A stretch of 64,000 bases of DNA from a virus: IMG/VR virus record IMGVR_UViG_3300042197_000820, positions 1 to 64,000 of that record; one strand, 5' to 3'. Below the pieces are notes generated by a model. The model saw only the letters and a list, made by a program, of their open reading frames with translations, made no database searches and was not told the DNA's origin. Of this stretch, positions 1 through 64,000 are shown piece by piece. Positions within the stretch are counted from its first letter, which is position 1. Each line of letters opens with the position of its first letter. The translations under genes and the position numbers were made by a program.

Positions 1-82
1 AACTTTCGGCTAGTGGCTCTAGCTTGGCGAACTTCATAAAACGGCGAATCTCGCCTTCTGACAGTAGTTGTTTCTTGCTCAT
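1..82 (-). CDS. 5' part of hypothetical protein (runs off the window), probable virion/internal protein
   Basis: ATG at 82, GGAGG SD upstream, translation MSKKQLLSEGEIRRFMKFAKLEPLAES; two ACTATTTA motifs upstream. Confidence 0.7.
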   Translation of the reverse strand, partial: MSKKQLLSEGEIRRFMKFAKLEPLAES

Positions 83-168
83 AGATAGTAATCCTCCGAT
101 TCTCTAAATAAATAGTACTTTCTTTATGAAAGTGCTGTTGTCACATCTATAAATAGTACAAGAAAAAA

Positions 169-492
169 TCAAAATTCTTCTTCTTCGATCAAATCAAAAA
201 TAGATTGTAGTTCTTCATCACTCATATTTAGATCGCCCATTTGTTTTGCAGCTAACAAGCGTTTCATTCTAGACTCTCTCTCCCAAACTTTGGGAGTTTG
301 TAGCTTACCTTTCTTTATCTTGTCAATGAAAGCCATGATGTTCTTGTCTTCATTGATGTATCCTTGGATAAGATACCTGAAAAACAAGGCTTGCGCTAGA
401 TTATCTCTATCTAGCGCAATCTTTAGATCGGCGCAACGTTTGTCGGATTCGTAAAGTACGATCTTTCTACTAGTCTTGCCCATCTTACTCAT
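169..492 (-). CDS. hypothetical protein
   Basis: 107-aa ORF whose start overlaps the upstream stop (ATGA). Confidence 0.7.
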   Translation of the reverse strand: MSKMGKTSRKIVLYESDKRCADLKIALDRDNLAQALFFRYLIQGYINEDKNIMAFIDKIKKGKLQTPKVWERESRMKRLLAAKQMGDLNMSDEELQSIFDLIEEEEF

Positions 493-1532
493 GCTAGGTT
501 CCTAACGTGTGTAGAACTCTCAGCTTGACCGGCTACAGTCTGAACAATAAACTTTGATTTTGTTTGTAGTTCGACAATGTTACGCGCTCCAGTATAAGAG
601 AACCCGCTTCGAATACCAATCTTTAGCTCTTCTAGCACATCGGCAACCGGTCCCTTCGAACGAACCCGCGAAGAAACCCCCTCGATTGAGGCAACTCGAC
701 CTCTCCAATCGGTTTGTGCTTCCTTACTAGCCATACCACGATACACCTTATAAGATACTCCATTATCCAAGAATGGTTCTCCCGGTGCTTCGTTGGTACC
801 AGCCAACAAAGAACCAATCATAACTGCATCAGCGCCAGCGGCCAAGGCTTTTACAATATCGCCAGAGTTACGGATACCACCATCAGCGATAATGGCGGCA
901 GGGGTTTGTGATTGCTGGTTGTTTACGATATCGAAAACAGATTGTAGCGTTGGAACCCCGTGTCCAGTTTGAATCCGAGTTGAGCAAATAGAACCGCCAC
1001 CAACACCGACGCGGATAGAATCCGCACCCCAATCTGAAAGATCGGTAAAGGCTTGTGCTGTTGCAACATTACCAGCCATAATGTGAATGTATTCTGGTAG
1101 TCCATCAGTTAGTCTCTTGATCATCCGTTCAACAGCGAAGTGATGCCCATGTGCTACGTCTACACAGATTACCGAAACTCCAGCTTGTACCAAAGCTTTG
1201 GCGCGGGCATAATCCTCGTCTGAAGTACCGACAGCAGCACCAATCGTAGGAATGTCAACCTTTACCTTAGCCTTAGTACGACTAACCATAGCTACTTGCT
1301 CATTGACTGTGTTGTATCGATGGAAGATAGGCAAAGCACCGTTCTCAATCAATGCTATTGCCATTTCCGGTCCTACAACTGTATCCATTGGAGCAGAGAT
1401 AATCGGTGACTTGACCAGTACATTATGAAGCTTTGTTCGAATGTCGATTGAAGAGCGTGACTCAATATCGCTATACTGAGGTACGAGTAGAACGTCATCA
1501 AACGTCAGTGTCTGTCGTAGATTCTTGAACAT
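489..1532 (-). CDS. IMP dehydrogenase / GMP reductase family protein (no CBS domains)
   Basis: LTFDDVLLVP, SAPMDTV, DVAHGH, AGNVAT, GVGGGSICSTR catalytic Cys loop, IADGGI, YRGMAS, EGV motifs. Confidence 0.92.
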   Translation of the reverse strand: MFKNLRQTLTFDDVLLVPQYSDIESRSSIDIRTKLHNVLVKSPIISAPMDTVVGPEMAIALIENGALPIFHRYNTVNEQVAMVSRTKAKVKVDIPTIGAAVGTSDEDYARAKALVQAGVSVICVDVAHGHHFAVERMIKRLTDGLPEYIHIMAGNVATAQAFTDLSDWGADSIRVGVGGGSICSTRIQTGHGVPTLQSVFDIVNNQQSQTPAAIIADGGIRNSGDIVKALAAGADAVMIGSLLAGTNEAPGEPFLDNGVSYKVYRGMASKEAQTDWRGRVASIEGVSSRVRSKGPVADVLEELKIGIRSGFSYTGARNIVELQTKSKFIVQTVAGQAESSTHVRNLA

Positions 1533-1833
1533 CTAGATTATCTCCTGTTTCGCTTTGTGAAAGGTACTTCTCTTCTAAGTATTGCTTATATTCTCGGACA
1601 ACGCTTTGTCCCTTCTCCCAGCATTCAGGGCAGTATAGGCGAACATTGCCCTTGTCTTGGACAACGAACCATGTATTTGCCATTTCTTTACTCTTCTTAT
1701 CGTATAGTGCTTCACATACTAAGCACATGTCAGGTAGCTTGTCAAACATCATGATTTGTTCGCTCATCTTTCTTTCAGCCGGTGACATGTTTCTTTCTGC
1801 CTTTTCTAAGGCTCGTCTTTGTTCTCTATTCAT
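1498..1833 (-). CDS. hypothetical Zn-finger protein
   Basis: CLVC...CPEC pairs; MNREQRR N-terminus common in phage ORFs. Confidence 0.7.
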   Translation of the reverse strand: MNREQRRALEKAERNMSPAERKMSEQIMMFDKLPDMCLVCEALYDKKSKEMANTWFVVQDKGNVRLYCPECWEKGQSVVREYKQYLEEKYLSQSETGDNLDVQESTTDTDV

Positions 1834-2090
1834 TGTGGTTCCTGTATAAAGTTAATGTCAAGATCGGAATGTTTTAGTTTCGCCCATCCAAGTAGTTGTT
1901 GGAAGTATTCTCTGTCTAAGCAGTAATCTGCTCTACAACCCTTGATAGAGTATGCTGGCATTATCTTCCTCTTCTGAGGTTTTATACTCAGAAAATCGAC
2001 CCAATAAAAATCCTGAGAGTTTTGATAGTGGTCTGTTATAACTGCCCAATAGTTGTCTGCTGAAACTAAATCCCCGATCTTATACATCAT
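1830..2090 (-). CDS. hypothetical protein
   Basis: ORF coupled to both neighbours by overlaps. Confidence 0.6.
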   Translation of the reverse strand: MMYKIGDLVSADNYWAVITDHYQNSQDFYWVDFLSIKPQKRKIMPAYSIKGCRADYCLDREYFQQLLGWAKLKHSDLDINFIQEPQ

Positions 2091-2545
2091 CGTCCCGTGC
2101 TGCCGAGCGCGCCGTCACCACGATTCGAAATAACAATGCTGCTCCGAGAATAAAGCTCGTCGTCAAGAGCCTGAATGAGTCTAGTGTTGACGACAGGAAT
2201 GAATACGCCTTGTGCAATCTTGTCTCCCGGTTCAATAACTTGTGCCTGACTACCGATGTTGTGAAGGTTAACGAACACTTCTCCATCGTATCCAGCGTCT
2301 ACCACGCAAGCACCTACAATCAACTGTCGTTTTGCTGCAACAGATGAACGATTCATGATCTGCAACATAAGGCCATGTGAAACGCCAAACTTCAGCCCAG
2401 TACCCAAGATTCGGCTCTCTCCCGGCTGAATGGTTACAGCTTGGAAGTCAATCGGATTGAATGGAAGATCGATTCCAGCGTCCGATGGGTTAGCACGGGT
2501 AGGATGCCGACGTACATGCGGCAGGGCGTAATACTCCAACATCAC
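2087..2545 (-). CDS. dut: trimeric dUTPase
   Basis: AGIDL, NRSS, VVDAGYDGEV, GDKIAQ, RGDGALGSTG motifs 1-5. Confidence 0.95.
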   Translation of the reverse strand: MMLEYYALPHVRRHPTRANPSDAGIDLPFNPIDFQAVTIQPGESRILGTGLKFGVSHGLMLQIMNRSSVAAKRQLIVGACVVDAGYDGEVFVNLHNIGSQAQVIEPGDKIAQGVFIPVVNTRLIQALDDELYSRSSIVISNRGDGALGSTGR

Positions 2546-2811
2546 CGGGCACCCCGAAGAGTTTGGTATGCCTCCGCAAGTGCATCAAGGCTTTCGTTCT
2601 TCTTTAGCATTCGATAAGCACGGGTAATGGTCGAAATGTCATCCTTCGACAAAAAGCCATTCTTTACGAAGTCAGAGCGCAGTTCACGCTTAGACTCCTT
2701 GTAAGGCTCCATAGCATCTTCGATAGCCTTTAGGGTACGGATGTACTCAATAAGCTTCTCGCTCTTGCTGGAAAGGTCGTTGTCAGCCTCTTGGTCAATA
2801 TCTTCAAACAT
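2542..2811 (-). CDS. small coiled-coil dsDNA-binding protein (T4 DsbA / GapR-like)
   Basis: Likely start MFEDIDQ after GGAG SD; pattern LIEYIRTLKAIEDAM..K..KRELRSDFVKNGF..D...I.RAYRM resembles the DsbA/DUF2312 fold. Confidence 0.5.
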   Translation of the reverse strand: MFEDIDQEADNDLSSKSEKLIEYIRTLKAIEDAMEPYKESKRELRSDFVKNGFLSKDDISTITRAYRMLKKNESLDALAEAYQTLRGAR

Positions 2812-2857
2812 GGAATCTCCTTTTGTATTGTTAATATAACTTGTTAGTGTTTGATGG

Positions 2858-3823
2858 TCAAGCAGCATTTGTCTGCGATTCGTAAAGTCTGATAGCTCGC
2901 ATCAAAGCTAGCTCTTTCATTTTAGCCTCAATCATGCAGTCGTATCGAACGCCGTGATTGTTAGGCAAAAGATTGATGTAGTCCGAATGAGCTTGTGGCT
3001 TGATCTTTGGATTCTTCTGCTCAATCGAACGACTCTCAGAGTAATGGACGACAGGCTTGATGTTACCCCAAGTACTAGCTGCCATTTGCAACGCTTCTGC
3101 TTCGGGCATTCCGCCGTCGTGTAGACTGTGGTGATGGTAATCGAAAACGATTGGAATGTTGATCTTACTACTGATCATTTGACTGAGATCACTGGTAGAG
3201 AACAAGGAAGGCTTATCATCATTTTCGACGGTCAAACGGGTCTTTACCGCGTCTGAGAGGAGTTCGAAGTTACGACAGAATGATTCAGCAGCCTTAGCCT
3301 TGTCGCCGTAGGTCGCTCCAACATGAATGTTGATCTTTGACCACGGAGTACGGGGCATAAGAAGCTTGTCCTGAACCCAGCCATGAATCTCCAAATCCCG
3401 AACGGTTTGTCGAATAACGCGCTCGTCAGACGAAGCCAGCTTATTGAAAGGACCGGGATGAGAGGTCAAACGGATGTTACTAGCGTTTGCGTATTGACCA
3501 GCCTTGGTCATCCACGAAACAATCTCGTCATGATCGGGAAGTTGCTCAAACTGATACTCCGAAGCCCAAGGGAAAATGTCCGAGGACAAGCGGTAAAAGT
3601 AAATGAAGTTCTGCTTGTTCCAAACAAGGATCTTGTACAGATCCTTGACGTTTTGCAGAGCTAGCTCGGAAGCATACCTTAGACCACGGCGTTCAAATGT
3701 AGACTTGATCATTGTCCGATTTGTTGTAATCGGTTCTGTCTTCTTTGGCTTTCCACCGTACAAAACTGGTTGCGAAAGCTGCATGTTGATACATGCATAC
3801 CCATAGTTGATTTCCTTGATCAC
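2858..3823 (-). CDS. uvsE: UV DNA damage endonuclease UvsE/UVDE
   Basis: GYACIN, FYRLSSDIFPW, RLTSHPG, INIHVG, RLTVENDD, VFDYHHH, VHYSE, AHSDY, MIEAKMKE. Confidence 0.95.
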   Translation of the reverse strand: MIKEINYGYACINMQLSQPVLYGGKPKKTEPITTNRTMIKSTFERRGLRYASELALQNVKDLYKILVWNKQNFIYFYRLSSDIFPWASEYQFEQLPDHDEIVSWMTKAGQYANASNIRLTSHPGPFNKLASSDERVIRQTVRDLEIHGWVQDKLLMPRTPWSKINIHVGATYGDKAKAAESFCRNFELLSDAVKTRLTVENDDKPSLFSTSDLSQMISSKINIPIVFDYHHHSLHDGGMPEAEALQMAASTWGNIKPVVHYSESRSIEQKNPKIKPQAHSDYINLLPNNHGVRYDCMIEAKMKELALMRAIRLYESQTNAA

Positions 3824-3842
3824 TCGTCCTCCTTACCTTACT

Positions 3843-3871
3843 ATTATAGCGCGGTAGAGAGAGAATGGCAA
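3843..3871 (-). promoter_or_regulatory. sigma70-like promoter for uvsE operon
   Basis: TTGCCA-17nt-TATAAT on minus strand, followed by AGGAGG SD. Confidence 0.75.
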
Positions 3872-3883
3872 GTCAACAGATCG

Positions 3884-4297
3884 TCAAGCGTCTCGGTTCT
3901 TCTTGTGCCACTTAAACGAAGCTTCGTTGTCGGTCACTGGACCACCAGCGGCCCAAGTAGTACAAGTCCTACGAGAATGGCACTTAAAATGGTGCATCCA
4001 GCAATAACCGAACTCTCCCGGTCCTTTGATCTGTTCGTCTACAACAGTCATGCATTTCTTCATTCTTGGAGAGGTATCAAAAGCAACACAGTTTCCACAA
4101 AGTGACTTCTTCGCCTCTTCTGGAGTTGCATCCCATTTATCTGCTACTTTCTTCCAATAATCTTCGTTTGGTTCGCTAGGATTCAGCGGACCATAGTGGT
4201 ATTCTTCGATTGTAGCATCGCGATTATCTGTATTTAGTTTTAGGTCTTGTGTAGCTTTCGGGCATGGAAACAGACTACCCATAGTGATTTTGATCAT
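3884..4297 (-). CDS. Cys-rich hypothetical protein (HiPIP-like Cys spacing)
   Basis: Likely start MIKIT after GAGG SD; CGNC...GYC...C...CTTW; ACTACTTA motif upstream at 4312-4319. Confidence 0.7.
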   Translation of the reverse strand: MIKITMGSLFPCPKATQDLKLNTDNRDATIEEYHYGPLNPSEPNEDYWKKVADKWDATPEEAKKSLCGNCVAFDTSPRMKKCMTVVDEQIKGPGEFGYCWMHHFKCHSRRTCTTWAAGGPVTDNEASFKWHKKNRDA

Positions 4298-4345
4298 TTT
4301 GTACCTCTCTATAAGTAGTCTGTTTGGCATAGTAAAGTAAATAGG

Positions 4346-7300
4346 CTATGAAGCGAGACACTTCCAGTATTTATCGATACGTCCGCGAGTCGAGAAACCC
4401 CATTCATCATTGTAATCTGGCTTGACTAGATAAGGCTTGTTTACCTCTAGACGATCACCCATGTCCATGCTAATGCCCCAGCAACGGATTGTCAAGATAG
4501 CAGAGTTGGAATCTACAACTTCTACTTGGAAGTATTCCTTACCATTGGCTGTACGTTTAGCGATAACCTTGCGAGGAATACACCAAGTTAGCTGCAATGC
4601 TGGCTCAAACTCAGAAATCGGTGGAATCATCTTCTCTTCTAGCATTTCTAGTGTCTTATTAGACACAACCTTGGAGATTGGGAACTCACCGGTTAGTTCA
4701 GTAAGGAACTGAATCTCTTCTTCCGGCGTGAAGTCTCCTTCCGGTGCATAAAGAGCGATGTTCTCTTCCAAGTTCTTTGGCTTCCTAGGGCGATCAACCG
4801 CAATCGAAGACCAAAAATGCTTCTTACCCGTGAATCGACTATCAACTAGCGTGTTCATGGCACCAGAACGTACCAGAACATCCAAAGTCTTCTTATTTAG
4901 CTTCGAATAACGCATGTTTTCGTTGAAAAGAAACTCTTCGACTGTCCTAAAAGGTCGTCCCTTAAAGATTTCATCGATTGCCGACTCTCCAAGACCCTTG
5001 ATAGAAGTCAAAGGCTGGATAAGACTAGAACTATCATCAGAAATCTCCCAATAAACACCGGATGTATTGATGTTTAGTGGTTCAATACCATACCCGAAAG
5101 ACTTAGCAATCGAAATAGCCTTCTCCTTTTTGGTTTCTGGCTCTTTGTCGAGGAATGCAGCAAGCCATTCAGCCTCAAAGTAAGTCAAAAGCCAAGCACA
5201 TTGGTAAGAAATGATTGAGTAGCAGACAGCGTGAGACTTATTGAAGCCATAACCAGAGAAGAACTTGAACTTTTCCCACAGGTCATTAGCAGCCTTGCTT
5301 GTCATACCCTTCTCGACACAACCCTCAATGAAGCGGTCATAAAGAGACTGAAGAACCTTATCAGTCTTACCAGTACCCTTCTTGGTTAGAACCTTACGGA
5401 GACTGTTACCTTCGTCAAGAGTGATGTTCTTACCAAGCTTGTGAGCCAGCAATGCAATCTGCTCTTGGAAGATTAGGAATCCATACGTTTCTTGGGTAAT
5501 GTTCTTGTATTCAGCATTTGGATAATCGATTAGAAGTGGTGCTTCCTTGGCATCGATGTAATCCTTATCAACTCCTGCCGACAATGGACCGGGACGGTAG
5601 ATAGAAGTAATGGCAGAAAGATCGATGATGTTCTCTGGTCTTGCTTGCTTACAGAGCTTTTGAACTCCATTCTCTGTAAACTGGAATACACCAGCCCACT
5701 TGCCATTCTGGAATACATTCTTGTATACCTTCTTATCGTTCAAGTCCAAAACGTCAGGATGCAGCCTCTCATCGTAGTACTTACGAATGTCTGCGTATGT
5801 TGGGTTCTTGACTCCATGATGCCTCTTCAAGATGTGACGGATTGCACCCTCAATCATTCGAAGAGTTGAAAGACCAAGAATGTCGAACTTGATGAATCCC
5901 AAAGGTTCAAGGTGGCGAACGTTTTGTCCTTCCGACCAAGGGGTTTGGCGAACATTCTTAGAGGAGATAAGAGGCATGTACTTGTCCAAATCCTCTGCGA
6001 CAACAACGCCGCCAGCATGACGAGAACAAGAACGAACTTGACCATACAAAGCATCGATGTGATTTGCAACATCAGGGTACTTTGACAAGAATGCTTGCAA
6101 TGTTGGCGAATACTCCTTTACTTCTTCAAAAGTAGGAGTGTAAACACCAGCCTTCATACCAAGCTTCTGCTTTGCAATCGGAGTTGCTTCTGCCATCATT
6201 CGACCAGTGACCTTATTGACCTCTGTGAACGGAATGTTGTAAAGCTTGGAAATGTCCTTGATAAGAGACTTTAGTTGAAGTGTGTTCCAGTTTGAGATTG
6301 GAACAACCGTATTGTCTCCCCACTTTCCAATCAAGACATCCTTGATAACCATTGGATCAGCAACGTCAAAGTCAATGTCGGGATAATCTGTTGCGTCTGC
6401 ACGGAGAAAGCGTGAGAATAGCAAATCATACTTGATTGGATCAACTTGCGTGATTTCCAAAGCGTAAGCGACCAGCGAACCAGCAGCAGAACCGCGACCG
6501 GGACCAGTAAGCATGTGTTCGTTAGAAATAGCAGCAATCTGATTCATTGTGAGGAAGTACTTGGAGAATCCACGATCTGCGATAACAGACAACTCATAAC
6601 GGAGCCTTTCAACGTATTCCGCATTGGTATGAAGATTCTTCTTGCGAAGTCCTTCCATAGAGAACTTTTCCAAGGCAGTATCAGCAGTCTCGCCAGCAGG
6701 AACAACGAAGTCAGGAAGTCGAACAGTTGTATCCGGTTCGAACCTTTCGATGCGGTTCATTGCAATGTTGTGAGTTTCAGTGATAGAGTTCAGAACAAGA
6801 TCATCATCGTATTCTACACCACATAGCTCAGAATACTTCTTGTAAGAAGCCCACATTTGGTCGCCATTCTTTGGGTATAGCTCATAGCCAATCTCATCGA
6901 CATTTGCAGGTAGTTCGCTCTCATTTGCCCAATCAGGACGACCCGTTCCAAGCCAGCCAAGACGCTTGTAAAGCTCACGATCCTTCCAAGCAGTTGGGTT
7001 AGGATAGTGCGAATCAGCCGTAGAAACAAGCTTGATTCCGAACTCTTGTTGGATTTGGATTACATACTGATTCAGAAGATGCTGCTCGGGAATGTTGTTC
7101 CATTGCAGTTCACCATACCACCGATCTCCAAAAATGGAAACCATGTTTCGGGTGACTTCTCGCATAGCCTCTAGAACAGCCTCAGAGCCTTTCTCGCGAT
7201 TCTCCCAAAAGCACCCAGCGTAGACCCCACCCAAGCACGCCGACGACGCAATAAGCCCCTCAGAGTGTTCACGGAGCATGTCATAATCGACGCGAGGATA

Positions 7301-7795
7301 GCGGTAGTAGTTCTCTTCGCGGTAGGAATCAGAAACCAGTTTGAACAGATTGTTCAGACCGGTTTGGTTTTGAGCGAGCAACACCAAATGCCGACGACGA
7401 GAAAGAATGCTGTTCGAAGCTTTCTTCGTTTCTGCTTCGTTTTCGATTGTCGTGCCGGAAGTCTCATCTTCTGCAACCTTGGAAGCTTCCTTCTTATCTT
7501 CCATAGTCTTGTCGTATTCCTTGCGCCATTCCTTGATAGAAGGCACAAAGTAGGCTTCACAGCCAAAGATTGGCTTGAAGTCCTTGCCATTCTCATTCAT
7601 CTTTCGGGCGTGCAGAACTTGCCACGAAAATCCGTTCATATTTCCGTGGTCCGTCAAAGCCAACGCATTCATGCCGTTGGAATAAGCAAAGTCCATGTGG
7701 TCTTGTGGGTATCCAAGACCATCGAAGATGGAGCCTGCTACGCTGTGGGCATGAAGCCCAACAAACGGAATGTTACTTTCAACGCGATCAGACAT
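4346..7795 (-). CDS. dnaE: DNA polymerase III alpha subunit (family C, DnaE-type)
   Basis: PHP motifs HAHS, LTDHG, GCEAY, DSH; GPGRGSAAGS; PDIDFD; HAGGVV; KFDILGL; GVFQF; YGFNKSHA. Confidence 0.97.
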   Translation of the reverse strand: MSDRVESNIPFVGLHAHSVAGSIFDGLGYPQDHMDFAYSNGMNALALTDHGNMNGFSWQVLHARKMNENGKDFKPIFGCEAYFVPSIKEWRKEYDKTMEDKKEASKVAEDETSGTTIENEAETKKASNSILSRRRHLVLLAQNQTGLNNLFKLVSDSYREENYYRYPRVDYDMLREHSEGLIASSACLGGVYAGCFWENREKGSEAVLEAMREVTRNMVSIFGDRWYGELQWNNIPEQHLLNQYVIQIQQEFGIKLVSTADSHYPNPTAWKDRELYKRLGWLGTGRPDWANESELPANVDEIGYELYPKNGDQMWASYKKYSELCGVEYDDDLVLNSITETHNIAMNRIERFEPDTTVRLPDFVVPAGETADTALEKFSMEGLRKKNLHTNAEYVERLRYELSVIADRGFSKYFLTMNQIAAISNEHMLTGPGRGSAAGSLVAYALEITQVDPIKYDLLFSRFLRADATDYPDIDFDVADPMVIKDVLIGKWGDNTVVPISNWNTLQLKSLIKDISKLYNIPFTEVNKVTGRMMAEATPIAKQKLGMKAGVYTPTFEEVKEYSPTLQAFLSKYPDVANHIDALYGQVRSCSRHAGGVVVAEDLDKYMPLISSKNVRQTPWSEGQNVRHLEPLGFIKFDILGLSTLRMIEGAIRHILKRHHGVKNPTYADIRKYYDERLHPDVLDLNDKKVYKNVFQNGKWAGVFQFTENGVQKLCKQARPENIIDLSAITSIYRPGPLSAGVDKDYIDAKEAPLLIDYPNAEYKNITQETYGFLIFQEQIALLAHKLGKNITLDEGNSLRKVLTKKGTGKTDKVLQSLYDRFIEGCVEKGMTSKAANDLWEKFKFFSGYGFNKSHAVCYSIISYQCAWLLTYFEAEWLAAFLDKEPETKKEKAISIAKSFGYGIEPLNINTSGVYWEISDDSSSLIQPLTSIKGLGESAIDEIFKGRPFRTVEEFLFNENMRYSKLNKKTLDVLVRSGAMNTLVDSRFTGKKHFWSSIAVDRPRKPKNLEENIALYAPEGDFTPEEEIQFLTELTGEFPISKVVSNKTLEMLEEKMIPPISEFEPALQLTWCIPRKVIAKRTANGKEYFQVEVVDSNSAILTIRCWGISMDMGDRLEVNKPYLVKPDYNDEWGFSTRGRIDKYWKCLAS

Positions 7796-8156
7796 TCACA
7801 CCTCCTTCGGTATCGGGAATGACTTCATCAATATAGCGACAAACCTTCTTATACTCTTCTGTGTTCGGGAAATAGAACTCGCGAGCATAATACTTATACG
7901 CTGACTTCTCAATCTTAGTATAAACACCAAGCCCTGTCAAGTGGCTGACCATTCCTTTACACCATTCGTGAACAACCTTGCGAGTTGTGCTGGTAAGCTT
8001 GATCGGGCATTTACCGGCAGGAATAATGAGAGTGTACTTTACAGCACCCTTCTCGACCTTGACGGGCTTTTCGGTATTTTCCGTCTTTGGCTTTCTTGCA
8101 CGACGCTTCGGGGTTTCATCCGTCGTCGTCTGTTGGGTCTTCTTCGTCCGTGGCAT
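7788..8156 (-). CDS. hypothetical basic protein
   Basis: 122-aa ORF, GGAGG SD, Lys/Arg-rich N-terminus. Confidence 0.7.
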   Translation of the reverse strand: MPRTKKTQQTTTDETPKRRARKPKTENTEKPVKVEKGAVKYTLIIPAGKCPIKLTSTTRKVVHEWCKGMVSHLTGLGVYTKIEKSAYKYYAREFYFPNTEEYKKVCRYIDEVIPDTEGGVNV

Positions 8157-9021
8157 CTTGTAAATCCTCCGCTATTGGGTTCCATTCGTGGTACGAAATA
8201 AAAATCTTACCGGGAAACTTGATTTGTTGTGAGACTGAATCACCGAGGTAAATCTTATACCATTCCCATGAATCAATCTGACGGAACCAATCCAACTCTA
8301 AAGTGTTTTCTGGTTCCAGTTCATTTCCGCTGTACAATATATCCAAGTCCACTTCATCTGTAAAGACTGATTTACAATCCTCTAACAGTTGTCCAGAAAT
8401 CATGGAGTTCTCGAAAAACCTAAAGTTTTCTAAGAAAGATTCCAAGTCCGATTGACCAAAGCTAAAAGGTAGGTGGTAGTTGTCCTTTACTGATTTGCCT
8501 CCAGAAGTAAAGAACAAGTTTGGTTTTGTTGCGTTTGACAGGATTTGTCTGTGTTTCCTGACTGCTTGGTGAGCGTAGATACCGAAAGGGAAGCTAACAA
8601 AGAACCTATTCGGTTTGGTCCAGCTACTAATCTGACCGCAAATCTTGCTAGCAGTCATTGCTCCTTGGATAATCGACCAAGGAAGGCAGTTTTCCTTATG
8701 CTTGTCTTCTACTTTGATTGGAACATAGTAGATCGGTATAAGCTTACGCCATTGATCTGGCTGGCGAGAAAGCTTTTTGGCTCCAATCGAAGTTGGATCG
8801 TAGGTGAAATCACCCATTCGACGGCGTATCAATGGAGTTGCGCTTTGTTCACACACAACCCAGATTGTTTCACAACCGGCCCATGCTGCTTGATGGACGG
8901 CATACTCAACAGCGAAATAGTTAGGGGCTACCGGGATAAGAGCGTCTGACCACGGTAGATTGTATCCTGTTGGTCTAGAAGCTACTGGAACTATCCCTGC
9001 CAGATGAAAAGAGTTCGACAT
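8116..9021 (-). CDS. divergent sugar-phosphate nucleotidyltransferase (NTP_transferase)-like protein
   Basis: LAGIVPVA...LPWSDALIPV....AVEYAVHQAAWAGCETIWVV resembles the RmlA/GalU N-terminus, but the GxGTR and PK motifs are degenerate; likely start MSNSF. Confidence 0.6.
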   Translation of the reverse strand: MSNSFHLAGIVPVASRPTGYNLPWSDALIPVAPNYFAVEYAVHQAAWAGCETIWVVCEQSATPLIRRRMGDFTYDPTSIGAKKLSRQPDQWRKLIPIYYVPIKVEDKHKENCLPWSIIQGAMTASKICGQISSWTKPNRFFVSFPFGIYAHQAVRKHRQILSNATKPNLFFTSGGKSVKDNYHLPFSFGQSDLESFLENFRFFENSMISGQLLEDCKSVFTDEVDLDILYSGNELEPENTLELDWFRQIDSWEWYKIYLGDSVSQQIKFPGKIFISYHEWNPIAEDLQDATDEEDPTDDDG

Positions 9022-9823
9022 AGTACTTCTTCGGTTTGATTGATAGTTCTTGATAAGTATCAAGTATTTGCTGTGGTTTCTCTAGTTTGTAAACCACGTT
9101 TGTTCCTGATGATTCTGCTAGCTCGTACTGATAATAGATGTCTCTACCAGCATGTTCAAGCACGATTGTCTTAGTGATGATTTCTTCTTTCAGAAGTCTT
9201 CTAAGTTTGATTCTACTGATTGTTTCAGTATAATCATCAGAGAGAATCTGGTCCTGCGTTAGATAGGATCTTACAACACAATCCTTTCTATCTTGATAAG
9301 ATGATCTTTTTGATTTATAGAACCAGACTTCACTTATAAATGGATCGTCATAGGAAAGATACGTTTTATCGTGTTTTGATCCATGACGAACGTTGAACCA
9401 GTCTATAACTGTATGTTTAGTATCAGATAGATTCGGAGTATTTGTGATGCCAGATACTTGTTCTGCATCAAATACGATTAGATTGCTAAACTGAGCTTTG
9501 ACCATTCTAGAAAACTCAGTTGTTAGCTTAAGCAAGTTATCGTCTTCGACTCGGATCGAACGAATCAAATCAGAGCCGAAGACTTTACCTTGAAGAGATT
9601 GATAGAACATAAGCTTTTCCCACAAGAAAATCTGTGGTATCTTGACTTTGTTCTGGAATCCAAAATGCTCTGGATTTCTGATTACCACATCATCAAAGAT
9701 GAACGGTGGTTTTGGTTGTGTAAACAGTATTGGTAAGTTGTTGTAATAGGAATACAACAAACTGGAGAGACATCCGCCTATAACCAGTTTCTCATGATTA
9801 TAAAGATGCCTCTCTAATCTCAT
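8975..9823 (-). CDS. hypothetical protein with degenerate Rossmann/FAD-binding-like N-terminus
   Basis: KLVIGGCLSSLLYSY beta-alpha motif near the N-terminus. Confidence 0.55.
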   Translation of the reverse strand: MRLERHLYNHEKLVIGGCLSSLLYSYYNNLPILFTQPKPPFIFDDVVIRNPEHFGFQNKVKIPQIFLWEKLMFYQSLQGKVFGSDLIRSIRVEDDNLLKLTTEFSRMVKAQFSNLIVFDAEQVSGITNTPNLSDTKHTVIDWFNVRHGSKHDKTYLSYDDPFISEVWFYKSKRSSYQDRKDCVVRSYLTQDQILSDDYTETISRIKLRRLLKEEIITKTIVLEHAGRDIYYQYELAESSGTNVVYKLEKPQQILDTYQELSIKPKKYYVELFSSGRDSSSSF

Positions 9824-9975
9824 CCTTTTCCTTGTCCGCGATAACGCTTACGGTATCCCTTTGGAACTGTACCGTTAGAACCTAGTCTCTTGAACTTGGA
9901 ATGCTTTCCATTTCCAATAGTGGTCTTTTTCTTCGTTGGTTGGTAATCTTTACCATTACGTCGTCCTGCTGTCAC
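9820..9975 (-). CDS. small basic protein (51 aa) ending KRYRGQGKG; missed by ORF track
   Basis: GTG start overlaps the grx stop and TGA overlaps the next ATG; MTAGRRNGKDYQPTKKKTTIGNGKHSKFKRLGSNGTVPKGYRKRYRGQGKG. Confidence 0.8.
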   Translation of the reverse strand: MTAGRRNGKDYQPTKKKTTIGNGKHSKFKRLGSNGTVPKGYRKRYRGQGKG

Positions 9976-10226
9976 TCTTCAACTCCTAATGTTTTTTTGA
10001 GTGTTCCCTCTGCTCTCAGTCTATCAAGATCTGAGAAGCCTCCAATAAATCTATCATCTACCCAAACTTGTGGGACGGTACTACAGTTAGACAAAGCTTT
10101 TAGCGTAGCCCAAGTAGTGTCGTCACCCGTAATGTCAACCGAAAGGAAAGTGAACCCTTCCGATACTAGTAACTCAACTGCTTTTTTGCACCAAGGGCAG
10201 TAACTTGCTGTGTATACTCTAATCAT
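9972..10226 (-). CDS. glutaredoxin
   Basis: CPWC active site, TVPQVW, IGGFSDL. Confidence 0.93.
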   Translation of the reverse strand: MIRVYTASYCPWCKKAVELLVSEGFTFLSVDITGDDTTWATLKALSNCSTVPQVWVDDRFIGGFSDLDRLRAEGTLKKTLGVEE

Positions 10227-10229
10227 TTA

Positions 10230-10412
10230 TCACCAATCATTGTATGTGTCTTCCATTCTTTCTTTGTCTACTTCTAGTTGTGCTTCTTTGATCATCTTAA
10301 TCACAAGATCCAGCATAGTTCTATCACTATAAGACGTTGTACTCCACATCAAATAAGTCTGAAACTCTAGAAGTTGCTTATACGACATGTGTATTGTGTA
10401 TTTCTTATCCAT
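10230..10412 (-). CDS. hypothetical protein
   Basis: 60-aa ORF in operon. Confidence 0.55.
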   Translation of the reverse strand: MDKKYTIHMSYKQLLEFQTYLMWSTTSYSDRTMLDLVIKMIKEAQLEVDKERMEDTYNDW

Positions 10413-10497
10413 CTATACATCCTTTTATAACACAAAATACAGCGACTATCAACGAAATAATCATAAATCTGTAATAATGCTTGTCGTCGTTAGTCAT
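10405..10497 (-). CDS. small membrane peptide (30 aa)
   Basis: MTNDDKHYYRFMIISLIVAVFCVIKGCIDG fills the gap between neighbours; one hydrophobic helix. Confidence 0.45.
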   Translation of the reverse strand: MTNDDKHYYRFMIISLIVAVFCVIKGCIDG

Positions 10498-10499
10498 TT

Positions 10500-10712
10500 T
10501 TAATCCCAAGTTATCTTGATTAACCCAGTAAGACATTCGGGGCAAGAGACTTTATCTGTGTAATCGCCAGAATCTACTTGCCAGCGTTCTACCGAATGTC
10601 CGTGTCCGCACTCGCTACACTGTAGCCACCCTGTTCTGCCGAGGTCAAAAGCACCGCAATCACATCTATGCCAATCTTGGTGCCAAGAACAAGTTGGCGT
10701 ATGTTCGTTCAT
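10500..10712 (-). CDS. Cys/His-rich Zn-ribbon hypothetical protein
   Basis: CSEC...CPEC plus N-terminal C/H cluster. Confidence 0.6.
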   Translation of the reverse strand: MNEHTPTCSWHQDWHRCDCGAFDLGRTGWLQCSECGHGHSVERWQVDSGDYTDKVSCPECLTGLIKITWD

Positions 10713-11428
10713 TCTCGGTTCTTCCTAAACGCTCCGACCGCTTCCGGCCAAAGGTCAGTTGCGATTTCCAAGCACGCTTCGGCAACCTTTTGGATTTCCC
10801 ACTGTGCGCCTTCGTGAGTTCGTAGGTCAATAAACTTTAGCAAGTTAGACAAGTTTACAGTCCCGTAATACTCTGTGTAAAGGTTCTGTGGTAAGACGCC
10901 TCTTGCTTGTTCGCGACAAACGCCTGCTTCCATAAGATCGTTGTAGAACTTGACTGCTTTTTGGTTCCAGTCTTTCATTACTGCTGACGCATCACCTTGG
11001 AAACCAGCGTTGTTGTAAGGAACTGGAACCATAGGATTGATTAGGTCTTCTACATTTGATGCTTGTCTGTTTGACTTGTGTTGTGTTCTGAACTCTTGTG
11101 GTTCGTAGAACGCAAGGTTTTCGTCAGTATAGCGTCGTGAAATCTCGTTGTAAGACCAAGTGCGATGTCGGTGATGTTGCGAGCGCACAAAAAGAGGAAC
11201 GACAAACCTGAAAGTAACAACGTTATGCTCAAAAGTAGAGGTGTGCTTATGATCAACAAGATAGCGAATAAGCTTTTTGTCTCTTTCGTCCAGTTCATCT
11301 TTTGTCTTTCCAAATGAAACGCGGGCAGAGTTTACGATTGTAAGATCGGTGCCCATATGATCTACATATTCTACTTTTCCGATACCGTCGCTATAAAGCT
11401 CGATACTGTTATTATACACCGTATTCAT
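10709..11428 (-). CDS. thyX: flavin-dependent thymidylate synthase ThyX
   Basis: ARVSF, HTSTFEH, RHRTWSYNEISRRY signature, EQARGVLP, LRTHEGAQWEI. Confidence 0.97.
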   Translation of the reverse strand: MNTVYNNSIELYSDGIGKVEYVDHMGTDLTIVNSARVSFGKTKDELDERDKKLIRYLVDHKHTSTFEHNVVTFRFVVPLFVRSQHHRHRTWSYNEISRRYTDENLAFYEPQEFRTQHKSNRQASNVEDLINPMVPVPYNNAGFQGDASAVMKDWNQKAVKFYNDLMEAGVCREQARGVLPQNLYTEYYGTVNLSNLLKFIDLRTHEGAQWEIQKVAEACLEIATDLWPEAVGAFRKNRE

Positions 11429-11837
11429 TGATAATCCTTAGTCCTTCTACAATAGCTTCTATTCTGTTTTCTTTTACCGGATAAGTATTGATTTCCTTAT
11501 ACCGAAATGGAACGATAAGCTCAAAGGCTTCCGGCCATTCTACCATGTTATCTACAAATCCGAAAAGTGGGTGAATAAAGAAACCCGACTCTGCTAGTAT
11601 ATCATGTTCCAGTATTCCAAGTGTAGCTGGATCTGTCAAGACAGGGTAAAGATCTGTTCGACCTTCTAGCCGTCTAGCTGTCTCTTCATCGGAAACCCTA
11701 TGAACGTATCCGGTTGTTCCCGGACCATAAGAAGGGCTAACGTATAGCATTCCCGGCTTCCAAGTGAAAGACTTAAGAGGAACTATTTCCCTTCCTAATG
11801 CTTCCACTAAATCTAGATCAACTTCATACTTCATCAT
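11412..11837 (-). CDS. hypothetical protein
   Basis: 141-aa ORF in operon. Confidence 0.6.
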   Translation of the reverse strand: MMKYEVDLDLVEALGREIVPLKSFTWKPGMLYVSPSYGPGTTGYVHRVSDEETARRLEGRTDLYPVLTDPATLGILEHDILAESGFFIHPLFGFVDNMVEWPEAFELIVPFRYKEINTYPVKENRIEAIVEGLRIINEYGV

Positions 11838-12255
11838 CGCTCCCTGCGTATCTTGATGGTCGTTTCATTCTTTCTAAATCTTTTTCGTGGCATGAGGTAC
11901 AAAGATTTCGAATCCAGCCTGTAGTCCGAACTGTGGCTGGCACGCCACAATATTCACACGTTTTGTAACTCATCATAGATGCCAGTGAGATAGCACCTTG
12001 TATTTCTTTGTTGCCACCAATGATGTATGCGCGAAGACCTCCGAACTTTTCTTTCACTTGTTCGAACTGTACAGGAGGTGCTTTGTTGTACTTGACCTCC
12101 ATACTAATGTATTCACATAACGTATCAAGTAGATCATACCAGCCGTCGCCTGTCTCAATACCCCAACACATGCAAGTCTGACTCATCGGAAGTGAGCGAC
12201 GAGCAAATAAATCAGGGTACTTCTCAAAGAGTTGTTGTTGTAGCTCTTCTCTCAT
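11824..12255 (-). CDS. conserved phage hypothetical protein
   Basis: GDGW, QVKEKFGGLR, TCEYCG...W..LC..C motif family common in phages. Confidence 0.75.
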   Translation of the reverse strand: MREELQQQLFEKYPDLFARRSLPMSQTCMCWGIETGDGWYDLLDTLCEYISMEVKYNKAPPVQFEQVKEKFGGLRAYIIGGNKEIQGAISLASMMSYKTCEYCGVPATVRTTGWIRNLCTSCHEKDLERMKRPSRYAGSDDEV

Positions 12256-12475
12256 CTTTTTGTTCCTCTAGATGTTCGATACAGCGTTGAAGATACCACG
12301 CCGCCTTCTTTAGATCTTCTAACACTCTGTCATGCTTCTTGCCAGCCCTTGAGATGTATTTGACAACATTCCCAAGATGGAATCCAAGCTTCCAAGCTTC
12401 TATGACTTTGATAGCCTCATACAAGTTATCTGCTCCACCGTAATGCGAAGGATGATTTACAATGTCAGCCATCAT
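12224..12475 (-). CDS. DUF3310 domain protein
   Basis: DIVNHPSHY, GFHLGNVVKYISRAGKK, EDLKKAAWYL. Confidence 0.88.
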   Translation of the reverse strand: MMADIVNHPSHYGGADNLYEAIKVIEAWKLGFHLGNVVKYISRAGKKHDRVLEDLKKAAWYLQRCIEHLEEQKDERRATTTTL

Positions 12476-12771
12476 TCAACCCACGAAGCAATAACTTGGT
12501 TCTCAGGGATAAAATGGTATTCATCCCCGCGAATCTCGACAGTCTCCATTAGATGGGTTGGGAATACAACCTTTGCTCCAACTTCGATAGTTGTAGTGCA
12601 ATCAACAGCAAGGCTTCGCACTTGCGCGATTGTATGTTCTCTAAGAACTTCCTTAGAACTCTTAAAGTCTTCAGGCAGAAGAATCAAGGGAGTCTGCTCT
12701 TCCAAGCCGGGAAGTGCATTCTCGACAGTCACAAAGATTCTCTTATTATGCGGCTCAATCGTAGTCATCAA
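12472..12771 (-). CDS. GroES-like co-chaperonin
   Basis: IEPHNKRIFV...LILLP...IEVGAKVVF...VEIRGDEYHFIPENQVIA matches the Cpn10 pattern. Confidence 0.72.
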   Translation of the reverse strand: MMTTIEPHNKRIFVTVENALPGLEEQTPLILLPEDFKSSKEVLREHTIAQVRSLAVDCTTTIEVGAKVVFPTHLMETVEIRGDEYHFIPENQVIASWVE

Positions 12772-13007
12772 TACTCCATAAACTTGTTTGATTCGATTGC
12801 TCTTTCGTGTAATCGGTACTTGTCCGTAGGCATAAACTCATCATGCAAACGCTTACAACGCTTACAGATAAATCGAACGCATACGTTATTACCACGCATT
12901 GCTTGGATATGACTCGTTGCCACCCAAGTATGCTTTTGCTTGCCCGTTGCAGATGCAGGGCAATCTTCTATTTGTTTGTCATTATCAAGAAGATAGTTGA
13001 GCTTCAT
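12768..13007 (-). CDS. hypothetical Cys/His protein
   Basis: Likely start MKLNY after GGAGG; C...H...CxxC. Confidence 0.6.
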   Translation of the reverse strand: MKLNYLLDNDKQIEDCPASATGKQKHTWVATSHIQAMRGNNVCVRFICKRCKRLHDEFMPTDKYRLHERAIESNKFMEY

Positions 13008-13026
13008 TTCGCCCTCCAACATTTAC

Positions 13027-13055
13027 ATTATAACCGTTGGGGGTAAGCGCGTCAA
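13027..13055 (-). promoter_or_regulatory. sigma70-like promoter
   Basis: TTGACG-17nt-TATAAT. Confidence 0.8.
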
Positions 13056-13074
13056 CTATCTTCGATAAAAAATC

Positions 13075-13614
13075 TTAGACTTTAGCTCTTTGCTGAATAA
13101 GGTAGATGAAAGTCTCAATATCGTTAGCATGAGCGGCGAGCATGTCATTCACGCCAAGAGGAAGTTCACCAGCTTCTTCTAGTTGGTCGAAAACATCGGT
13201 CATTAGCTGGTGATGGTCTTTGAGCATTTGTAGGCCAGTTTGTACAATAACTTCTGCATTCGCGTTAGCAGGGCTTTCATATGATTGGATTACTTCCATA
13301 GCCTTCTTAGTATTGCAAGAAGGGCAACCCATCATTTCATCGCCGCTATTACCAATAGCCTTCTCAACGGCTTCGTCATACTGTCCTTCTAAGGCACCGT
13401 AAATCTCGCCAAATAGATTTGGATGATCGCCAGAAAAACCAACACCCTTTGCCACATTGTGCGCGCCGTGGAACCAAAGTTGATTACCACGAATAGAGCC
13501 AATGTATTGGCCCATTAGATCCCTGAATAGTGAAGAAGCTTGTGGTTGTTTAGAGAGAACTACTGCTACTTCTTCTAGGATAATCTTCTTTAGTTGGGCT
13601 TTTGTAAGTTTCAT
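13075..13614 (-). CDS. Dps/ferritin-like protein with N-terminal MKLTKAQLKKIILEE extension
   Basis: HGAHNVAKGVGFSGDH...FGEIY...DEAVEK Dps ferroxidase-like pattern. Confidence 0.78.
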   Translation of the reverse strand: MKLTKAQLKKIILEEVAVVLSKQPQASSLFRDLMGQYIGSIRGNQLWFHGAHNVAKGVGFSGDHPNLFGEIYGALEGQYDEAVEKAIGNSGDEMMGCPSCNTKKAMEVIQSYESPANANAEVIVQTGLQMLKDHHQLMTDVFDQLEEAGELPLGVNDMLAAHANDIETFIYLIQQRAKV

Positions 13615-13640
13615 TTATTTCCCCTTAACACAAATAAATA

Positions 13641-13671
13641 GTCCTTCCTGCCCAAAATAGACAGAAAGGAC
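13641..13671 (-). terminator. putative intrinsic terminator after RNR, overlapping an ACTATTTA motif
   Basis: GTCCTTTCTGTC...GGCAGGAAGGAC hairpin followed by TATTTATTT. Confidence 0.5.
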
Positions 13672-13677
13672 ACATTA

Positions 13678-15531
13678 TCACTTGATCTCGCAGGCACCAC
13701 CGGCACAAGCGGCCTGATCTGTAAGATTAGTGTTGTCATCTACTTCATGAACATAGTTGAGGTCGATTGACTTTAGAGCCTCAAATAGTTTGTTGTAGGT
13801 TTCATCATCACAATCTTCGTAAGGTGCTTGCTTGTAGGTGTGTTCAAACGCTGGAAGAACCGAAAGACCGTTGTAGAATGCTCTGTTTTGCCACATCCAC
13901 TCACCAACTGTATCCCATTCATCATTCTTGATTGAGACAGTAGCAGAGACATTATGGGTGTTTTGTCCCTTGCGGTGTCCTGACTTAATCCAAGTTTGAC
14001 TTACCTTCTTTACTCTCTCCAAAAGATCAATAGCAGATTCTGTACGAACGATTGAACCTTCTGGTGCCTTTTGTGGTACCGAAATAACAGCGGTGTCGTG
14101 TGGGCGGAAGTATTCGTCCTCGATTAGTTCTGGGTGATTCTCTGCAAGGTAGGTGTAGATTGCTTCGTTCTTGCCGACACGGATACGACGAATGTAGGTG
14201 TCGTTGTGCCAAGCGTGAATGCCCGAAGAAGTTCCAAGAACAAGTGAAGTTGTACCTGAAGGCTTGACGCAAGTTGTTCTTGCTGCTGGATTGATTCCCA
14301 AAAGAGCCGCAACGCGGGCATTTTCTTCTTTTACAACTTGTGCTGCTCTTACCATATCAAGATCAAGAACCTTTCCAGAAGCAATACCAGTCATTCCAAC
14401 ACCGATTAGAGCGTCCTTCTCGGTTGTTCTCTGCCAAACTGGACGGAGATAGTGGAAGTCTGTGTAAGATGCTTGTAGAGTGCCAATAAACGCTGCTGCG
14501 CGGACTCTTGCTTCATAGTCTTCTTGTGTTTCTACATCGCTTACATTTACTTCTGTAAGATTGCAGAACTGGTAAGGGCGAAGGGCGATTTCACAACAAG
14601 GGTTTGTTCCCCAATCTTTATCGTTGTTTAGATAAATACCGGGTTCTCCTGAACCGCTTTCACGAATGCGGGTCCAAAGATCCATAAAGTATTCTTTCTC
14701 AACCTTGTGGCGAAGAAGAACGGCAGAGTTGTTAGCACGACCGCGCTGTGGGTTTGTTTCCCACCAGTTTCCTGCCTTACAAGCAATCATTTCGTCGTCG
14801 TCAGCAGAGAATAGCGAAATCAAAGCAGCGCGGCGAATACCACCAGCAAGCACGGCATCTGCGATGTGACACATAATGTCGTGGCATTCAATAGGAGTTA
14901 GCTTATCGCCGTCCTTCTTTGTGTTCAGCATTCCGTCAATCTTCACCAAACACTCAACGAGAGGTTGTGGTCCCGGTGCTTTGCCGCCTGATGTGACCAA
15001 ACGGGCACCCTTGGGGCGAATGTCCGAGAAGTCAAAGCGAATACGGCTTGTTCCCCTGAAGTAAGATTGTAGAAGCACGCGAACAGCATCGGCCCAACCT
15101 TCAATCGAATCTCCAACAAGGAATCGCTTCTCGCGACCGGATGGAATCCGAATCTCTGGTAGTTTCTCAACGTGATGCTTCTGAACCGAGAAGCCTACGC
15201 CGGTTCCGCCAAGAAGCAAGAACATTGCTTCCGAGAAAGAACGTAGATCGTCAATAGGCATAAATGCACAGTTGAAGATTCGGTTTGGGGCAATCTCGAT
15301 TGGCTTGCCACCAAACTGCATTGAACGCATTGAAGGTAATACTTGACGACTGAAAACATACTTGTATGCTTCCCTTATCTCTGATTCAAGATGTGGGTAC
15401 TTCTTGATGTGCATTTCCATATTGCGTTCCGTGATTTCCTCATAAGATTCACGGCGGTATTCTTCCGGTAGATACCTTGCGTATTTCATATGGACTGTAA
15501 TGTCCGACAAAATCCTAGTTGCTAGATTCAT
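13678..15531 (-). CDS. nrdJ: class II (adenosylcobalamin-dependent) ribonucleotide reductase, monomeric RTPR-type
   Basis: FNC, GGTGVG, RRAA, TNPCCEI, CNLTEVN, TCVKPSGT, C-terminal CAGGACE; no beta subunit in the window. Confidence 0.9.
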   Translation of the reverse strand: MNLATRILSDITVHMKYARYLPEEYRRESYEEITERNMEMHIKKYPHLESEIREAYKYVFSRQVLPSMRSMQFGGKPIEIAPNRIFNCAFMPIDDLRSFSEAMFLLLGGTGVGFSVQKHHVEKLPEIRIPSGREKRFLVGDSIEGWADAVRVLLQSYFRGTSRIRFDFSDIRPKGARLVTSGGKAPGPQPLVECLVKIDGMLNTKKDGDKLTPIECHDIMCHIADAVLAGGIRRAALISLFSADDDEMIACKAGNWWETNPQRGRANNSAVLLRHKVEKEYFMDLWTRIRESGSGEPGIYLNNDKDWGTNPCCEIALRPYQFCNLTEVNVSDVETQEDYEARVRAAAFIGTLQASYTDFHYLRPVWQRTTEKDALIGVGMTGIASGKVLDLDMVRAAQVVKEENARVAALLGINPAARTTCVKPSGTTSLVLGTSSGIHAWHNDTYIRRIRVGKNEAIYTYLAENHPELIEDEYFRPHDTAVISVPQKAPEGSIVRTESAIDLLERVKKVSQTWIKSGHRKGQNTHNVSATVSIKNDEWDTVGEWMWQNRAFYNGLSVLPAFEHTYKQAPYEDCDDETYNKLFEALKSIDLNYVHEVDDNTNLTDQAACAGGACEIK

Positions 15532-16936
15532 TTTCTGTATTCTCCGTTGTGTTTGCTCTAATAGATTGTCTAAACTTCTTGTACTTGTCTTTGAGGCGTT
15601 GAGCTTGATCTTTAGCTGTCAAGTTTGTTGTTTGACCCAGCGACAAGGGATCTTGATTTGTATTTGGTACCTTCATCTTGATACTCACATTCCTAGTACT
15701 CATGTCAATAGGGAATACGATACCATCCGGTCCAAACCGATTCTTAGCAACAAAGATCCTGCCTGTATTGTTCTGCTTGTCTTCAATCGTTCTTGATACT
15801 GTAAAGATGAAATCAGCAACAAAGCATTTCGAAAAAGCTTCTGAGATTGATTCCATTGTGATTACTTCGGCATTCAAGCCAGACCGATTGGTCTGTGAAG
15901 CAGTCCAAATAGGACATTGGAACTGTTGTGCTAGTCCTCTTAGTCCCTCGTAGATTGATTCTAACTCGTTCCTCTTTTCCTTGTCTCTAGTGACCGGCTT
16001 TAACAAGTCGCCATAGTCAACCACCACCATGTCCACTTTTGTTCCCTTTGCACGCAACCTTTCAAGGTGTGATTGCAAAGTATTTACGCTAGCCGTTTTG
16101 GTGGGGTATTCTTTGATAATTAGTGCGCCGGGGACTTGCTCGACCGATTCACGAATGATTTCTTTGTGGTTCATCAACTCGCTTAGTGGAAGCTCGGTAA
16201 TGCAGCTATCGTACCTTTGCGCGATAACGGTGTCTGATAGCTCTAGGGTGTAGTGAACTACTGTCTTGCCTTGCTTGACCGCTTGCGCTCCCAAATGCAC
16301 CAATACCATTGATTTACCGGCACCCGTAGGGGCGATTACGACTCCTAGCTCTCCGTTACCAATACCGCCGCCCGTGATTTGGTCAATCTCGTTCCAAGTA
16401 GTTGGGATTGGATCTCGGGCCTTTAGTTCGAACCGACGTTCGAAATCCTTTAGGTAATCATAACCAAAGTCATTCGAAGAACCAAGCTTTACAGCATCTG
16501 TAATCAACTTGGTGATTTCATCGAACGAAGCTGTGTTGATTAGCTTTGCCGACTTGATCATGACTTCTTTTAGCTTTTGCTTACGGCAAAAGTCTAGAGA
16601 AGTATCCTTGATAAAACCAGACTCTTCTACTTCTTCTCTAGCGAAAACCCGAGCGACGAAATCAACGACTTGTCGCTTTGTTGCATCATTCTCGTCATTC
16701 AGACCTGATTTGATGATTGTAACCATAGTCTTGCGACTAGGATGAATCTTGTAGTTCTTTCGATGTTCGACAATCTTCTCGACAAACACACGAAGATACT
16801 TGAGTTCCAAGAAGTTTGGGTCAAATACTTCCAGTAGTTGATCTGCGAAAGGTCGATCATCGAGGATTAGACTACATAGGTCTTCTTGGAAAGACTTGCC
16901 GTACTGTGCAAAGTTGACCGGCTTCTGTTCCAACAT
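15515..16936 (-). CDS. DnaB-like replicative helicase (T4 gp41-like)
   Basis: Walker A APTGAGKS, YTLE, VVDYGD, TASQTNR, KNRFG. Confidence 0.93.
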   Translation of the reverse strand: MLEQKPVNFAQYGKSFQEDLCSLILDDRPFADQLLEVFDPNFLELKYLRVFVEKIVEHRKNYKIHPSRKTMVTIIKSGLNDENDATKRQVVDFVARVFAREEVEESGFIKDTSLDFCRKQKLKEVMIKSAKLINTASFDEITKLITDAVKLGSSNDFGYDYLKDFERRFELKARDPIPTTWNEIDQITGGGIGNGELGVVIAPTGAGKSMVLVHLGAQAVKQGKTVVHYTLELSDTVIAQRYDSCITELPLSELMNHKEIIRESVEQVPGALIIKEYPTKTASVNTLQSHLERLRAKGTKVDMVVVDYGDLLKPVTRDKEKRNELESIYEGLRGLAQQFQCPIWTASQTNRSGLNAEVITMESISEAFSKCFVADFIFTVSRTIEDKQNNTGRIFVAKNRFGPDGIVFPIDMSTRNVSIKMKVPNTNQDPLSLGQTTNLTAKDQAQRLKDKYKKFRQSIRANTTENTENESSN

Positions 16937-16963
16937 TAGTGTACCTCTTTATTTTCGAGTATA

Positions 16964-16992
16964 ATCATAACCCTTTCACGCTTGCCCGTCAA
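16964..16992 (-). promoter_or_regulatory. sigma70-like promoter for helicase
   Basis: TTGACG-17nt-TATGAT. Confidence 0.6.
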
Positions 16993-17971
16993 GCGTTTTG
17001 CTATTGCTTGACACAATGCGTCGAAGGCTAACAGTGATGTCCGACCAATCAAATGCTGCGAAGCCGTTCTTTAGAGAAAGAGACTTTAGATTCGTAAGGT
17101 TTAGATCAAACCCAAAGTTATTCAGAGCGTAGTTGATCTTCTCACGACCTTGGACCGAGATAGAAGGAGGAGAAAGATTCATCATCTTGTAGTTGTCTTG
17201 GACAATGCTGAAGTTCCTAGCAATGGTATCGTATGCACTAGACTGCTTTAGATTTTCATTGCAGTATTCCAATACCTCGCGAAGATAGAAGCCCTTGGTT
17301 TCCTTCAAGAAAGGAAAACGCTTGGCAATCGTCGCAAGACCAACACCACCAACACCGGGAAGATTATCAGACTTGTCACCAGCAATGGCACGGGCGATTG
17401 CAAAGTTCTCAGGAGCAATACCATACTCTTCGATAACATTCTTGCTAGTGTGAATCTGCTTTTGGATTGGACGATACAGGATAGTCTCTTCGTCTAGAAG
17501 TTGCAAGAAGTCCTTATCAGAAGAAACAATAATCCTCTGCCACCCATCATACTTAGAGTGTGAACAAACATAAGAAATCAAATCATCTGCTTCCACATTA
17601 TCCAGCATAAGCTGAATGATGGGCATCTCGTTAATAACTTCCAAAAGAAGAGAGTGCTGCCAGACTTGGTTCTCTTTCTTGCTTTGCTCGCTCATACCTT
17701 CCACTTCGTAGTTGGTACGAATAGGCTTACGACCAGCCTTGTATTCCTTAATGATCTCACGACGCTTCTGAGAGCCGCCGGGGCCATCCCAGCAAATAAC
17801 CACTTGGGTAGGCTTCATTTCCCTCATTAGCTTGTTTAGAGAGCCAAGGAAGCCTACAACACCGCCAATAGGATTACCATTGGTGGAAATAGCGGGATTG
17901 ACAATGTATCCACGAAGATACATGTTCAGCCCGTCAATAATCATAACTCGCTTATTATTGTCAGTCGCCAT
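16976..17971 (-). CDS. 5'-3' exonuclease / flap endonuclease (T4 RNase H-like)
   Basis: IIDGLN, YKAGR, EADDLI, SSDKDFLQ, GDKSDNLPGVGGVG; likely start MATDN after GGAGG. Confidence 0.93.
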   Translation of the reverse strand: MATDNNKRVMIIDGLNMYLRGYIVNPAISTNGNPIGGVVGFLGSLNKLMREMKPTQVVICWDGPGGSQKRREIIKEYKAGRKPIRTNYEVEGMSEQSKKENQVWQHSLLLEVINEMPIIQLMLDNVEADDLISYVCSHSKYDGWQRIIVSSDKDFLQLLDEETILYRPIQKQIHTSKNVIEEYGIAPENFAIARAIAGDKSDNLPGVGGVGLATIAKRFPFLKETKGFYLREVLEYCNENLKQSSAYDTIARNFSIVQDNYKMMNLSPPSISVQGREKINYALNNFGFDLNLTNLKSLSLKNGFAAFDWSDITVSLRRIVSSNSKTLDGQA

Positions 17972-18434
17972 TGTTTGCCTCCTTCTTCGGCTTAGGCTGT
18001 CTCGTTTGGTAAAACAAATCTTCATCGGTCAAACCATTGCTGAGCTTGATGCTGGCAACATGCTCATCGTCAACGGTATAAACCACCTTCTTGATCCCAA
18101 CATGCTCCATGACTCGGAGACACATTGGACACGGCTTCGAAAGCCGAAACTCATTCCTCTTTCCGACGCGGGCAACGTACATAACAGCCCCATCGGTAAC
18201 ATCGCGAGCAATGCCAAGAACAGCGCCGACTTCGGCGTGTTGCGTAGCATGACCGCAGTTATGATTGCGAAAACGATTCGCCCACCAAACAGATCGCAAA
18301 TCATTGCAAGACGTATTGATGATAGAACCGCCCTTAACAAGAACGGCTCCGTGGCGATAATCCGGGGAATCTGAGCAAGTCGCAATCTTCTTGGCCAGTT
18401 CCAAATACCTGCGCTGTCGCTTCGTCAAACTCAT
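17961..18434 (-). CDS. cytidine/dCMP deaminase-family Zn protein
   Basis: HGAVLV, HAE, SKPCPMC, GIKKVVY. Confidence 0.88.
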   Translation of the reverse strand: MSLTKRQRRYLELAKKIATCSDSPDYRHGAVLVKGGSIINTSCNDLRSVWWANRFRNHNCGHATQHAEVGAVLGIARDVTDGAVMYVARVGKRNEFRLSKPCPMCLRVMEHVGIKKVVYTVDDEHVASIKLSNGLTDEDLFYQTRQPKPKKEANNGD

Positions 18435-18437
18435 GAA

Positions 18438-18482
18438 CCCCTCATACGTTTATAATATATCGTATGAGGGGCCGAGCGTCCA
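18438..18482 (-). promoter_or_regulatory. 11-bp perfect inverted repeat enclosing a putative -10 box and including the deaminase RBS
   Basis: CCCCTCATACG-12nt AT loop-CGTATGAGGGG; TGGACG-17nt-TATATT. Confidence 0.6.
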
Positions 18483-18504
18483 GCAGAACTTTGTCAAGCG
18501 AATG

Positions 18505-19635
18505 TCAGTCTAGCTCGTCGTCCGCTGAGTCTACGTCAAAGTAATCTTCTGCATTACCTTCGCGAGTCTCAAACTTCACAATGATCTCTTCATCCATCAA
18601 CTGCAAAACTCTTTCCCTGAATCTATCAGACTCTAGCTTCTCTTTCCAGTTAGCTGCTTGGAACTTTTCTTTGGTTCCATCTTCATAGACCAGCGAGAAC
18701 CAAGCTCCTGCCTGTTCAAGATGTTTAGAAGACTTAACTGCATTGAACCAGCTTTCTTCGTCTTGGACCTTTGCGAGTCCTCCTGCCCAAATAATCTTGA
18801 ATGTACATTCACGATTGAGAGAGCCGAAACGTGACTTCTTGATCTTAGCCTTGACTTCCGAACCGATTGGATAACCACGTTCATCAAGAATGTAGCTGTC
18901 CTTTGCCTTACGACCAGTTAGCCAAATACGCAGCGAGTATGCATACGCTGGTGCCTTGCCACCGGGAGTAAAATAAGGCTCTGTCAGAAGTTCTGCCCTA
19001 TTAGAAGTAATATTAGTCTTAAGCTGATTGAGGATCAACAGTGTAGACTTGGTATTAGCGATAGGGATTGTTAGCTTAGAAAAAGCTCTTGACAAGATTC
19101 TTGGCTTCATAGCCATTGAGGACATTGGATCAAACGAACCTTCTACGTCTGCTGCTGCTGGCGTATTAGCTAGTGAGTCCCAAATAAAAAACATAGAACC
19201 GTTGTTAGCGGTCAGTAGTTCTTCGATTGTCTCCAGAACCAGTTCTGTTGTTGTTGCTTGGATGTATAGAAGTTTATTTAGATCACAACCTGTTGCTTCT
19301 AGAAACTCTGGATCTACTGCTGATTCTGAATCAAAGTAGACTACATCCATTCCTTTTGCCATTGCGTTTGCTGCGATTTGTGCAGCCATGTATGATTTAC
19401 CGGTACCTTCTAAACCGGCGATTTCTGTAATCTTTCCTACGGGGATACCAGCAAGCTTACCACGGCAAATAATAGAATCCAACCAGCGTGCGCCAGTTGG
19501 AACCCAATCAGTTACCTCAGTTGGATTTTCCTTCGTTAGATCATGAGCAATCTCTTGTCCATATTTCTTATTGACAAGGTTTCTCATTTCTGCGATGGAT
19601 AGCTTGCCCGGTTTACTTTCAGTCTTACGGGCCAT
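18505..19635 (-). CDS. RecA/UvsX recombinase
   Basis: GLEGTGKS Walker A, YFDSE, IWDSLA, LNQLK, TPGGKA. Confidence 0.93.
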   Translation of the reverse strand: MARKTESKPGKLSIAEMRNLVNKKYGQEIAHDLTKENPTEVTDWVPTGARWLDSIICRGKLAGIPVGKITEIAGLEGTGKSYMAAQIAANAMAKGMDVVYFDSESAVDPEFLEATGCDLNKLLYIQATTTELVLETIEELLTANNGSMFFIWDSLANTPAAADVEGSFDPMSSMAMKPRILSRAFSKLTIPIANTKSTLLILNQLKTNITSNRAELLTEPYFTPGGKAPAYAYSLRIWLTGRKAKDSYILDERGYPIGSEVKAKIKKSRFGSLNRECTFKIIWAGGLAKVQDEESWFNAVKSSKHLEQAGAWFSLVYEDGTKEKFQAANWKEKLESDRFRERVLQLMDEEIIVKFETREGNAEDYFDVDSADDELD

Positions 19636-19646
19636 TACAACTCCAT

Positions 19647-19859
19647 TTAGTTTATTGTAAATGCGTGTGATTTAGCGTGATTCTTACCAACAACATAGAT
19701 TGTATTTGTTTCTTCTTCGACTTGGACTAAACCAATCCTAGATTCAGAACCATAAGCATTCACAAATGGCATAGCAGCCCAAGCTACTATTAAAACAAAT
19801 ACAGCCCAAAGGGTGTAGTTAATATCAAACTGATACAAACGCTCGTCTTCTTCTTTCAT
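19647..19859 (-). CDS. small membrane protein
   Basis: One hydrophobic helix, GGAG SD. Confidence 0.55.
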   Translation of the reverse strand: MKEEDERLYQFDINYTLWAVFVLIVAWAAMPFVNAYGSESRIGLVQVEEETNTIYVVGKNHAKSHAFTIN

Positions 19860-19873
19860 ACCCGTACTCCGAA

Positions 19874-19897
19874 ACCGGAGAGCCGTAGCTCTCCGGT
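19874..19897 (-). terminator. stable hairpin with C(UACG)G tetraloop downstream of SSB gene
   Basis: ACCGGAGAGC-TACG-GCTCTCCGGT 10-bp stem; U-tract short. Confidence 0.55.
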
Positions 19898-19916
19898 CGA
19901 GTATAAGTAGTTTTTA

Positions 19917-20705
19917 TCACTTACTAGCGGCACTAATCTCACGGAAAACTGAGTTCAAAAGATCATCGTCCGAGCTAGTATTAGCGTTGTACTTCTGAAC
20001 TTCTGGACCTGCACCATTTTGGTCACTTAGGAACTCATCAAGAAGATTAGTGATTTGTTGCGCGGTCAAACGCTCAAACAACGAATCGAATGACGGCATT
20101 GACTCTAGGAGTTCGGCGCAACGAGTTGAACCACCGATTGCCTTGGAGCAAAGCACAGAGGTCTTGCGACGAGGAGCAACGTCAGTCTCAGCGAACATAC
20201 GACCGGTCTTGGTGGAGTACGAGATTGTCAAATCGGTACCCTCTTCGGTATCGGTGATATCACCATAGTCTGGATTCAGAACAAGGCTCAATAGCTTCTT
20301 GTAAACGGTACCGCCATAACCCCAAACACGGATACCCTTATCTTCCTCACCACGGACCAAAACTGGCGAGAAGTAACGCTCCTTCACGAATAGCGACTTA
20401 GCGAGCTTCTTATCTTCATCGTCGTTGTTAGCGACACCATCACGCCAAGTCTGTGAAGCAAACTCACAGATTGGGCATTGCTCACCAAAGTTCTTCTTCA
20501 GACACAATACAGTCTTACGCTTACCACCAACCTCTAGGTAGTGGAAATGGAAATCGCGGAATGGATCTCCGTCTGATGGGCAGACAATGCGAATGTCTTG
20601 CTCGCCCTCTACTGGCTTCCAAAAAGTCGAAACCTTACTGGACGTATCGCCCTTACTCTCGGTTGCAGAAAGCTTAGCCTTCATCTTGCTGATATCAATA
20701 GCCAT
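19917..20705 (-). CDS. single-stranded DNA-binding protein (T4 gp32-like)
   Basis: FWKP, H/C...CPICE Zn ligands, YGDITD.EEG.D, acidic C-terminal tail. Confidence 0.85.
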   Translation of the reverse strand: MAIDISKMKAKLSATESKGDTSSKVSTFWKPVEGEQDIRIVCPSDGDPFRDFHFHYLEVGGKRKTVLCLKKNFGEQCPICEFASQTWRDGVANNDDEDKKLAKSLFVKERYFSPVLVRGEEDKGIRVWGYGGTVYKKLLSLVLNPDYGDITDTEEGTDLTISYSTKTGRMFAETDVAPRRKTSVLCSKAIGGSTRCAELLESMPSFDSLFERLTAQQITNLLDEFLSDQNGAGPEVQKYNANTSSDDDLLNSVFREISAASK

Positions 20706-20766
20706 TTTGTTTTTTCCTTTATGTTAGTTGTGGGTTTTACCCTAAAGTCAATAGGAAGATTTATTC

Positions 20767-21600
20767 CTATCGCTGCTCTTGCACGAATGAAGTATGTTCC
20801 AAGACATACACTAAATCTCTATCATACTTTGTAGGATAGAAACTGAATGAAACGGTTTTGGTTTCCGTTGTGTTAGATTTTACTTCTTCTTTAGCACGCT
20901 TCAGTAAGTCGTTCGATTTTGACAACCGTGCCTCACTGATAGCATAAATGTAACTCTCTTCTCTTACGTTGGCAAGGCCGTAGAACATCTTTTTTACATC
21001 GTCTTCAAGACTCTTGATTCCGATAGTAGAAATACGATTTGTTTCTGTCGGTTGATCCAAGCTGCCCATAATAGGCGAGTTGTTACGATACACATTGATC
21101 ATGTGCAAGGTATTAGCAATCAAAACATTGATTTGATCCCAATACCCAATAATAGGTAGTTCGCCAGCGATTTCTTCGACCTTCTGATTGCTGATCAGAT
21201 AGATCCGCTCAAACTTACCGGATCGTGTGAAATGCTGTAATACATTTGTTACGACCTTCTGATTCAAGGCTTTCTTATGGCTTAACGTAACCGGATCAGC
21301 TTCAACGCTGACAATCGTGACATTACGATCCTTGATTCCCTCTAAGATTCGGAGTGACAAAGCGGAGACAAGAGAACCACCGCTCACAATCATTATAACA
21401 TCATCACTGGTCAAACAGCCATACAATAATGTCAAATCGATGTTAGTTGATTCATAGGCTTCGGGATCGTTATGCTTCTTGATTCGAATGGTCCTTTCTA
21501 CTTGTTGATCGTGGTCTACACAAACAACATTGTATTGTGGGTATTTTTCGAACTGTGCCGCGATTCTCGATCCGACACCTCCCAAGCCGATAACATTCAT
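20767..21600 (-). CDS. divergent tubulin/FtsZ-like protein
   Basis: NVIGLGGVGSRIA T1 loop, degenerate T4 loop SGGSLVS, YLISNQKV, W..IN..IA pattern. Confidence 0.65.
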   Translation of the reverse strand: MNVIGLGGVGSRIAAQFEKYPQYNVVCVDHDQQVERTIRIKKHNDPEAYESTNIDLTLLYGCLTSDDVIMIVSGGSLVSALSLRILEGIKDRNVTIVSVEADPVTLSHKKALNQKVVTNVLQHFTRSGKFERIYLISNQKVEEIAGELPIIGYWDQINVLIANTLHMINVYRNNSPIMGSLDQPTETNRISTIGIKSLEDDVKKMFYGLANVREESYIYAISEARLSKSNDLLKRAKEEVKSNTTETKTVSFSFYPTKYDRDLVYVLEHTSFVQEQR

Positions 21601-22778
21601 AGGTCAATCACCTTTAGATTCTCAAAATCTTTTCCTGCTTTCATTGTGGCAACAAATCCATCCTTACGAACAATCTCCAAGATTTGGAAGATTAGTTTCC
21701 GCTCAGACCAATCAAAGTCAATAACAATCGAATCGTGAATCGAGAAAGCCAAATAAGATTTCTTACCTTTCAGGAGATCAAAAATCTCAACAAGCTTTCG
21801 ACCAACGTAATCAGCCGTCGTGCTTTGAACCAAATACGGAATGGCATGGTCTCTATCACATTCGATAGTTCTGCCAAACGGGTTCTGAACTGCCTTACCA
21901 TCCCAATGCTCCCTAAGTAAGTAATCACGACTATAGACTTTTTCCAAACGATCATCACGCTTTTCGAAATCGTATAGCCAACCAAACATCATCTTCTTTG
22001 CCAGATCTCTATCAGTATCTTTTCCGAATACATTCTGAATGTTCCAATCATGGATGTCGATTGGTGGTTGCTCCTTACCTTGGATAAAGAACAAAGACCT
22101 CAGATCTGCTGCATTGTAATCAATCTCCAAGAACATGTCATTGTTAGGCTTGATGAATCTACGCAGATCTTTGTCGAAACGAAGAATAGGAAATGAATCC
22201 TTGGTTGTTGTCAACCTTCCTGTCTTTACCGAGAATGGGTCATAAACAATCTTTCTTGGATAAGACCGCATTCTTTCTATAAAATCTCGTACCTTCTTCT
22301 TATGCTTTTCGCTGTTCATCGCAGCCGAATCAATACAGAGCCGACGAGAAGAAATGTCATGAAGAACTTCTTGAAGTCTAACAAGGTAATCATGATTGCT
22401 TGGTTTCTCAACATTCTGAAATACCCAATCACAGATCTTTGTTTTTACCTTGGCATAATCTTCCAAGAAACCTTTGCTAACCAAATCATAAAAACAGTTT
22501 TCGTTTAGATTGATCTTTGCCAAAAGAAATGAACGATAAAGAGCCTTCAGCTTAGAACTAGCTTTCTCATACTCTTCCTTGTATTCTTCAGGACAAACTT
22601 CATCAAGTTCTTTACCACCAACGTAAATCTTGGCGAAGTCAATACCCGAAGGCAAATAGGGTGCCCAAGCCCATGTACGGTTCAGAGAAGAGAAATCTAC
22701 TTGTGCCATTCCAGAAAGCTGGTTATTCGCAAATACCGCGGCGCATTCGTTCTTCGAATCAAACGTCTGGAAAATCAT
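21597..22778 (-). CDS. minimal family A DNA polymerase-like protein
   Basis: KTGRLT, motif A LEIDYNAADLR, DIH, motif B RDLAKKMMFGWLY, VQSTTAD, motif C IHDSIV; likely start MIFQ. Confidence 0.85.
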   Translation of the reverse strand: MIFQTFDSKNECAAVFANNQLSGMAQVDFSSLNRTWAWAPYLPSGIDFAKIYVGGKELDEVCPEEYKEEYEKASSKLKALYRSFLLAKINLNENCFYDLVSKGFLEDYAKVKTKICDWVFQNVEKPSNHDYLVRLQEVLHDISSRRLCIDSAAMNSEKHKKKVRDFIERMRSYPRKIVYDPFSVKTGRLTTTKDSFPILRFDKDLRRFIKPNNDMFLEIDYNAADLRSLFFIQGKEQPPIDIHDWNIQNVFGKDTDRDLAKKMMFGWLYDFEKRDDRLEKVYSRDYLLREHWDGKAVQNPFGRTIECDRDHAIPYLVQSTTADYVGRKLVEIFDLLKGKKSYLAFSIHDSIVIDFDWSERKLIFQILEIVRKDGFVATMKAGKDFENLKVIDL

Positions 22779-22795
22779 TCGGCCCTCGTACAATG

Positions 22796-22824
22796 AATGT
22801 ATCACCGTACCGCAGGGCCGTCAA
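22796..22824 (-). promoter_or_regulatory. sigma70-like promoter for polA-tubulin-SSB block
   Basis: TTGACG-17nt-TACATT. Confidence 0.6.
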
Positions 22825-22836
22825 GTCAAACAGGTG

Positions 22837-23709
22837 TCAAGAGTTCGACAACTGGATTGCGCGGGCGAGGACTCGACCATGATCCATGCCGAAACAATCG
22901 ATCTTCCTATCGGTTATGTGGAAGTGGTTTACGAACCCCTTGAAATCGCTCCAATCGATGGTTCTGTCCAATCTGTCTGGCAACTGTAGTGGAATGCCAT
23001 GTGCGCGGTGGACCGCCTCCCAAAGTGAAGCTAAAGCCTCGTACTGAGCATCATAAAAGTCTAAGTGGCTGTCGATCATACCACCGTGTCCCTTTACTGC
23101 TTTGGTAAGCGGTCTTGGACCAAAGCCATTCTTGACATACCAATCTTGATGCTTGGGATAGTATGCATTAGATACTTCTACACCGATAGAAGCTTCATTC
23201 GCTGGCGCAGCGTGCCAAGCAACATGAACCGTATCAAGATACTGATAGATCGTACCATCATTATCTATTGAGAAGTGTACTGAAAGACCTCGTTCCTTCA
23301 GGACATTATGGCAGCTTTTGGCTGACAAGCATACATCCCAATGAGTTACGAATAAAGATGGTTTTCTACTTGTTTTCTTCGAGAATCCCTTCGTGAGAAC
23401 AAGACCATCCTTGTCTTTCCAAGTAATAGCCTTACCAGATTTCAATGGTACATCGATACCATTACAAATGATTCTGCTCCCACTCCATGTTGGCTTGGAT
23501 GGTTTTACATCATCTTTTCTGTCTTTCTCAAGCATAATCCTGCGGTATGTATTTGGTCCCAACATTCCATCGGCTGACAGGCTATACTGTCTTTGGAAGG
23601 CTTTGACTGCCTCCACAAAATCTTCATCTATTTTTGACAAACCTAAAATGCTAGCATCCCAGCCTATTCTTTTAGATTCATCCAGATTGTATTGTAGTGC
23701 TTTCGACAT
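22837..23709 (-). CDS. endolysin: peptidoglycan-binding domain + N-acetylmuramoyl-L-alanine amidase (Amidase_2)
   Basis: AVKAFQ...LSADGMLGPNT; HWD, SVHFSIDNDGTIYQY, AWHA, SIGVE, H...K.DC. Confidence 0.9.
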   Translation of the reverse strand: MSKALQYNLDESKRIGWDASILGLSKIDEDFVEAVKAFQRQYSLSADGMLGPNTYRRIMLEKDRKDDVKPSKPTWSGSRIICNGIDVPLKSGKAITWKDKDGLVLTKGFSKKTSRKPSLFVTHWDVCLSAKSCHNVLKERGLSVHFSIDNDGTIYQYLDTVHVAWHAAPANEASIGVEVSNAYYPKHQDWYVKNGFGPRPLTKAVKGHGGMIDSHLDFYDAQYEALASLWEAVHRAHGIPLQLPDRLDRTIDWSDFKGFVNHFHITDRKIDCFGMDHGRVLARAIQLSNS

Positions 23710-23720
23710 TTTCTTTCTCC

Positions 23721-25154
23721 TCAGTAATCATAACGTGTTAGTCTAATAAGTGCAAGGGCTTCTTCGTATGTAAAGCTTTCCATATTTTTGAATCCCTTCT
23801 TCTCTAGAGTTATGAGTTCATATGTTATTCTAAACTTTTCGTTGATGTACTTTAAAGCCATATCTAAACCATGATTGGCATTGATTTGTTTAGCAGTGAT
23901 TATAAAACTACGAAGTGTTGCACTAGCAAACTTTAAACCTATTTCGTTATTTTTTAAAGTAATATATAATGAAATAAGAAAATCATCATTTAGTAAAGGA
24001 TCGATTAAATCAAACTCATTTGTTTCTCTAAAGTATTTAGTTTTGTTAATGGTTGAATCTTTATAAGTTATATCATATTCAACCTTGAATCTTTTAATAA
24101 ATCTTTCATAAGCTATATCATAAAGATTATATAAAATAGAAAGGTCGTTTGTGTAGACAGGCTCAAAATAAAATGATATTATCTCCTCTGCTGTATTGAA
24201 CTGTTGACCGTTCAAATAAGTTTTGCCACAAGCACAAATAGAATCTCTCATTCTAGTTGAGTTAAGATTTGCAATAAGCTTAAATGGATATTCTTGAGAA
24301 ATAACAAATCCAAACTCTTGAACAGCACTAGCATAAAGTTGGTAGTTAGGATCTTGATATATTCTTTTCACCTTCTCTGCATCAACATCGTATGGTATTT
24401 CAGCTATATCGAGAGAAATGCCATTAAAGTTAAAATCTATATTGTTAGCAAGTATTTTTGTAGAAAAAGTTATAGCTTTACTCTTGGAGGCAAAAATCAA
24501 ATAGTTACTAAAATAGTTAAAGAAGTTTTGTGGAGTTATTACCTTCCTACGATTTTTAATATCATTAAGACAGAAAACTATAAAGTCATCTGATATAGCT
24601 TGCAAGTGCTGTGATAGTGGTTGGTTTATATTAACTCCAGCCTTATATAGAGACAAAGATGATAGAAACTCGCTATTAGATATTCCTTTTCCTTCGAATA
24701 TGCCTCTAGCGTATGCAGTTTTCAGATTAATGAAGGAGTTTATAACAAAGTCAAGAGCAAAATGACTTCTCTTATTGTCCTCATAATATGAGAAATATTG
24801 TTGCTTTGGCTGTAACGGAATCAATGATCTGTTGACTGTGCCTAGCATCGGTAATCTAGTATTGTTTATTATACGATAAATACCTACCAGATCTGCATTC
24901 GGTTCGAACAAAGAAGAGAAAGAGGGTATATTAATGTCGTTTCCTACATCATCTGTAAAGGTTTTTGGTAATGGTTGTAGAACATCAAACAAGTCGTCGT
25001 AGAAGTTGGTATTTGATCCTATTATTCTAGCATATTCAGCTTTTGCTACAAAGGCTTCTCTAGCTGTGTTTTGATTGCTGCCAATATATCGTTTAGCATC
25101 TTGGGAACGAGCTAGCTCACTTACAGGAGTATTAGTGTTTATATTGTATTTCAT
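23721..25154 (-). CDS. hypothetical protein (AT-rich gene in baseplate module)
   Basis: 477-aa ORF; no recognised motif. Confidence 0.7.
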   Translation of the reverse strand: MKYNINTNTPVSELARSQDAKRYIGSNQNTAREAFVAKAEYARIIGSNTNFYDDLFDVLQPLPKTFTDDVGNDINIPSFSSLFEPNADLVGIYRIINNTRLPMLGTVNRSLIPLQPKQQYFSYYEDNKRSHFALDFVINSFINLKTAYARGIFEGKGISNSEFLSSLSLYKAGVNINQPLSQHLQAISDDFIVFCLNDIKNRRKVITPQNFFNYFSNYLIFASKSKAITFSTKILANNIDFNFNGISLDIAEIPYDVDAEKVKRIYQDPNYQLYASAVQEFGFVISQEYPFKLIANLNSTRMRDSICACGKTYLNGQQFNTAEEIISFYFEPVYTNDLSILYNLYDIAYERFIKRFKVEYDITYKDSTINKTKYFRETNEFDLIDPLLNDDFLISLYITLKNNEIGLKFASATLRSFIITAKQINANHGLDMALKYINEKFRITYELITLEKKGFKNMESFTYEEALALIRLTRYDY

Positions 25155-25162
25155 TTAGCACC

Positions 25163-27829
25163 TCAGTCAGTGATTCCGATACCGGCATCGCGAGCATACA
25201 ACTGCTTGTTAGCAAGCTTTCCACCACCAGTATATTCGTGTTTACCGTTCAGGTTGGTAGCGTATACACCCGACTCTAGAGACCATATTACCTTGGTGAC
25301 TAAGTAATATCCCCCTAAGCCCATTAGGTTAGAATACGACTTTGGATCATTTGGTAATCCGAGTGTTGGCCCCATTCCTGTAGGTACAAGGTATAGATAT
25401 TTACCCGGTAAGAATAGAGTATTACCATACATTTGCAGACTAATATCATAAAGCGACATCAGCACTAGAGCAGGATCGAAAGAAGTGCCTAACTTTCTTA
25501 TTCTTTCTTCACGTTGATATGGTACTTGATTTTTAGTAAATGTAGTTTTCTTTAGAATCCCCAAGTCTCTACCCATATAAATGTGAGGTATACCTCTATT
25601 CAAGTCATCATTATAACTGCCTCTCATTTCATTCGGGTTAAAAATATCTTGATATAAGACCATATAAAAGAAGTAGTTTTTAGGATTAATGTCGGGACCA
25701 GATGCTTTAATCATATTACCAGCACTAAGTGCATTGGTCCTCACAACATCACCATCAGGATTTAAAGGATCAACACCGAGGGTCTTGCTAAATACAGCAA
25801 GGTTCATATATTTAACTTTTACGTCTTGTTTGTATGAACCGTTAGCCAGATAGTTTCGCCTTAGAAATACCTCTTCTAATAAATCATTTATTAAAGCTTT
25901 TATAAAGTCATCGACGGTATAATCCAAGTTTCTGGTACTTATAACTTTGTTATAGAAGAAAGTAGTAAACTTTTTAAGTGATATAGGTACATGAGCTAAG
26001 TTTAATCTTTTTGGTTTTCCATCACAATAATCAAAGATTTCTATATCGCTAAGAATCAGCTTCACTCTACTAGAAAAACTTTTTCCAAAAGAACGAAGAG
26101 TAGCAGCATCGTTTTCAGCGTCTGGATCATACGCCCTTTTCATAACAACTTCTAGCAAATCCCCGAGATAAATCCAACTTAAGTTGTGATACTCTCTACC
26201 AAAACTATCTTTTACTATAGGAGTATTTTTAAAAGAATCTAAAGTAGCAGTCCCTTCAGCTTCTTGTATTGGATCAAAAACACAATATGTATACCCTTGG
26301 TCCTCAAAGGTTTGTTGAGTCCATTTGATTTGACAAAAATCTATAGGTGAAGCAACAGGCAACACAACAGGGGGTGCAGCGTTTGGATCAGTTGGAGTAA
26401 CAGCATTCGGATCGGGGGGTGTGGTAGCACCAGCCGAAGTTGCGGGAGTAGGAGTACCGACACTATTAGTGGCTGTTTGAGTAGTAGAAGCAGGTGCTGG
26501 AGCGTTCGATGATGTGGGTGCGGGAGGAGAACTAGTACCATCTGCTGGGGGTGTTGAAGAGGATTCGGTTTTGGGCGCTCCAATGGTACCAAACTGGTTC
26601 ATCGCTTCCCGTGAAACTATAGTTTGATATACTCTGCTTACCTTATCGGCTGGTTCCATTAGGTCTCTTACAATAGATTCGAAACCTTCTTTTGTTAATA
26701 TAGTTTGAAGACCAGTGAACTCTTCTCTGACTTTCTTAATAGCTGTTTGATCGCCTGCATCTGCTGCTTTTTTAAGCTCGTCAGATTTATCTTGTAACTT
26801 CTTCCTTTGTTCTTTGGTAAGAACCATGCCAGCTCTAAGTTCTCGGTTCACCCTATCAAAAGATCCAATGAAATCTATATCTAATGTGACAGTACCATCA
26901 TCGTTTATATTTAGGTTATGAATAGTAGGATTCATAACAAAAGACATTTTAGTCTGCCTAATGGCTTCTAATACATTCTTTGAATCACCCGCATATGCAG
27001 ATATACTATTAAACTGACCCGCAGACCAACCAACCTCTATTCTTATTCTAAACGCACTAGAAGCATCGGTTCTTGCAGGAAGAGACGAAACGGCCTGTGG
27101 ACCACCTTCTGCCCCAACAGGTTGTGGCGTGCCACCGACCGGTGGATGTATCAACAAATCAAGAAAGCTATATTGACCTTCCCCGGATCCGCGTGATTTT
27201 ACAAGTTGATCTAGATCTTGGAAGAACAACTGTAGTTTTCCATTAAACATCTTGTCGCTTTCGAACTCGGTTGTGCCTTGAGATTCTATCTCTAAGCTTT
27301 TAAAACCATAGCCTGCTCTTCCGAGATCTCGACTTTCCAGCACGCTTGTTGCACCCAGATACGCATCAAAGTTAAACTCTATTTCTCTAAGAACTCCCAA
27401 ATCTTGTTTTAAATATTGTTTAAATACTCTTATTTGCGGAACTAACTCTGATATTTGCGCGGGAGTCAAAGTTAAAATAGGTTGTTTTTTGTTAAAGTCA
27501 GAGTTTAAAAGTCTATTGATTACCGCAACATTTGGCCCTTTTAAGAGATCTAGTTTTTTATATGTTTGTCCCTTTTCAACATGTACTTGTTTGTGAATAG
27601 GTGCAAGCTTAGTTATATTATAGATTAAGAATGCTTGATCATCGAATAGACCAGCATTTAAAGTCTGTTTTTCTGTAACTGTCCCAGAAGAAGCGGGTTC
27701 TGTGGTAGGAGGAGCAGCCGAAGTGCTTGAACCCTCTACGGGAGGAGTGGTAGTCGCTGGGGTACTTGACGGTGCCGTGGAAGCTCCAGTAGCAGCCGGT
27801 GAACTAGTCGGAGGAGGCGTTTGGCTCAT
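25163..27829 (-). CDS. putative baseplate hub / tail-associated protein with Pro/Thr/Ser-rich linkers
   Basis: C-terminal MYGNTLFLPGKYLY...GGYYLVTKV resembles the hub (gp27/gpD-like) ending; located next to the LysM gene. Confidence 0.55.
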   Translation of the reverse strand: MSQTPPPTSSPAATGASTAPSSTPATTTPPVEGSSTSAAPPTTEPASSGTVTEKQTLNAGLFDDQAFLIYNITKLAPIHKQVHVEKGQTYKKLDLLKGPNVAVINRLLNSDFNKKQPILTLTPAQISELVPQIRVFKQYLKQDLGVLREIEFNFDAYLGATSVLESRDLGRAGYGFKSLEIESQGTTEFESDKMFNGKLQLFFQDLDQLVKSRGSGEGQYSFLDLLIHPPVGGTPQPVGAEGGPQAVSSLPARTDASSAFRIRIEVGWSAGQFNSISAYAGDSKNVLEAIRQTKMSFVMNPTIHNLNINDDGTVTLDIDFIGSFDRVNRELRAGMVLTKEQRKKLQDKSDELKKAADAGDQTAIKKVREEFTGLQTILTKEGFESIVRDLMEPADKVSRVYQTIVSREAMNQFGTIGAPKTESSSTPPADGTSSPPAPTSSNAPAPASTTQTATNSVGTPTPATSAGATTPPDPNAVTPTDPNAAPPVVLPVASPIDFCQIKWTQQTFEDQGYTYCVFDPIQEAEGTATLDSFKNTPIVKDSFGREYHNLSWIYLGDLLEVVMKRAYDPDAENDAATLRSFGKSFSSRVKLILSDIEIFDYCDGKPKRLNLAHVPISLKKFTTFFYNKVISTRNLDYTVDDFIKALINDLLEEVFLRRNYLANGSYKQDVKVKYMNLAVFSKTLGVDPLNPDGDVVRTNALSAGNMIKASGPDINPKNYFFYMVLYQDIFNPNEMRGSYNDDLNRGIPHIYMGRDLGILKKTTFTKNQVPYQREERIRKLGTSFDPALVLMSLYDISLQMYGNTLFLPGKYLYLVPTGMGPTLGLPNDPKSYSNLMGLGGYYLVTKVIWSLESGVYATNLNGKHEYTGGGKLANKQLYARDAGIGITD

Positions 27830-28170
27830 AATGGCACACTATTATATAAAGCCAGTACCCTTTCAAATGGAATAGGTATTATAAGTCTTTCTCCTATTTT
27901 GAAATGACTTTCGGTAGGTTTCTGGTTATACCAAGCAATCAACCACCAATATTGTCCATCTCCATAATATTGCTCTGAAAGCTTCCACAGTTTGTCCCCC
28001 AACTTCCAGATATGTTCTATTCTTGTCACCTGTAGAGCATCGCCCGTTGTTAAAGCAGGCAAAGAAGGAGATGTATAATGATCGATGTGTTTTACACCTC
28101 GGTCTTCCAACAAGTCTTTGTAGACTTGTTCTTCGTTTCTTGCGATGATTCTGTTATTATATCTACTCAT
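27826..28170 (-). CDS. LysM-like baseplate wedge protein
   Basis: HIWKLGDKLWKLSEQYYGDGQYWWLIAWYN...GERLIIP. Confidence 0.8.
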   Translation of the reverse strand: MSRYNNRIIARNEEQVYKDLLEDRGVKHIDHYTSPSLPALTTGDALQVTRIEHIWKLGDKLWKLSEQYYGDGQYWWLIAWYNQKPTESHFKIGERLIIPIPFERVLALYNSVPL

Positions 28171-28191
28171 GATGTTATAACTCTACAATAC

Positions 28192-29100
28192 TTAGTTTCT
28201 GCCAGACAAAAACTGTGCTTCTTGAGCTTCTTGGTCTTTGTCTTTTCTAACTTCATCATCATAGAACTTTTCTCCTAGCTTAACCAAAAACTGCCCAAAG
28301 CCTGTAGATAAAAGACCATTATTGTTAGCACGATCTTCTTGTGGTTTAACTCCAGAAGATTGTGATTGACTAGGCTTTTTACTCTGATTACTATTTGGGT
28401 TCTTTGCTTTTTCAGAAGCCGTTTGACCAGACGCTGGTTCGATGACGGTATCAGCATCAGATTGCGGGTCTTGAACATTTTCTGTTGGAGGAGGAGGATC
28501 TTTTTCTACTGGAGGTTCTATCTCTTCTGGGAAAGCTGTTGGACTTTCTTCATGTACAACATCGAAAGAAATAGATATTTGTATTAGCTTAGGATATAGT
28601 TCGTCTTCTGGATCAAAATATCCACTCTCGACTCCGTGATTAACTTGTATTTGATTTATTTTCCCAAGTAATGCAGTACCGTCCCCGTCAGCACCCTTTC
28701 CTATCATATTAGAAAACTTTATTCTAATAAATGGAGACTTATCGATGATTCTAGCTTTAGAGTTCTTGTATAACTTATAAGTTGGATATAAAAACTTAGC
28801 TAGATTCCTGCTCCTAGCTAGATATACTTTAGCTTCTTCTAGAGAAGCACTTGGGATATCAAAAGCAAATGATATACTTCTTTTAGTTTGTCTAAATGTA
28901 TGAATCGGATCTGTCTTTCCAAAGATGGATTCCGTATTCCAATCCGAACTAAATGTATCACTAAATGATGTTATAAATGCAGGAAAGGCTGCGACCTTTC
29001 CAGTTGGAGTATGTGTGAACTCAATGGTATATTTTCTTTCACTGCTAGTATAACTAGCAATAATCGAATCATCATAACCATCTGGTAATATCGATGCCAT
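28192..29100 (-). CDS. tail tube initiator / baseplate tube-like protein, paralog 2
   Basis: FPAFITSFSDTFSSDW..ESIFGKTDPI.TF.QT.RSISF...FLYPTY; acidic/Pro-rich tail. Confidence 0.6.
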   Translation of the reverse strand: MASILPDGYDDSIIASYTSSERKYTIEFTHTPTGKVAAFPAFITSFSDTFSSDWNTESIFGKTDPIHTFRQTKRSISFAFDIPSASLEEAKVYLARSRNLAKFLYPTYKLYKNSKARIIDKSPFIRIKFSNMIGKGADGDGTALLGKINQIQVNHGVESGYFDPEDELYPKLIQISISFDVVHEESPTAFPEEIEPPVEKDPPPPTENVQDPQSDADTVIEPASGQTASEKAKNPNSNQSKKPSQSQSSGVKPQEDRANNNGLLSTGFGQFLVKLGEKFYDDEVRKDKDQEAQEAQFLSGRN

Positions 29101-29118
29101 TTATAAACTCCACTTACT

Positions 29119-29751
29119 TTATGAACCCGTTGTGGGATCGGTGGTCGTAACCTGACCTTGTATTTCTTCATCAGTTTGAACCAAAAGATCTTCATATTGA
29201 TCATCTTCAAAAGACGCTGGATCTGTTTCGTGCAAAACATCAAACTCTATATCTAGACTTAGTTCCTTTGGAAATAATCTCAATCCAAGATCAAAGAAAC
29301 CTACCTCTACGTTTGGATTAACTGCTACGCTCTGTATCTTTCCTAGTAAACCACCCCCGGTAGCATCCGATCCTTTGCCTATGAGATTTGAAAACTTTAC
29401 TCTTACTAATGGGGCTTTAGAAATGGTGGTAGCATTTTTATTGTTTTGGAATGTTGGATATAAATATTTTGTTAGCTCACGCACATTAGACAGGTTTGCC
29501 TCTGCTTCAACCTCGTCAGCACTAGGTATAGCTATGCTGAAAGATATATTTCTGGTGGTAATCTGATAAGTATAGATAGGATCCATCCTGCCGAATACAG
29601 ATTCCTCATTCCATGATGCGTTGTAGTTATCGCTAAACGATTTAAGGAATGCGGGAAACGAAGTTGATTTAGCAGTTGGTACATGTGTAAAACTAATGTA
29701 GTACTTCTTCTTTTTTACATATGCATCTATTATTGATTTATTATATGACAT
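29119..29751 (-). CDS. tail tube initiator / baseplate tube-like protein, paralog 1
   Basis: FPAFLKSFSDNYNASW.EESVFGRMDPI.TYQ.T.RNISF...YLYPTF. Confidence 0.6.
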   Translation of the reverse strand: MSYNKSIIDAYVKKKKYYISFTHVPTAKSTSFPAFLKSFSDNYNASWNEESVFGRMDPIYTYQITTRNISFSIAIPSADEVEAEANLSNVRELTKYLYPTFQNNKNATTISKAPLVRVKFSNLIGKGSDATGGGLLGKIQSVAVNPNVEVGFFDLGLRLFPKELSLDIEFDVLHETDPASFEDDQYEDLLVQTDEEIQGQVTTTDPTTGS

Positions 29752-29758
29752 TGCTTCA

Positions 29759-32245
29759 TCACTTGAATGGGTTTAATGTATCAGTTACGATATCTTTTAC
29801 ATAAGCTCTTAGCTCTCGACCCTCTAATACAACAGTCAGATTTATGTTTGGCTTTAGACCAGATGCGGCACCGGCCACAGCACGACCAGCACTGTCGGCT
29901 TTACCTTGTAAAAATCCAAGTGCTTCTTTGAGGGGTCCAACCATAAAATCGGCAGCTTTCTCAAGAGGCATGATTATTTCGCCTCCAGTGACATCACCAA
30001 CAACGGCTGGTGTTGCACCATCAACAAATCCACCTAAAGCAAAGCTTTGAGTATCTAGTTCTTCTGAAGCTCTCGGAGCCGTACCAGATTGCATACCTTG
30101 TAACTTTTCAGTCGCTCTTTGAATATTAGTAGTTAATCTGTCTACTTCTGCTTGATTGCCTTCTTCTTTAGCGGTAGCTAAGTGGTCATTCATTTCAGCA
30201 ATCTTGGCAACCAAAGCCTGTTGTTCGACTGAGCTTGCCTCGGTCATACCAAGTGCTGAACCTATAGCCATTACACCAGTTTTGGCCCTTTGCAACTCTG
30301 TAAAAAAAGAAGTACCTTTAACCAAAGCTAAACCTTCAAGCGCACCAGCAGCACCAACAACAGCACCAGCAGCAACTGCTGTAGCCGCTGCGGCAGTACC
30401 AACACTAGCAGCCGTGGTAGCGGTCGCTGCTGCACCCTCGGCGGCTACAGAACCCGCAACCGCTGTTTCAGCAACCGCTGCCCCGCCAACGCCAGCGGCA
30501 CCACCACCAGCAGCCGCTGCCCCACCAACACCAGCGGCACCACCACCAGCAGCAGCGGTTGCGGCACCACCTCTCATAAGATTGACTGCGGCACCTCCCA
30601 AATTCTTTGCTTGTGCGAAGGATTGTGCGGCCCCAAAAGCGGTTAATCCCGCCCCAACAACCATTAGAGCGGTAGTATTTTCGGCCAATCCATTAATCAT
30701 ATTAGTCATGCCCGTATTTAGAAGAGTAGCTTGTTCGGAATCTATAATAGCCATTTTTTGTTGAAGTGCCGCAGCAGCTTCTTCTTTAGTCATTGACCCT
30801 TTAACAGAATCAGCAATCATACCGGCAGATTGTGCTGTCTCATCAAGTTGTTGTCCGTAAGCATCAATAGAAGTAAAGACGCCCTGATCAATATCAGAGA
30901 ATATCTTTTTCATTTTTTCTATATCGCCATTAATACCGGGTATTTGTTTGGCGAACATTTGTAGTTCTCTTCTATTGGTCATATCCTTGATTGATACACC
31001 AGCAGCTTTGAACGCATCATTCATCTTCAAAATGATCTCAGATGGATCATCGGTATTCATCATATCAATAGTATTCAGGAAGGGACCACCTAAAATATTA
31101 TTAAGTTGTCCAACACTATTTGCAGCATCTTCAAAAGTATCGAAGCCTTGTGCGATTCCCTGCAAATCAGACAGTTCAGCACCAGTCTTAGCGGCTAGTA
31201 CCTCTAAACGACGGAAAACCTTTTCTGCATTGTTGCCGAACTGTGATAGATAAGGTGTCAAAGACTTGAAATCTGACACAATACTCTTGGCACTCTTACC
31301 AGTAATCTTAGATAACATCAATAACTCACGGCCATTCTCTCTAGCCTGTTCGCCAGTTTGCCTAAAACCTTTCGTTAAAGATTCCATTACCTCACTAAAA
31401 TCTTCCGTAGAGACACCAAACTTCTCCATTATTGCAGCATTTCTTCCGAATGCTTGTCGGGCATCGTCGGAAAGATCAATAAATCCGCCCATATTCTGCG
31501 ATAAAGAACTCATAGCTTCTGAGACGGCACCGTATTCTATCCCAAGTCCAAGCTCGTTTAACTTGTCATATACTTTTTGAGTTGAACTTATAAGTTCCTT
31601 TCCGTATGTAACACCAAAGGTCTTTTTAAGAGATGCATTAGCAGCATCTGTAGCTTTTATCAAGTTTAATGTAGCATCTTTGGCAGTTCCTAGAATGGAC
31701 GTTCCTACTCGCAGTGGGCTAAAACTTTCCTTAGCCGCTGCTCCAAAACCCTTAAGAGAAAACTTACCTTTAGCTGCACTCTTAACGAATGATTCCATTC
31801 CATTTTCTGTTATACCAATAGAACCAGCAAAGGAATCTGTTATCTTTTTGCTTTCCGCAAAAGACTCAGAGAAGTTCTTACTTTCCTCGGTTAAAGCTTT
31901 TAAATTTTCTCTTTGTTTTTCCAGTTGTGCGTTAAGTTCTGTAGCATCCTCACCACGTTGAACTGCTAGATCTCTTTCTGTCTTTAGTGCCTGAAGTACT
32001 AGTTTTTGATACTCTGCTTGGGCTTCAAGTCTCTCGGCTTCATTCTTGATAGTAGATTGCATCTCATCGTTATAATCAGATAAAGCTTCTTTTTGTTCCT
32101 GTAATTGTCTAGTTAGACTTTCTATGTCTTTCCCTTTTTTACTAGCTTGTTGAATGTCTGCCAACTTTCTAGCTATGACTTCACCCAAAGCATTGATGTC
32201 AATACTATTAGCTGCTCCAGATGTACCAGTAGTTCTTTTAGCCAT
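29759..32245 (-). CDS. tape measure protein
   Basis: Long helical Ala/Gly-rich protein downstream of tail chaperones; FALGGFV..A.PAVVG...GGEIIMPL C-terminal motif. Confidence 0.75.
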   Translation of the reverse strand: MAKRTTGTSGAANSIDINALGEVIARKLADIQQASKKGKDIESLTRQLQEQKEALSDYNDEMQSTIKNEAERLEAQAEYQKLVLQALKTERDLAVQRGEDATELNAQLEKQRENLKALTEESKNFSESFAESKKITDSFAGSIGITENGMESFVKSAAKGKFSLKGFGAAAKESFSPLRVGTSILGTAKDATLNLIKATDAANASLKKTFGVTYGKELISSTQKVYDKLNELGLGIEYGAVSEAMSSLSQNMGGFIDLSDDARQAFGRNAAIMEKFGVSTEDFSEVMESLTKGFRQTGEQARENGRELLMLSKITGKSAKSIVSDFKSLTPYLSQFGNNAEKVFRRLEVLAAKTGAELSDLQGIAQGFDTFEDAANSVGQLNNILGGPFLNTIDMMNTDDPSEIILKMNDAFKAAGVSIKDMTNRRELQMFAKQIPGINGDIEKMKKIFSDIDQGVFTSIDAYGQQLDETAQSAGMIADSVKGSMTKEEAAAALQQKMAIIDSEQATLLNTGMTNMINGLAENTTALMVVGAGLTAFGAAQSFAQAKNLGGAAVNLMRGGAATAAAGGGAAGVGGAAAAGGGAAGVGGAAVAETAVAGSVAAEGAAATATTAASVGTAAAATAVAAGAVVGAAGALEGLALVKGTSFFTELQRAKTGVMAIGSALGMTEASSVEQQALVAKIAEMNDHLATAKEEGNQAEVDRLTTNIQRATEKLQGMQSGTAPRASEELDTQSFALGGFVDGATPAVVGDVTGGEIIMPLEKAADFMVGPLKEALGFLQGKADSAGRAVAGAASGLKPNINLTVVLEGRELRAYVKDIVTDTLNPFK
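30475..30552. repeat. 39-bp tandem duplication in tape measure gene (AAGGGAAGVGGAA x2)
   Basis: ccgctgccccgccaacgccagcggcaccaccaccagcag repeated with 2 mismatches. Confidence 0.85.
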
Positions 32246-32262
32246 TTATTAAGATTCCTATA

Positions 32263-32598
32263 TTAGTTTTTGAATGGCCAAGGTAGACCAGTACGCGCTT
32301 CGAAGCGATCAATAGCAGATTGCAAAATAGATCTAGTTTTATAGGTTGTTGGGTTGTCTAATCCATACCTGTGAACATCTGCCATATAACGACGTTCCAT
32401 ACCCATAGCTGCAATCAAAGTAGAAAGTTCTTCACGGGATCCAGCAAGTCTAAAAGGAAGCTCAAGACCCTTGGATCCAAAAGTAGCTTTCATCAAAGTG
32501 CTTGTCCACCAACTCATAGCATCAGCAAGAGTTTCGTTCAACTTACCTTCTTTTAATTTTCTTTTTACTTCTTCAAGATCGAGCATGTTAGTTTCCAT
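32263..32598 (-). CDS. hypothetical protein
   Basis: Likely start METNM after GAGGTG; ends TGLPWPFK; ACTATTTA upstream at 32615-32622. Confidence 0.7.
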   Translation of the reverse strand: METNMLDLEEVKRKLKEGKLNETLADAMSWWTSTLMKATFGSKGLELPFRLAGSREELSTLIAAMGMERRYMADVHRYGLDNPTTYKTRSILQSAIDRFEARTGLPWPFKN

Positions 32599-32626
32599 AT
32601 CACCCACCTCTTCATAAATAGTTGCC

Positions 32627-32656
32627 AAAAGAAAAGACCACCAAGCGGTGGTCTTT
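32627..32656 (-). terminator. intrinsic terminator
   Basis: AAAGACCACC-GCTT-GGTGGTCTTT followed by TCTTTT. Confidence 0.8.
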
Positions 32657-32856
32657 AGCGTTTACGGGATTTGTTTTTTGCCTTTTCGTATTTTTCGTTT
32701 TCTAGCTGAAACTGTTTAGCTACTCTTTTCAAGAACCAGCGTCGGATACCGATAGGAATATTGTAGCTTTCAAAAATAGAAAATCCAGAATAATATTTCA
32801 GTTGGAACATTTCTTCATAGACACCCTCAATATACTTAGGAGTCAGGCCAAAAAAA
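32655..32856 (-). CDS. tail assembly chaperone C-terminal extension (T4 gp51-like), probably via frameshift
   Basis: FGLTPKYIEGVYEEMFQLKYYSGFSIFESYNIPIGIRRWFL; frame entered at a T7 run at the end of the upstream gene. Confidence 0.6.
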
Positions 32857-33672
32857 CTTTGTTCCAATCGGTACCTCCACGACCGACTTAGTATCACATG
32901 TATCACAGTTAAGATCAAACTTGAGATCTGTCTTGGGGGTAATCTTTCTGATAGCGTTACGGAGGAAACGGGAGTCAAACGCTGGCATGTTAACAGCAAA
33001 AGCATTTAATCTAGCCAAATCACTGTCTCCGTCTACTGACACTAAAACGGACTTTAGTTGATCAGTTATAGCAGAAGTCACAAGGGAGTTTTTGTTCTTA
33101 TCCCCAGCAAGAAGATTTTCGTCATAACCCATCAAGAGCCTGAACTCTATTACTTTACCACTCTTTGGTAACGTAACAATACAGGTTCCTCTTTCGCTGA
33201 TCTGTAGTCCTTCGACACTTTCACCAGCGTCATATTCAAACGTACTAAGATCATGTACAATCTTATGGCGTTGTCCACATGTTGGACACACTACGTTTGC
33301 TTCGTAGTCGGAACCATATGCTGTGTTTCTAGCTGAGATAAGAATGGCGTTCCTATCGCAGATAAGAAGTGAGGAAGGATCGATTTGTTTATCCATTATT
33401 AAACTTTGAATCAATCTATCTAAAACAATACCTTTCTTAATCAACTGTTCTGACGTAAGGATATCTTCTTCCTTCGCTGTCATGAACTTGATCTCGATTG
33501 TTTCTTTTCTGTATAATGGGTGATTCGGGGGATAAAACAAGCCACCCGAAGGTAAATCCACAAACTCTGTTGGAATGGAAATAGTAATATGAGTTTGAGG
33601 CATAGCCGCAACCGGCTCGACACTAAAAGCAGGCTGCTGTGGAGCGAGCCTGCTTTGATTATTTCTAGACAC
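32836..33672 (-). CDS. baseplate hub / tail assembly chaperone (T4 gp26-like)
   Basis: VDLPSGG.FY, MTAKEEDIL, DRNAILI.AR..AYG..Y, CPTC, CDTC, ending FFWP. Confidence 0.8.
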   Translation of the reverse strand: MSRNNQSRLAPQQPAFSVEPVAAMPQTHITISIPTEFVDLPSGGLFYPPNHPLYRKETIEIKFMTAKEEDILTSEQLIKKGIVLDRLIQSLIMDKQIDPSSLLICDRNAILISARNTAYGSDYEANVVCPTCGQRHKIVHDLSTFEYDAGESVEGLQISERGTCIVTLPKSGKVIEFRLLMGYDENLLAGDKNKNSLVTSAITDQLKSVLVSVDGDSDLARLNAFAVNMPAFDSRFLRNAIRKITPKTDLKFDLNCDTCDTKSVVEVPIGTKFFWPDS

Positions 33673-33694
33673 TTTAACCTCTCAAAAAAATAGT

Positions 33695-34285
33695 TTAGCC
33701 TTGTGTATCGAAGAATCTTTGTTGTGAAGCAACTCCACCGGGGACGCTGCTTACATCTACTTGAGAACCTAGTGGGACATAACATGTAGCCCAATCATAT
33801 CTAAAGGTGAGACTGATGGTTGATAGATCTTCATTGTCGTAAGATAGTTCTCCGAGATCAACATTTGTAATAAATGCATTTCTCAAAGTCCATTCTTCCA
33901 AAACGTCTTGATCACCTTCAGATCCGATTTGTTTAATGACAACACCTTTCAGAGAACCAACTGCTCTTGACTTAGACATTGTGGAGAGATCGGTTACATC
34001 TTTTGGTGGATGATAACCGGCATTTTGGATAATGGCCATTGTATTAGCAACTGCATCTGGTTCAACTGGATCTACCAAAGTAACATCAACGGTTTGCCAT
34101 TCAACCTTACCGGGGTAGTAGAAAGTATGGTTTAAAAACATATGCGAAGTTTCAGCGATACTAAACTTTGGTTTAGTTACTGTCTTTGCATACCAAGTAG
34201 CAGCGGCTGGATAAGCCAGCAACTGTACAGTAAACCTATAGTTTCTTTTCGGATCTCTAAGCGTAGCGTCTGTCCAAAATGCCAT
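33695..34285 (-). CDS. tail tube protein (gp19-like)
   Basis: PKRNYRF, PGKVEW, TLVDP, EEWTL.NAF, GELSY, LTFRYDWA; follows the sheath gene. Confidence 0.85.
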   Translation of the reverse strand: MAFWTDATLRDPKRNYRFTVQLLAYPAAATWYAKTVTKPKFSIAETSHMFLNHTFYYPGKVEWQTVDVTLVDPVEPDAVANTMAIIQNAGYHPPKDVTDLSTMSKSRAVGSLKGVVIKQIGSEGDQDVLEEWTLRNAFITNVDLGELSYDNEDLSTISLTFRYDWATCYVPLGSQVDVSSVPGGVASQQRFFDTQG

Positions 34286-34329
34286 TGTTGTTTTCTCCTG
34301 TTATATAGTAAATAGTATTACTTTATTTT

Positions 34330-37248
34330 TTAGTCTTCGAAAGAAGCACCGGTTCTGGAGATAACGAAGTCAACTGCGATGAACTCGATAGCTCTTGCTG
34401 GCTTTAGAAGAATCTTGGCGTATAGTACGTTGCGATCTACTAGATCTGGAGTAGTGGTAGTCTCGTCTAGAATCAACCTGTACTCTGTCAAACCTAGTCT
34501 TGCTTGTACTGAAGCCAAGAATGGCTCTACTGAAGCTTTGAAACGGTTCCAAGTAACTGTCACGTTTTGATCGAATAGAACGCTAGTAGCGAATCTTGAG
34601 ACTTGCTTCTTAATGTAGATCATCAATCTACGAACGTTAATACGATCAAGGGCTGAAGGTGTAACTTGTAGGGTTTTCTGACCGAATACAACGATACCCT
34701 CTGATGGGAATGAAGCAATCGGGTTAATATTAGCTTGGTATAAATCATCACGTTGCTTGGAGGTCAATTTTTCAGCGACGTTGACGACAGGCAAACCACC
34801 AGCACCAGCAGTTAAACCTCCGCGATTGAAGCCTGCTGGGGCAAACCAGACTTCGCTAGCCCTTTCAGAAGAAGCCATTGTGCCAAGTGTTATAACGGAT
34901 GGTGGTACCCAAACCAAGGCACCGTTAATGCTATCGCGGATTTGAACCCAAGGATAGTAAGTACATGCGTAAGAACTATTGATCTTGCGATTGTTCAATC
35001 TTGTAATGGCTGTAGTGGTGCTTCCTAGACGATCTTTGTAGGATTGAGTAGATTCTGTACTTGCTAGGTAACCATCGCGTATATCGATGATTGCCATTGC
35101 ATCGCCCCTTGCCTCACAAGTGTCGATAATCTTTCTTGTTAGGTTCTCGTCACGAACACCGGGAGCTACAATCATATTTGTCTCTAGCAACTCTGGATTA
35201 CCAGCCATGTTGATTGCAACTTCTAGAGTATTAACTTCGTAACTATTGAGCTTAGTATTACCATCCAAACGATTGAACTGGAATGGTTCGGCTTCTTGGA
35301 TATTTAGACCATCAAATCCGCCTTGGAAAACAGTAGTGAACTTGTTAAACCCAACGGCAAGAATCGATTGAGATCCACCATAGCCACCGCTTGTAGCTGT
35401 TCTAGAAGTTCCGGTTTTACGAGAACCGGAAGCATAGAAAGCAGCAGTACTGTTGCTTGGTAGGATTACGTCATCGAGACTGAATACCCATTGGTAAGTA
35501 AATGGACCAGCAGTGTCTAGCCCCTCAAGACCAACGTTTTGTGCGCTATCAGTACTGTACAGTCTTAGAGTATCTGGGATACTTTGATCAAATCTATTTG
35601 ATGTGGTATCCACTGCGGTACGAACACCAAAGTAAGCCCTAGTGGTATCCACTATATTACCCTCAGATGCGCTAATCTTCTGGGTAGTGCTTGGGAAGGC
35701 TATTGAACATGTGAAGTTAGTATTTGTACTTACATCCACTATTGCATCGGACTTATCAACCTTTGCATATGAACCAAAACCAATGTAGGTATTGAAAGAT
35801 GTAGAACCGCTGCTAATGTTGGTAGCATCTTTTGGTTTGATTGGGCCAAATACACCGAACGGAACAGAAGCTGGATTTACCAAGCCAGCCTCGACTGATG
35901 GATTAACCTCAACCCTTATGTAACGTGATACGTTGTTATACTGTCCGTATTCTTTGATTGAGTTTTGGGCATAATCAAACTTTCTTGTCTTATCTCCGAT
36001 TCTAACTCCAATATAATCAGGAGAGTTTGGATTAAGATTTAGATTATCAAACCTTTCTAGAACTACTGGAGAACTGTCGTTATCATTGATAGATCTTACT
36101 ACAACACTGAACTTGGCGTATGGTTCGGCATCTTGATTTGAACTTACAACAATATTGTCAATAGAAATCTTGATATTCTTCTGTGTCCACTCGCCAGCAT
36201 CTAGACCGTGGAAACGGAATAGCTTTGGCATATTGTTATATGAGAAGGAAGCTGTATCGTTGCTGAAATCTTGCGAGAAGAACCAGCCAGTTCTACCATC
36301 AATAACATTAGAGTTTGAGTATAGGTTATTATTCTCAGTAAACTTCATATATCCGTAGTTTATATTATTACTCAAAGTACCGCTAGCAACTGGTGCCAAC
36401 CAAGCTACGACAGAAGTAAAAGATCCTGTTAGTCTGTTAGCGACTTCTGTTTCGTATGATTCACCAAGCCAGTAAACATTTTCATTCTTTGTTAATGAGT
36501 TAGAGGCTACAACGCCATCGTTTGTTAGAACGGGGTTTGTGTTTAAAACATTACGAATAAACTGTGAAGAATCACGATTGAAGTTAAACTTTAGTTTCTT
36601 TTCGTTTGTTGGGGCTGATTTGGTACCACCGAATACAGAAACAACAAACTCTGTTGAAGAATCGGTACCTGCAAACTGTAGGACTCGATTAGTACCAGAA
36701 TCGGTTGTAGTAGGTGCAACGCTTACAGTCCCGCTTAGTGCGACCGCGCCAGCAACGAGATACAACACAGCGGCTAGAGTACCAGTTAAGTGATTTCCGC
36801 TTGATTGAGAAGCAGCGATAAACAAGCCATAAGCACCACCATTGGTAGCATATGCTTGTGCCGTTGGATCGCCACTTGAGTATTGGTTAGTAGTCCAGCC
36901 TGCTAAACCGGTTGAAGTTGCTTCAGGATGTGGAACACCCAATAGACGGATATAGTTAACTGGACCTACACCAGCATTTAGGTATGCTTGTGCAGCGTAT
37001 GAACCATAGGTAGGGCCAGCATAATCGGAAGATCTATACTCAGAGTTAGAACCTCCCGGTTTTGGACTACCGAAAAGATCAACGAAATCAGAAAAAGATT
37101 GTACATTGATAGGAGATAAGGCACGACCCTTAGCAGAACGACCGATAATAGTTGGGCCGATTGCTCCCGGTGGTTGTGGAATCTGCGAGTTATCGATTTC
37201 ATTTAGAAAGATACCCGGCGAAATAAACTTAAAACTACTAGCTGGCAT
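34330..37248 (-). CDS. contractile tail sheath protein (gp18-like)
   Basis: SPGIFLNEID, YYPWV, WFAPAGFNRG, INPI, FGQKTL, LDRINVRRL, KPARAIEFI. Confidence 0.95.
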   Translation of the reverse strand: MPASSFKFISPGIFLNEIDNSQIPQPPGAIGPTIIGRSAKGRALSPINVQSFSDFVDLFGSPKPGGSNSEYRSSDYAGPTYGSYAAQAYLNAGVGPVNYIRLLGVPHPEATSTGLAGWTTNQYSSGDPTAQAYATNGGAYGLFIAASQSSGNHLTGTLAAVLYLVAGAVALSGTVSVAPTTTDSGTNRVLQFAGTDSSTEFVVSVFGGTKSAPTNEKKLKFNFNRDSSQFIRNVLNTNPVLTNDGVVASNSLTKNENVYWLGESYETEVANRLTGSFTSVVAWLAPVASGTLSNNINYGYMKFTENNNLYSNSNVIDGRTGWFFSQDFSNDTASFSYNNMPKLFRFHGLDAGEWTQKNIKISIDNIVVSSNQDAEPYAKFSVVVRSINDNDSSPVVLERFDNLNLNPNSPDYIGVRIGDKTRKFDYAQNSIKEYGQYNNVSRYIRVEVNPSVEAGLVNPASVPFGVFGPIKPKDATNISSGSTSFNTYIGFGSYAKVDKSDAIVDVSTNTNFTCSIAFPSTTQKISASEGNIVDTTRAYFGVRTAVDTTSNRFDQSIPDTLRLYSTDSAQNVGLEGLDTAGPFTYQWVFSLDDVILPSNSTAAFYASGSRKTGTSRTATSGGYGGSQSILAVGFNKFTTVFQGGFDGLNIQEAEPFQFNRLDGNTKLNSYEVNTLEVAINMAGNPELLETNMIVAPGVRDENLTRKIIDTCEARGDAMAIIDIRDGYLASTESTQSYKDRLGSTTTAITRLNNRKINSSYACTYYPWVQIRDSINGALVWVPPSVITLGTMASSERASEVWFAPAGFNRGGLTAGAGGLPVVNVAEKLTSKQRDDLYQANINPIASFPSEGIVVFGQKTLQVTPSALDRINVRRLMIYIKKQVSRFATSVLFDQNVTVTWNRFKASVEPFLASVQARLGLTEYRLILDETTTTPDLVDRNVLYAKILLKPARAIEFIAVDFVISRTGASFED

Positions 37249-37276
37249 AGATTTCTCCTCTATAAGACTTCATAAA

Positions 37277-37284
37277 TAAATAGT
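37277..37284 (-). promoter_or_regulatory. putative late promoter element ACTATTTA (sheath gene); representative of ~18 copies
   Basis: Same motif at 109, 150, 4312, 13635, 19904, 32615, 34309, 40074, 40581, 43628, 44328, 47091, 47680, 49439, 50182, 54422, 55697, 59467, 61457. Confidence 0.75.
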
Positions 37285-37302
37285 TAGTTTCTACCTCAAA
37301 CG

Positions 37303-38235
37303 TCAGCGACGGTAGAAAGAAGTTGACCTGTAGTTTGGTCTCTCGTCTAGAACTACTTGCTCTTTACCAAACTTGAACTCTACTGCGTTCTCTCTGACTG
37401 CTATCTTTGGTCGATTAGCATTTGTTGATTCACCCAATAAATATCCCAATACTTTAATATCTATTGATGTTTTATAAATACGTTCCTCATCCTGAAACGA
37501 AGCAACGTTGAAGTCCTGCGAAAAGTCACCCTGTATAAAGCACTCAAACTTGTGGCCTTCATGTTTTATGAAGAAAGAGTTTATTTGTCCCGTTCTTACA
37601 AAGAATGGTGTTACAAGCTCATTGATCTGTTGTTGATATTCGGTTCTTATTGTAATCTTGTACATTGCTTCTACATAAGTTGGTATCGGCATTGAAAGTG
37701 TTTCATAAACTACCTTATTACTAACTCCCGGATACGTTTCTTGACCGGGACCAATACCAGAAGTTAATGTAGCTTGAGTTCTACGTTTATCTGCATTTGT
37801 AAAGTTGCCTGTTTTTACTTGATTAATGCGGCGAGCTACCGGAATAGCTCCTCCCTTTTCATCGTTTATATTTGGTATATGTGCCCAAGCGACTCCCTTA
37901 AAAGATGAATCTTTTCTCATTGAAGAACGCTCTAGTGTCATCATAGGAAATATTAGGACATCATTACCATCTCTAAGATTTCTATTGTTTTTTATTTGGA
38001 ATGCTCTCTCACTAGCTACCCAAATAATAGGAACTTTTGTGAAACCTTTATTGGTATTTGCGTGGAGGTTTAAAGTTTCATCTAAATACCTATATATTGC
38101 TGTGTCAATAGTTTCAATAGTAGACGGCATTAAAGTTACTTCTCTAAGAATCTTATCAGCATTCTCTATGCCAGTAAAGTCGTATTTGTCTGTTGATAGA
38201 GGCTCAGGCGGGGATTGTGATTTTTTAGGTGGCAT
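37303..38235 (-). CDS. tail completion / sheath stabiliser (gp15-like)
   Basis: ID.AI, VPIIW...ER, P.Y....Y.I.I.TEY.QQINEL; position between neck and sheath genes. Confidence 0.6.
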   Translation of the reverse strand: MPPKKSQSPPEPLSTDKYDFTGIENADKILREVTLMPSTIETIDTAIYRYLDETLNLHANTNKGFTKVPIIWVASERAFQIKNNRNLRDGNDVLIFPMMTLERSSMRKDSSFKGVAWAHIPNINDEKGGAIPVARRINQVKTGNFTNADKRRTQATLTSGIGPGQETYPGVSNKVVYETLSMPIPTYVEAMYKITIRTEYQQQINELVTPFFVRTGQINSFFIKHEGHKFECFIQGDFSQDFNVASFQDEERIYKTSIDIKVLGYLLGESTNANRPKIAVRENAVEFKFGKEQVVLDERPNYRSTSFYRR

Positions 38236-38716
38236 CGAATAGACCTCTTCTGGATACCTTACAGGTGGCTGCTACTTCTAGTGATTCGCCTACTTGACCG
38301 AACAACTGCTTAGGTTCTTGCAAAGTTAAGATTTCATAATATAAACCGTCGTACTTTACAAAATCTCCTTCGCGGACAAATATGTTTTGATCTTCTTGGA
38401 TTCTACGCTGATGGAAGTGTACAACAATCTCAGCAGCTTTATCCAGACCAAAGCCTTCTGTCTGGACTGTACCATATGTTGACCATTCCACCAAAGCATA
38501 GATCCTAACAGGTGGCAAGAAGTTCTTTACAATAGCTTCCCCGTATAAAGGATGATAGTTAGTGGTTTTGATATCAATGGCATAATAAAAAATCTCCTGT
38601 CCAATGACTCTTTCCAGAAGTTCGTCATTGACTTGTTTAACGAGATTCTTTTCCTTTTGTCCTAGGAACAAAGGAGGTGGTGCGTATTCTGGTTCAACCC
38701 ATTTATTCTGAGCCAT
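38225..38716 (-). CDS. neck / head completion protein (gp14-like)
   Basis: IGQEI.YY, LYGEA, GDFV....YYEI; synteny. Confidence 0.6.
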   Translation of the reverse strand: MAQNKWVEPEYAPPPLFLGQKEKNLVKQVNDELLERVIGQEIFYYAIDIKTTNYHPLYGEAIVKNFLPPVRIYALVEWSTYGTVQTEGFGLDKAAEIVVHFHQRRIQEDQNIFVREGDFVKYDGLYYEILTLQEPKQLFGQVGESLEVAATCKVSRRGLFDAT

Positions 38717-38719
38717 TTA

Positions 38720-40054
38720 TCACCCTTGGTAAATAAGAAGAGGAATCTTCTCTTGTACTTTCGTAACGCTATCCATGAGTGTTGCATTTGTCTCTGCAAG
38801 TTTCGTATAGGTAAGTTCGTCCAGTGTAGTCTTAAGTTCTTCTTTCAACTTTTCTTGTTCTTCTCTAGCCGAAGAGATAAGCTCAGAACCATTCAACTGA
38901 ACCGAGTCGCCGGGAATAGGAATAGCACCAAACTTAGATCTAATAAGACCAAGTGTTTCTTTTACCAATGCCAAAGCATAACGACGAATCCATTGCTTAC
39001 CGATAGCGTTAATACTAGAGTACGGGATGTTATCAAATGGCAATGTATTCATATTAGAAATGCCTTGTTCTGATCCTTTCTGAGAACCACTAACCGGCAT
39101 CCAAGGATCGGTTCCGTCATCAAAGCTAAACTCAAACCACATGTAGTTAATAATGCCTGTTTCTGGTGTTGGGAAAACCCGAAGCTTATTATTAAATATC
39201 TCATAGGAATAGTGAGACAGTCTAGTATAAATATGGTCTTCGTAAGCCATAGCTTGTAGCTTATTCTGCCATGCCGGAATAATTTCAAACGTTGTATCAT
39301 CTGCAAACTGACCATAGTAGTTTAGATTACCAACCACGTTTAGACCGCCATAGTAGCCATAAAAACGCCATACAGCGGCTGGCGATTTGTAGTAAACACG
39401 ACGAATAGTTATACGGCTGCTAGAAGCACTAGCATAGGAAGCCGAGTAAGTTACTGGATTGCCTGTGGCTGGTTCTCTATTGTTTATAACGTTATTCGCT
39501 ATTATCTGTTGTAGATCATAATCTTGGACACTAGTAGTAAGAGCAAAAGAAGCATTATAATGAGGTGTGGTACCTCCTGCGACACCAGCCTCATTAGCTA
39601 ACCCAATAGCCACCTGTCGAGCATAGCCCACTTCAAAACGTGGATAGCGAAGGTTTATATTAGCGTTAGACAGCGAGGACTCTAAAAGATTTCCATCTTC
39701 ATCGAAGGAACCGGTTGTTTTACCAAGTAGACTTGGGAGTGCATTCTTTGATTGATGGAGATTCATAATATATGAATATTCCAGAGTTGCTTCCTCATAA
39801 GCAGCGTATACGTTACCGGGAGTGATTTCTAGATCCAGTACATCACCACCTAGTTTCTTATACACAAACGATACTTGGTCAGAAGCACCTGAAATGAAGT
39901 TAGCATCATAGCGCGGAGAAACGGGATCTACATAGATTCCAAATGGGTATAGAGCAACATTACCAGCACCATTGCCAGTAGTTATCGTAGAACCGGTCGA
40001 GGTCAGAATAGAAACATTAGTTCTGCTCGGCGGCGAATATGAGGGATATGCCAT
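38720..40054 (-). CDS. neck protein (gp13-like)
   Basis: KLGG.VLD.E, WIRRYALALVKE.LG.IRSKF..IP.PG....LNG. Confidence 0.8.
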   Translation of the reverse strand: MAYPSYSPPSRTNVSILTSTGSTITTGNGAGNVALYPFGIYVDPVSPRYDANFISGASDQVSFVYKKLGGDVLDLEITPGNVYAAYEEATLEYSYIMNLHQSKNALPSLLGKTTGSFDEDGNLLESSLSNANINLRYPRFEVGYARQVAIGLANEAGVAGGTTPHYNASFALTTSVQDYDLQQIIANNVINNREPATGNPVTYSASYASASSSRITIRRVYYKSPAAVWRFYGYYGGLNVVGNLNYYGQFADDTTFEIIPAWQNKLQAMAYEDHIYTRLSHYSYEIFNNKLRVFPTPETGIINYMWFEFSFDDGTDPWMPVSGSQKGSEQGISNMNTLPFDNIPYSSINAIGKQWIRRYALALVKETLGLIRSKFGAIPIPGDSVQLNGSELISSAREEQEKLKEELKTTLDELTYTKLAETNATLMDSVTKVQEKIPLLIYQG

Positions 40055-40093
40055 TTGTGAACCTCCGCTTCAGTAAGTAGTTTAAGAACAAAT

Positions 40094-40122
40094 AAAAAAG
40101 CCGATCCATAAGGACCGGCTTT
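40094..40122 (-). terminator. putative intrinsic terminator
   Basis: AAAGCCGGTCC-TTAT-GGATCGGCTTTTTT. Confidence 0.7.
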
Positions 40123-40140
40123 AGGAAGAGCAAGTTTAAG

Positions 40141-40554
40141 TTATGCTGGAAAGTTGTTAAACGAAGCTGAACTCGCCATAAGTAGAAGATTCGATTGAGT
40201 TGAACCATCTGCTATCGGTGCAGAATCAAATTTATATGCAACAACCGAAGTATTAGCTACCATGACTGTGGTGCTTGCTGTGGCAAAATTTGTAACCATA
40301 AACTTTCCAGCAGTAGCATTGATTCTTAAGAGTTGTTCAGTAGCATTGACTATATCTATTCTTTGTCCGTTTTTCATTCCGGTGATATCTAGAGAACCAG
40401 TTCCAGTTCCGTTTCCGGCATAAATAACAACACCACAATCTGGATTTATTGTAAATGCTCCTCCATTTGTTACAACTGTTGCGGTTGGGCTGTATAGAGT
40501 GATTGCCATATCCTGTGGAAGCGTGCTTCTGTTATATTGATTTCTTTTTGCCAC
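40141..40554 (-). CDS. hypothetical beta-rich virion protein (possible capsid decoration)
   Basis: GGAGG SD, GTG start, own ACTACTTA motif, immediately downstream of the major capsid gene. Confidence 0.55.
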   Translation of the reverse strand: MAKRNQYNRSTLPQDMAITLYSPTATVVTNGGAFTINPDCGVVIYAGNGTGTGSLDITGMKNGQRIDIVNATEQLLRINATAGKFMVTNFATASTTVMVANTSVVAYKFDSAPIADGSTQSNLLLMASSASFNNFPA

Positions 40555-40593
40555 TGCTTGTCCTCCTATGTAGACATATATAAGTAGTATACT

Positions 40594-40631
40594 AAAAAAG
40601 GAAAAGGCCCCGATTCTTTCGAACCGAGGCC
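40594..40631 (-). terminator. intrinsic terminator after major capsid gene
   Basis: GGCCTCGGTTC-GAAA-GAATCGGGGCC followed by TTTTCCTTTTTT. Confidence 0.85.
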
Positions 40632-40659
40632 AGAGATTAGCTATAAGCTAAGAACTCTA

Positions 40660-42402
40660 TCAGAGACCACCTTCTCCGAGAAGGCCACGGACGACAACAA
40701 GGCCGTACATGTCTGGGCGAACCATCTTCTTGGCGTAGCGGGTCATGACACCCTTGCGAGGCACAAAGTCCTCAGTACCAAAGATGGTAGGAGTGACTTG
40801 TAGTGGGACGTAAGGAGCATAGACGAAGCCGCTCTCTAGGAAGCTACCACCACGGCGACCGACCAATAGGAGGTTGCGTGGGAAGTATGGATCAACGTGA
40901 ACGTCGAACTTCTTGGAGAGTGAACCGACCTTGACTGCGCCGATTGAACCACGCTCATCGTCAGCGGTGACGGAGGCACGGAAGCCAGCGGTGAACTCCA
41001 GGATGTTGGCAACTTCTGGCGATGTTACGACGAAGTTAGCGCCACCACGAAGGGTCTTGCGATGGATTTGAGCCGAAACGTCATTGATTGTTTCGATGAG
41101 GGTTTCGTACCACATTGATACGTTACCAGTGAACTCTGGAGCAGCAGCCTGTGCGCCAACTTCGACACCAGTTGTACGGTTGACAAAGAGACCTGGGGAA
41201 CGTGACCAGTAGAATGTACCGGCTGTAGCGCCCTTGATCAAGTCCTCAAGGATTTCGCGGTCGATTTCGAGAGCGATTTGTTCAGAGAGGATTGAGGTCA
41301 ACTCGACTTCGGCATCAAGGTTGTGGTAAGCGTTGAGATCTTGTCCCAACTCTGGGGTCCACTTGGCCTTGAGCTTCTTGGTGACGGCGGTAACAGCAAT
41401 CGAATCAACTTTGATGTCAATTTCTGGGATGTCTGTTGCACCTTCAAGGCCCCAACCGGGAGAAGCAGTTGTACCAACAACTGAACCGAGTGTTAAGCTT
41501 GAGGTAAAGTTATCTTTAACAGCCATCTTTAGGGTTCCAACACCGTCTAGAACTGCTGCTAGTTGAGCAGCGGTTTCTGTACCGGTAGCTGCGACAGTCA
41601 AAATGATCTTTGTAGAATCATTTGGATCGATACGAGTTAGGCGGCGAACAAGTGAACCACTTGACAATGAACTGGTTACCGAAAGAGTAACAAGATTCTT
41701 TAGACCACCAACTGCTTCTACTGCGCTAACTGGAATGGTTGCAACAGCGAACTTAGAACCAGACACCAAATCTGCGTCGAAACGTAGCAACGATGCAGCA
41801 CCATATCCGCTTGTATAACCAGCGTCAACGACTGCATAGCCGCTATCTCCAACAGCACCAGAAGCTACAAGTGTAGTAACTGCTGTAACTGAAGCAGTTG
41901 CAGAGGCATAGCCATTGTTAAGGGCATATGGACCTTCTTCGGCTGAACCAGCTTGTGTTAGGTTGACACCACCAGTGATTTGGCTGGCAACAACGTTACC
42001 ACCGTATAGTGACTCACCAGAAGTGTATCCAAGACGGGAACCTGTTTCATTCGAAACGGTAAAGTCGAGGAAGAAAATGAGACCTGATGGAAGGCTCATT
42101 GGTTGTACTGAAACGAGATCATTGGCCAATAGGCCAGCGAAAACGCGGCGAACTAGTGGGAACGCAACAGCGGCAAAGCCCTGTACGTCACCAGCAGCCA
42201 TTGATGTAGACTCCTTGAGGAGTTGCTTAGCTTGATTTTCTAGAAGACGAGCCATACCAGCACGGGTATGTTCGCCGCTGAGTCCTTCAAGAAGACCTGT
42301 CTTCTCCCATTTTGAGAGCAGAGCAGCACCTTCTTTCTGGAGGTCGCGGTTAACGACGCCTTCAGTCAATCTTTCAATAAGATTACGAGACATATTTATC
42401 AC
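40660..42402 (-). CDS. major capsid protein (T4 gp23-like)
   Basis: KWEKTGLLEG, LLENQ, PLVRR, VQPM..PSGLIF, KLKAKWTPELGQDL.A.H.LDAE.EL, EIDREI, YAPYVPL, GVMTRY. Confidence 0.96.
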   Translation of the reverse strand: MINMSRNLIERLTEGVVNRDLQKEGAALLSKWEKTGLLEGLSGEHTRAGMARLLENQAKQLLKESTSMAAGDVQGFAAVAFPLVRRVFAGLLANDLVSVQPMSLPSGLIFFLDFTVSNETGSRLGYTSGESLYGGNVVASQITGGVNLTQAGSAEEGPYALNNGYASATASVTAVTTLVASGAVGDSGYAVVDAGYTSGYGAASLLRFDADLVSGSKFAVATIPVSAVEAVGGLKNLVTLSVTSSLSSGSLVRRLTRIDPNDSTKIILTVAATGTETAAQLAAVLDGVGTLKMAVKDNFTSSLTLGSVVGTTASPGWGLEGATDIPEIDIKVDSIAVTAVTKKLKAKWTPELGQDLNAYHNLDAEVELTSILSEQIALEIDREILEDLIKGATAGTFYWSRSPGLFVNRTTGVEVGAQAAAPEFTGNVSMWYETLIETINDVSAQIHRKTLRGGANFVVTSPEVANILEFTAGFRASVTADDERGSIGAVKVGSLSKKFDVHVDPYFPRNLLLVGRRGGSFLESGFVYAPYVPLQVTPTIFGTEDFVPRKGVMTRYAKKMVRPDMYGLVVVRGLLGEGGL

Positions 42403-42425
42403 CCCCTTTATTTTTAGGATTTGCT

Positions 42426-43592
42426 TTACTTAATGCCAGCTAGCTTTTTCCAATAATCGAGTTGACTATGATCAACACTTTCATTTAGGTTACGCTTGCT
42501 GGGAATGGTGTGAGAAGGTCTATTGATAGCTTCGTGAAGGGACTCAAGTTTCCTGCCGGTAGACGTTGCTCCAGCAGCCGCTGCACTTTGAAGGGTTTCA
42601 AAGATAACCTTCGCTTCTGTAATGTTTTGAGCCTTGCGAATAGATTCGACAACCTTTTGTTTTTGTCGCTCATTCAACGAGCTATTCATAAGAACTTCAT
42701 TTTGGTACAGAAGTTTTGCATTGCTAAGGTTGACTTCTTCAAGTTTGGCCTTCAATGCGGAAACTGTTTCATTAAGAACGGTATTCTGTGATTTTAACGA
42801 TTCGTTAACTCCAGCCAGTTTCTTCATACCGTCTTGCAAGTCTTTTAGTTCTTGCTGACGCTTGGTATCGGCCAAACGAGCAAGATTGACTTTCTCTTGT
42901 TCTTGACGATAAACTTCAGGACGACCGGCCCAACCGCCGCCGCGCCCATCCATTATATCGACAACTAGTTCTTCTACGAGTGTGTGAAGGTCTTCCTCGA
43001 CAGCTTCATCCTCGTCTACTACTTCCTCTTCTATTTCATAAGATTCTTCTAGATCTTCTTCGTCCAAAGATTCTGGATGCTCCATTTCGTTCATAAAACG
43101 ACGAACTTCTTCCATAAGGCCAGTCATTTCTGGTGATACAGCGGGAGCTTGTGCCTTCTCTACAGAGCCAAGATCAAACTCGATTTCTTCTGGTTCCTCA
43201 TTTTCACCAGTGTCTATCTCATCATCAGCTAAAACATCAAATGGATCCTTTAGATCTTGTGGAGCAATGTCCTGATCTTCGTAAGCCGACAACATTGTGC
43301 GAAGATCGTCCATCGATACAGTGATAACGTCTTCATCACCACCGGCTTGTGGCTCATTTGCTGTATCAAGTGTGGCAGCATCTGGAATGTCTTCTGGAAT
43401 AGCCTCTGGTGCAGGAGCAGCAGCACCAGCAGCCATAGGGTCTGCGGCTGGTTCTTGCTCGTTGAGGAAAGAATCAATAGCTTCTTTCAGTTCGCTAGCG
43501 TGCTTCTCAATAACTTGATTTTCTGCAAATCTAAGCGCGGCCTCGCGAAGCTCTTTTGCGTCGATAATGGCTTGTTCCAAAAGTGATGACAT
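42426..43592 (-). CDS. prohead scaffolding / core protein (gp22-like)
   Basis: Very acidic coiled-coil protein directly upstream of MCP; EVNLSNAKLLY, C-terminal WKKLAGIK. Confidence 0.8.
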   Translation of the reverse strand: MSSLLEQAIIDAKELREAALRFAENQVIEKHASELKEAIDSFLNEQEPAADPMAAGAAAPAPEAIPEDIPDAATLDTANEPQAGGDEDVITVSMDDLRTMLSAYEDQDIAPQDLKDPFDVLADDEIDTGENEEPEEIEFDLGSVEKAQAPAVSPEMTGLMEEVRRFMNEMEHPESLDEEDLEESYEIEEEVVDEDEAVEEDLHTLVEELVVDIMDGRGGGWAGRPEVYRQEQEKVNLARLADTKRQQELKDLQDGMKKLAGVNESLKSQNTVLNETVSALKAKLEEVNLSNAKLLYQNEVLMNSSLNERQKQKVVESIRKAQNITEAKVIFETLQSAAAAGATSTGRKLESLHEAINRPSHTIPSKRNLNESVDHSQLDYWKKLAGIK

Positions 43593-43656
43593 TTAGATAC
43601 TCCGTTACTAAATAATGAAACTCAAAATAAATAGTATTTAGTTATACCAAAAACCA

Positions 43657-43881
43657 TCACTTCCGATTCTGACGTAGTTTCTTCAGAACCTTTTCTCTAC
43701 GACGCTCTTTCCTCTTACGCTTATCGGAAGGCTTTTCGTACTCTAGAGAGCGGCGATACTCTTCGATGATTCCGCTTCTCTTAACTTTCTTCATAAACTT
43801 CTTGATTGCTGTTGTGATTGATTGACCTTCGCGCACCTCAACAGTAACATGTGCGGGTCGTGAACTATTATAACGCTTCAT
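43657..43881 (-). CDS. rpsU: phage-encoded ribosomal protein bS21
   Basis: VEVREGQSITTAIKKFMKKVKRSGIIEEYRR...YEKPSDKRKRK. Confidence 0.9.
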   Translation of the reverse strand: MKRYNSSRPAHVTVEVREGQSITTAIKKFMKKVKRSGIIEEYRRSLEYEKPSDKRKRKERRREKVLKKLRQNRK

Positions 43882-43896
43882 AAATCCTTCTTATTA

Positions 43897-44307
43897 TTAT
43901 ACGTTTGCCGAACCAGACCAGTTTGATCCTGACGGCGAGTTAGCAGGGTTGTCGATTCTACCGGTTGGAATGTTAGTAAGACCAGCTATAACATCGACAC
44001 CGTTGGCTCCCGAAAGCCATAACTCTGTAGCTTTTATTTCTAGTCTAATACTATTATTAACTGGATAACCCGTGGCTTGTCTAGCAACTCTAAAGTATCT
44101 AGTACCTTGGACACCATTTTCAGAAAATCCAACTTTTACTTCTGCGGTAGTACTAAAGTTTATAACCTCTATCCACCTAGTCACATAGGGAAAGGTAATC
44201 TTTGTCGCTGTTGTGGCATTAATGGCTCCGGTAACAAATGGAATACCAGATACTTGAAAAGAGCCTACATTGTTTAAACCAGCACTATAGATAAAAGATT
44301 CTGACAT
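43897..44307 (-). CDS. hypothetical virion protein
   Basis: GLNNVGSFQVSGIPF, FPYVTRWI, beta-rich; in head module. Confidence 0.65.
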   Translation of the reverse strand: MSESFIYSAGLNNVGSFQVSGIPFVTGAINATTATKITFPYVTRWIEVINFSTTAEVKVGFSENGVQGTRYFRVARQATGYPVNNSIRLEIKATELWLSGANGVDVIAGLTNIPTGRIDNPANSPSGSNWSGSANV

Positions 44308-44322
44308 TTATTTATTCCTTAC

Positions 44323-44760
44323 TTATTTAAGTAGTTGCTTCCAAGCGTTACCGCCCATCGCAACAATACTAGAAATGTCTATACCGGGATCATTCGGAGC
44401 CATGTCGGCTAATGGAGATCCTAATGCGCCCTTTGTAGGCTCAGGTGGCAAGTCATTATGACTAACACCCTCAAAGATATCCACACCTCTGAAAGAATCC
44501 TTTCCAATAGCATCCAATAACTCTTTCTTTTGTCTCTTGAGTTCTTGGAGCTTTTGCTCTTCTGACGGGCCTTTAGGAGCCACAGGTGCAGCAGAAACCG
44601 ATTTCCTTGATTCTGTTACCAGATTACCACTTATACCTTTAGCCACTTCAGATACAACAGTAGAAAGAAGCCCTTCTTTTAGAAGGACTTCCTGTACTGA
44701 TTCTTTAACTAACTCTTTTACTAAAGGTCGTAATAACTTCTTTAGTTCTGCCGGATTCAC
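44323..44760 (-). CDS. hypothetical head-module protein
   Basis: ELKKLLRPLVKELVKESVQEVLLKEG N-terminus; PNDPGIDIS motif. Confidence 0.65.
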   Translation of the reverse strand: MNPAELKKLLRPLVKELVKESVQEVLLKEGLLSTVVSEVAKGISGNLVTESRKSVSAAPVAPKGPSEEQKLQELKRQKKELLDAIGKDSFRGVDIFEGVSHNDLPPEPTKGALGSPLADMAPNDPGIDISSIVAMGGNAWKQLLK

Positions 44761-44761
44761 A

Positions 44762-47050
44762 TCAACCTCTCAAAACTGTCTTGATACCGGCCAAAACAGA
44801 CCAGCGATTTAGTTCAACGGTTTCGCGCATCACAACACCGGCATCATCTAGGTAATCACTCAAGTAATCACTGATGGTCTCCATAGCATCGCGGATAATC
44901 TCAGGATCGATTGGCTGTTCACCATGAGCAGTATGACCTGTTTCTAGAATGTCGCGAAGGTCAGAAATAAAGAACTTATCTGTTGCTAGTTCTTTAGCCT
45001 TTGGTTGGTTCCTGAACTCTTTCTCGAAATCAACCTTGCCTTGCTTCATCTTTAGATAAAGTTCTTTACGTTGGTCAGTCGTCATCTTGAAGAAATCAAA
45101 CTTAGAACGTTCTCTCTGTGGATCTTCGGGAAGCCTCATTAGTAAGGCTTTCTCTTCTGGCGACAGAGCAGCAATGAACTCATCTGGCTTATCGAATAGT
45201 TGCTTGCGGCTGAACCTTAGAGTCTTACCGTCTTTGACTACTGTTGTATCTGAGCCAAACTCGATTACCATACGAGCAATCTTACCTCTGTTGTCACCGG
45301 GACCGGCAACATCTCGGTCCATTGCTGGACCGACTCTACCGGCTGCATCCATTGCAGCGCGAGCAGCGCGTTCGCCACCACCAGTTCTTGTTGTATCTGA
45401 TCTTTCTGCTGGGATAGCATCGGCAACGTTGCGTGGCTTTTCTTTCTTCTTCTTTTTCTTCTTTTTCTCAAGAAGATTTGCAATGTCGAATCCTTCTTTG
45501 ACTACGAAGCCTTTGTTCTCAAGTTCCTGCTTGATACGATTCGTAACGTCTTTGACAGCCCAACTTGGTAATCCCACATCACCACCCATCAGCTTATCGA
45601 CTAGATTCATGTCTTTTTTGCCTCTACCGATAAACTTATGTGGTCCCTTTCTGAAGATGTGGATTACTTCTCCATCACCACCAGACTTTTTGCCTCCACC
45701 GTCACCACCATCACCGCCGTCAGTAGGACCGGATCCGTCACCGTCTGTATCTGGAAGCTTTTTCTTGACTTTTGATGGATCTACGTCTTCCATTCTTTGC
45801 AGTAAACCGTCAAGTGTTGCTAGACGAGAATACTTCTGTCCATGCTTTCTTAGGAAGTATACTGCTGCACCTGAAGTTACCAAAGCAACTCCAACTGCTG
45901 GTAGAAGTACCGAAGCTGCTCCTAGTGCTTTAGCACCAATCATGGCTCCAATACCTGTTAGAGCAGTTCTCTTGAAGCGATGGCCGATGGTTTTAACAAC
46001 GGTTGTGGTGATGGTATCTGTAATATTAACCATCTTTTTGGGATCTACATCCCAAGGGATTTCTTTTCTTCCTTTGGCACCAAAAATCTTGGCCAACGAT
46101 TGTGAAGGGTCTTGTTGGAAGTTCTTCCAGTTATCTAACCACACAGATTGGTCCATTGCATCTCCTCTTCCAAGAGTGGCCAAGTCTTCATCGGTTAGTC
46201 CAAACTCCTTCATATCACTTAGAAGTTCTGATAGTGGAGTATTTGGCTTATAATGTTTTGCATCTCCGAAGAAGAACCTACCAAGTGCTTGTGTTGGACC
46301 TTCGCCGGGTTGAACCTGCAAAGTACGATTCAGACTTTGCTTGAACTCTTCTATAACAGATTGACGCATATCAATAATGTTGGTCTTCATGACTAGATTA
46401 TAGAACCAATCTGTATGCATCAACACACCGGCTACAATACCAGCTAGACCAGAAAGACCGAGCAGTTTTGGAGCCAAGGTAGAGCGAAGCTCTTCCATTG
46501 ACATGGTTTTCTTATCACCAGCTAGTGGACCAGTCTCTTCTGCTGGAACATCACCTTCTGCCTCGGACAATCTCTTGTATACACTCTCTAGTTCATAATC
46601 CATGTAATATTGCATCATCTTACGAAGATCTTTAATCATTTCGTTTGCAATAGCAGGATCTGTCTCGCCAGCTTCTGCGCTAGCAACTATACTATCATAA
46701 ATCTTGCCGATTTCCATTGTTTGTGCAAGGAACTCATCAGCACTCTTTTGATTAGGATATCCAGAAGCCTTCAAAGTTTTGCTAAGTTCAGAGAAAGCCT
46801 TATTAGAGGCTGCATCTGCTCTATCGATAATGGCTTGGATTTGCTTTTCCGCTGCATCACGCTTAGAACTTGGAAGCATCTTCCTGAGTGATGTTAGCTT
46901 AGCAAGACCATGCTTGATCGAATCCCAAACTCCTTCATCTACACGACCAGTATAAATCTTTTGTTTTACTGCCTTTTCTAGTAAGAAGTTTAGTTCTTTC
47001 TTGTATCTCGTCTCAAGTATAAGACGCTTTGATTCGGAAATCCTATTCAT
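44762..47050 (-). CDS. large hypothetical protein, probable internal head / ejection protein
   Basis: 762 aa with hydrophobic segments, Gly/Asp linker, poly-Lys run, C-terminal RWSVLAGIK. Confidence 0.7.
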   Translation of the reverse strand: MNRISESKRLILETRYKKELNFLLEKAVKQKIYTGRVDEGVWDSIKHGLAKLTSLRKMLPSSKRDAAEKQIQAIIDRADAASNKAFSELSKTLKASGYPNQKSADEFLAQTMEIGKIYDSIVASAEAGETDPAIANEMIKDLRKMMQYYMDYELESVYKRLSEAEGDVPAEETGPLAGDKKTMSMEELRSTLAPKLLGLSGLAGIVAGVLMHTDWFYNLVMKTNIIDMRQSVIEEFKQSLNRTLQVQPGEGPTQALGRFFFGDAKHYKPNTPLSELLSDMKEFGLTDEDLATLGRGDAMDQSVWLDNWKNFQQDPSQSLAKIFGAKGRKEIPWDVDPKKMVNITDTITTTVVKTIGHRFKRTALTGIGAMIGAKALGAASVLLPAVGVALVTSGAAVYFLRKHGQKYSRLATLDGLLQRMEDVDPSKVKKKLPDTDGDGSGPTDGGDGGDGGGKKSGGDGEVIHIFRKGPHKFIGRGKKDMNLVDKLMGGDVGLPSWAVKDVTNRIKQELENKGFVVKEGFDIANLLEKKKKKKKKEKPRNVADAIPAERSDTTRTGGGERAARAAMDAAGRVGPAMDRDVAGPGDNRGKIARMVIEFGSDTTVVKDGKTLRFSRKQLFDKPDEFIAALSPEEKALLMRLPEDPQRERSKFDFFKMTTDQRKELYLKMKQGKVDFEKEFRNQPKAKELATDKFFISDLRDILETGHTAHGEQPIDPEIIRDAMETISDYLSDYLDDAGVVMRETVELNRWSVLAGIKTVLRG

Positions 47051-47655
47051 TTTTTGCTCCCCAATAAATCATCCAACATGGAATCAATAGTAATTAGTTT
47101 ATTTGTGTTTCTTCTGCCTTCATACATCACATTATCCATGAAGGCTTTTGGTGTAGAAGGTTCAGATACAATGTCAAAACAAATAAGCTGAAAGTCGTCT
47201 TCTACGATTGTCTGGCCACCGCGATTAGACACGGAACCTAGACCGCGTGAAGAAATACCAATCTTGACACCATCGTTGACCAAGGCTCTGAGGGTCTGAC
47301 CGGATGGAGTAGAGAGAACCTTTACTTTACCCATAAGTGTTTTACCATCCCACCACATGTCTGTAACCATGTGCGAAGAGTTGCGAAGATTGACAACCGA
47401 ATCATCTGGGTGGTCCAGTTCTCCGACAGCACGGCGATCACGAACAACATCCATGTAGCTATCCACTTCTCTTTTTAGAATAGGGAATGGGTAGACACGA
47501 CCATTTCCGTTTAGTCTTTCTGCTTCGTGGCATTTGCCGACAAGATAAAGAGCTTTACCATCTGCCATTTGTCTTTTCTCGGATTCGGTGAGAACGTCGA
47601 GACACATCCCATCGGGACAAAGTTCATAGAACTCTTTTAGTATTTGTTTTGCCAT
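47047..47655 (-). CDS. prohead core protease (T4 gp21-like)
   Basis: NGNGRVYP, GELDHP, SHMV, TPSG, GISSRGLGS, DIVSEPS. Confidence 0.95.
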   Translation of the reverse strand: MAKQILKEFYELCPDGMCLDVLTESEKRQMADGKALYLVGKCHEAERLNGNGRVYPFPILKREVDSYMDVVRDRRAVGELDHPDDSVVNLRNSSHMVTDMWWDGKTLMGKVKVLSTPSGQTLRALVNDGVKIGISSRGLGSVSNRGGQTIVEDDFQLICFDIVSEPSTPKAFMDNVMYEGRRNTNKLITIDSMLDDLLGSKK

Positions 47656-47699
47656 TTTATACCTTTATGGTTATCAAGATAAATAGTTGTCTACTTCCC

Positions 47700-47735
47700 A
47701 AAAAAGAAAGCCACCCTGTTTGGCAGAGTGGCTTT
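47700..47735 (-). terminator. intrinsic terminator
   Basis: AAAGCCACTCTG...CAGGGTGGCTTT followed by CTTTTTT. Confidence 0.8.
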
Positions 47736-47762
47736 ATCGAACGCGGGCGCGACCCGCGTGAG

Positions 47763-47822
47763 TTAGCTACCGTTACAGCAGCGGCGAACTGGCTGAAGCA
47801 TCCACTTAGCAGTCATGCACAT
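47763..47822 (-). CDS. 19-aa Cys-rich peptide MCMTAKWMLQPVRRCCNGS
   Basis: Perfect AAGGAGGTGA SD a few nt before the ATG; followed by a GC hairpin and terminator. Confidence 0.55.
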   Translation of the reverse strand: MCMTAKWMLQPVRRCCNGS

Positions 47823-47825
47823 AAC

Positions 47826-48410
47826 TCACCTCCTTCTCTTGGATTCTTGTGTAATGCGGCGAACGATTGATTCTGCGATCTCTTCTTGGACATTAGCAAC
47901 CGGACCCTTCTCCCTAGCGAACTTAGAAGTAGAACGCGCCTCTCTAGTTGCTGCTCTTGCTTCCTTAGACAGTTCGGCTAGTTGGGCGGCAAAAGCAGTT
48001 AGCAAATCTGCAAACTGTTTGTTACCCTGAGCGCGGCTAGCATAACCGGCTAGTTCTCTTGTGGTATTCGTAGCAACTTTAACCGTCTTAGCTACGTCTG
48101 CTTTAAGCGAACCCATAGCAGCGGCATCGAGGACTTCACCACCTGCTTTTCCAAGCTTGTCAAGACCGGCAGCGGCGGCTTTACCGAAAGCCTCGTTTCC
48201 TCGTTCAATAGCCGAGATACCACGATTTAGTGCGCCATATGCTTTATCTCCAACAGCACCGGCTGCTCGTCCAACAGCACCGGCTGCTTTCCCGGCGACA
48301 CCAGCTAATCCTCTAGCCGCGCCTCCGATAGCACCAAAAAGTCCTTCTTCAATAGCAGTCTGTACTTCTTCAGCAATGATTGCCTTTAGTTGTGCTTCAG
48401 TGAGTTTCAT
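47826..48410 (-). CDS. Ala/Gly-rich hypothetical protein with MKLTEAQLKAIIAEE N-terminus
   Basis: 194-aa ORF, amphipathic, in head module. Confidence 0.7.
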   Translation of the reverse strand: MKLTEAQLKAIIAEEVQTAIEEGLFGAIGGAARGLAGVAGKAAGAVGRAAGAVGDKAYGALNRGISAIERGNEAFGKAAAAGLDKLGKAGGEVLDAAAMGSLKADVAKTVKVATNTTRELAGYASRAQGNKQFADLLTAFAAQLAELSKEARAATREARSTSKFAREKGPVANVQEEIAESIVRRITQESKRRR

Positions 48411-48742
48411 TATTTATCCCCTTTAATATCAACAGATTTATGAGTAAACCGTAAACCTTCGTCGTTTACTAACATACTAAGTAGGTATGAAGTTCCCGCT
48501 GAAGTCCAGCCACAAATGAAAAAGTTTGCAACTGACTGGTCAAAACTAAATAGTTCGGTATACGGAGAAAGTAAAAATAAAAACCATCCCGCATGGAATC
48601 CGAAACACAGTGGACAATGGAATAGTTTACCAAATCCACCTAACCATTCTTTTGATGGTCTTATCTTATTAAAAATAGAAGCATAAACAACAAGGTAAGT
48701 AAGCCCATAAGAGCAGAGAATAAACCAAGCAAGTTGTAGCAT
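48410..48742 (-). CDS. membrane protein (DUF1360-like, C-P-x-C)
   Basis: Likely start MLQLAWF; three hydrophobic segments; LFHCPLCFGFHAG. Confidence 0.65.
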   Translation of the reverse strand: MLQLAWFILCSYGLTYLVVYASIFNKIRPSKEWLGGFGKLFHCPLCFGFHAGWFLFLLSPYTELFSFDQSVANFFICGWTSAGTSYLLSMLVNDEGLRFTHKSVDIKGDK

Positions 48743-48752
48743 TTTTCTTCCA

Positions 48753-49298
48753 TTAATAAGTAAAGGATTGCCAGTAATAGGCATTACCATAAGTAAACGG
48801 TGAGCCGCCAACAGTACCTTTCTTCGAAGCTTGTGGGACTTCACCAAGATTGGTAGAGTCTTCATCTGTTGGGTCAGTAAACTTATCTGTCATCATTTCA
48901 TCGTATGCTTCTACAAACTCAAAGTAAGGCTTTTCATCCTCGATGAATCGATGAATGTTTAAAAGCAATAACTTGACAACATCAAACTTTTCTGATGGAT
49001 AGTATTTACATTCCATAGAATCGTATACGTTTCCACCTTGAATGGATTCAGGATTGACTATTCCTCTTTTAGCAAGATAGTGGAATAGTCTATTCTGGGC
49101 ACCATAGACATAATCATTCATTACGTCCTTGGCATAAGCAATAACCTTCTGAGTTTTTGGCTGAACGACAATATAGATGTCGGCGTGGTCGAATACCATT
49201 ACGTCATCATTTAGGCTTTTGGCAACCTTGAGATTGACGATTTCTTTTGGCTCGATCTTTTGTGGTGCGCCGGATCCTATCTTAATCGTTATTGCCAT
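48753..49298 (-). CDS. hypothetical protein
   Basis: 181-aa ORF in head module. Confidence 0.7.
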   Translation of the reverse strand: MAITIKIGSGAPQKIEPKEIVNLKVAKSLNDDVMVFDHADIYIVVQPKTQKVIAYAKDVMNDYVYGAQNRLFHYLAKRGIVNPESIQGGNVYDSMECKYYPSEKFDVVKLLLLNIHRFIEDEKPYFEFVEAYDEMMTDKFTDPTDEDSTNLGEVPQASKKGTVGGSPFTYGNAYYWQSFTY

Positions 49299-50106
49299 TC
49301 TCAGTGATCTCCTGTGCCAAAGCTTGCAACTTTAAGACTTTCTCTAGTACTTGCTCGTTGATTGGAGTTTTCCTAAACGACTCGATTAGCTGCATAACAG
49401 AGTTTAGTTTTTGAGTGATGTTTGGATCACCACCATTATAAGTAGTTATGGCTTCTTTTATTCTATGGATCTCATCGTTCAGACACATCTGAAACTGCAA
49501 ACCGCCGTCAGAGATTGACATAACATAACTTTCGATAAGCTTGCGTTGTGATTCATTTAGTGATTGATTGTACTTGGTATTGAAGTTTTGGACAACTGTG
49601 CGATAGACCAAGTTATCAATAGGTTGCATCTCTGACTTCTTTTGTTGAGTTGGACGCTCGACCAACGTACCGATCAGCTTTCTCTCAAGAAGAACTTTTT
49701 GTTTTACGTCTGTATCCCCACCAAAAATCTGTGAGATTGTGGCAAGTGTCTTGTAGTTTGGAACAAACGTATCGAATGCATCTTGACCAATAGTTTTGTT
49801 GATCCAGTTAATCACTTTTGTTTGCTCGTTGAACAGTTCCTTTTCATCAAGTTTCTGATAAGCATTATAACTTTCTTGGATTAGCCTTGATGCTGTAAAT
49901 GAATCTAAGCTATTTGTCTCGTACAGGTTCTTGTATAGAGCCAGTTCATTTGCTAATGGTTTTCCTGCTCTAAAGAAAGCCGAAAAGACTTCTTTGAGTT
50001 GGGTTATCATTGATTTGTTCTGTTGTAATGAAGCAATAGCAAGTTGCTTTACAAGTAACTCATAAAGAAAAGCGGTGTTTCTTTTCTTATTGTGGCGCAA
50101 TCTCAT
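49282..50106 (-). CDS. conserved hypothetical protein adjacent to portal
   Basis: H.K.RNT.FLYELL N-terminus, NYK.LA.I, FN.KY..L. Confidence 0.75.
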   Translation of the reverse strand: MRLRHNKKRNTAFLYELLVKQLAIASLQQNKSMITQLKEVFSAFFRAGKPLANELALYKNLYETNSLDSFTASRLIQESYNAYQKLDEKELFNEQTKVINWINKTIGQDAFDTFVPNYKTLATISQIFGGDTDVKQKVLLERKLIGTLVERPTQQKKSEMQPIDNLVYRTVVQNFNTKYNQSLNESQRKLIESYVMSISDGGLQFQMCLNDEIHRIKEAITTYNGGDPNITQKLNSVMQLIESFRKTPINEQVLEKVLKLQALAQEITENGNND

Positions 50107-52130
50107 TTCTTTTTCTCCAATGATTCTAATAGACGATTGACTTCTTTTTGGGTTCGGAAGACTTCAGCTTCTTCTTCTAAATAAGTAGTTGTTGAGCCTT
50201 CATAGATTTTAGCAGAAGCTAAACCAGATAGTTCTTTTCTACCGGGATTCATAGTTCTTGCTGTGATCCCTAAAGCTGCTTCTGGGAATGCTACGGATGT
50301 GCGGTTTTTCTGTCTTGCAACAGAACCCTTATTTCTACCACCCGGTTTCTGACCGTAGTAGTAGGATTTTCCGCTTGGCCCACGACGGAGGTATTCTTTA
50401 CGCCCGTGGAGGCCGACTCTATAGGCCCCTTCTTCGTCTTCCTGTAATGGGGCTTCCCCACCGGGGGCACCACCGGGAGCAGCGAGAAGAGGTTCTTCGG
50501 CACCAGCTTCTTCAGGTGCGGGTGCTTCTGCGGCGGCTTCAGGAGCGGCCTCGGCACCAGCCTCGGCACCAGCTTCCGCTCCCAAATCTCCAAGGCCACC
50601 ACCAGCTTCTCCACCAAGCTCGCCTCCAAGACCAGCACCTAGACCACCGCCGCCACCGAGACCAGCAGCCTCTTCTTGCATCTTCTCAGCGACAGCGTTG
50701 ATCTGTGCGTCGAACTTGCGATCATAGAAGATCTCGCGTTGATTGCGAAGGAACTCTTCTTCTGACATGTTGAACAGCTTCTCAGCAATCCAACGGCGTG
50801 AGAAGTAGCCTTCGGTTGCTTTGCTAGCAACGTCAAACTTGCTTGACCAGTGTTCTAGTTCTTGCATTTCTGCAATCTTGGATGGATTATTTAGGCTAAG
50901 AGAGAAGTTGAGTAGATCATCCCCTCTGTAGCCAATAGTATAAAGATGGATAATACCAATCTTTTCTAGTTCTGATACGACAATCCTTTGTAGTCTTTGG
51001 ATTGTTCTAGCAAAGCGAATGTCTTTTTGAGCTAGCGTAGTCTTATCTTCTTCTGCACCTTCTGCTCTTGAGATGTAAGAAGCTGGAATCTTGAGGGCAG
51101 AGAACAACTTGTCGCGAAGATACTTAACGTCATCAATGTCACCAGTGAAAGTACCACCAGCCAAAGAAGTGATTTCTGTTGCTGAGCCACCACGAACAGG
51201 AATATAGTAATCCTCTTCTACCGAAAGTGGATTGTAACGAAGATCGACGCGGCCTGTGGTATCGTCCAAGATAGTGTTACGCTTCATTGAAGTAATAACC
51301 TTTTGAACATATTGTTCTACTTCGTTTGGAGGAATACCACCAACGTCAATCTTGAATACACGACGTTCTGGGGCACGAACAATACGGTAAGCCATCATAG
51401 CATCTTCTAGAAGTGTTAGCTGACGCCAAATACGACGAGCAGCTTCTAGGACTGATGTACCATAAGGAGCGTACTTGTCATTTCCAAGAATGCGGAAGTG
51501 AGCGACCTGCCAGTTTTCGAATGTCATACCAGCAGAGTTCCATTGGAACTGAACGTAGTTTGGGTTTGTTTTGTCTTCACCTTCTAATCTTTCTACTTCT
51601 TGTGGAGGCAGACCGATTGCGCTTGTGATACCTTGGTGATCATCGATATCGAGGTATAGAAAGAAATCGCCATACTTGCACATTGTACGGCACCAACCAA
51701 AAAGATTGAAGTTGGCATTTAGCACATTATGGTAGAGAGATTGTAAAACCCCTTTGATTTCTTCGTTGCGGCACTTGATGTTCAACATTGGTTGCAGAGC
51801 AGAGTGTGTTGTCATTTCGTCTGCATAGATGTCAAGTGCAGATGCAATCTCAGGTGTGTATTCCATTTGATCAAAGTCAACATAACGCTCTGAGCGATTA
51901 TGGTTGATCATGATAGCATTCTGCATATTTGAGAATGCGTATAGTTGTGAACGCTTGAACTGCTGTCCCGAAGCTGATCGGAACTGCGATGCGTACTTGT
52001 CCATCAAGGAACGACGCAATCTTCTAGTCGATTGTGTACGATAGTTTACGAGAGGACCAGAGAATAATCTTGTTAATCTCTGGAATAGTTCTGATCCCGG
52101 ATCTCTTGGGTTTTTGTCTTGCTTTGCCAT
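50103..52130 (-). CDS. portal protein (T4 gp20-like)
   Basis: PEIASALDIYADE, QLTLLEDAMMAYRIVRAPERRVFKIDVG, EEDYYIPVRG, ALKIP. Confidence 0.95.
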   Translation of the reverse strand: MAKQDKNPRDPGSELFQRLTRLFSGPLVNYRTQSTRRLRRSLMDKYASQFRSASGQQFKRSQLYAFSNMQNAIMINHNRSERYVDFDQMEYTPEIASALDIYADEMTTHSALQPMLNIKCRNEEIKGVLQSLYHNVLNANFNLFGWCRTMCKYGDFFLYLDIDDHQGITSAIGLPPQEVERLEGEDKTNPNYVQFQWNSAGMTFENWQVAHFRILGNDKYAPYGTSVLEAARRIWRQLTLLEDAMMAYRIVRAPERRVFKIDVGGIPPNEVEQYVQKVITSMKRNTILDDTTGRVDLRYNPLSVEEDYYIPVRGGSATEITSLAGGTFTGDIDDVKYLRDKLFSALKIPASYISRAEGAEEDKTTLAQKDIRFARTIQRLQRIVVSELEKIGIIHLYTIGYRGDDLLNFSLSLNNPSKIAEMQELEHWSSKFDVASKATEGYFSRRWIAEKLFNMSEEEFLRNQREIFYDRKFDAQINAVAEKMQEEAAGLGGGGGLGAGLGGELGGEAGGGLGDLGAEAGAEAGAEAAPEAAAEAPAPEEAGAEEPLLAAPGGAPGGEAPLQEDEEGAYRVGLHGRKEYLRRGPSGKSYYYGQKPGGRNKGSVARQKNRTSVAFPEAALGITARTMNPGRKELSGLASAKIYEGSTTTYLEEEAEVFRTQKEVNRLLESLEKKK

Positions 52131-52133
52131 TTT

Positions 52134-53720
52134 CTATCCCTTTAGTAACCAACTGAAGTTTCTTTGTTCCAACGCTCTGTCCCAAGTACTTTGTTTGAAT
52201 CCATTTATGTTATGTCCCCTCATACCGGGGATGGAAGTAACAAAGACGCTATTTGCGGAATACATAGAATCTACGATTGCTTTTTTATACTCTATTTCTC
52301 TTTGATTTACTGTTAGTGCTGTATCCTTGACCCAGCAGCTAATCGCTAATGACATAACTAGATCGTCGTGGTATGATCTCATCGCTTGGGCACGATTATC
52401 ATTCCAGATGAATGTTTTGAACTCAGCAGCCAATCTAGAGGAATACGTCTTGATAGATTTGTTTCTAATGAACTCTTCTAGCTTGGCTACAATCAAAGGT
52501 CTTGTCTTAGACGAGGTAGTAAATCCTGCTATTACTCTATCGGAATCAAACGTTTCGCTGGAGTCAACGAAATCATGTGTTCCTTTAGCAGAGTAGTATA
52601 TGTTAGGATAACCCATTTCCTTTAGCTTTTCAAGTACAGAAATGCCTAAAGAGTTATTTTCTACAACTAATAAACAGTTGCCGAACTCTCTACCCGTATT
52701 ATATAGGAGATAAGCAAAATCTCCAAGAGTTGGCTTTCCTTGGTACTCACCAATAACTTCCATAGTTTCTAGTTTTGTTAAGTGGAATACTGAGTTGTCG
52801 GCACCGTCACCGCGAGCAACGTCTGCCACCAGTAGATAAGTGGCAGTAGAATCGTACTGTTCCCACATCCATAGGTTTCTGTCAAAGCCTGTACGGTATA
52901 CTGGCTCACGGATTTCAGAATCAATCCTAGCTAGTTGTTCAGATGGAATGACAGTTTCGCCCGAAGAGTTGAATGAACATTCTAACTCCTGAGCAATCTG
53001 TCTAGCAGACATGTTTCTTGTTTCTTTTTCGAACCAAGCTTGATCTCTGTCTGGATGTACATTCCAAGGTAGATTGATTGGATGGAAATCATTCTTTCCT
53101 ATCTCGGCTTCGGAATAGGTCTTATGAAACCAGTTGCCAACACCATTGGGGCTTGACAAGGCAATGCAACGACCACCAGTTGACAATGTAGGGTATAGAC
53201 CGGTCCATAGTTCGTCTAGACCTTCAACGAATGCAGCCTCGTCAATAACAAGCAATGACAAAGCTTCTGAACGACCGGCATCACCAGACGTAGAAGAAGC
53301 CTTTACTTGAGAACCATTCGTGAGTTCGAACGAGCTTCTGTTATCAGCTTTGATGTCAGAAATCCTCAACCACTTGGGAAGATTCTGCATGATGTTCTTT
53401 ACTTTCTTGACCAAGTTAGCAGCAACAGTAAACTTGGTAGCAACTACTAGAACGTTTTTATCTCTATGAAACAATAAAAGCCAAGCAATGTAGGCTGCGG
53501 TAACCGTCGAGAAACCTAACTGTCTGGCTTTTAGTACAATGTTGAATCGATAATCAGTGAAGTCTTGAATAGCTTCTTTCTGAAAATCGTAGAGGCTGAA
53601 TGGGATAAGACCTTTTTGGGGGTGTGAAATCTTACAATAGCTGTTTATGAAATAGACCGCATCTTTACCGGATTTGACTATTTCTTTTAGTGTTTCCTGC
53701 TTTGTAAGGACTTGGCTCAT
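52134..53720 (-). CDS. terminase large subunit (gp17-like)
   Basis: LYDFQ, KARQLGFST, LLVIDEAAF, SSPNG, QELECSF, DVARG, VENN, HDDLVMS. Confidence 0.95.
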   Translation of the reverse strand: MSQVLTKQETLKEIVKSGKDAVYFINSYCKISHPQKGLIPFSLYDFQKEAIQDFTDYRFNIVLKARQLGFSTVTAAYIAWLLLFHRDKNVLVVATKFTVAANLVKKVKNIMQNLPKWLRISDIKADNRSSFELTNGSQVKASSTSGDAGRSEALSLLVIDEAAFVEGLDELWTGLYPTLSTGGRCIALSSPNGVGNWFHKTYSEAEIGKNDFHPINLPWNVHPDRDQAWFEKETRNMSARQIAQELECSFNSSGETVIPSEQLARIDSEIREPVYRTGFDRNLWMWEQYDSTATYLLVADVARGDGADNSVFHLTKLETMEVIGEYQGKPTLGDFAYLLYNTGREFGNCLLVVENNSLGISVLEKLKEMGYPNIYYSAKGTHDFVDSSETFDSDRVIAGFTTSSKTRPLIVAKLEEFIRNKSIKTYSSRLAAEFKTFIWNDNRAQAMRSYHDDLVMSLAISCWVKDTALTVNQREIEYKKAIVDSMYSANSVFVTSIPGMRGHNINGFKQSTWDRALEQRNFSWLLKG

Positions 53721-54259
53721 GAGTCTCGTCTTGTATCATTCTTCGGACGAGTCCCTAAGCCTCCTTGTTCTAAGAAGGAGCGGAACTTTGCATCGACTGA
53801 ATCTTTGCTCTCGCCCTTTACTGGATCGGTGCCTTGTGCCCCACCAATCTTGTAGGCTCTGTGTGCTGTAACCCAGTAGCGAATACTAGAAGTGTTTTCT
53901 GCACGGACTTTTACTTCGTCGAGTGGTGTCAGAGTTAGAGAACCCTTAGCCTTTGAGTATCCGCTGTATTCTTTCTTGATGAAGTTGGCAATGTCTTGGA
54001 TTCGTTGTTCAATCTCTGATTCTAGACTACCACTATAAATCTCTTTTAGTAAGATCTCAGAGTGGTATTTGATGATCAGTTGATCACCGTGAAACTGTAC
54101 GCCGAAACCATCCATAACTCTTTTATCGAGTAAGGGGTTACCTTCTTCGCGTCTGAGACCTATCTTGACTGGTTCGCCTTTCTTATTTCTGGCACCATCA
54201 TAGCCTTGCTCAGCGACGATTTGCGAGATTGTTTGTACTACTTCAAGTATTGTTGCCAT
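53717..54259 (-). CDS. hypothetical protein
   Basis: 180-aa ORF coupled to terL. Confidence 0.7.
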   Translation of the reverse strand: MATILEVVQTISQIVAEQGYDGARNKKGEPVKIGLRREEGNPLLDKRVMDGFGVQFHGDQLIIKYHSEILLKEIYSGSLESEIEQRIQDIANFIKKEYSGYSKAKGSLTLTPLDEVKVRAENTSSIRYWVTAHRAYKIGGAQGTDPVKGESKDSVDAKFRSFLEQGGLGTRPKNDTRRDS

Positions 54260-54650
54260 TTTTATTGGGCCTCCACCCAGATTTCCATCTTTCTTCTCTA
54301 TCTTCTACCCACTGTACATAGCAAGTGTAACAACAATCGTACTTCTTAATACAGAAATCGTCTTTGGCATCATTTTCTGCTTTGTTACAGATTGGGCAAG
54401 GGATAAAAGAACTTTCTCTAGTAAGTAGTTTTTCGGTTATAAAAAACCCGTCAGCAAAGACTTTTCGCTCTTTGTCCCAAGTATACTGGTCTTTCTCTTT
54501 GAGAAGCTTTAACTGTTCTAGGTAGATCTCTTCCTTTTCATCGTTCCAATAGGCTCGTAAGTTATCTACAGCTTCTTGTCCATACTTCTTGCCTATCATC
54601 TGCTCATATCGAGCTATTTCATTCCAATCTAACTTTGGTTGATTACTCAT
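54243..54650 (-). CDS. hypothetical Zn-binding protein
   Basis: CPIC...CC..C.VQWVE.REERW..GWRP. Confidence 0.7.
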   Translation of the reverse strand: MSNQPKLDWNEIARYEQMIGKKYGQEAVDNLRAYWNDEKEEIYLEQLKLLKEKDQYTWDKERKVFADGFFITEKLLTRESSFIPCPICNKAENDAKDDFCIKKYDCCYTCYVQWVEDREERWKSGWRPNKNGNNT

Positions 54651-55114
54651 TGTTGTTTATTCACAGCCATATTAATACCGATAGCTGTACCACCACCAAC
54701 GATGATACCTCCCAAAACACCAGCTACAATCAAGGCTGGAATATCAGTGCGTTCTATCTTGGATAGCTTCTTATTTAGGACATCAATCTGTTCTTGCTTG
54801 GAGGATAGCTGTACAAGCAGCTTATCTCGTTCTGCATCAGCAGAGATTTTATCGAGTTCTACTCTCTTGTCGCATTCTGTTTTTAGTAAAGCAGTCTGAC
54901 GTTCAAGATCTAAACTGTATTGTTGTTCTCTTAGTTCCTTATCGGAGATAAGGATAGCAGTCGCTAAGTCATCAAAGCATGTTGCTTGAAATGGAACTCT
55001 TCCATCTTTTGGTACGAGGACAAACTTCCCCTTTTGTTCTTCGCCATGTGCATTGGCGGATAGTAGTAATAGTATTAAGACAAAGACAATCTTATTCCAC
55101 ATGTTCGAATCCAA
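54647..55114 (-). CDS. exported coiled-coil membrane protein, possible spanin component
   Basis: Signal peptide, coiled coil, C-terminal Gly-rich TM segment. Confidence 0.5.
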   Translation of the reverse strand: MDSNMWNKIVFVLILLLLSANAHGEEQKGKFVLVPKDGRVPFQATCFDDLATAILISDKELREQQYSLDLERQTALLKTECDKRVELDKISADAERDKLLVQLSSKQEQIDVLNKKLSKIERTDIPALIVAGVLGGIIVGGGTAIGINMAVNKQQ

Positions 55115-55529
55115 ATATATTTGTTATTATAGAAGCCACTTCTTCTGGCTTGTCGGTTCTTTTCTTGACTATCTCCTTTACTCTCTTATCCTTCTTTTTA
55201 GAAAGATCCTTGAGTTTCTTCTGATAGTCTTTTTCGATCTTTGTTATTTGAGCTTGATACTTGACAATAGCTTCTTCTCGCTTCTTGATTTCTTCTTTAT
55301 GAACTTCTTGAAGCTTATTAATCTCTTCACCCTGTATCTTGATTAGCTCTTGATACATTTCATTATTATAACTTCTTTGATTCTTAATGGCAATAGAAAA
55401 TCCTATAATCAATCCGATTATAAGAAGTTCACGCCAATATCTGATTATCAAGTCTAGAAAGTACTTGAAATCAAACTTCTTCAGAAGTTGAACGACCGCC
55501 GCGTAGCTTGACGATAGAATCGATAACAC
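55092..55529 (-). CDS. i-spanin-like protein (N-terminal TM + coiled coil)
   Basis: LLIIGLIIGFSIAI followed by a long coiled coil; start uncertain. Confidence 0.5.
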   Translation of the reverse strand: MLSILSSSYAAVVQLLKKFDFKYFLDLIIRYWRELLIIGLIIGFSIAIKNQRSYNNEMYQELIKIQGEEINKLQEVHKEEIKKREEAIVKYQAQITKIEKDYQKKLKDLSKKKDKRVKEIVKKRTDKPEEVASIITNIFGFEHVE

Positions 55530-55680
55530 TTTGTGTCCCTATGTAAAGGCCGCTGATTAGAACCCAATCAGAGCTAGAAAGAAAGCCGATACCGGCTAAG
55601 ACGGTTGCGGTGGTCCAAACCAATAGCTTTCTAGATACTAGCTTGTTCAGACCCCAATCAATAAATGCTTTTTGTACCAT
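55471..55680 (-). CDS. holin-like small membrane protein
   Basis: SRKLLVW, two TM segments, YIG.Q..ID; likely start MVQKA. Confidence 0.6.
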   Translation of the reverse strand: MVQKAFIDWGLNKLVSRKLLVWTTATVLAGIGFLSSSDWVLISGLYIGTQSVIDSIVKLRGGRSTSEEV

Positions 55681-55703
55681 ATTCACACCTCTAATATAAA
55701 TAG

Positions 55704-58700
55704 TCATTGATTTACGAAAGCAAAACCGTCTTTATTGCCGATTTCTATAGTCATATCGACCACATCTTTCAAACTGTCCAAGTGGGAGATAACTAGAATA
55801 GTTTTGAACTGAGTCTTCAGAAGATCTAATAGTTGTGTGAATGTTTGCAAGTGGTTCTCGTCCAATGCGGTACCCGGCTCATCGAGAATCATGATGTCCG
55901 ACTTTGGAAGATTAGAAACTTGCAGTAGAGCCAATCGGATAGCCATAGCAGCCATAGTCTTTTCGGCACCGGAAGCCATAGAGAGAGGACGAGGATCTTG
56001 ATCAATGTGCTTGATCATGATATCTAGCTTATCACCCTCTTCTTCGAAGAACACGTTAAACTCAGTCAAGTTAGAAAGAATCTTGGTTATTTCTTCGTTG
56101 ATGATTGGAAGCTGCTTCTTGATAATGTCATATGCGATACCATTCGAATGCATACACCGCATGAATAGTTCATAAGCACTAAACTCTGTCCTAAGTGCGT
56201 GAAGTTCATCTTTCTGGTTTGTGAGCATTTCTAGCTTTTGTTCAGCGGATCCAATCTTGCGGTGAATAAGAGTCAAACGATCAGTACAATCATTTAGAGA
56301 CTTCTTAGCATCTTTATGAGCAATCTTAAGTCGGTTGAGAGTAACCAATAATCCTTGAGCATTCTTGATTTGCTCCTTTGTTTGTTCATAAAGAAGTTCT
56401 TTCTCTCGCAACGACTCTAGATCAGCGTTGACCTTTCGTAACTCAAACTGACCGCGTTCAACATGGAAATCTAGATTCTTGATCTCACCAAGAAGCTGTT
56501 CTTTCTTGGCCACAATCGAAGTGTACTTTTCCAAATCGGCTTGGATAGAATCTGGCTTTGCCTCTGCGATCTTTTCTTGTAGAGAGGTAGCTTGTTCTGA
56601 CTTCATTTGTATAGATTCAGATGCTTCAGTCGCATCACGAATAAACTTACACTTTGGGAACTGCGTACCGCAGGGAATCCCATCTAATAGAGAAGTCTTA
56701 CTAGAAGCTAGCTTGATTTCCCTTTCGATTGTAGTTAGTTGTTCTTGAAGAACTTTGACGTTTTCTCTGCGAACAATCAGTCCTTGGTAATCATAAGACT
56801 CTAAGAATGTATGAATCTTTTCCAATAGTGCAAGATTATCAGCGATCTTAGTCTGATTCTCCATAATCTGTCCGTCTGTTGTGAGGGCTAGTAGCGAATA
56901 CTTAGAAATAAGGTTGCGTAGCTCAGCACCGTCGATGACTTCAGTGGAAGAAGCCTTGATTTGCTCTTCAACCGCCTTTATCTCAGTTTCTATCTCCAGA
57001 ACTCTTTGTTCCAACAACTTGCATTTCTCAAGCATAACTGTTAGCTCAGCTTCGCTATCAGAAAGTTCGGAATGCGCTACTGCAATCTCAGAGTCGAAGT
57101 TTCTCCCCTCTAGACGACGTAAGGCACCCTTAAGATCAGAGCTATCGTCTTTTGCTAACCTAAACTTCTTTTCGAAGATTTCTAGATCCAAGAACTTTGC
57201 AATGATTTCCTTTCTCTTGGTGCTTCCTTCCCTCACAAATGCTAGACCATCTAGCTGGCTAGACATAGAAGTGTTTAGGAAGTCATCGATTGTTCCGAAA
57301 ACACGACGAATATTATGGTCTGTTTCGACACGCGAAACTCCATTCATAGATTCCTTGGTATCAGAAATAGTGCATTCCTTTACGAAGTCAAGTTCTACTT
57401 TAGCTTCCTCAACAACTTCAGTTTTTGTCTTCTTCTTGTACTTTGTAAGGCTTCTTTCAATCGAGAAGATATCAGTATTGACTGCAATCTTGACCAAGCA
57501 GGAAGCTGAAAGCTTCTGCTGGTTAATCACATTAATGTTCTTCCTTTCGTTTTTGGAAGTTGTGTTGAAGATAGTGAATAGCAAGGAATCGATAATGCTT
57601 GACTTACCTGAGAAGTTCTTGCCGAAAATACCGACAATACCAGACAGACTTTCAAAATCAATCCGATTCTTCTCACCATAGTTGAACAGATTATCCCATT
57701 CAAGAGACTTGATTTGCCAGTTGATGTTACGACCAACTTCTTCTGTCTCTTCGACAATAGCTGAATACTTCTTGTTCAGTTCTAGAACCTTTTGGATAAC
57801 TTCTTCGGTACACTCGTAATCCTTTAGATATTCACGAATGAACTTTTCTAAGATTGCAGGATCACGAAGATTCTCTTTAGGAACATTTGTGATAGCTGTG
57901 GAACCCAATCCTCGCTTGTTATCCGCACGGGACAGAAAGGTAACAGATTCTGGACTAAACTTATGCTTTGCTAACTCCACAGCACGACTCATCTGCTGCA
58001 CCGTGAGATTGTAGTCAGAAGCTAATCTTACTCTAGCTCCGTTCGGAACGTTTGTATTCTTTGGTAGTTGACCGGTAGAAGTAAGATTGATTGTGACAAA
58101 CGGCTTTGGATTTGCAACTTGGATGTGGCTGCAATCAAAATCGTCTTTGCCACGAATATCCCAAAGCAAATAGCCCTTATCGTTTGTCTCGCCAAAGTTC
58201 TGCTGAATAGTGGAACCGGGGTAGCGCACGCGGCCCGCTGTATCCACTATTTGATTGGTCTTGTGAATATCACCAAGAAAAGCGAAATCGTGATCACTAA
58301 AAATATCGATACCATGATCTCCTCCTTGCATCGTCCAACCAATGTCGGTCTGGACTCCACCGATAGCACCGTGATAGAGGGCAATGTTGATCTTCGATGG
58401 ATCACTTGGTTTTACCCACTTATCTTCATCAAATACCGAAAGAACATTCAGCGTAACTAGTTCATTCAGTTGTACTTCGCCCGAGTTCTTCAGAAGATGA
58501 AGATTAGAATGCCCCAATGCCTGGGCGATGGGAGTAATCGCATCTTGACGGTTTGAGTTTTTTAGATTACCATCGTGGTTTCCGAGGATTACATACGTTG
58601 GTGCAATGTCGGCTAGATTAGAAAGGAAATCACTAGCCAACTCAAAAAACTCTGGTGATAACTGCGTCTTAGTATGCGCGATATCACCACAATGTACAAT

Positions 58701-58820
58701 GTAATCTACTTTCTGTTCTTTTAGTTTCGAGTACAGATCTTGGAATGCTGCCTTATACTCAAAATGATACTTATAGTTTCGGATGTGGGTATCCGAAATG
58801 TGGGCAATACGAACGCTCAC
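55704..58820 (-). CDS. fused SbcD(Mre11)-SbcC(Rad50) recombination nuclease/ATPase (gp47-gp46-like)
   Basis: SDTH, GDIAH, GNHD, LGDIH phosphoesterase; GKNFSGKSS Walker A, coiled coil with C...CKF hook, SGAE signature, ILDEP, ISH. Confidence 0.93.
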   Translation of the reverse strand: MSVRIAHISDTHIRNYKYHFEYKAAFQDLYSKLKEQKVDYIVHCGDIAHTKTQLSPEFFELASDFLSNLADIAPTYVILGNHDGNLKNSNRQDAITPIAQALGHSNLHLLKNSGEVQLNELVTLNVLSVFDEDKWVKPSDPSKINIALYHGAIGGVQTDIGWTMQGGDHGIDIFSDHDFAFLGDIHKTNQIVDTAGRVRYPGSTIQQNFGETNDKGYLLWDIRGKDDFDCSHIQVANPKPFVTINLTSTGQLPKNTNVPNGARVRLASDYNLTVQQMSRAVELAKHKFSPESVTFLSRADNKRGLGSTAITNVPKENLRDPAILEKFIREYLKDYECTEEVIQKVLELNKKYSAIVEETEEVGRNINWQIKSLEWDNLFNYGEKNRIDFESLSGIVGIFGKNFSGKSSIIDSLLFTIFNTTSKNERKNINVINQQKLSASCLVKIAVNTDIFSIERSLTKYKKKTKTEVVEEAKVELDFVKECTISDTKESMNGVSRVETDHNIRRVFGTIDDFLNTSMSSQLDGLAFVREGSTKRKEIIAKFLDLEIFEKKFRLAKDDSSDLKGALRRLEGRNFDSEIAVAHSELSDSEAELTVMLEKCKLLEQRVLEIETEIKAVEEQIKASSTEVIDGAELRNLISKYSLLALTTDGQIMENQTKIADNLALLEKIHTFLESYDYQGLIVRRENVKVLQEQLTTIEREIKLASSKTSLLDGIPCGTQFPKCKFIRDATEASESIQMKSEQATSLQEKIAEAKPDSIQADLEKYTSIVAKKEQLLGEIKNLDFHVERGQFELRKVNADLESLREKELLYEQTKEQIKNAQGLLVTLNRLKIAHKDAKKSLNDCTDRLTLIHRKIGSAEQKLEMLTNQKDELHALRTEFSAYELFMRCMHSNGIAYDIIKKQLPIINEEITKILSNLTEFNVFFEEEGDKLDIMIKHIDQDPRPLSMASGAEKTMAAMAIRLALLQVSNLPKSDIMILDEPGTALDENHLQTFTQLLDLLKTQFKTILVISHLDSLKDVVDMTIEIGNKDGFAFVNQ

Positions 58821-58842
58821 ACGAACTCCAACTTACGATCTT

Positions 58843-58871
58843 ATTATAACGCGCAGTAGTCAGACGGTCAA
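58843..58871 (-). promoter_or_regulatory. sigma70-like promoter
   Basis: TTGACC-17nt-TATAAT. Confidence 0.8.
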
Positions 58872-58883
58872 GTCAAAAAGATG

Positions 58884-59423
58884 TCACTTAGCGCGACGAG
58901 CCTTACTAGCTTCTATGGCACCGATCTGGGCTAAGGCTTTCTTTTTGCTTGGATGAGACCCAAGCTTTTTCTTTCCTTCCGAATCGTATACGTTCCACTC
59001 ATCGTCTTCGTGTTTTAGCATTTCGTCCAACTCGATTTCGATAGCCCCAGCGTGGCCACCGGCATCACGTTTAGCTAACTCAATACGGTCAGATAGATAA
59101 TGTTTGACTGTACTGAGATAGTCCGAAGCTTTTGCAATCTTAGACTGAATCCAAGCAGGGAGTTGGTCAGTATTCTTCAGCATATCGGTAAGGTCGCAAG
59201 CATACCTAGAAGCTTTGAGAAGTTCCAAACGAGCCATTTCTCCTTCATAATCTGGATCTCCAAGCATGTCGGGTGGAGGCAGTTCTTCACCGTGGTAGTT
59301 CACAAGCTCGACACTTTCCGGTTCTTGTGTGACTTCCATACCCATTTCATCCATGACTTCTTGCAAAGTAGGACCAAGCTCTTCTAACATTAGCTTTTTG
59401 AGCTTTTCATTTGATAACTTCAT
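58884..59423 (-). CDS. hypothetical protein with MKLSNEKLKKLMLEE N-terminus
   Basis: EGEMA...LPAWIQSKI...YL and GKKKLGSH...A.AQ..AIE..K modules seen in large-phage ORFs. Confidence 0.7.
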   Translation of the reverse strand: MKLSNEKLKKLMLEELGPTLQEVMDEMGMEVTQEPESVELVNYHGEELPPPDMLGDPDYEGEMARLELLKASRYACDLTDMLKNTDQLPAWIQSKIAKASDYLSTVKHYLSDRIELAKRDAGGHAGAIEIELDEMLKHEDDEWNVYDSEGKKKLGSHPSKKKALAQIGAIEASKARRAK

Positions 59424-59442
59424 GTTTTCTCCTATAGCTTAG

Positions 59443-60369
59443 TTAGAAACTAAACATTTTCGTAAGTAAATAGTTTGACTGATCGATAAGTGAGGCTTCT
59501 TTCTTTCTCTTTTGGAACTCTTGTTTTGTCATTTCACCAACATCGTTGTAGCCGTCAACATCAACCATGTACACAGGATTATCATAAGCTAGCAACATTT
59601 CGAGAATGTCCATTTCTTTCTTCTTAGCATCACCATCCAGCGCAAGATAAACCGTCGCATTACGCTTGATTATCTCTTGGAATAGACGAGAGTTCTCAGT
59701 CAGTGTAGATCCAAGAAGCGGAACTGCATTATCGGCCTTGATTGCGTCGAATACGCCCTCAACCAGAGTTATGGGTCGATCCCAATCTAAGTAAAGCTCG
59801 TTAAAGATAATGTTCTTTGATGCTTGCGGATTCTTATACTTTGGAAAAGCATTCGTAAATGTACGAGAAATAAAGTAGTTGACCCACCCATCGTTATTAA
59901 ACGAAGGTACGATAATACGGTCGTAATAGGGTCCAGAAGGGCACCATCCGATCTTCCACTTCAGTATGTCTTCTCTCGTCAGGCCGCGCTCATAGAGGTA
60001 TTTGAGAGGCTTTTCAGAGCCGTCTATAAGGGTTCTGTTGGCAAGAGATTCGAACTCTTCAGGCAGGTTGATCAATGTCTCCAGTTGAGGCTTCTTATCC
60101 TGAAAAAGCTCTTCGAACTTAGAAATGTCCACATCGTCTTCATGATAAGACCAGTGTTGCTTGGCGTCAAACGACCCAAACAACTTGACCAATCTACCGA
60201 TACTTTTGCCCGTTGTATTACAAATCCAGCATTTATAAACGTTCTTATCAAAGTTTACGCTTAGCTTATGCTTATGGTGCTTGCAAAATGGGCACTTATA
60301 CAGATACTCTTCGCTCGACCGTCGTGGGAGTCCGAGAACGTCTGTCAGGATTTGTTGTTTTGTTCGCAT
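59443..60369 (-). CDS. DNA primase (Zn finger + TOPRIM)
   Basis: CPFC.H...CWIC, YL.ERG, RIIVP, KYKNP, VEGVFDAI, LDGD, DVG. Confidence 0.92.
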   Translation of the reverse strand: MRTKQQILTDVLGLPRRSSEEYLYKCPFCKHHKHKLSVNFDKNVYKCWICNTTGKSIGRLVKLFGSFDAKQHWSYHEDDVDISKFEELFQDKKPQLETLINLPEEFESLANRTLIDGSEKPLKYLYERGLTREDILKWKIGWCPSGPYYDRIIVPSFNNDGWVNYFISRTFTNAFPKYKNPQASKNIIFNELYLDWDRPITLVEGVFDAIKADNAVPLLGSTLTENSRLFQEIIKRNATVYLALDGDAKKKEMDILEMLLAYDNPVYMVDVDGYNDVGEMTKQEFQKRKKEASLIDQSNYLLTKMFSF

Positions 60370-60878
60370 AAGAAACCTGCTTTAGCAATGATGATTGAGT
60401 CCGCTTTGTCATACGACAGAGGAGCGATAGAACCCGTTCTCGTTAAAGATAACACGAACGATGGTTCATTGTCAATCAGATGCTTCAGCACGACTTCTTT
60501 AGCTTTGACGCCCTTTTCTATTTTGATGCCGCATATCTTTCTAGCTGATGTGGCAGCAATGTATTCAGGTTTGTGGCCGAAAACCTCAAAACAAATCCAA
60601 CTTACCGTACCGTTGAATGAGGATAGGGTTGACAAAGTTTTTGCAGATGAGAAGCCGGTGCTGAATGATTGCAGCGATTTCTCAATGTAAACCTTTTTGA
60701 TTTTGTATTTCTTTGATAACTCAATGATCTGCTTCTTTACATGTGATGCTTTATCAAAGATACAATCAAACTTCTTTTTGTTGCGAAAATCCCAAGCATC
60801 ATTGGTTATGATTTTACCAGAATCGTCTATGATTGTAAAGCCTGTGATGCTTGTCGAAATGTCTAATCCAAGGATCAG
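60345..60878 (-). CDS. RuvC-like Holliday junction resolvase (probable CTG start)
   Basis: Frame extends upstream of the track ORF: (M)ILGLDISTSITG...VYIEKSL...LSSFNG...D.ADS.IIA. Confidence 0.85.
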   Translation of the reverse strand: MILGLDISTSITGFTIIDDSGKIITNDAWDFRNKKKFDCIFDKASHVKKQIIELSKKYKIKKVYIEKSLQSFSTGFSSAKTLSTLSSFNGTVSWICFEVFGHKPEYIAATSARKICGIKIEKGVKAKEVVLKHLIDNEPSFVLSLTRTGSIAPLSYDKADSIIIAKAGFLCEQNNKS

Positions 60879-61444
60879 GGGACACCACGCACTGGATTCA
60901 CATCCACATAATCGACTTGTACCATTCCTAGGTCAGTGAAATGAGTTACCAACTCGGGATGATTATCAACAATCTTTGCAAGTGTATCAACGAAGCTTTG
61001 CTGTGCCGGTGTAAACCCCTCAGTTGGCTTACCATCCCTCATTTTAGCAAGTTTAACTTGCAAATCCATAGTAGCCTCTTCGGCATTTACTTTCGATTTC
61101 AAGTCTGGCTTGCTGTTAATATAATGTTGTAGTGCCCCTAATAAAACTTTCGGTGAAGCCGATTCAGATTTAGCAACTTGCGAAGTTGTTGGTGGGGCTG
61201 GTTCTGCTGCTTTAGCCGATCCGCCGCCCATTGCTAGACTTGCGGCTAAACCTGCTGTTGCTAACCCCCGACCTAGTTTCCCCAAGATACCTTCTTCTAG
61301 ATTCTCTTCATACGCATCTAACATATTTCTAAAAGATTTGTCTAGTTCAGCAAGTTCTTCAGGAGAAAGAGACATACCAGAAGCTTGTTCTGAAACTACA
61401 AACTTAGTCCAGTTTTCCATTATTAGTTTCATAGAAGCCATCAT
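60875..61444 (-). CDS. hypothetical protein with internal signal-peptide-like segment
   Basis: MKLIMENW N-terminus; LEE-GILGKLGRGLATAGLAASLAMGGGSAKA; ACTATTTA upstream. Confidence 0.7.
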   Translation of the reverse strand: MMASMKLIMENWTKFVVSEQASGMSLSPEELAELDKSFRNMLDAYEENLEEGILGKLGRGLATAGLAASLAMGGGSAKAAEPAPPTTSQVAKSESASPKVLLGALQHYINSKPDLKSKVNAEEATMDLQVKLAKMRDGKPTEGFTPAQQSFVDTLAKIVDNHPELVTHFTDLGMVQVDYVDVNPVRGVP

Positions 61445-61467
61445 TTTCCCTCTCTATAAATAGTATT

Positions 61468-62631
61468 TTATAGGTCTAACTTCAGTTTGAAAGTATAGTC
61501 TCTTTCTAATGTCTTTCTAACCGGTTTTGCTAGTTTTGCAATACCAATAATATTCTGGTCTTCATCATATAGGGCGATTTTGGAAATAAAAGTTTGTCTT
61601 TCAAAACTAGCAGTTTGTGTAATATATGAAGCAGAAACTGTATTTTTTATATCTAACTCATTTTCAATAAATCTAGTTTTTGAAACAGAAGCAGATCTGT
61701 TCATCCTTTGAGTATACTTTATGAATGTTGGGTTGTTGCTAAAATCTAGTTCTCCCTGTGGAGCAGCACAAAGCATTGTTATTGTTGGAACAAAGTTTGT
61801 TGCCTCAAAAGTAATATTATAGCTAGAAGAAAGTTCTGCATTTATGGTTGTTCCGTCATTTAGACCAGTTCCAAAATAAATCCATTTAGGCTGATCTGCA
61901 ACTCCCGGCGAATCAGGATAATCATAGGTTTGGCTAGTAATATCCCAAGCACCGGTAAGAATCATAAATCCTTCATCATATAGGACAACACCAGCAACAG
62001 AACCGGAACCAGCAGAACCTGAAGGGCCAACTTGCACCAGTTCTCCATTTCCTCTGACATCTTGTAGTTCTCCTATTAGAGTGCCTGTTATGTAATATTG
62101 AAGGCTTATAGTTTTCTTTCTAAGTTTCGAGCCATAGAAAATGTTTGGAACATTAATCAAGTTCAAAGCCATAGATGACTTATCGCCTAGACTTGAGCTA
62201 AAACTATAGAAAGGTGATTTTACCCTATAATAGTTTAAAGTATTTTTAAGAGCAGTTACTTTTGGACGGCTAGTATTAACAGCAAAAAACTCTCTACTAA
62301 GTGAGGAGGTTAGAGGATAAGTACCCGTGATAACTTGGCCTAATCCATATGCGGTGGCAAACTGCGTATCACTAGTCTCTCTAAAAGCTACAGCTTCACC
62401 GGTTTTTACGGTAAATGGGTATATTAAACCAGTAGTTGTATTTCTGTCTATATTTTCTTCAAACAAAGAAAGGGTTCCAATAGGTGCAGCCACGCTTCCC
62501 GTGAATGAACCTGATTGCAACCCTTTGTTGTTGTAATAAACTTTAGTGTTGTGAACGAAAAACTCTTGCTTTACTTGAGCTTCGATCTGATTTGTAAAAA
62601 TGTCAGTTTCTTTGAACTTATAAAGATACAC
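61468..62631 (-). CDS. putative tail/baseplate structural protein
   Basis: Ser/Thr/Gly-rich; C-terminal IALYDEDQNIIGIAKLAKPVRK...FKLKLDL (tail-collar-like). Confidence 0.6.
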   Translation of the reverse strand: MYLYKFKETDIFTNQIEAQVKQEFFVHNTKVYYNNKGLQSGSFTGSVAAPIGTLSLFEENIDRNTTTGLIYPFTVKTGEAVAFRETSDTQFATAYGLGQVITGTYPLTSSLSREFFAVNTSRPKVTALKNTLNYYRVKSPFYSFSSSLGDKSSMALNLINVPNIFYGSKLRKKTISLQYYITGTLIGELQDVRGNGELVQVGPSGSAGSGSVAGVVLYDEGFMILTGAWDITSQTYDYPDSPGVADQPKWIYFGTGLNDGTTINAELSSSYNITFEATNFVPTITMLCAAPQGELDFSNNPTFIKYTQRMNRSASVSKTRFIENELDIKNTVSASYITQTASFERQTFISKIALYDEDQNIIGIAKLAKPVRKTLERDYTFKLKLDL

Positions 62632-62647
62632 AACACCCTCTCCCGTA

Positions 62648-63751
62648 TTAGTAGTCTAGTCGGACTCTTAGGGTGAGTTCGTTGCTTGGATCCTTGCGAA
62701 GTGGCTCAGAAAGCTTGGCAACTGCCAAGAGTTCACGATCAGCAGAGTACATACCGACCGAGGTGACGTATGCTACTGGCGGATCTGTCCTTCGTGTTTT
62801 AACACGGATCTGGCTGGAGCTTAGGTAAGTTGGATTTGCACTATAGTTAAACTCATTATGATTTACCCGGCAGAAGTAGACAGTAGAGTTCAACTCTGTA
62901 GTATTATTGAACGACATGTTGTAAATACGATTACGCAAGAATGCCGAACCAGAATCGATTGGCTGTGTTGTTGCGATTGTTGTAAAGTTAGCGCCAGAAC
63001 CAGACAGTGAACCAGCGGTCATGGAAGCTGACAAAATACCATTATTGGCTGTATTATAAAATAGTTCTAATGCATTAAGAACAACAATACCGGCTTGATA
63101 GTAAATCAAACCTACTGGTTGGGCTGAAGCACCGCCAGCCTGAATGCTGGTACCGTCAATCGGGGAGCCAGCAGAGTTAGTAGCATATAGAATACCATAT
63201 TCTCCAGCGGGAGAGTTAATACGGTAAGTTGTAGCAGCACCAGAATCGATTATTGATATTCTGTTAGTAAAATCTGAAGGGGCACTGAATGTACCAGTTA
63301 CCCCCAACTCCATAGAGAATGTGCCCTTCTTAATCTCATCTTTTGTTAAAAGACGCGAAAAACTTAAGAATAAGGCACCATTGATCTTGTCACCGGCTGT
63401 TAAGTTTCCGTCCTGATCAAACTGACGGACTGAACCTGTCTCATCGAAACCTACAAGAACTTGCGCCATCTGGTTGTAAATGGCTCCTTTCTTAGCTTGT
63501 TGATTTGTGACAGAAGAATAGGAACCCCAAGCAGGACTAGTTGCCAACGTGATATCGAAGATATGGTTAGCTGACGAAGAGAGATAAGGGTAATCATAGA
63601 CTGATGTGAACATCCCGTGTGAGTATGTCTTGATATTATTACCAGAATATGTACCAGATACGATAGAACCAGTAATCGGAATAGACTCATTCAAGAGTGT
63701 TCTTGTATTGGTTATATCATTAGATGAAAACGATTTATAAACGCTAGCCAT
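62648..63751 (-). CDS. putative tail/baseplate structural protein (paralogous C-terminus)
   Basis: FNYSANPTY; VGMYSADRELLAVAKLSEPLRK...RVRLDY. Confidence 0.6.
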   Translation of the reverse strand: MASVYKSFSSNDITNTRTLLNESIPITGSIVSGTYSGNNIKTYSHGMFTSVYDYPYLSSSANHIFDITLATSPAWGSYSSVTNQQAKKGAIYNQMAQVLVGFDETGSVRQFDQDGNLTAGDKINGALFLSFSRLLTKDEIKKGTFSMELGVTGTFSAPSDFTNRISIIDSGAATTYRINSPAGEYGILYATNSAGSPIDGTSIQAGGASAQPVGLIYYQAGIVVLNALELFYNTANNGILSASMTAGSLSGSGANFTTIATTQPIDSGSAFLRNRIYNMSFNNTTELNSTVYFCRVNHNEFNYSANPTYLSSSQIRVKTRRTDPPVAYVTSVGMYSADRELLAVAKLSEPLRKDPSNELTLRVRLDY

Positions 63752-63766
63752 TTTGTTATTCCTTTA

Positions 63767-64000
63767 TCAGATCTTTATATATCTAACTGGTATTTCAATC
63801 TTATATCCAGTGGTGATACCTTCTACCTCTATAAAGGTATCGATATACTTAACGCTAACAGTGTTAACAGTACCTGTTCCGCCCAACTCTGTAAATAGAG
63901 CGTTAGAGCTTCGTAGATTTTCACTAGCGGCGATTTTAAAGGCCAAAGTGGTGCCTCTTGAACCAGCAATAACTTCCGTATTTGGAGAGTCACTTGTGAC
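63767..64000 (-). CDS. 3' part of structural-type protein (enters from outside the window)
   Basis: Open frame ending ...TGYRLKIPVRYIKI-TGA just upstream of the next gene's RBS. Confidence 0.6.
   Translation of the reverse strand, partial: VTSDSPNTEVIAGSRGTTLAFKIAASENLRSSNALFTELGGTGTVNTVSVKYIDTFIEVEGITTGYKIEIPVRYIKI

Follow-up and report, generated by a model that had tools for sequence, protein, structure and literature searches.

Three late proteins of an uncultured T4-like myophage are probably prohead-internal proteins bearing a targeting propeptide that is cut by a gp21-type protease; the reading is firmer for p194 and p762 than for p189, and we assign it a probability of roughly 60%. 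The observations that carry it are the sequences themselves, the family of the protease, the conservation of the junctions, a shared leader and a shared tail. From these, and by analogy with T4, we infer the targeting, cleavage, retention and ejection of p194, p762 and p189. The charged pro-segments look like targeting propeptides that the prohead protease would cut at a Glu-Gly junction (E|G), given the conservation of that junction and the T4 model. The propeptide on each protein would direct its entry into the assembling prohead core, and the protease would act on a hydrophobic-x-Glu motif, cutting behind its Glu where the conserved Glu-Gly pair breaks the helix. p194, which is basic, rich in Ala, Gly and Lys and predicted to be helical, would be of the T4 ‘internal protein’ type, whereas p762, which bears two internal hydrophobic segments, would additionally be held in the prohead through a scaffold-like C-terminal tail. 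The mature proteins would probably remain with the DNA and exit the head along with it, and the short conserved motif G-hydrophobic-[F/W/L]-[D/G]-x-hydrophobic-K with which their chains begin would have a function of its own.

The head module and its gene order

The window, a stretch of 64,000 nucleotides, makes up the first half of a genome of 128 kb whose record is estimated to be 70% complete. No close cultured relative was found, the top identity of its protease to that of any cultured phage being below 47%. Pfam and PHROG matches delineate a T4-type head module of portal, protease and capsid protein within the window (Table 1); a gp21-family (Peptidase_S77) prohead protease, a gp20 portal and a gp23 capsid protein are found in one genome, with the head genes ordered in parallel with T4 20-67-68-21-22-23. 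The gp21 homolog predicted earlier at this locus is borne out by both profile collections and by a phmmer comparison with T4 gp21 (1e-24), in which the GELxHP, SSRGLGS and D.V..PS blocks are aligned. In that comparison, which covered six T4 sequences (gp67, gp68, gp21, gp22, gp23 and gp24), matches were confined to the protease and the capsid protein. The N-terminal propeptide region of the capsid protein holds LTE|GVV, LLE|GLS and LKE|STS: the LKE aligns with the L-T-E|A cut site of T4 gp23, with L-x-E retained, and the other two are additional LxE|G sites.

Table 1. Positions of the discussed features within the window
Feature	Position	Strand	Basis
Major capsid protein (Gp23 family)	40660..42402	-	Pfam Gp23 9.4e-70
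Scaffold-like protein, net charge -51, C-terminus ...DYWKKLAGIK	42426..43592	-	
p145, conserved head-module protein, leader-like N-terminus, LKE|GLL	44323..44760	-	
p762, large accessory head-module protein, 762 aa, ...RVDE|GVWDSIKHGLAKL	44762..47050	-	ORF
p762 residues 749-762, C-terminal tail RWSVLAGIKTVLRG, same motif as scaffold C-terminus	44765..44806	-	
p762 residues 370-400, second membrane-span-like segment	45851..45943	-	Kyte-Doolittle 19-residue mean 1.96
p762 residues 192-211, first membrane-span-like segment	46418..46477	-	Kyte-Doolittle 19-residue mean 1.75
p762 residues 1-39, basic pro-segment (net +4), ends V37-D38-E39 before G40	46934..47050	-	
gp21-type prohead protease	47047..47655	-	Pfam Peptidase_S77 2.2e-30; phrog_207 (PHROG head maturation protease) 2.5e-54
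p194, leader-tagged, basic, Ala/Gly/Lys-rich, 194 aa, ...AIEE|GLFGAIGGAARGLAGVAGK	47826..48410	-	ORF
p194 residues 1-22, class-A leader MKLTEAQLKAIIAEEVQTAIEE, ends I20-E21-E22 before G23	48345..48410	-	
Portal protein (T4 gp20 family)	50103..52130	-	Pfam Portal_T4 2.6e-78
p189, class-B leader (MKLIMENW...), 189 aa, ...NLEE|GILGKLGRGLATAGLAASLAMGGGSAKA	60875..61444	-	ORF
p189 residues 1-51, acidic pro-segment (net -7), ends L49-E50-E51 before G52	61292..61444	-	
Another class-A leader protein (MKLTKAQLKKIILEEV...)	13075..13614	-	phrog_3636 ‘DNA binding protein’ 5e-5
Another class-A leader protein (MKLSNEKLKKLMLEEL...TLQE|V)	58884..59423	-	phrog_3684 3.4e-11 on C-terminal part

The three minus-strand reading frames and their junction motifs are exactly as originally described. 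The p194 gene, for whose product no Pfam or PHROG family was found, lies directly upstream of the protease gene, between it and the portal gene, with its start overlapping the stop of the upstream membrane-protein gene; the start of p762, in turn, overlaps the protease stop codon (ATGA). The gene for p189 sits in a late structural operon and is preceded by ACTATTTA and a GAGAGGG ribosome-binding site. Relatives of p145 are present in 71 of 80 related loci, and its site is not strictly kept because E or G is replaced by D, S or N in many of them.

This arrangement could also accommodate a different role, which we regard as possible but unlikely, namely that these are structural assembly proteins rather than delivered cargo, and that cleavage dismantles them, frees the prohead and lets the fragments leave the head. 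p194 would then be a core protein in place of T4 gp67/gp68, the position of whose genes, the portal-protease interval, it occupies; however, the p194 family is basic, as against the -51 of the scaffold, and the six-sequence phmmer search detected no similarity to T4 gp22, gp67 or gp68 (every E-value at least 0.01). p762 would be an accessory of the scaffold, anchored in the inner membrane and tethering the forming prohead to it, a role consistent with its scaffold-type tail, its two hydrophobic segments and the conserved small membrane protein gene in the same operon. T4 proheads do form on the inner membrane and are released once mature, according to PMC9026906 and PMC5694885. Against both assignments, relatives of p762 occur in only 5/80 related loci and those of p194 in 3/80, unlike essential core genes.

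Conserved junctions, shared leaders and a shared tail

A count of the junction motif in this genome gives an enrichment in one form and not in the other. The bare [ILV]xEG is at chance level genome-wide, with 34 occurrences as against 34.3 +/- 5.7 in 300 shuffles, whereas [ILV]xEG[ILVFM][ILVFWM] starting within the first 60 residues is found in five of 116 proteins against 0.47 expected, at least five being reached in 1 of 2000 shuffles. Four of these five proteins belong to the head module (the major capsid protein, p145, p762 and p194) and the remaining one is p189.

The E|G junction is conserved in homologs: I[ED]E|GLF is kept in 18/18 database relatives of p194 (the window’s own entry counted), [VI]DEG[VLM]W in 10/10 relatives of p762 (35-99% identity) and [LM][ED]E|GI in 3/3 of p189. 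A weak relative of p189 (L056, 27% identity) has Ser at the Glu position. In the p194 family the GLF start is kept in all 18, whereas the central part of the protein is exchanged, and the p762 junction persists despite differing pro-segments, with E39, G40, W42 and K46 invariant in an alignment (A4) reaching down to 26% identity. The corresponding ‘invariance’ in the p194-family alignment (A2) is partly circular because six of its rows were selected for carrying the motif. All ten p194-family sequences sampled, six of them chosen for carrying the motif, combine an acidic pro-segment (-2 to -6) with a basic mature part (+1 to +11; +11 in p194 itself). A charged pro-segment is indeed common to the three proteins, but its sign varies (-3 in p194, -7 in p189, +4 in p762), and the proposed likeness to acidic propeptides fails for p762, which has a basic segment and not an acidic mask.

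Two of the pro-segments belong to wider sets of shared leaders. The class-A leader heads 76 of 1211 unique ORFs in the 80 related loci, along with three in this genome; the class-B leader heads 15 ORFs in those loci, along with p189. The pro-segment of p762 belongs to neither class. In a class-A consensus built from 68 unique, otherwise unrelated ORFs of these related phages, position 20 is L/M/I/V in 47/68 and position 22 is E in 38/68, conservation collapses beyond position 22, and the junction of p194 falls exactly at this leader end. In the relatives the leader heads mutually unrelated enzymes, with matches to AAA_33 (2.1e-13) and a pentapeptide repeat (1.3e-33), and also an RNase_T exonuclease (4.7e-6) and a ParB-like nuclease (4.7e-4). 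One of the other class-A proteins of the window (13075-13614) has no [ILVM]xE at positions 20-22. Class-A ORFs have [ILVFM]xEG in their first 90 residues little more often (17/76) than other ORFs do (169/1120).

Gly at position 23 is likewise not general for the class-A leader (9/68), and in the AF2 models of p194 (all-helical, pLDDT 63.5) and p189 (pLDDT 54.5) the junction coincides with a helix break, at residues 22-23 and 52-53, respectively. Both points would suit an uncleaved structural hinge, in which the Glu-Gly pair caps one helix and starts another while the leaders serve modifying-enzyme recognition, expression control or recombination. We hold this to be very improbable: the end of the leader fits the known motif of the protease, proteins bearing the full motif are concentrated in the head module, and the genome record (70% complete) yielded no Radical_SAM match. 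The codons differ at the four junctions, and selection therefore acts on the protein.

A second feature that would link p762 to the prohead is its C-terminus. The W..LAGIK ending is found only in the scaffold and p762 in this genome, and all nine hits to this tail in the related loci are C-terminal, on scaffolds and large cargo-like proteins. No similarity between p762 and the scaffold was found beyond this tail.

The N-termini that cleavage would expose

The junction conservation, the shared leader end, the L-x-E of the capsid protein and the scaffold-type tail thus favor the cleavage put forward in the original prediction, whereas its further claim, that the exposed ends are membrane-active, is weakly backed. 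As formulated there, the proteins would be packaged inert, and cleavage would expose N-termini that act on host membranes after ejection, the end of p194 being fusion-peptide-like and Gly/Ala-rich and those of p189 and p762 short amphipathic helices. We consider this improbable. The residues that open the mature chain rank among the best conserved in p194 and p762, as would be expected under this model. The 26 unique post-junction N-termini also have a higher mean 11-residue hydrophobic moment (0.377) than the background (0.277) or G-hydrophobic-hydrophobic windows elsewhere (0.258), the Mann-Whitney p of about 1e-5 being computed on sequences that are not independent. On an interfacial hydrophobicity scale, p194 ranks within the top 4.4% of windows over its first 10 mature residues, with p189 and p762 at 14% and 14.5%. 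However, the amphipathicity attributed to the three is moderate and not exceptional: their 18-residue moments of 0.31-0.35 lie at the 75th-83rd percentile of the phage proteome, and only p189 stands higher with an 11-mer (94th percentile). Any helical bundle is likely to contain amphipathic helices, and so would a fold such as that predicted for p194.

Of the three mature proteins, p762 alone is predicted to span a membrane; no 19-residue window of p194 or p189 reaches 1.6 on the Kyte-Doolittle scale, the maxima being 1.07 and 1.11. At least one span-like segment is present in 10/10 relatives of p762 and two in 8/10, with the first conserved at the same position; both are internal, starting 150 residues past the junction, rather than at the new N-terminus. 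Moreover, the basic pro-segment of p762 would not act as an acidic mask. The likeness of p194 to the influenza HA2 fusion peptide did not emerge as a detectable relationship, for a phmmer search of p194 against all PDB chain sequences (E <= 10) brought up no haemagglutinin, its one hit being an unrelated chain (E 1.1); at best, it is a convergent similarity of 6-8 residues in a low-complexity segment. The proposed membrane action of the freshly exposed ends has a published precedent in SPN3US gp47 (PMC5694885).

Relationship to known proteolytic maturation and ejection systems

The proposed mature ends resemble HA2 fusion peptides and antimicrobial peptides in that proteolysis would create an N-terminal Gly followed by hydrophobic residues, with a Gly/Ala-rich segment in p194; they differ in their ordinary hydrophobic moments and in a sequence relationship undetectable by phmmer against the PDB. 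Among podophages, proteins such as P22 gp7/gp16/gp20, T7 gp14-16 and those of N4 are carried in the head and enter the envelope at infection. These phages have short tails and require a conduit; we know of no such requirement for a contractile T4-like tail, or of podophage ejection proteins armed by a prohead protease. Such ejection proteins insert into the host envelope (PMC8402733; PMC13434306), and p762, with its two hydrophobic segments, could act likewise; homology between them and the proteins described here was not found.

Closer parallels lie in the propeptide processing of head proteins of phiKZ, 201phi2-1 and SPN3US (PMC5694885; PMC9026906, section 3.2). SPN3US gp47, as presented in section 16 of PMC5694885, is comparable in having a propeptide inferred to target it into the prohead and a gp21-related protease that cuts after Glu. 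A transmembrane domain is predicted at the start of its mature fragment; that it contacts the host membrane is a speculation of the authors and the same idea as that of the original prediction. In contrast, the new N-termini here are Gly/Ala-rich or amphipathic and not predicted membrane spans, and the cut motif is L/I/V-x-E as opposed to the A/S/G-x-E given there for the SPN3US/phiKZ group, which is a different phage lineage.

The best match is to the internal proteins of T4. According to PMC9026906 (section 2.6, citing Mullaney and Black 1996) and PMC3012670, a capsid targeting sequence on IPI, IPII, IPIII and Alt is removed by gp21; targeting of IPIII takes no more than its first 10 residues, and residues 8 and 10 are needed for processing (PMC9026906, section 2.6). 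The system here shares the short N-terminal propeptide ending in hydrophobic-x-Glu, the gp21-family protease and the gp20/gp23 head. It differs in the length of the leader, predicted to span about 22 residues (in class A) or more as against 10 in T4, in the second conserved motif after the cut, and in the combination in p762 of membrane-span-like segments with a scaffold-type C-terminal tail. Yet even p762 finds a counterpart in Alt, likewise large and with signals at both ends, both of which are processed (PMC5694885). More generally, the internal proteins are described in PMC3012670 as varied cargo behind a conserved targeting sequence, and the proteins described here similarly appear to be variable, fast-evolving and often basic cargo behind a conserved leader.

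Conserved junctions in candidate prohead-protease substrates

We put at roughly 60% the probability that three proteins of this uncultured T4-like phage, named here by their lengths in residues (p194, p189 and p762), are protease-trimmed and reside within the prohead. Their ORFs and motif strings are exactly as the original prediction quoted them, with a charged pro-segment ending at a Glu-Gly junction (Table; the arrow marks the presumed cut), and none of the three belongs to a Pfam or PHROG family. The conserved blocks of the phage's own protease align with those of T4 gp21, bearing out its assignment as a gp21-type enzyme, and in the major capsid protein L-K-E↓S shares an alignment column with L-T-E↓A of T4 gp23, which we take to be the site where the T4 protein is cut. 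In the T4 literature, gp21 is described as cleaving after Glu at a short motif.

Features of the head module and of other loci considered
Feature	Position	Strand	Remarks
Terminase	within 40.6-53.7 kb		head module
Portal	50103-52130	-	Pfam Portal_T4, 2.6e-78
Two conserved genes without assigned function			head module; 274 and 181 aa
Small membrane protein	48410-48865	-	hydrophobic, CPxC motifs; stop overlaps p194 start
p194	47826-48410	-	head module; junction E22↓G23
Prohead protease	47047-47655	-	Peptidase_S77, 2.2e-30
p762	44762-47050	-	head module; junction E39↓G40
p145	44323-44760	-	head module
p136			head module, listed after p145
Ribosomal protein S21 gene	43657-43881	-	Pfam Ribosomal_S21, 1.2e-14; between p136 and scaffold genes
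Acidic scaffold-like protein	42426-43592	-	head module
Major capsid protein	40660-42402	-	Pfam Gp23, 9.4e-70
p189	60875-61444	-	junction E51↓G52
Element directly before p189 start	61445-61470	-	ACTATTTA then GAGAGGG
Leader-bearing protein	13075-13614	-	class-A leader; phrog_3636 'DNA binding protein', 5e-5
Structural-looking gene	61468-62631	-	387 aa
Structural-looking gene	62648-63751	-	367 aa

Enrichment of bare [ILV]xEG was rejected, for its 34 occurrences genome-wide equal the chance level (34.3 in shuffles), whereas the extended motif, in which the Gly is followed by two hydrophobic residues and which lies within the first 60 residues, occurs in five of 116 proteins against 0.47 expected, a count reached in one of 2000 shuffles. 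It is carried by the capsid protein, p145, p762, p194 and p189, of which four are encoded in the head module; since the codons differ at the junctions, the likeness lies at the protein level.

The original prediction had staked itself on conservation of the junction in homologues, and here it held. I[ED]E↓GLF is kept in 18/18 p194 relatives from an unbiased database search (the phage's own entry among them), and [VI]DE↓G[VLM]W in all ten p762 relatives (35-99% identity), even though these differ in their pro-segments, of which there are several unrelated types; the p762 family alignment has only 35 invariant columns, and E39, G40, W42 and K46 are four of them. For p189, [LM][ED]E↓GI persists in three of three database relatives, the exception being a weak fourth (locus L056, 27% identity) with Ser in place of the junction Glu. 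The junction also falls at a break between two helices in the AF2 models of p194 and p189, both of low confidence (pLDDT 63.5 and 54.5) and hence too uncertain for fold comparison.

The N-terminal leader of p194, about 22 residues long (class A), recurs on 68 unique ORFs in related loci, for which we used the best 80 of at least 595 protease-bearing stretches. Its consensus, MK[IL]TKxQLKQIIKEEL..V[LM]xE, has L, M, I or V at position 20 in 47/68 and Glu at position 22 in 38/68, and conservation stops there; p194 itself reads I20-E21-E22, then G23. The same statistics led us to reject Gly after the cut as a general rule of the leader. Taken as a whole, the observation behind the original prediction is confirmed and its cleaved-propeptide component is supported at the level of sequence, while its membrane component is weak.

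The head module and its putative cargo

The phage record comprises 128,019 bp (GC 0.40; estimated completeness 70%), of which the window covers the opening 64 kb, and nearly all genes lie on the minus strand; a search of this record for Radical_SAM domains returned none. A T4-type head module spans 40.6-53.7 kb, its gene order paralleling the T4 order 20-67-68-21-22-23. No cultured phage is close (capsid-protein identity at best about 48%, protease below 47%), and tblastn of p194 and p145 against 50,697 cultured-phage records gave no match; protease relatives are encoded on at least 595 viral metagenomic stretches, making the lineage a common one in metagenomes. When nine head-module proteins were compared with six T4 head proteins by phmmer, only the protease-gp21 and capsid-gp23/gp24 pairs matched; p194, p145 and p762 had no match, and the best E-value of the scaffold in this six-sequence search was 0.019, to gp67.

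Several features point to a prohead-internal location. The start of p762 overlaps the protease stop, and its C-terminus, RWSVLAGIK... (44765-44806, minus strand), repeats the scaffold tail DYWKKLAGIK (42426-42452, minus strand). The W..LAGIK motif is confined in this genome to these two proteins, and in related loci 9/9 hits are C-terminal, on scaffolds and large leader-bearing proteins, including a 452-aa protein (L027:846-2204) with the MKLIMENW... leader type of p189 (class B). An ESM Atlas search with p762 gave no usable match by features; its Atlas model has a pLDDT of 0.40, and its structural neighbours are meaningless at TM <=0.20.

The p194 gene, in turn, sits where T4 has core genes, and its mature part carries a net charge of +11 against -51 for the scaffold. 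An acidic pro-segment joined to a basic mature part is seen in 10/10 members of the family alignment, of which six were chosen for the motif. The family is a mosaic in which the leader, the GLFG start and the basic C-terminal tail are kept and the middle is swapped; in six relatives the matching part spans just 13-17% of the query, with identities of 73-93%. That tail (47826-47880, minus strand; IAESIVRRITQESKRRR) includes I-A-E↓S and may act as a further signal, for processing or for targeting. A predicted complex of the scaffold with p194 residues 1-60, built from the two family alignments, scored 0.00, which speaks neither for nor against binding.

In relatives, the slots flanking the protease gene are hypervariable and occupied by leader-tagged genes. 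By domain match, the leader heads a pentapeptide-repeat protein (1.3e-33; L068:9435-9971), an AAA_33 kinase-like protein (2.1e-13; L059:9253-9999), an RNase_T-type exonuclease (4.7e-6; L059:375-1511) and a ParB-like nuclease (4.7e-4; L037:704-1732) of related phages, all of which are candidates for delivered anti-defence proteins. A full-text search of main articles with short leader strings found no phage paper, and we know of no printed description of the leader.

Other genes merit mention in their own right. Relatives of p145 are present in 71/80 loci and have a leader-like N-terminal helix (MNxxELKKxLKPLIKE...) and an [FL]E[ED]G junction that is nearly conserved; since many relatives have D, S or N there, strict E↓G processing of p145 was rejected, and it may be a core protein imitated by the cargo leaders. 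The protein at 13075-13614, in which the leader is fused to the DNA-binding-type domain, lacks hydrophobic-x-E at leader positions 20-22. In most of the 80 loci the position preceding the protease gene is taken by a relative of the small membrane protein, which has no Pfam or PHROG family and might serve prohead assembly as a membrane factor. The two adjacent structural-looking genes beyond p189 encode proteins with similar C-termini, likewise without a Pfam or PHROG family.

The start of the mature chain

In the close p194 clade GLFG..GGA is well kept, with G after GLF in 15/18 members and GLFDKI in the remaining three. This retention in relatives clearly points to selection on the beginning of the mature chain, which could bind membrane, contact the core or DNA, or contribute the prime side of the cleavage site.

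We consider it unlikely that the exposed ends are membrane-active. The amphipathic helices originally proposed there are moderate over 18 residues (hydrophobic moments 0.31-0.35, the 75th-83rd percentile of the proteome), though the p189 11-mer reaches the 94th percentile. By interfacial hydrophobicity p194 ranks among the top 4.4% of 10-residue windows, whereas p189 and p762 fall within about the top 14%. For the N-termini that follow the junction in related loci (26 unique sequences), 11-residue moments average 0.377, against 0.277 for background and 0.258 for matched G-hydrophobic-hydrophobic windows elsewhere, a test whose significance is overstated as many of these N-termini are homologous. 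No membrane-span-like window was found in p194 or p189; p762 has two such segments (192-211 and 370-400), conserved in relatives and far from the new N-terminus. The proposed likeness to influenza HA2 was not reproduced: phmmer of p194 against PDB sequences (E <= 10) returned one unrelated chain and no haemagglutinin, and the likeness sits in a Gly/Ala-rich low-complexity stretch.

Equally unlikely is the fuller scheme in which the mature start, G-hydrophobic-[F/W/L]-[D/G]-x-hydrophobic-K or, in p194, the Gly/Ala-rich GLFG..GGA, would be a latent membrane-targeting or fusion-type peptide needing a free N-terminus. The protease would then arm unrelated head-borne proteins for the host inner membrane, on which the ejected proteins would dock or into which they would insert, p762 by its two hydrophobic segments. 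If the post-cut motif did signal to membranes, it would reveal how delivered proteins of a contractile-tailed phage come to be placed at the host membrane; were it only part of a protease or core-binding site, it would still define the sorting code of an abundant marine/aquatic phage group and supply a tag with which foreign proteins could be loaded into such capsids.

Relation to known delivery systems

Three elements seem new. One is a conserved motif that directly follows the cut in unrelated cargo proteins; another is the mosaic make-up of the p194 family, with conserved ends and a swapped middle; and the third is p762, in which a propeptide and two membrane-span-like segments are joined to the scaffold-type C-terminal tail.

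Proteins that enter the host together with phage DNA and disarm it are classically exemplified by the internal proteins of T4. In that phage, diverse and often basic proteins reach the core by means of a short N-terminal targeting sequence, which gp21 then removes (PMC9026906, section 2.6; PMC3012670); processing fails when Asp replaces the Glu preceding the cut (PMC9026906, section 2.6), and Alt is trimmed at both ends (PMC5694885). The system of the present phage appears to work like this one, showing those features that can be tested in silico; its lineage, without a close cultured relative, appears to run T4-type delivery behind a longer leader and for a much broader range of cargo, spanning kinase-like, exonuclease, pentapeptide-repeat and nuclease domains. 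The idea of membrane-active N-termini is also already in print: for gp47 of phage SPN3US, it has been speculated that an ejected head protein gains a membrane-interacting N-terminus once its propeptide is removed (PMC5694885, section 16).
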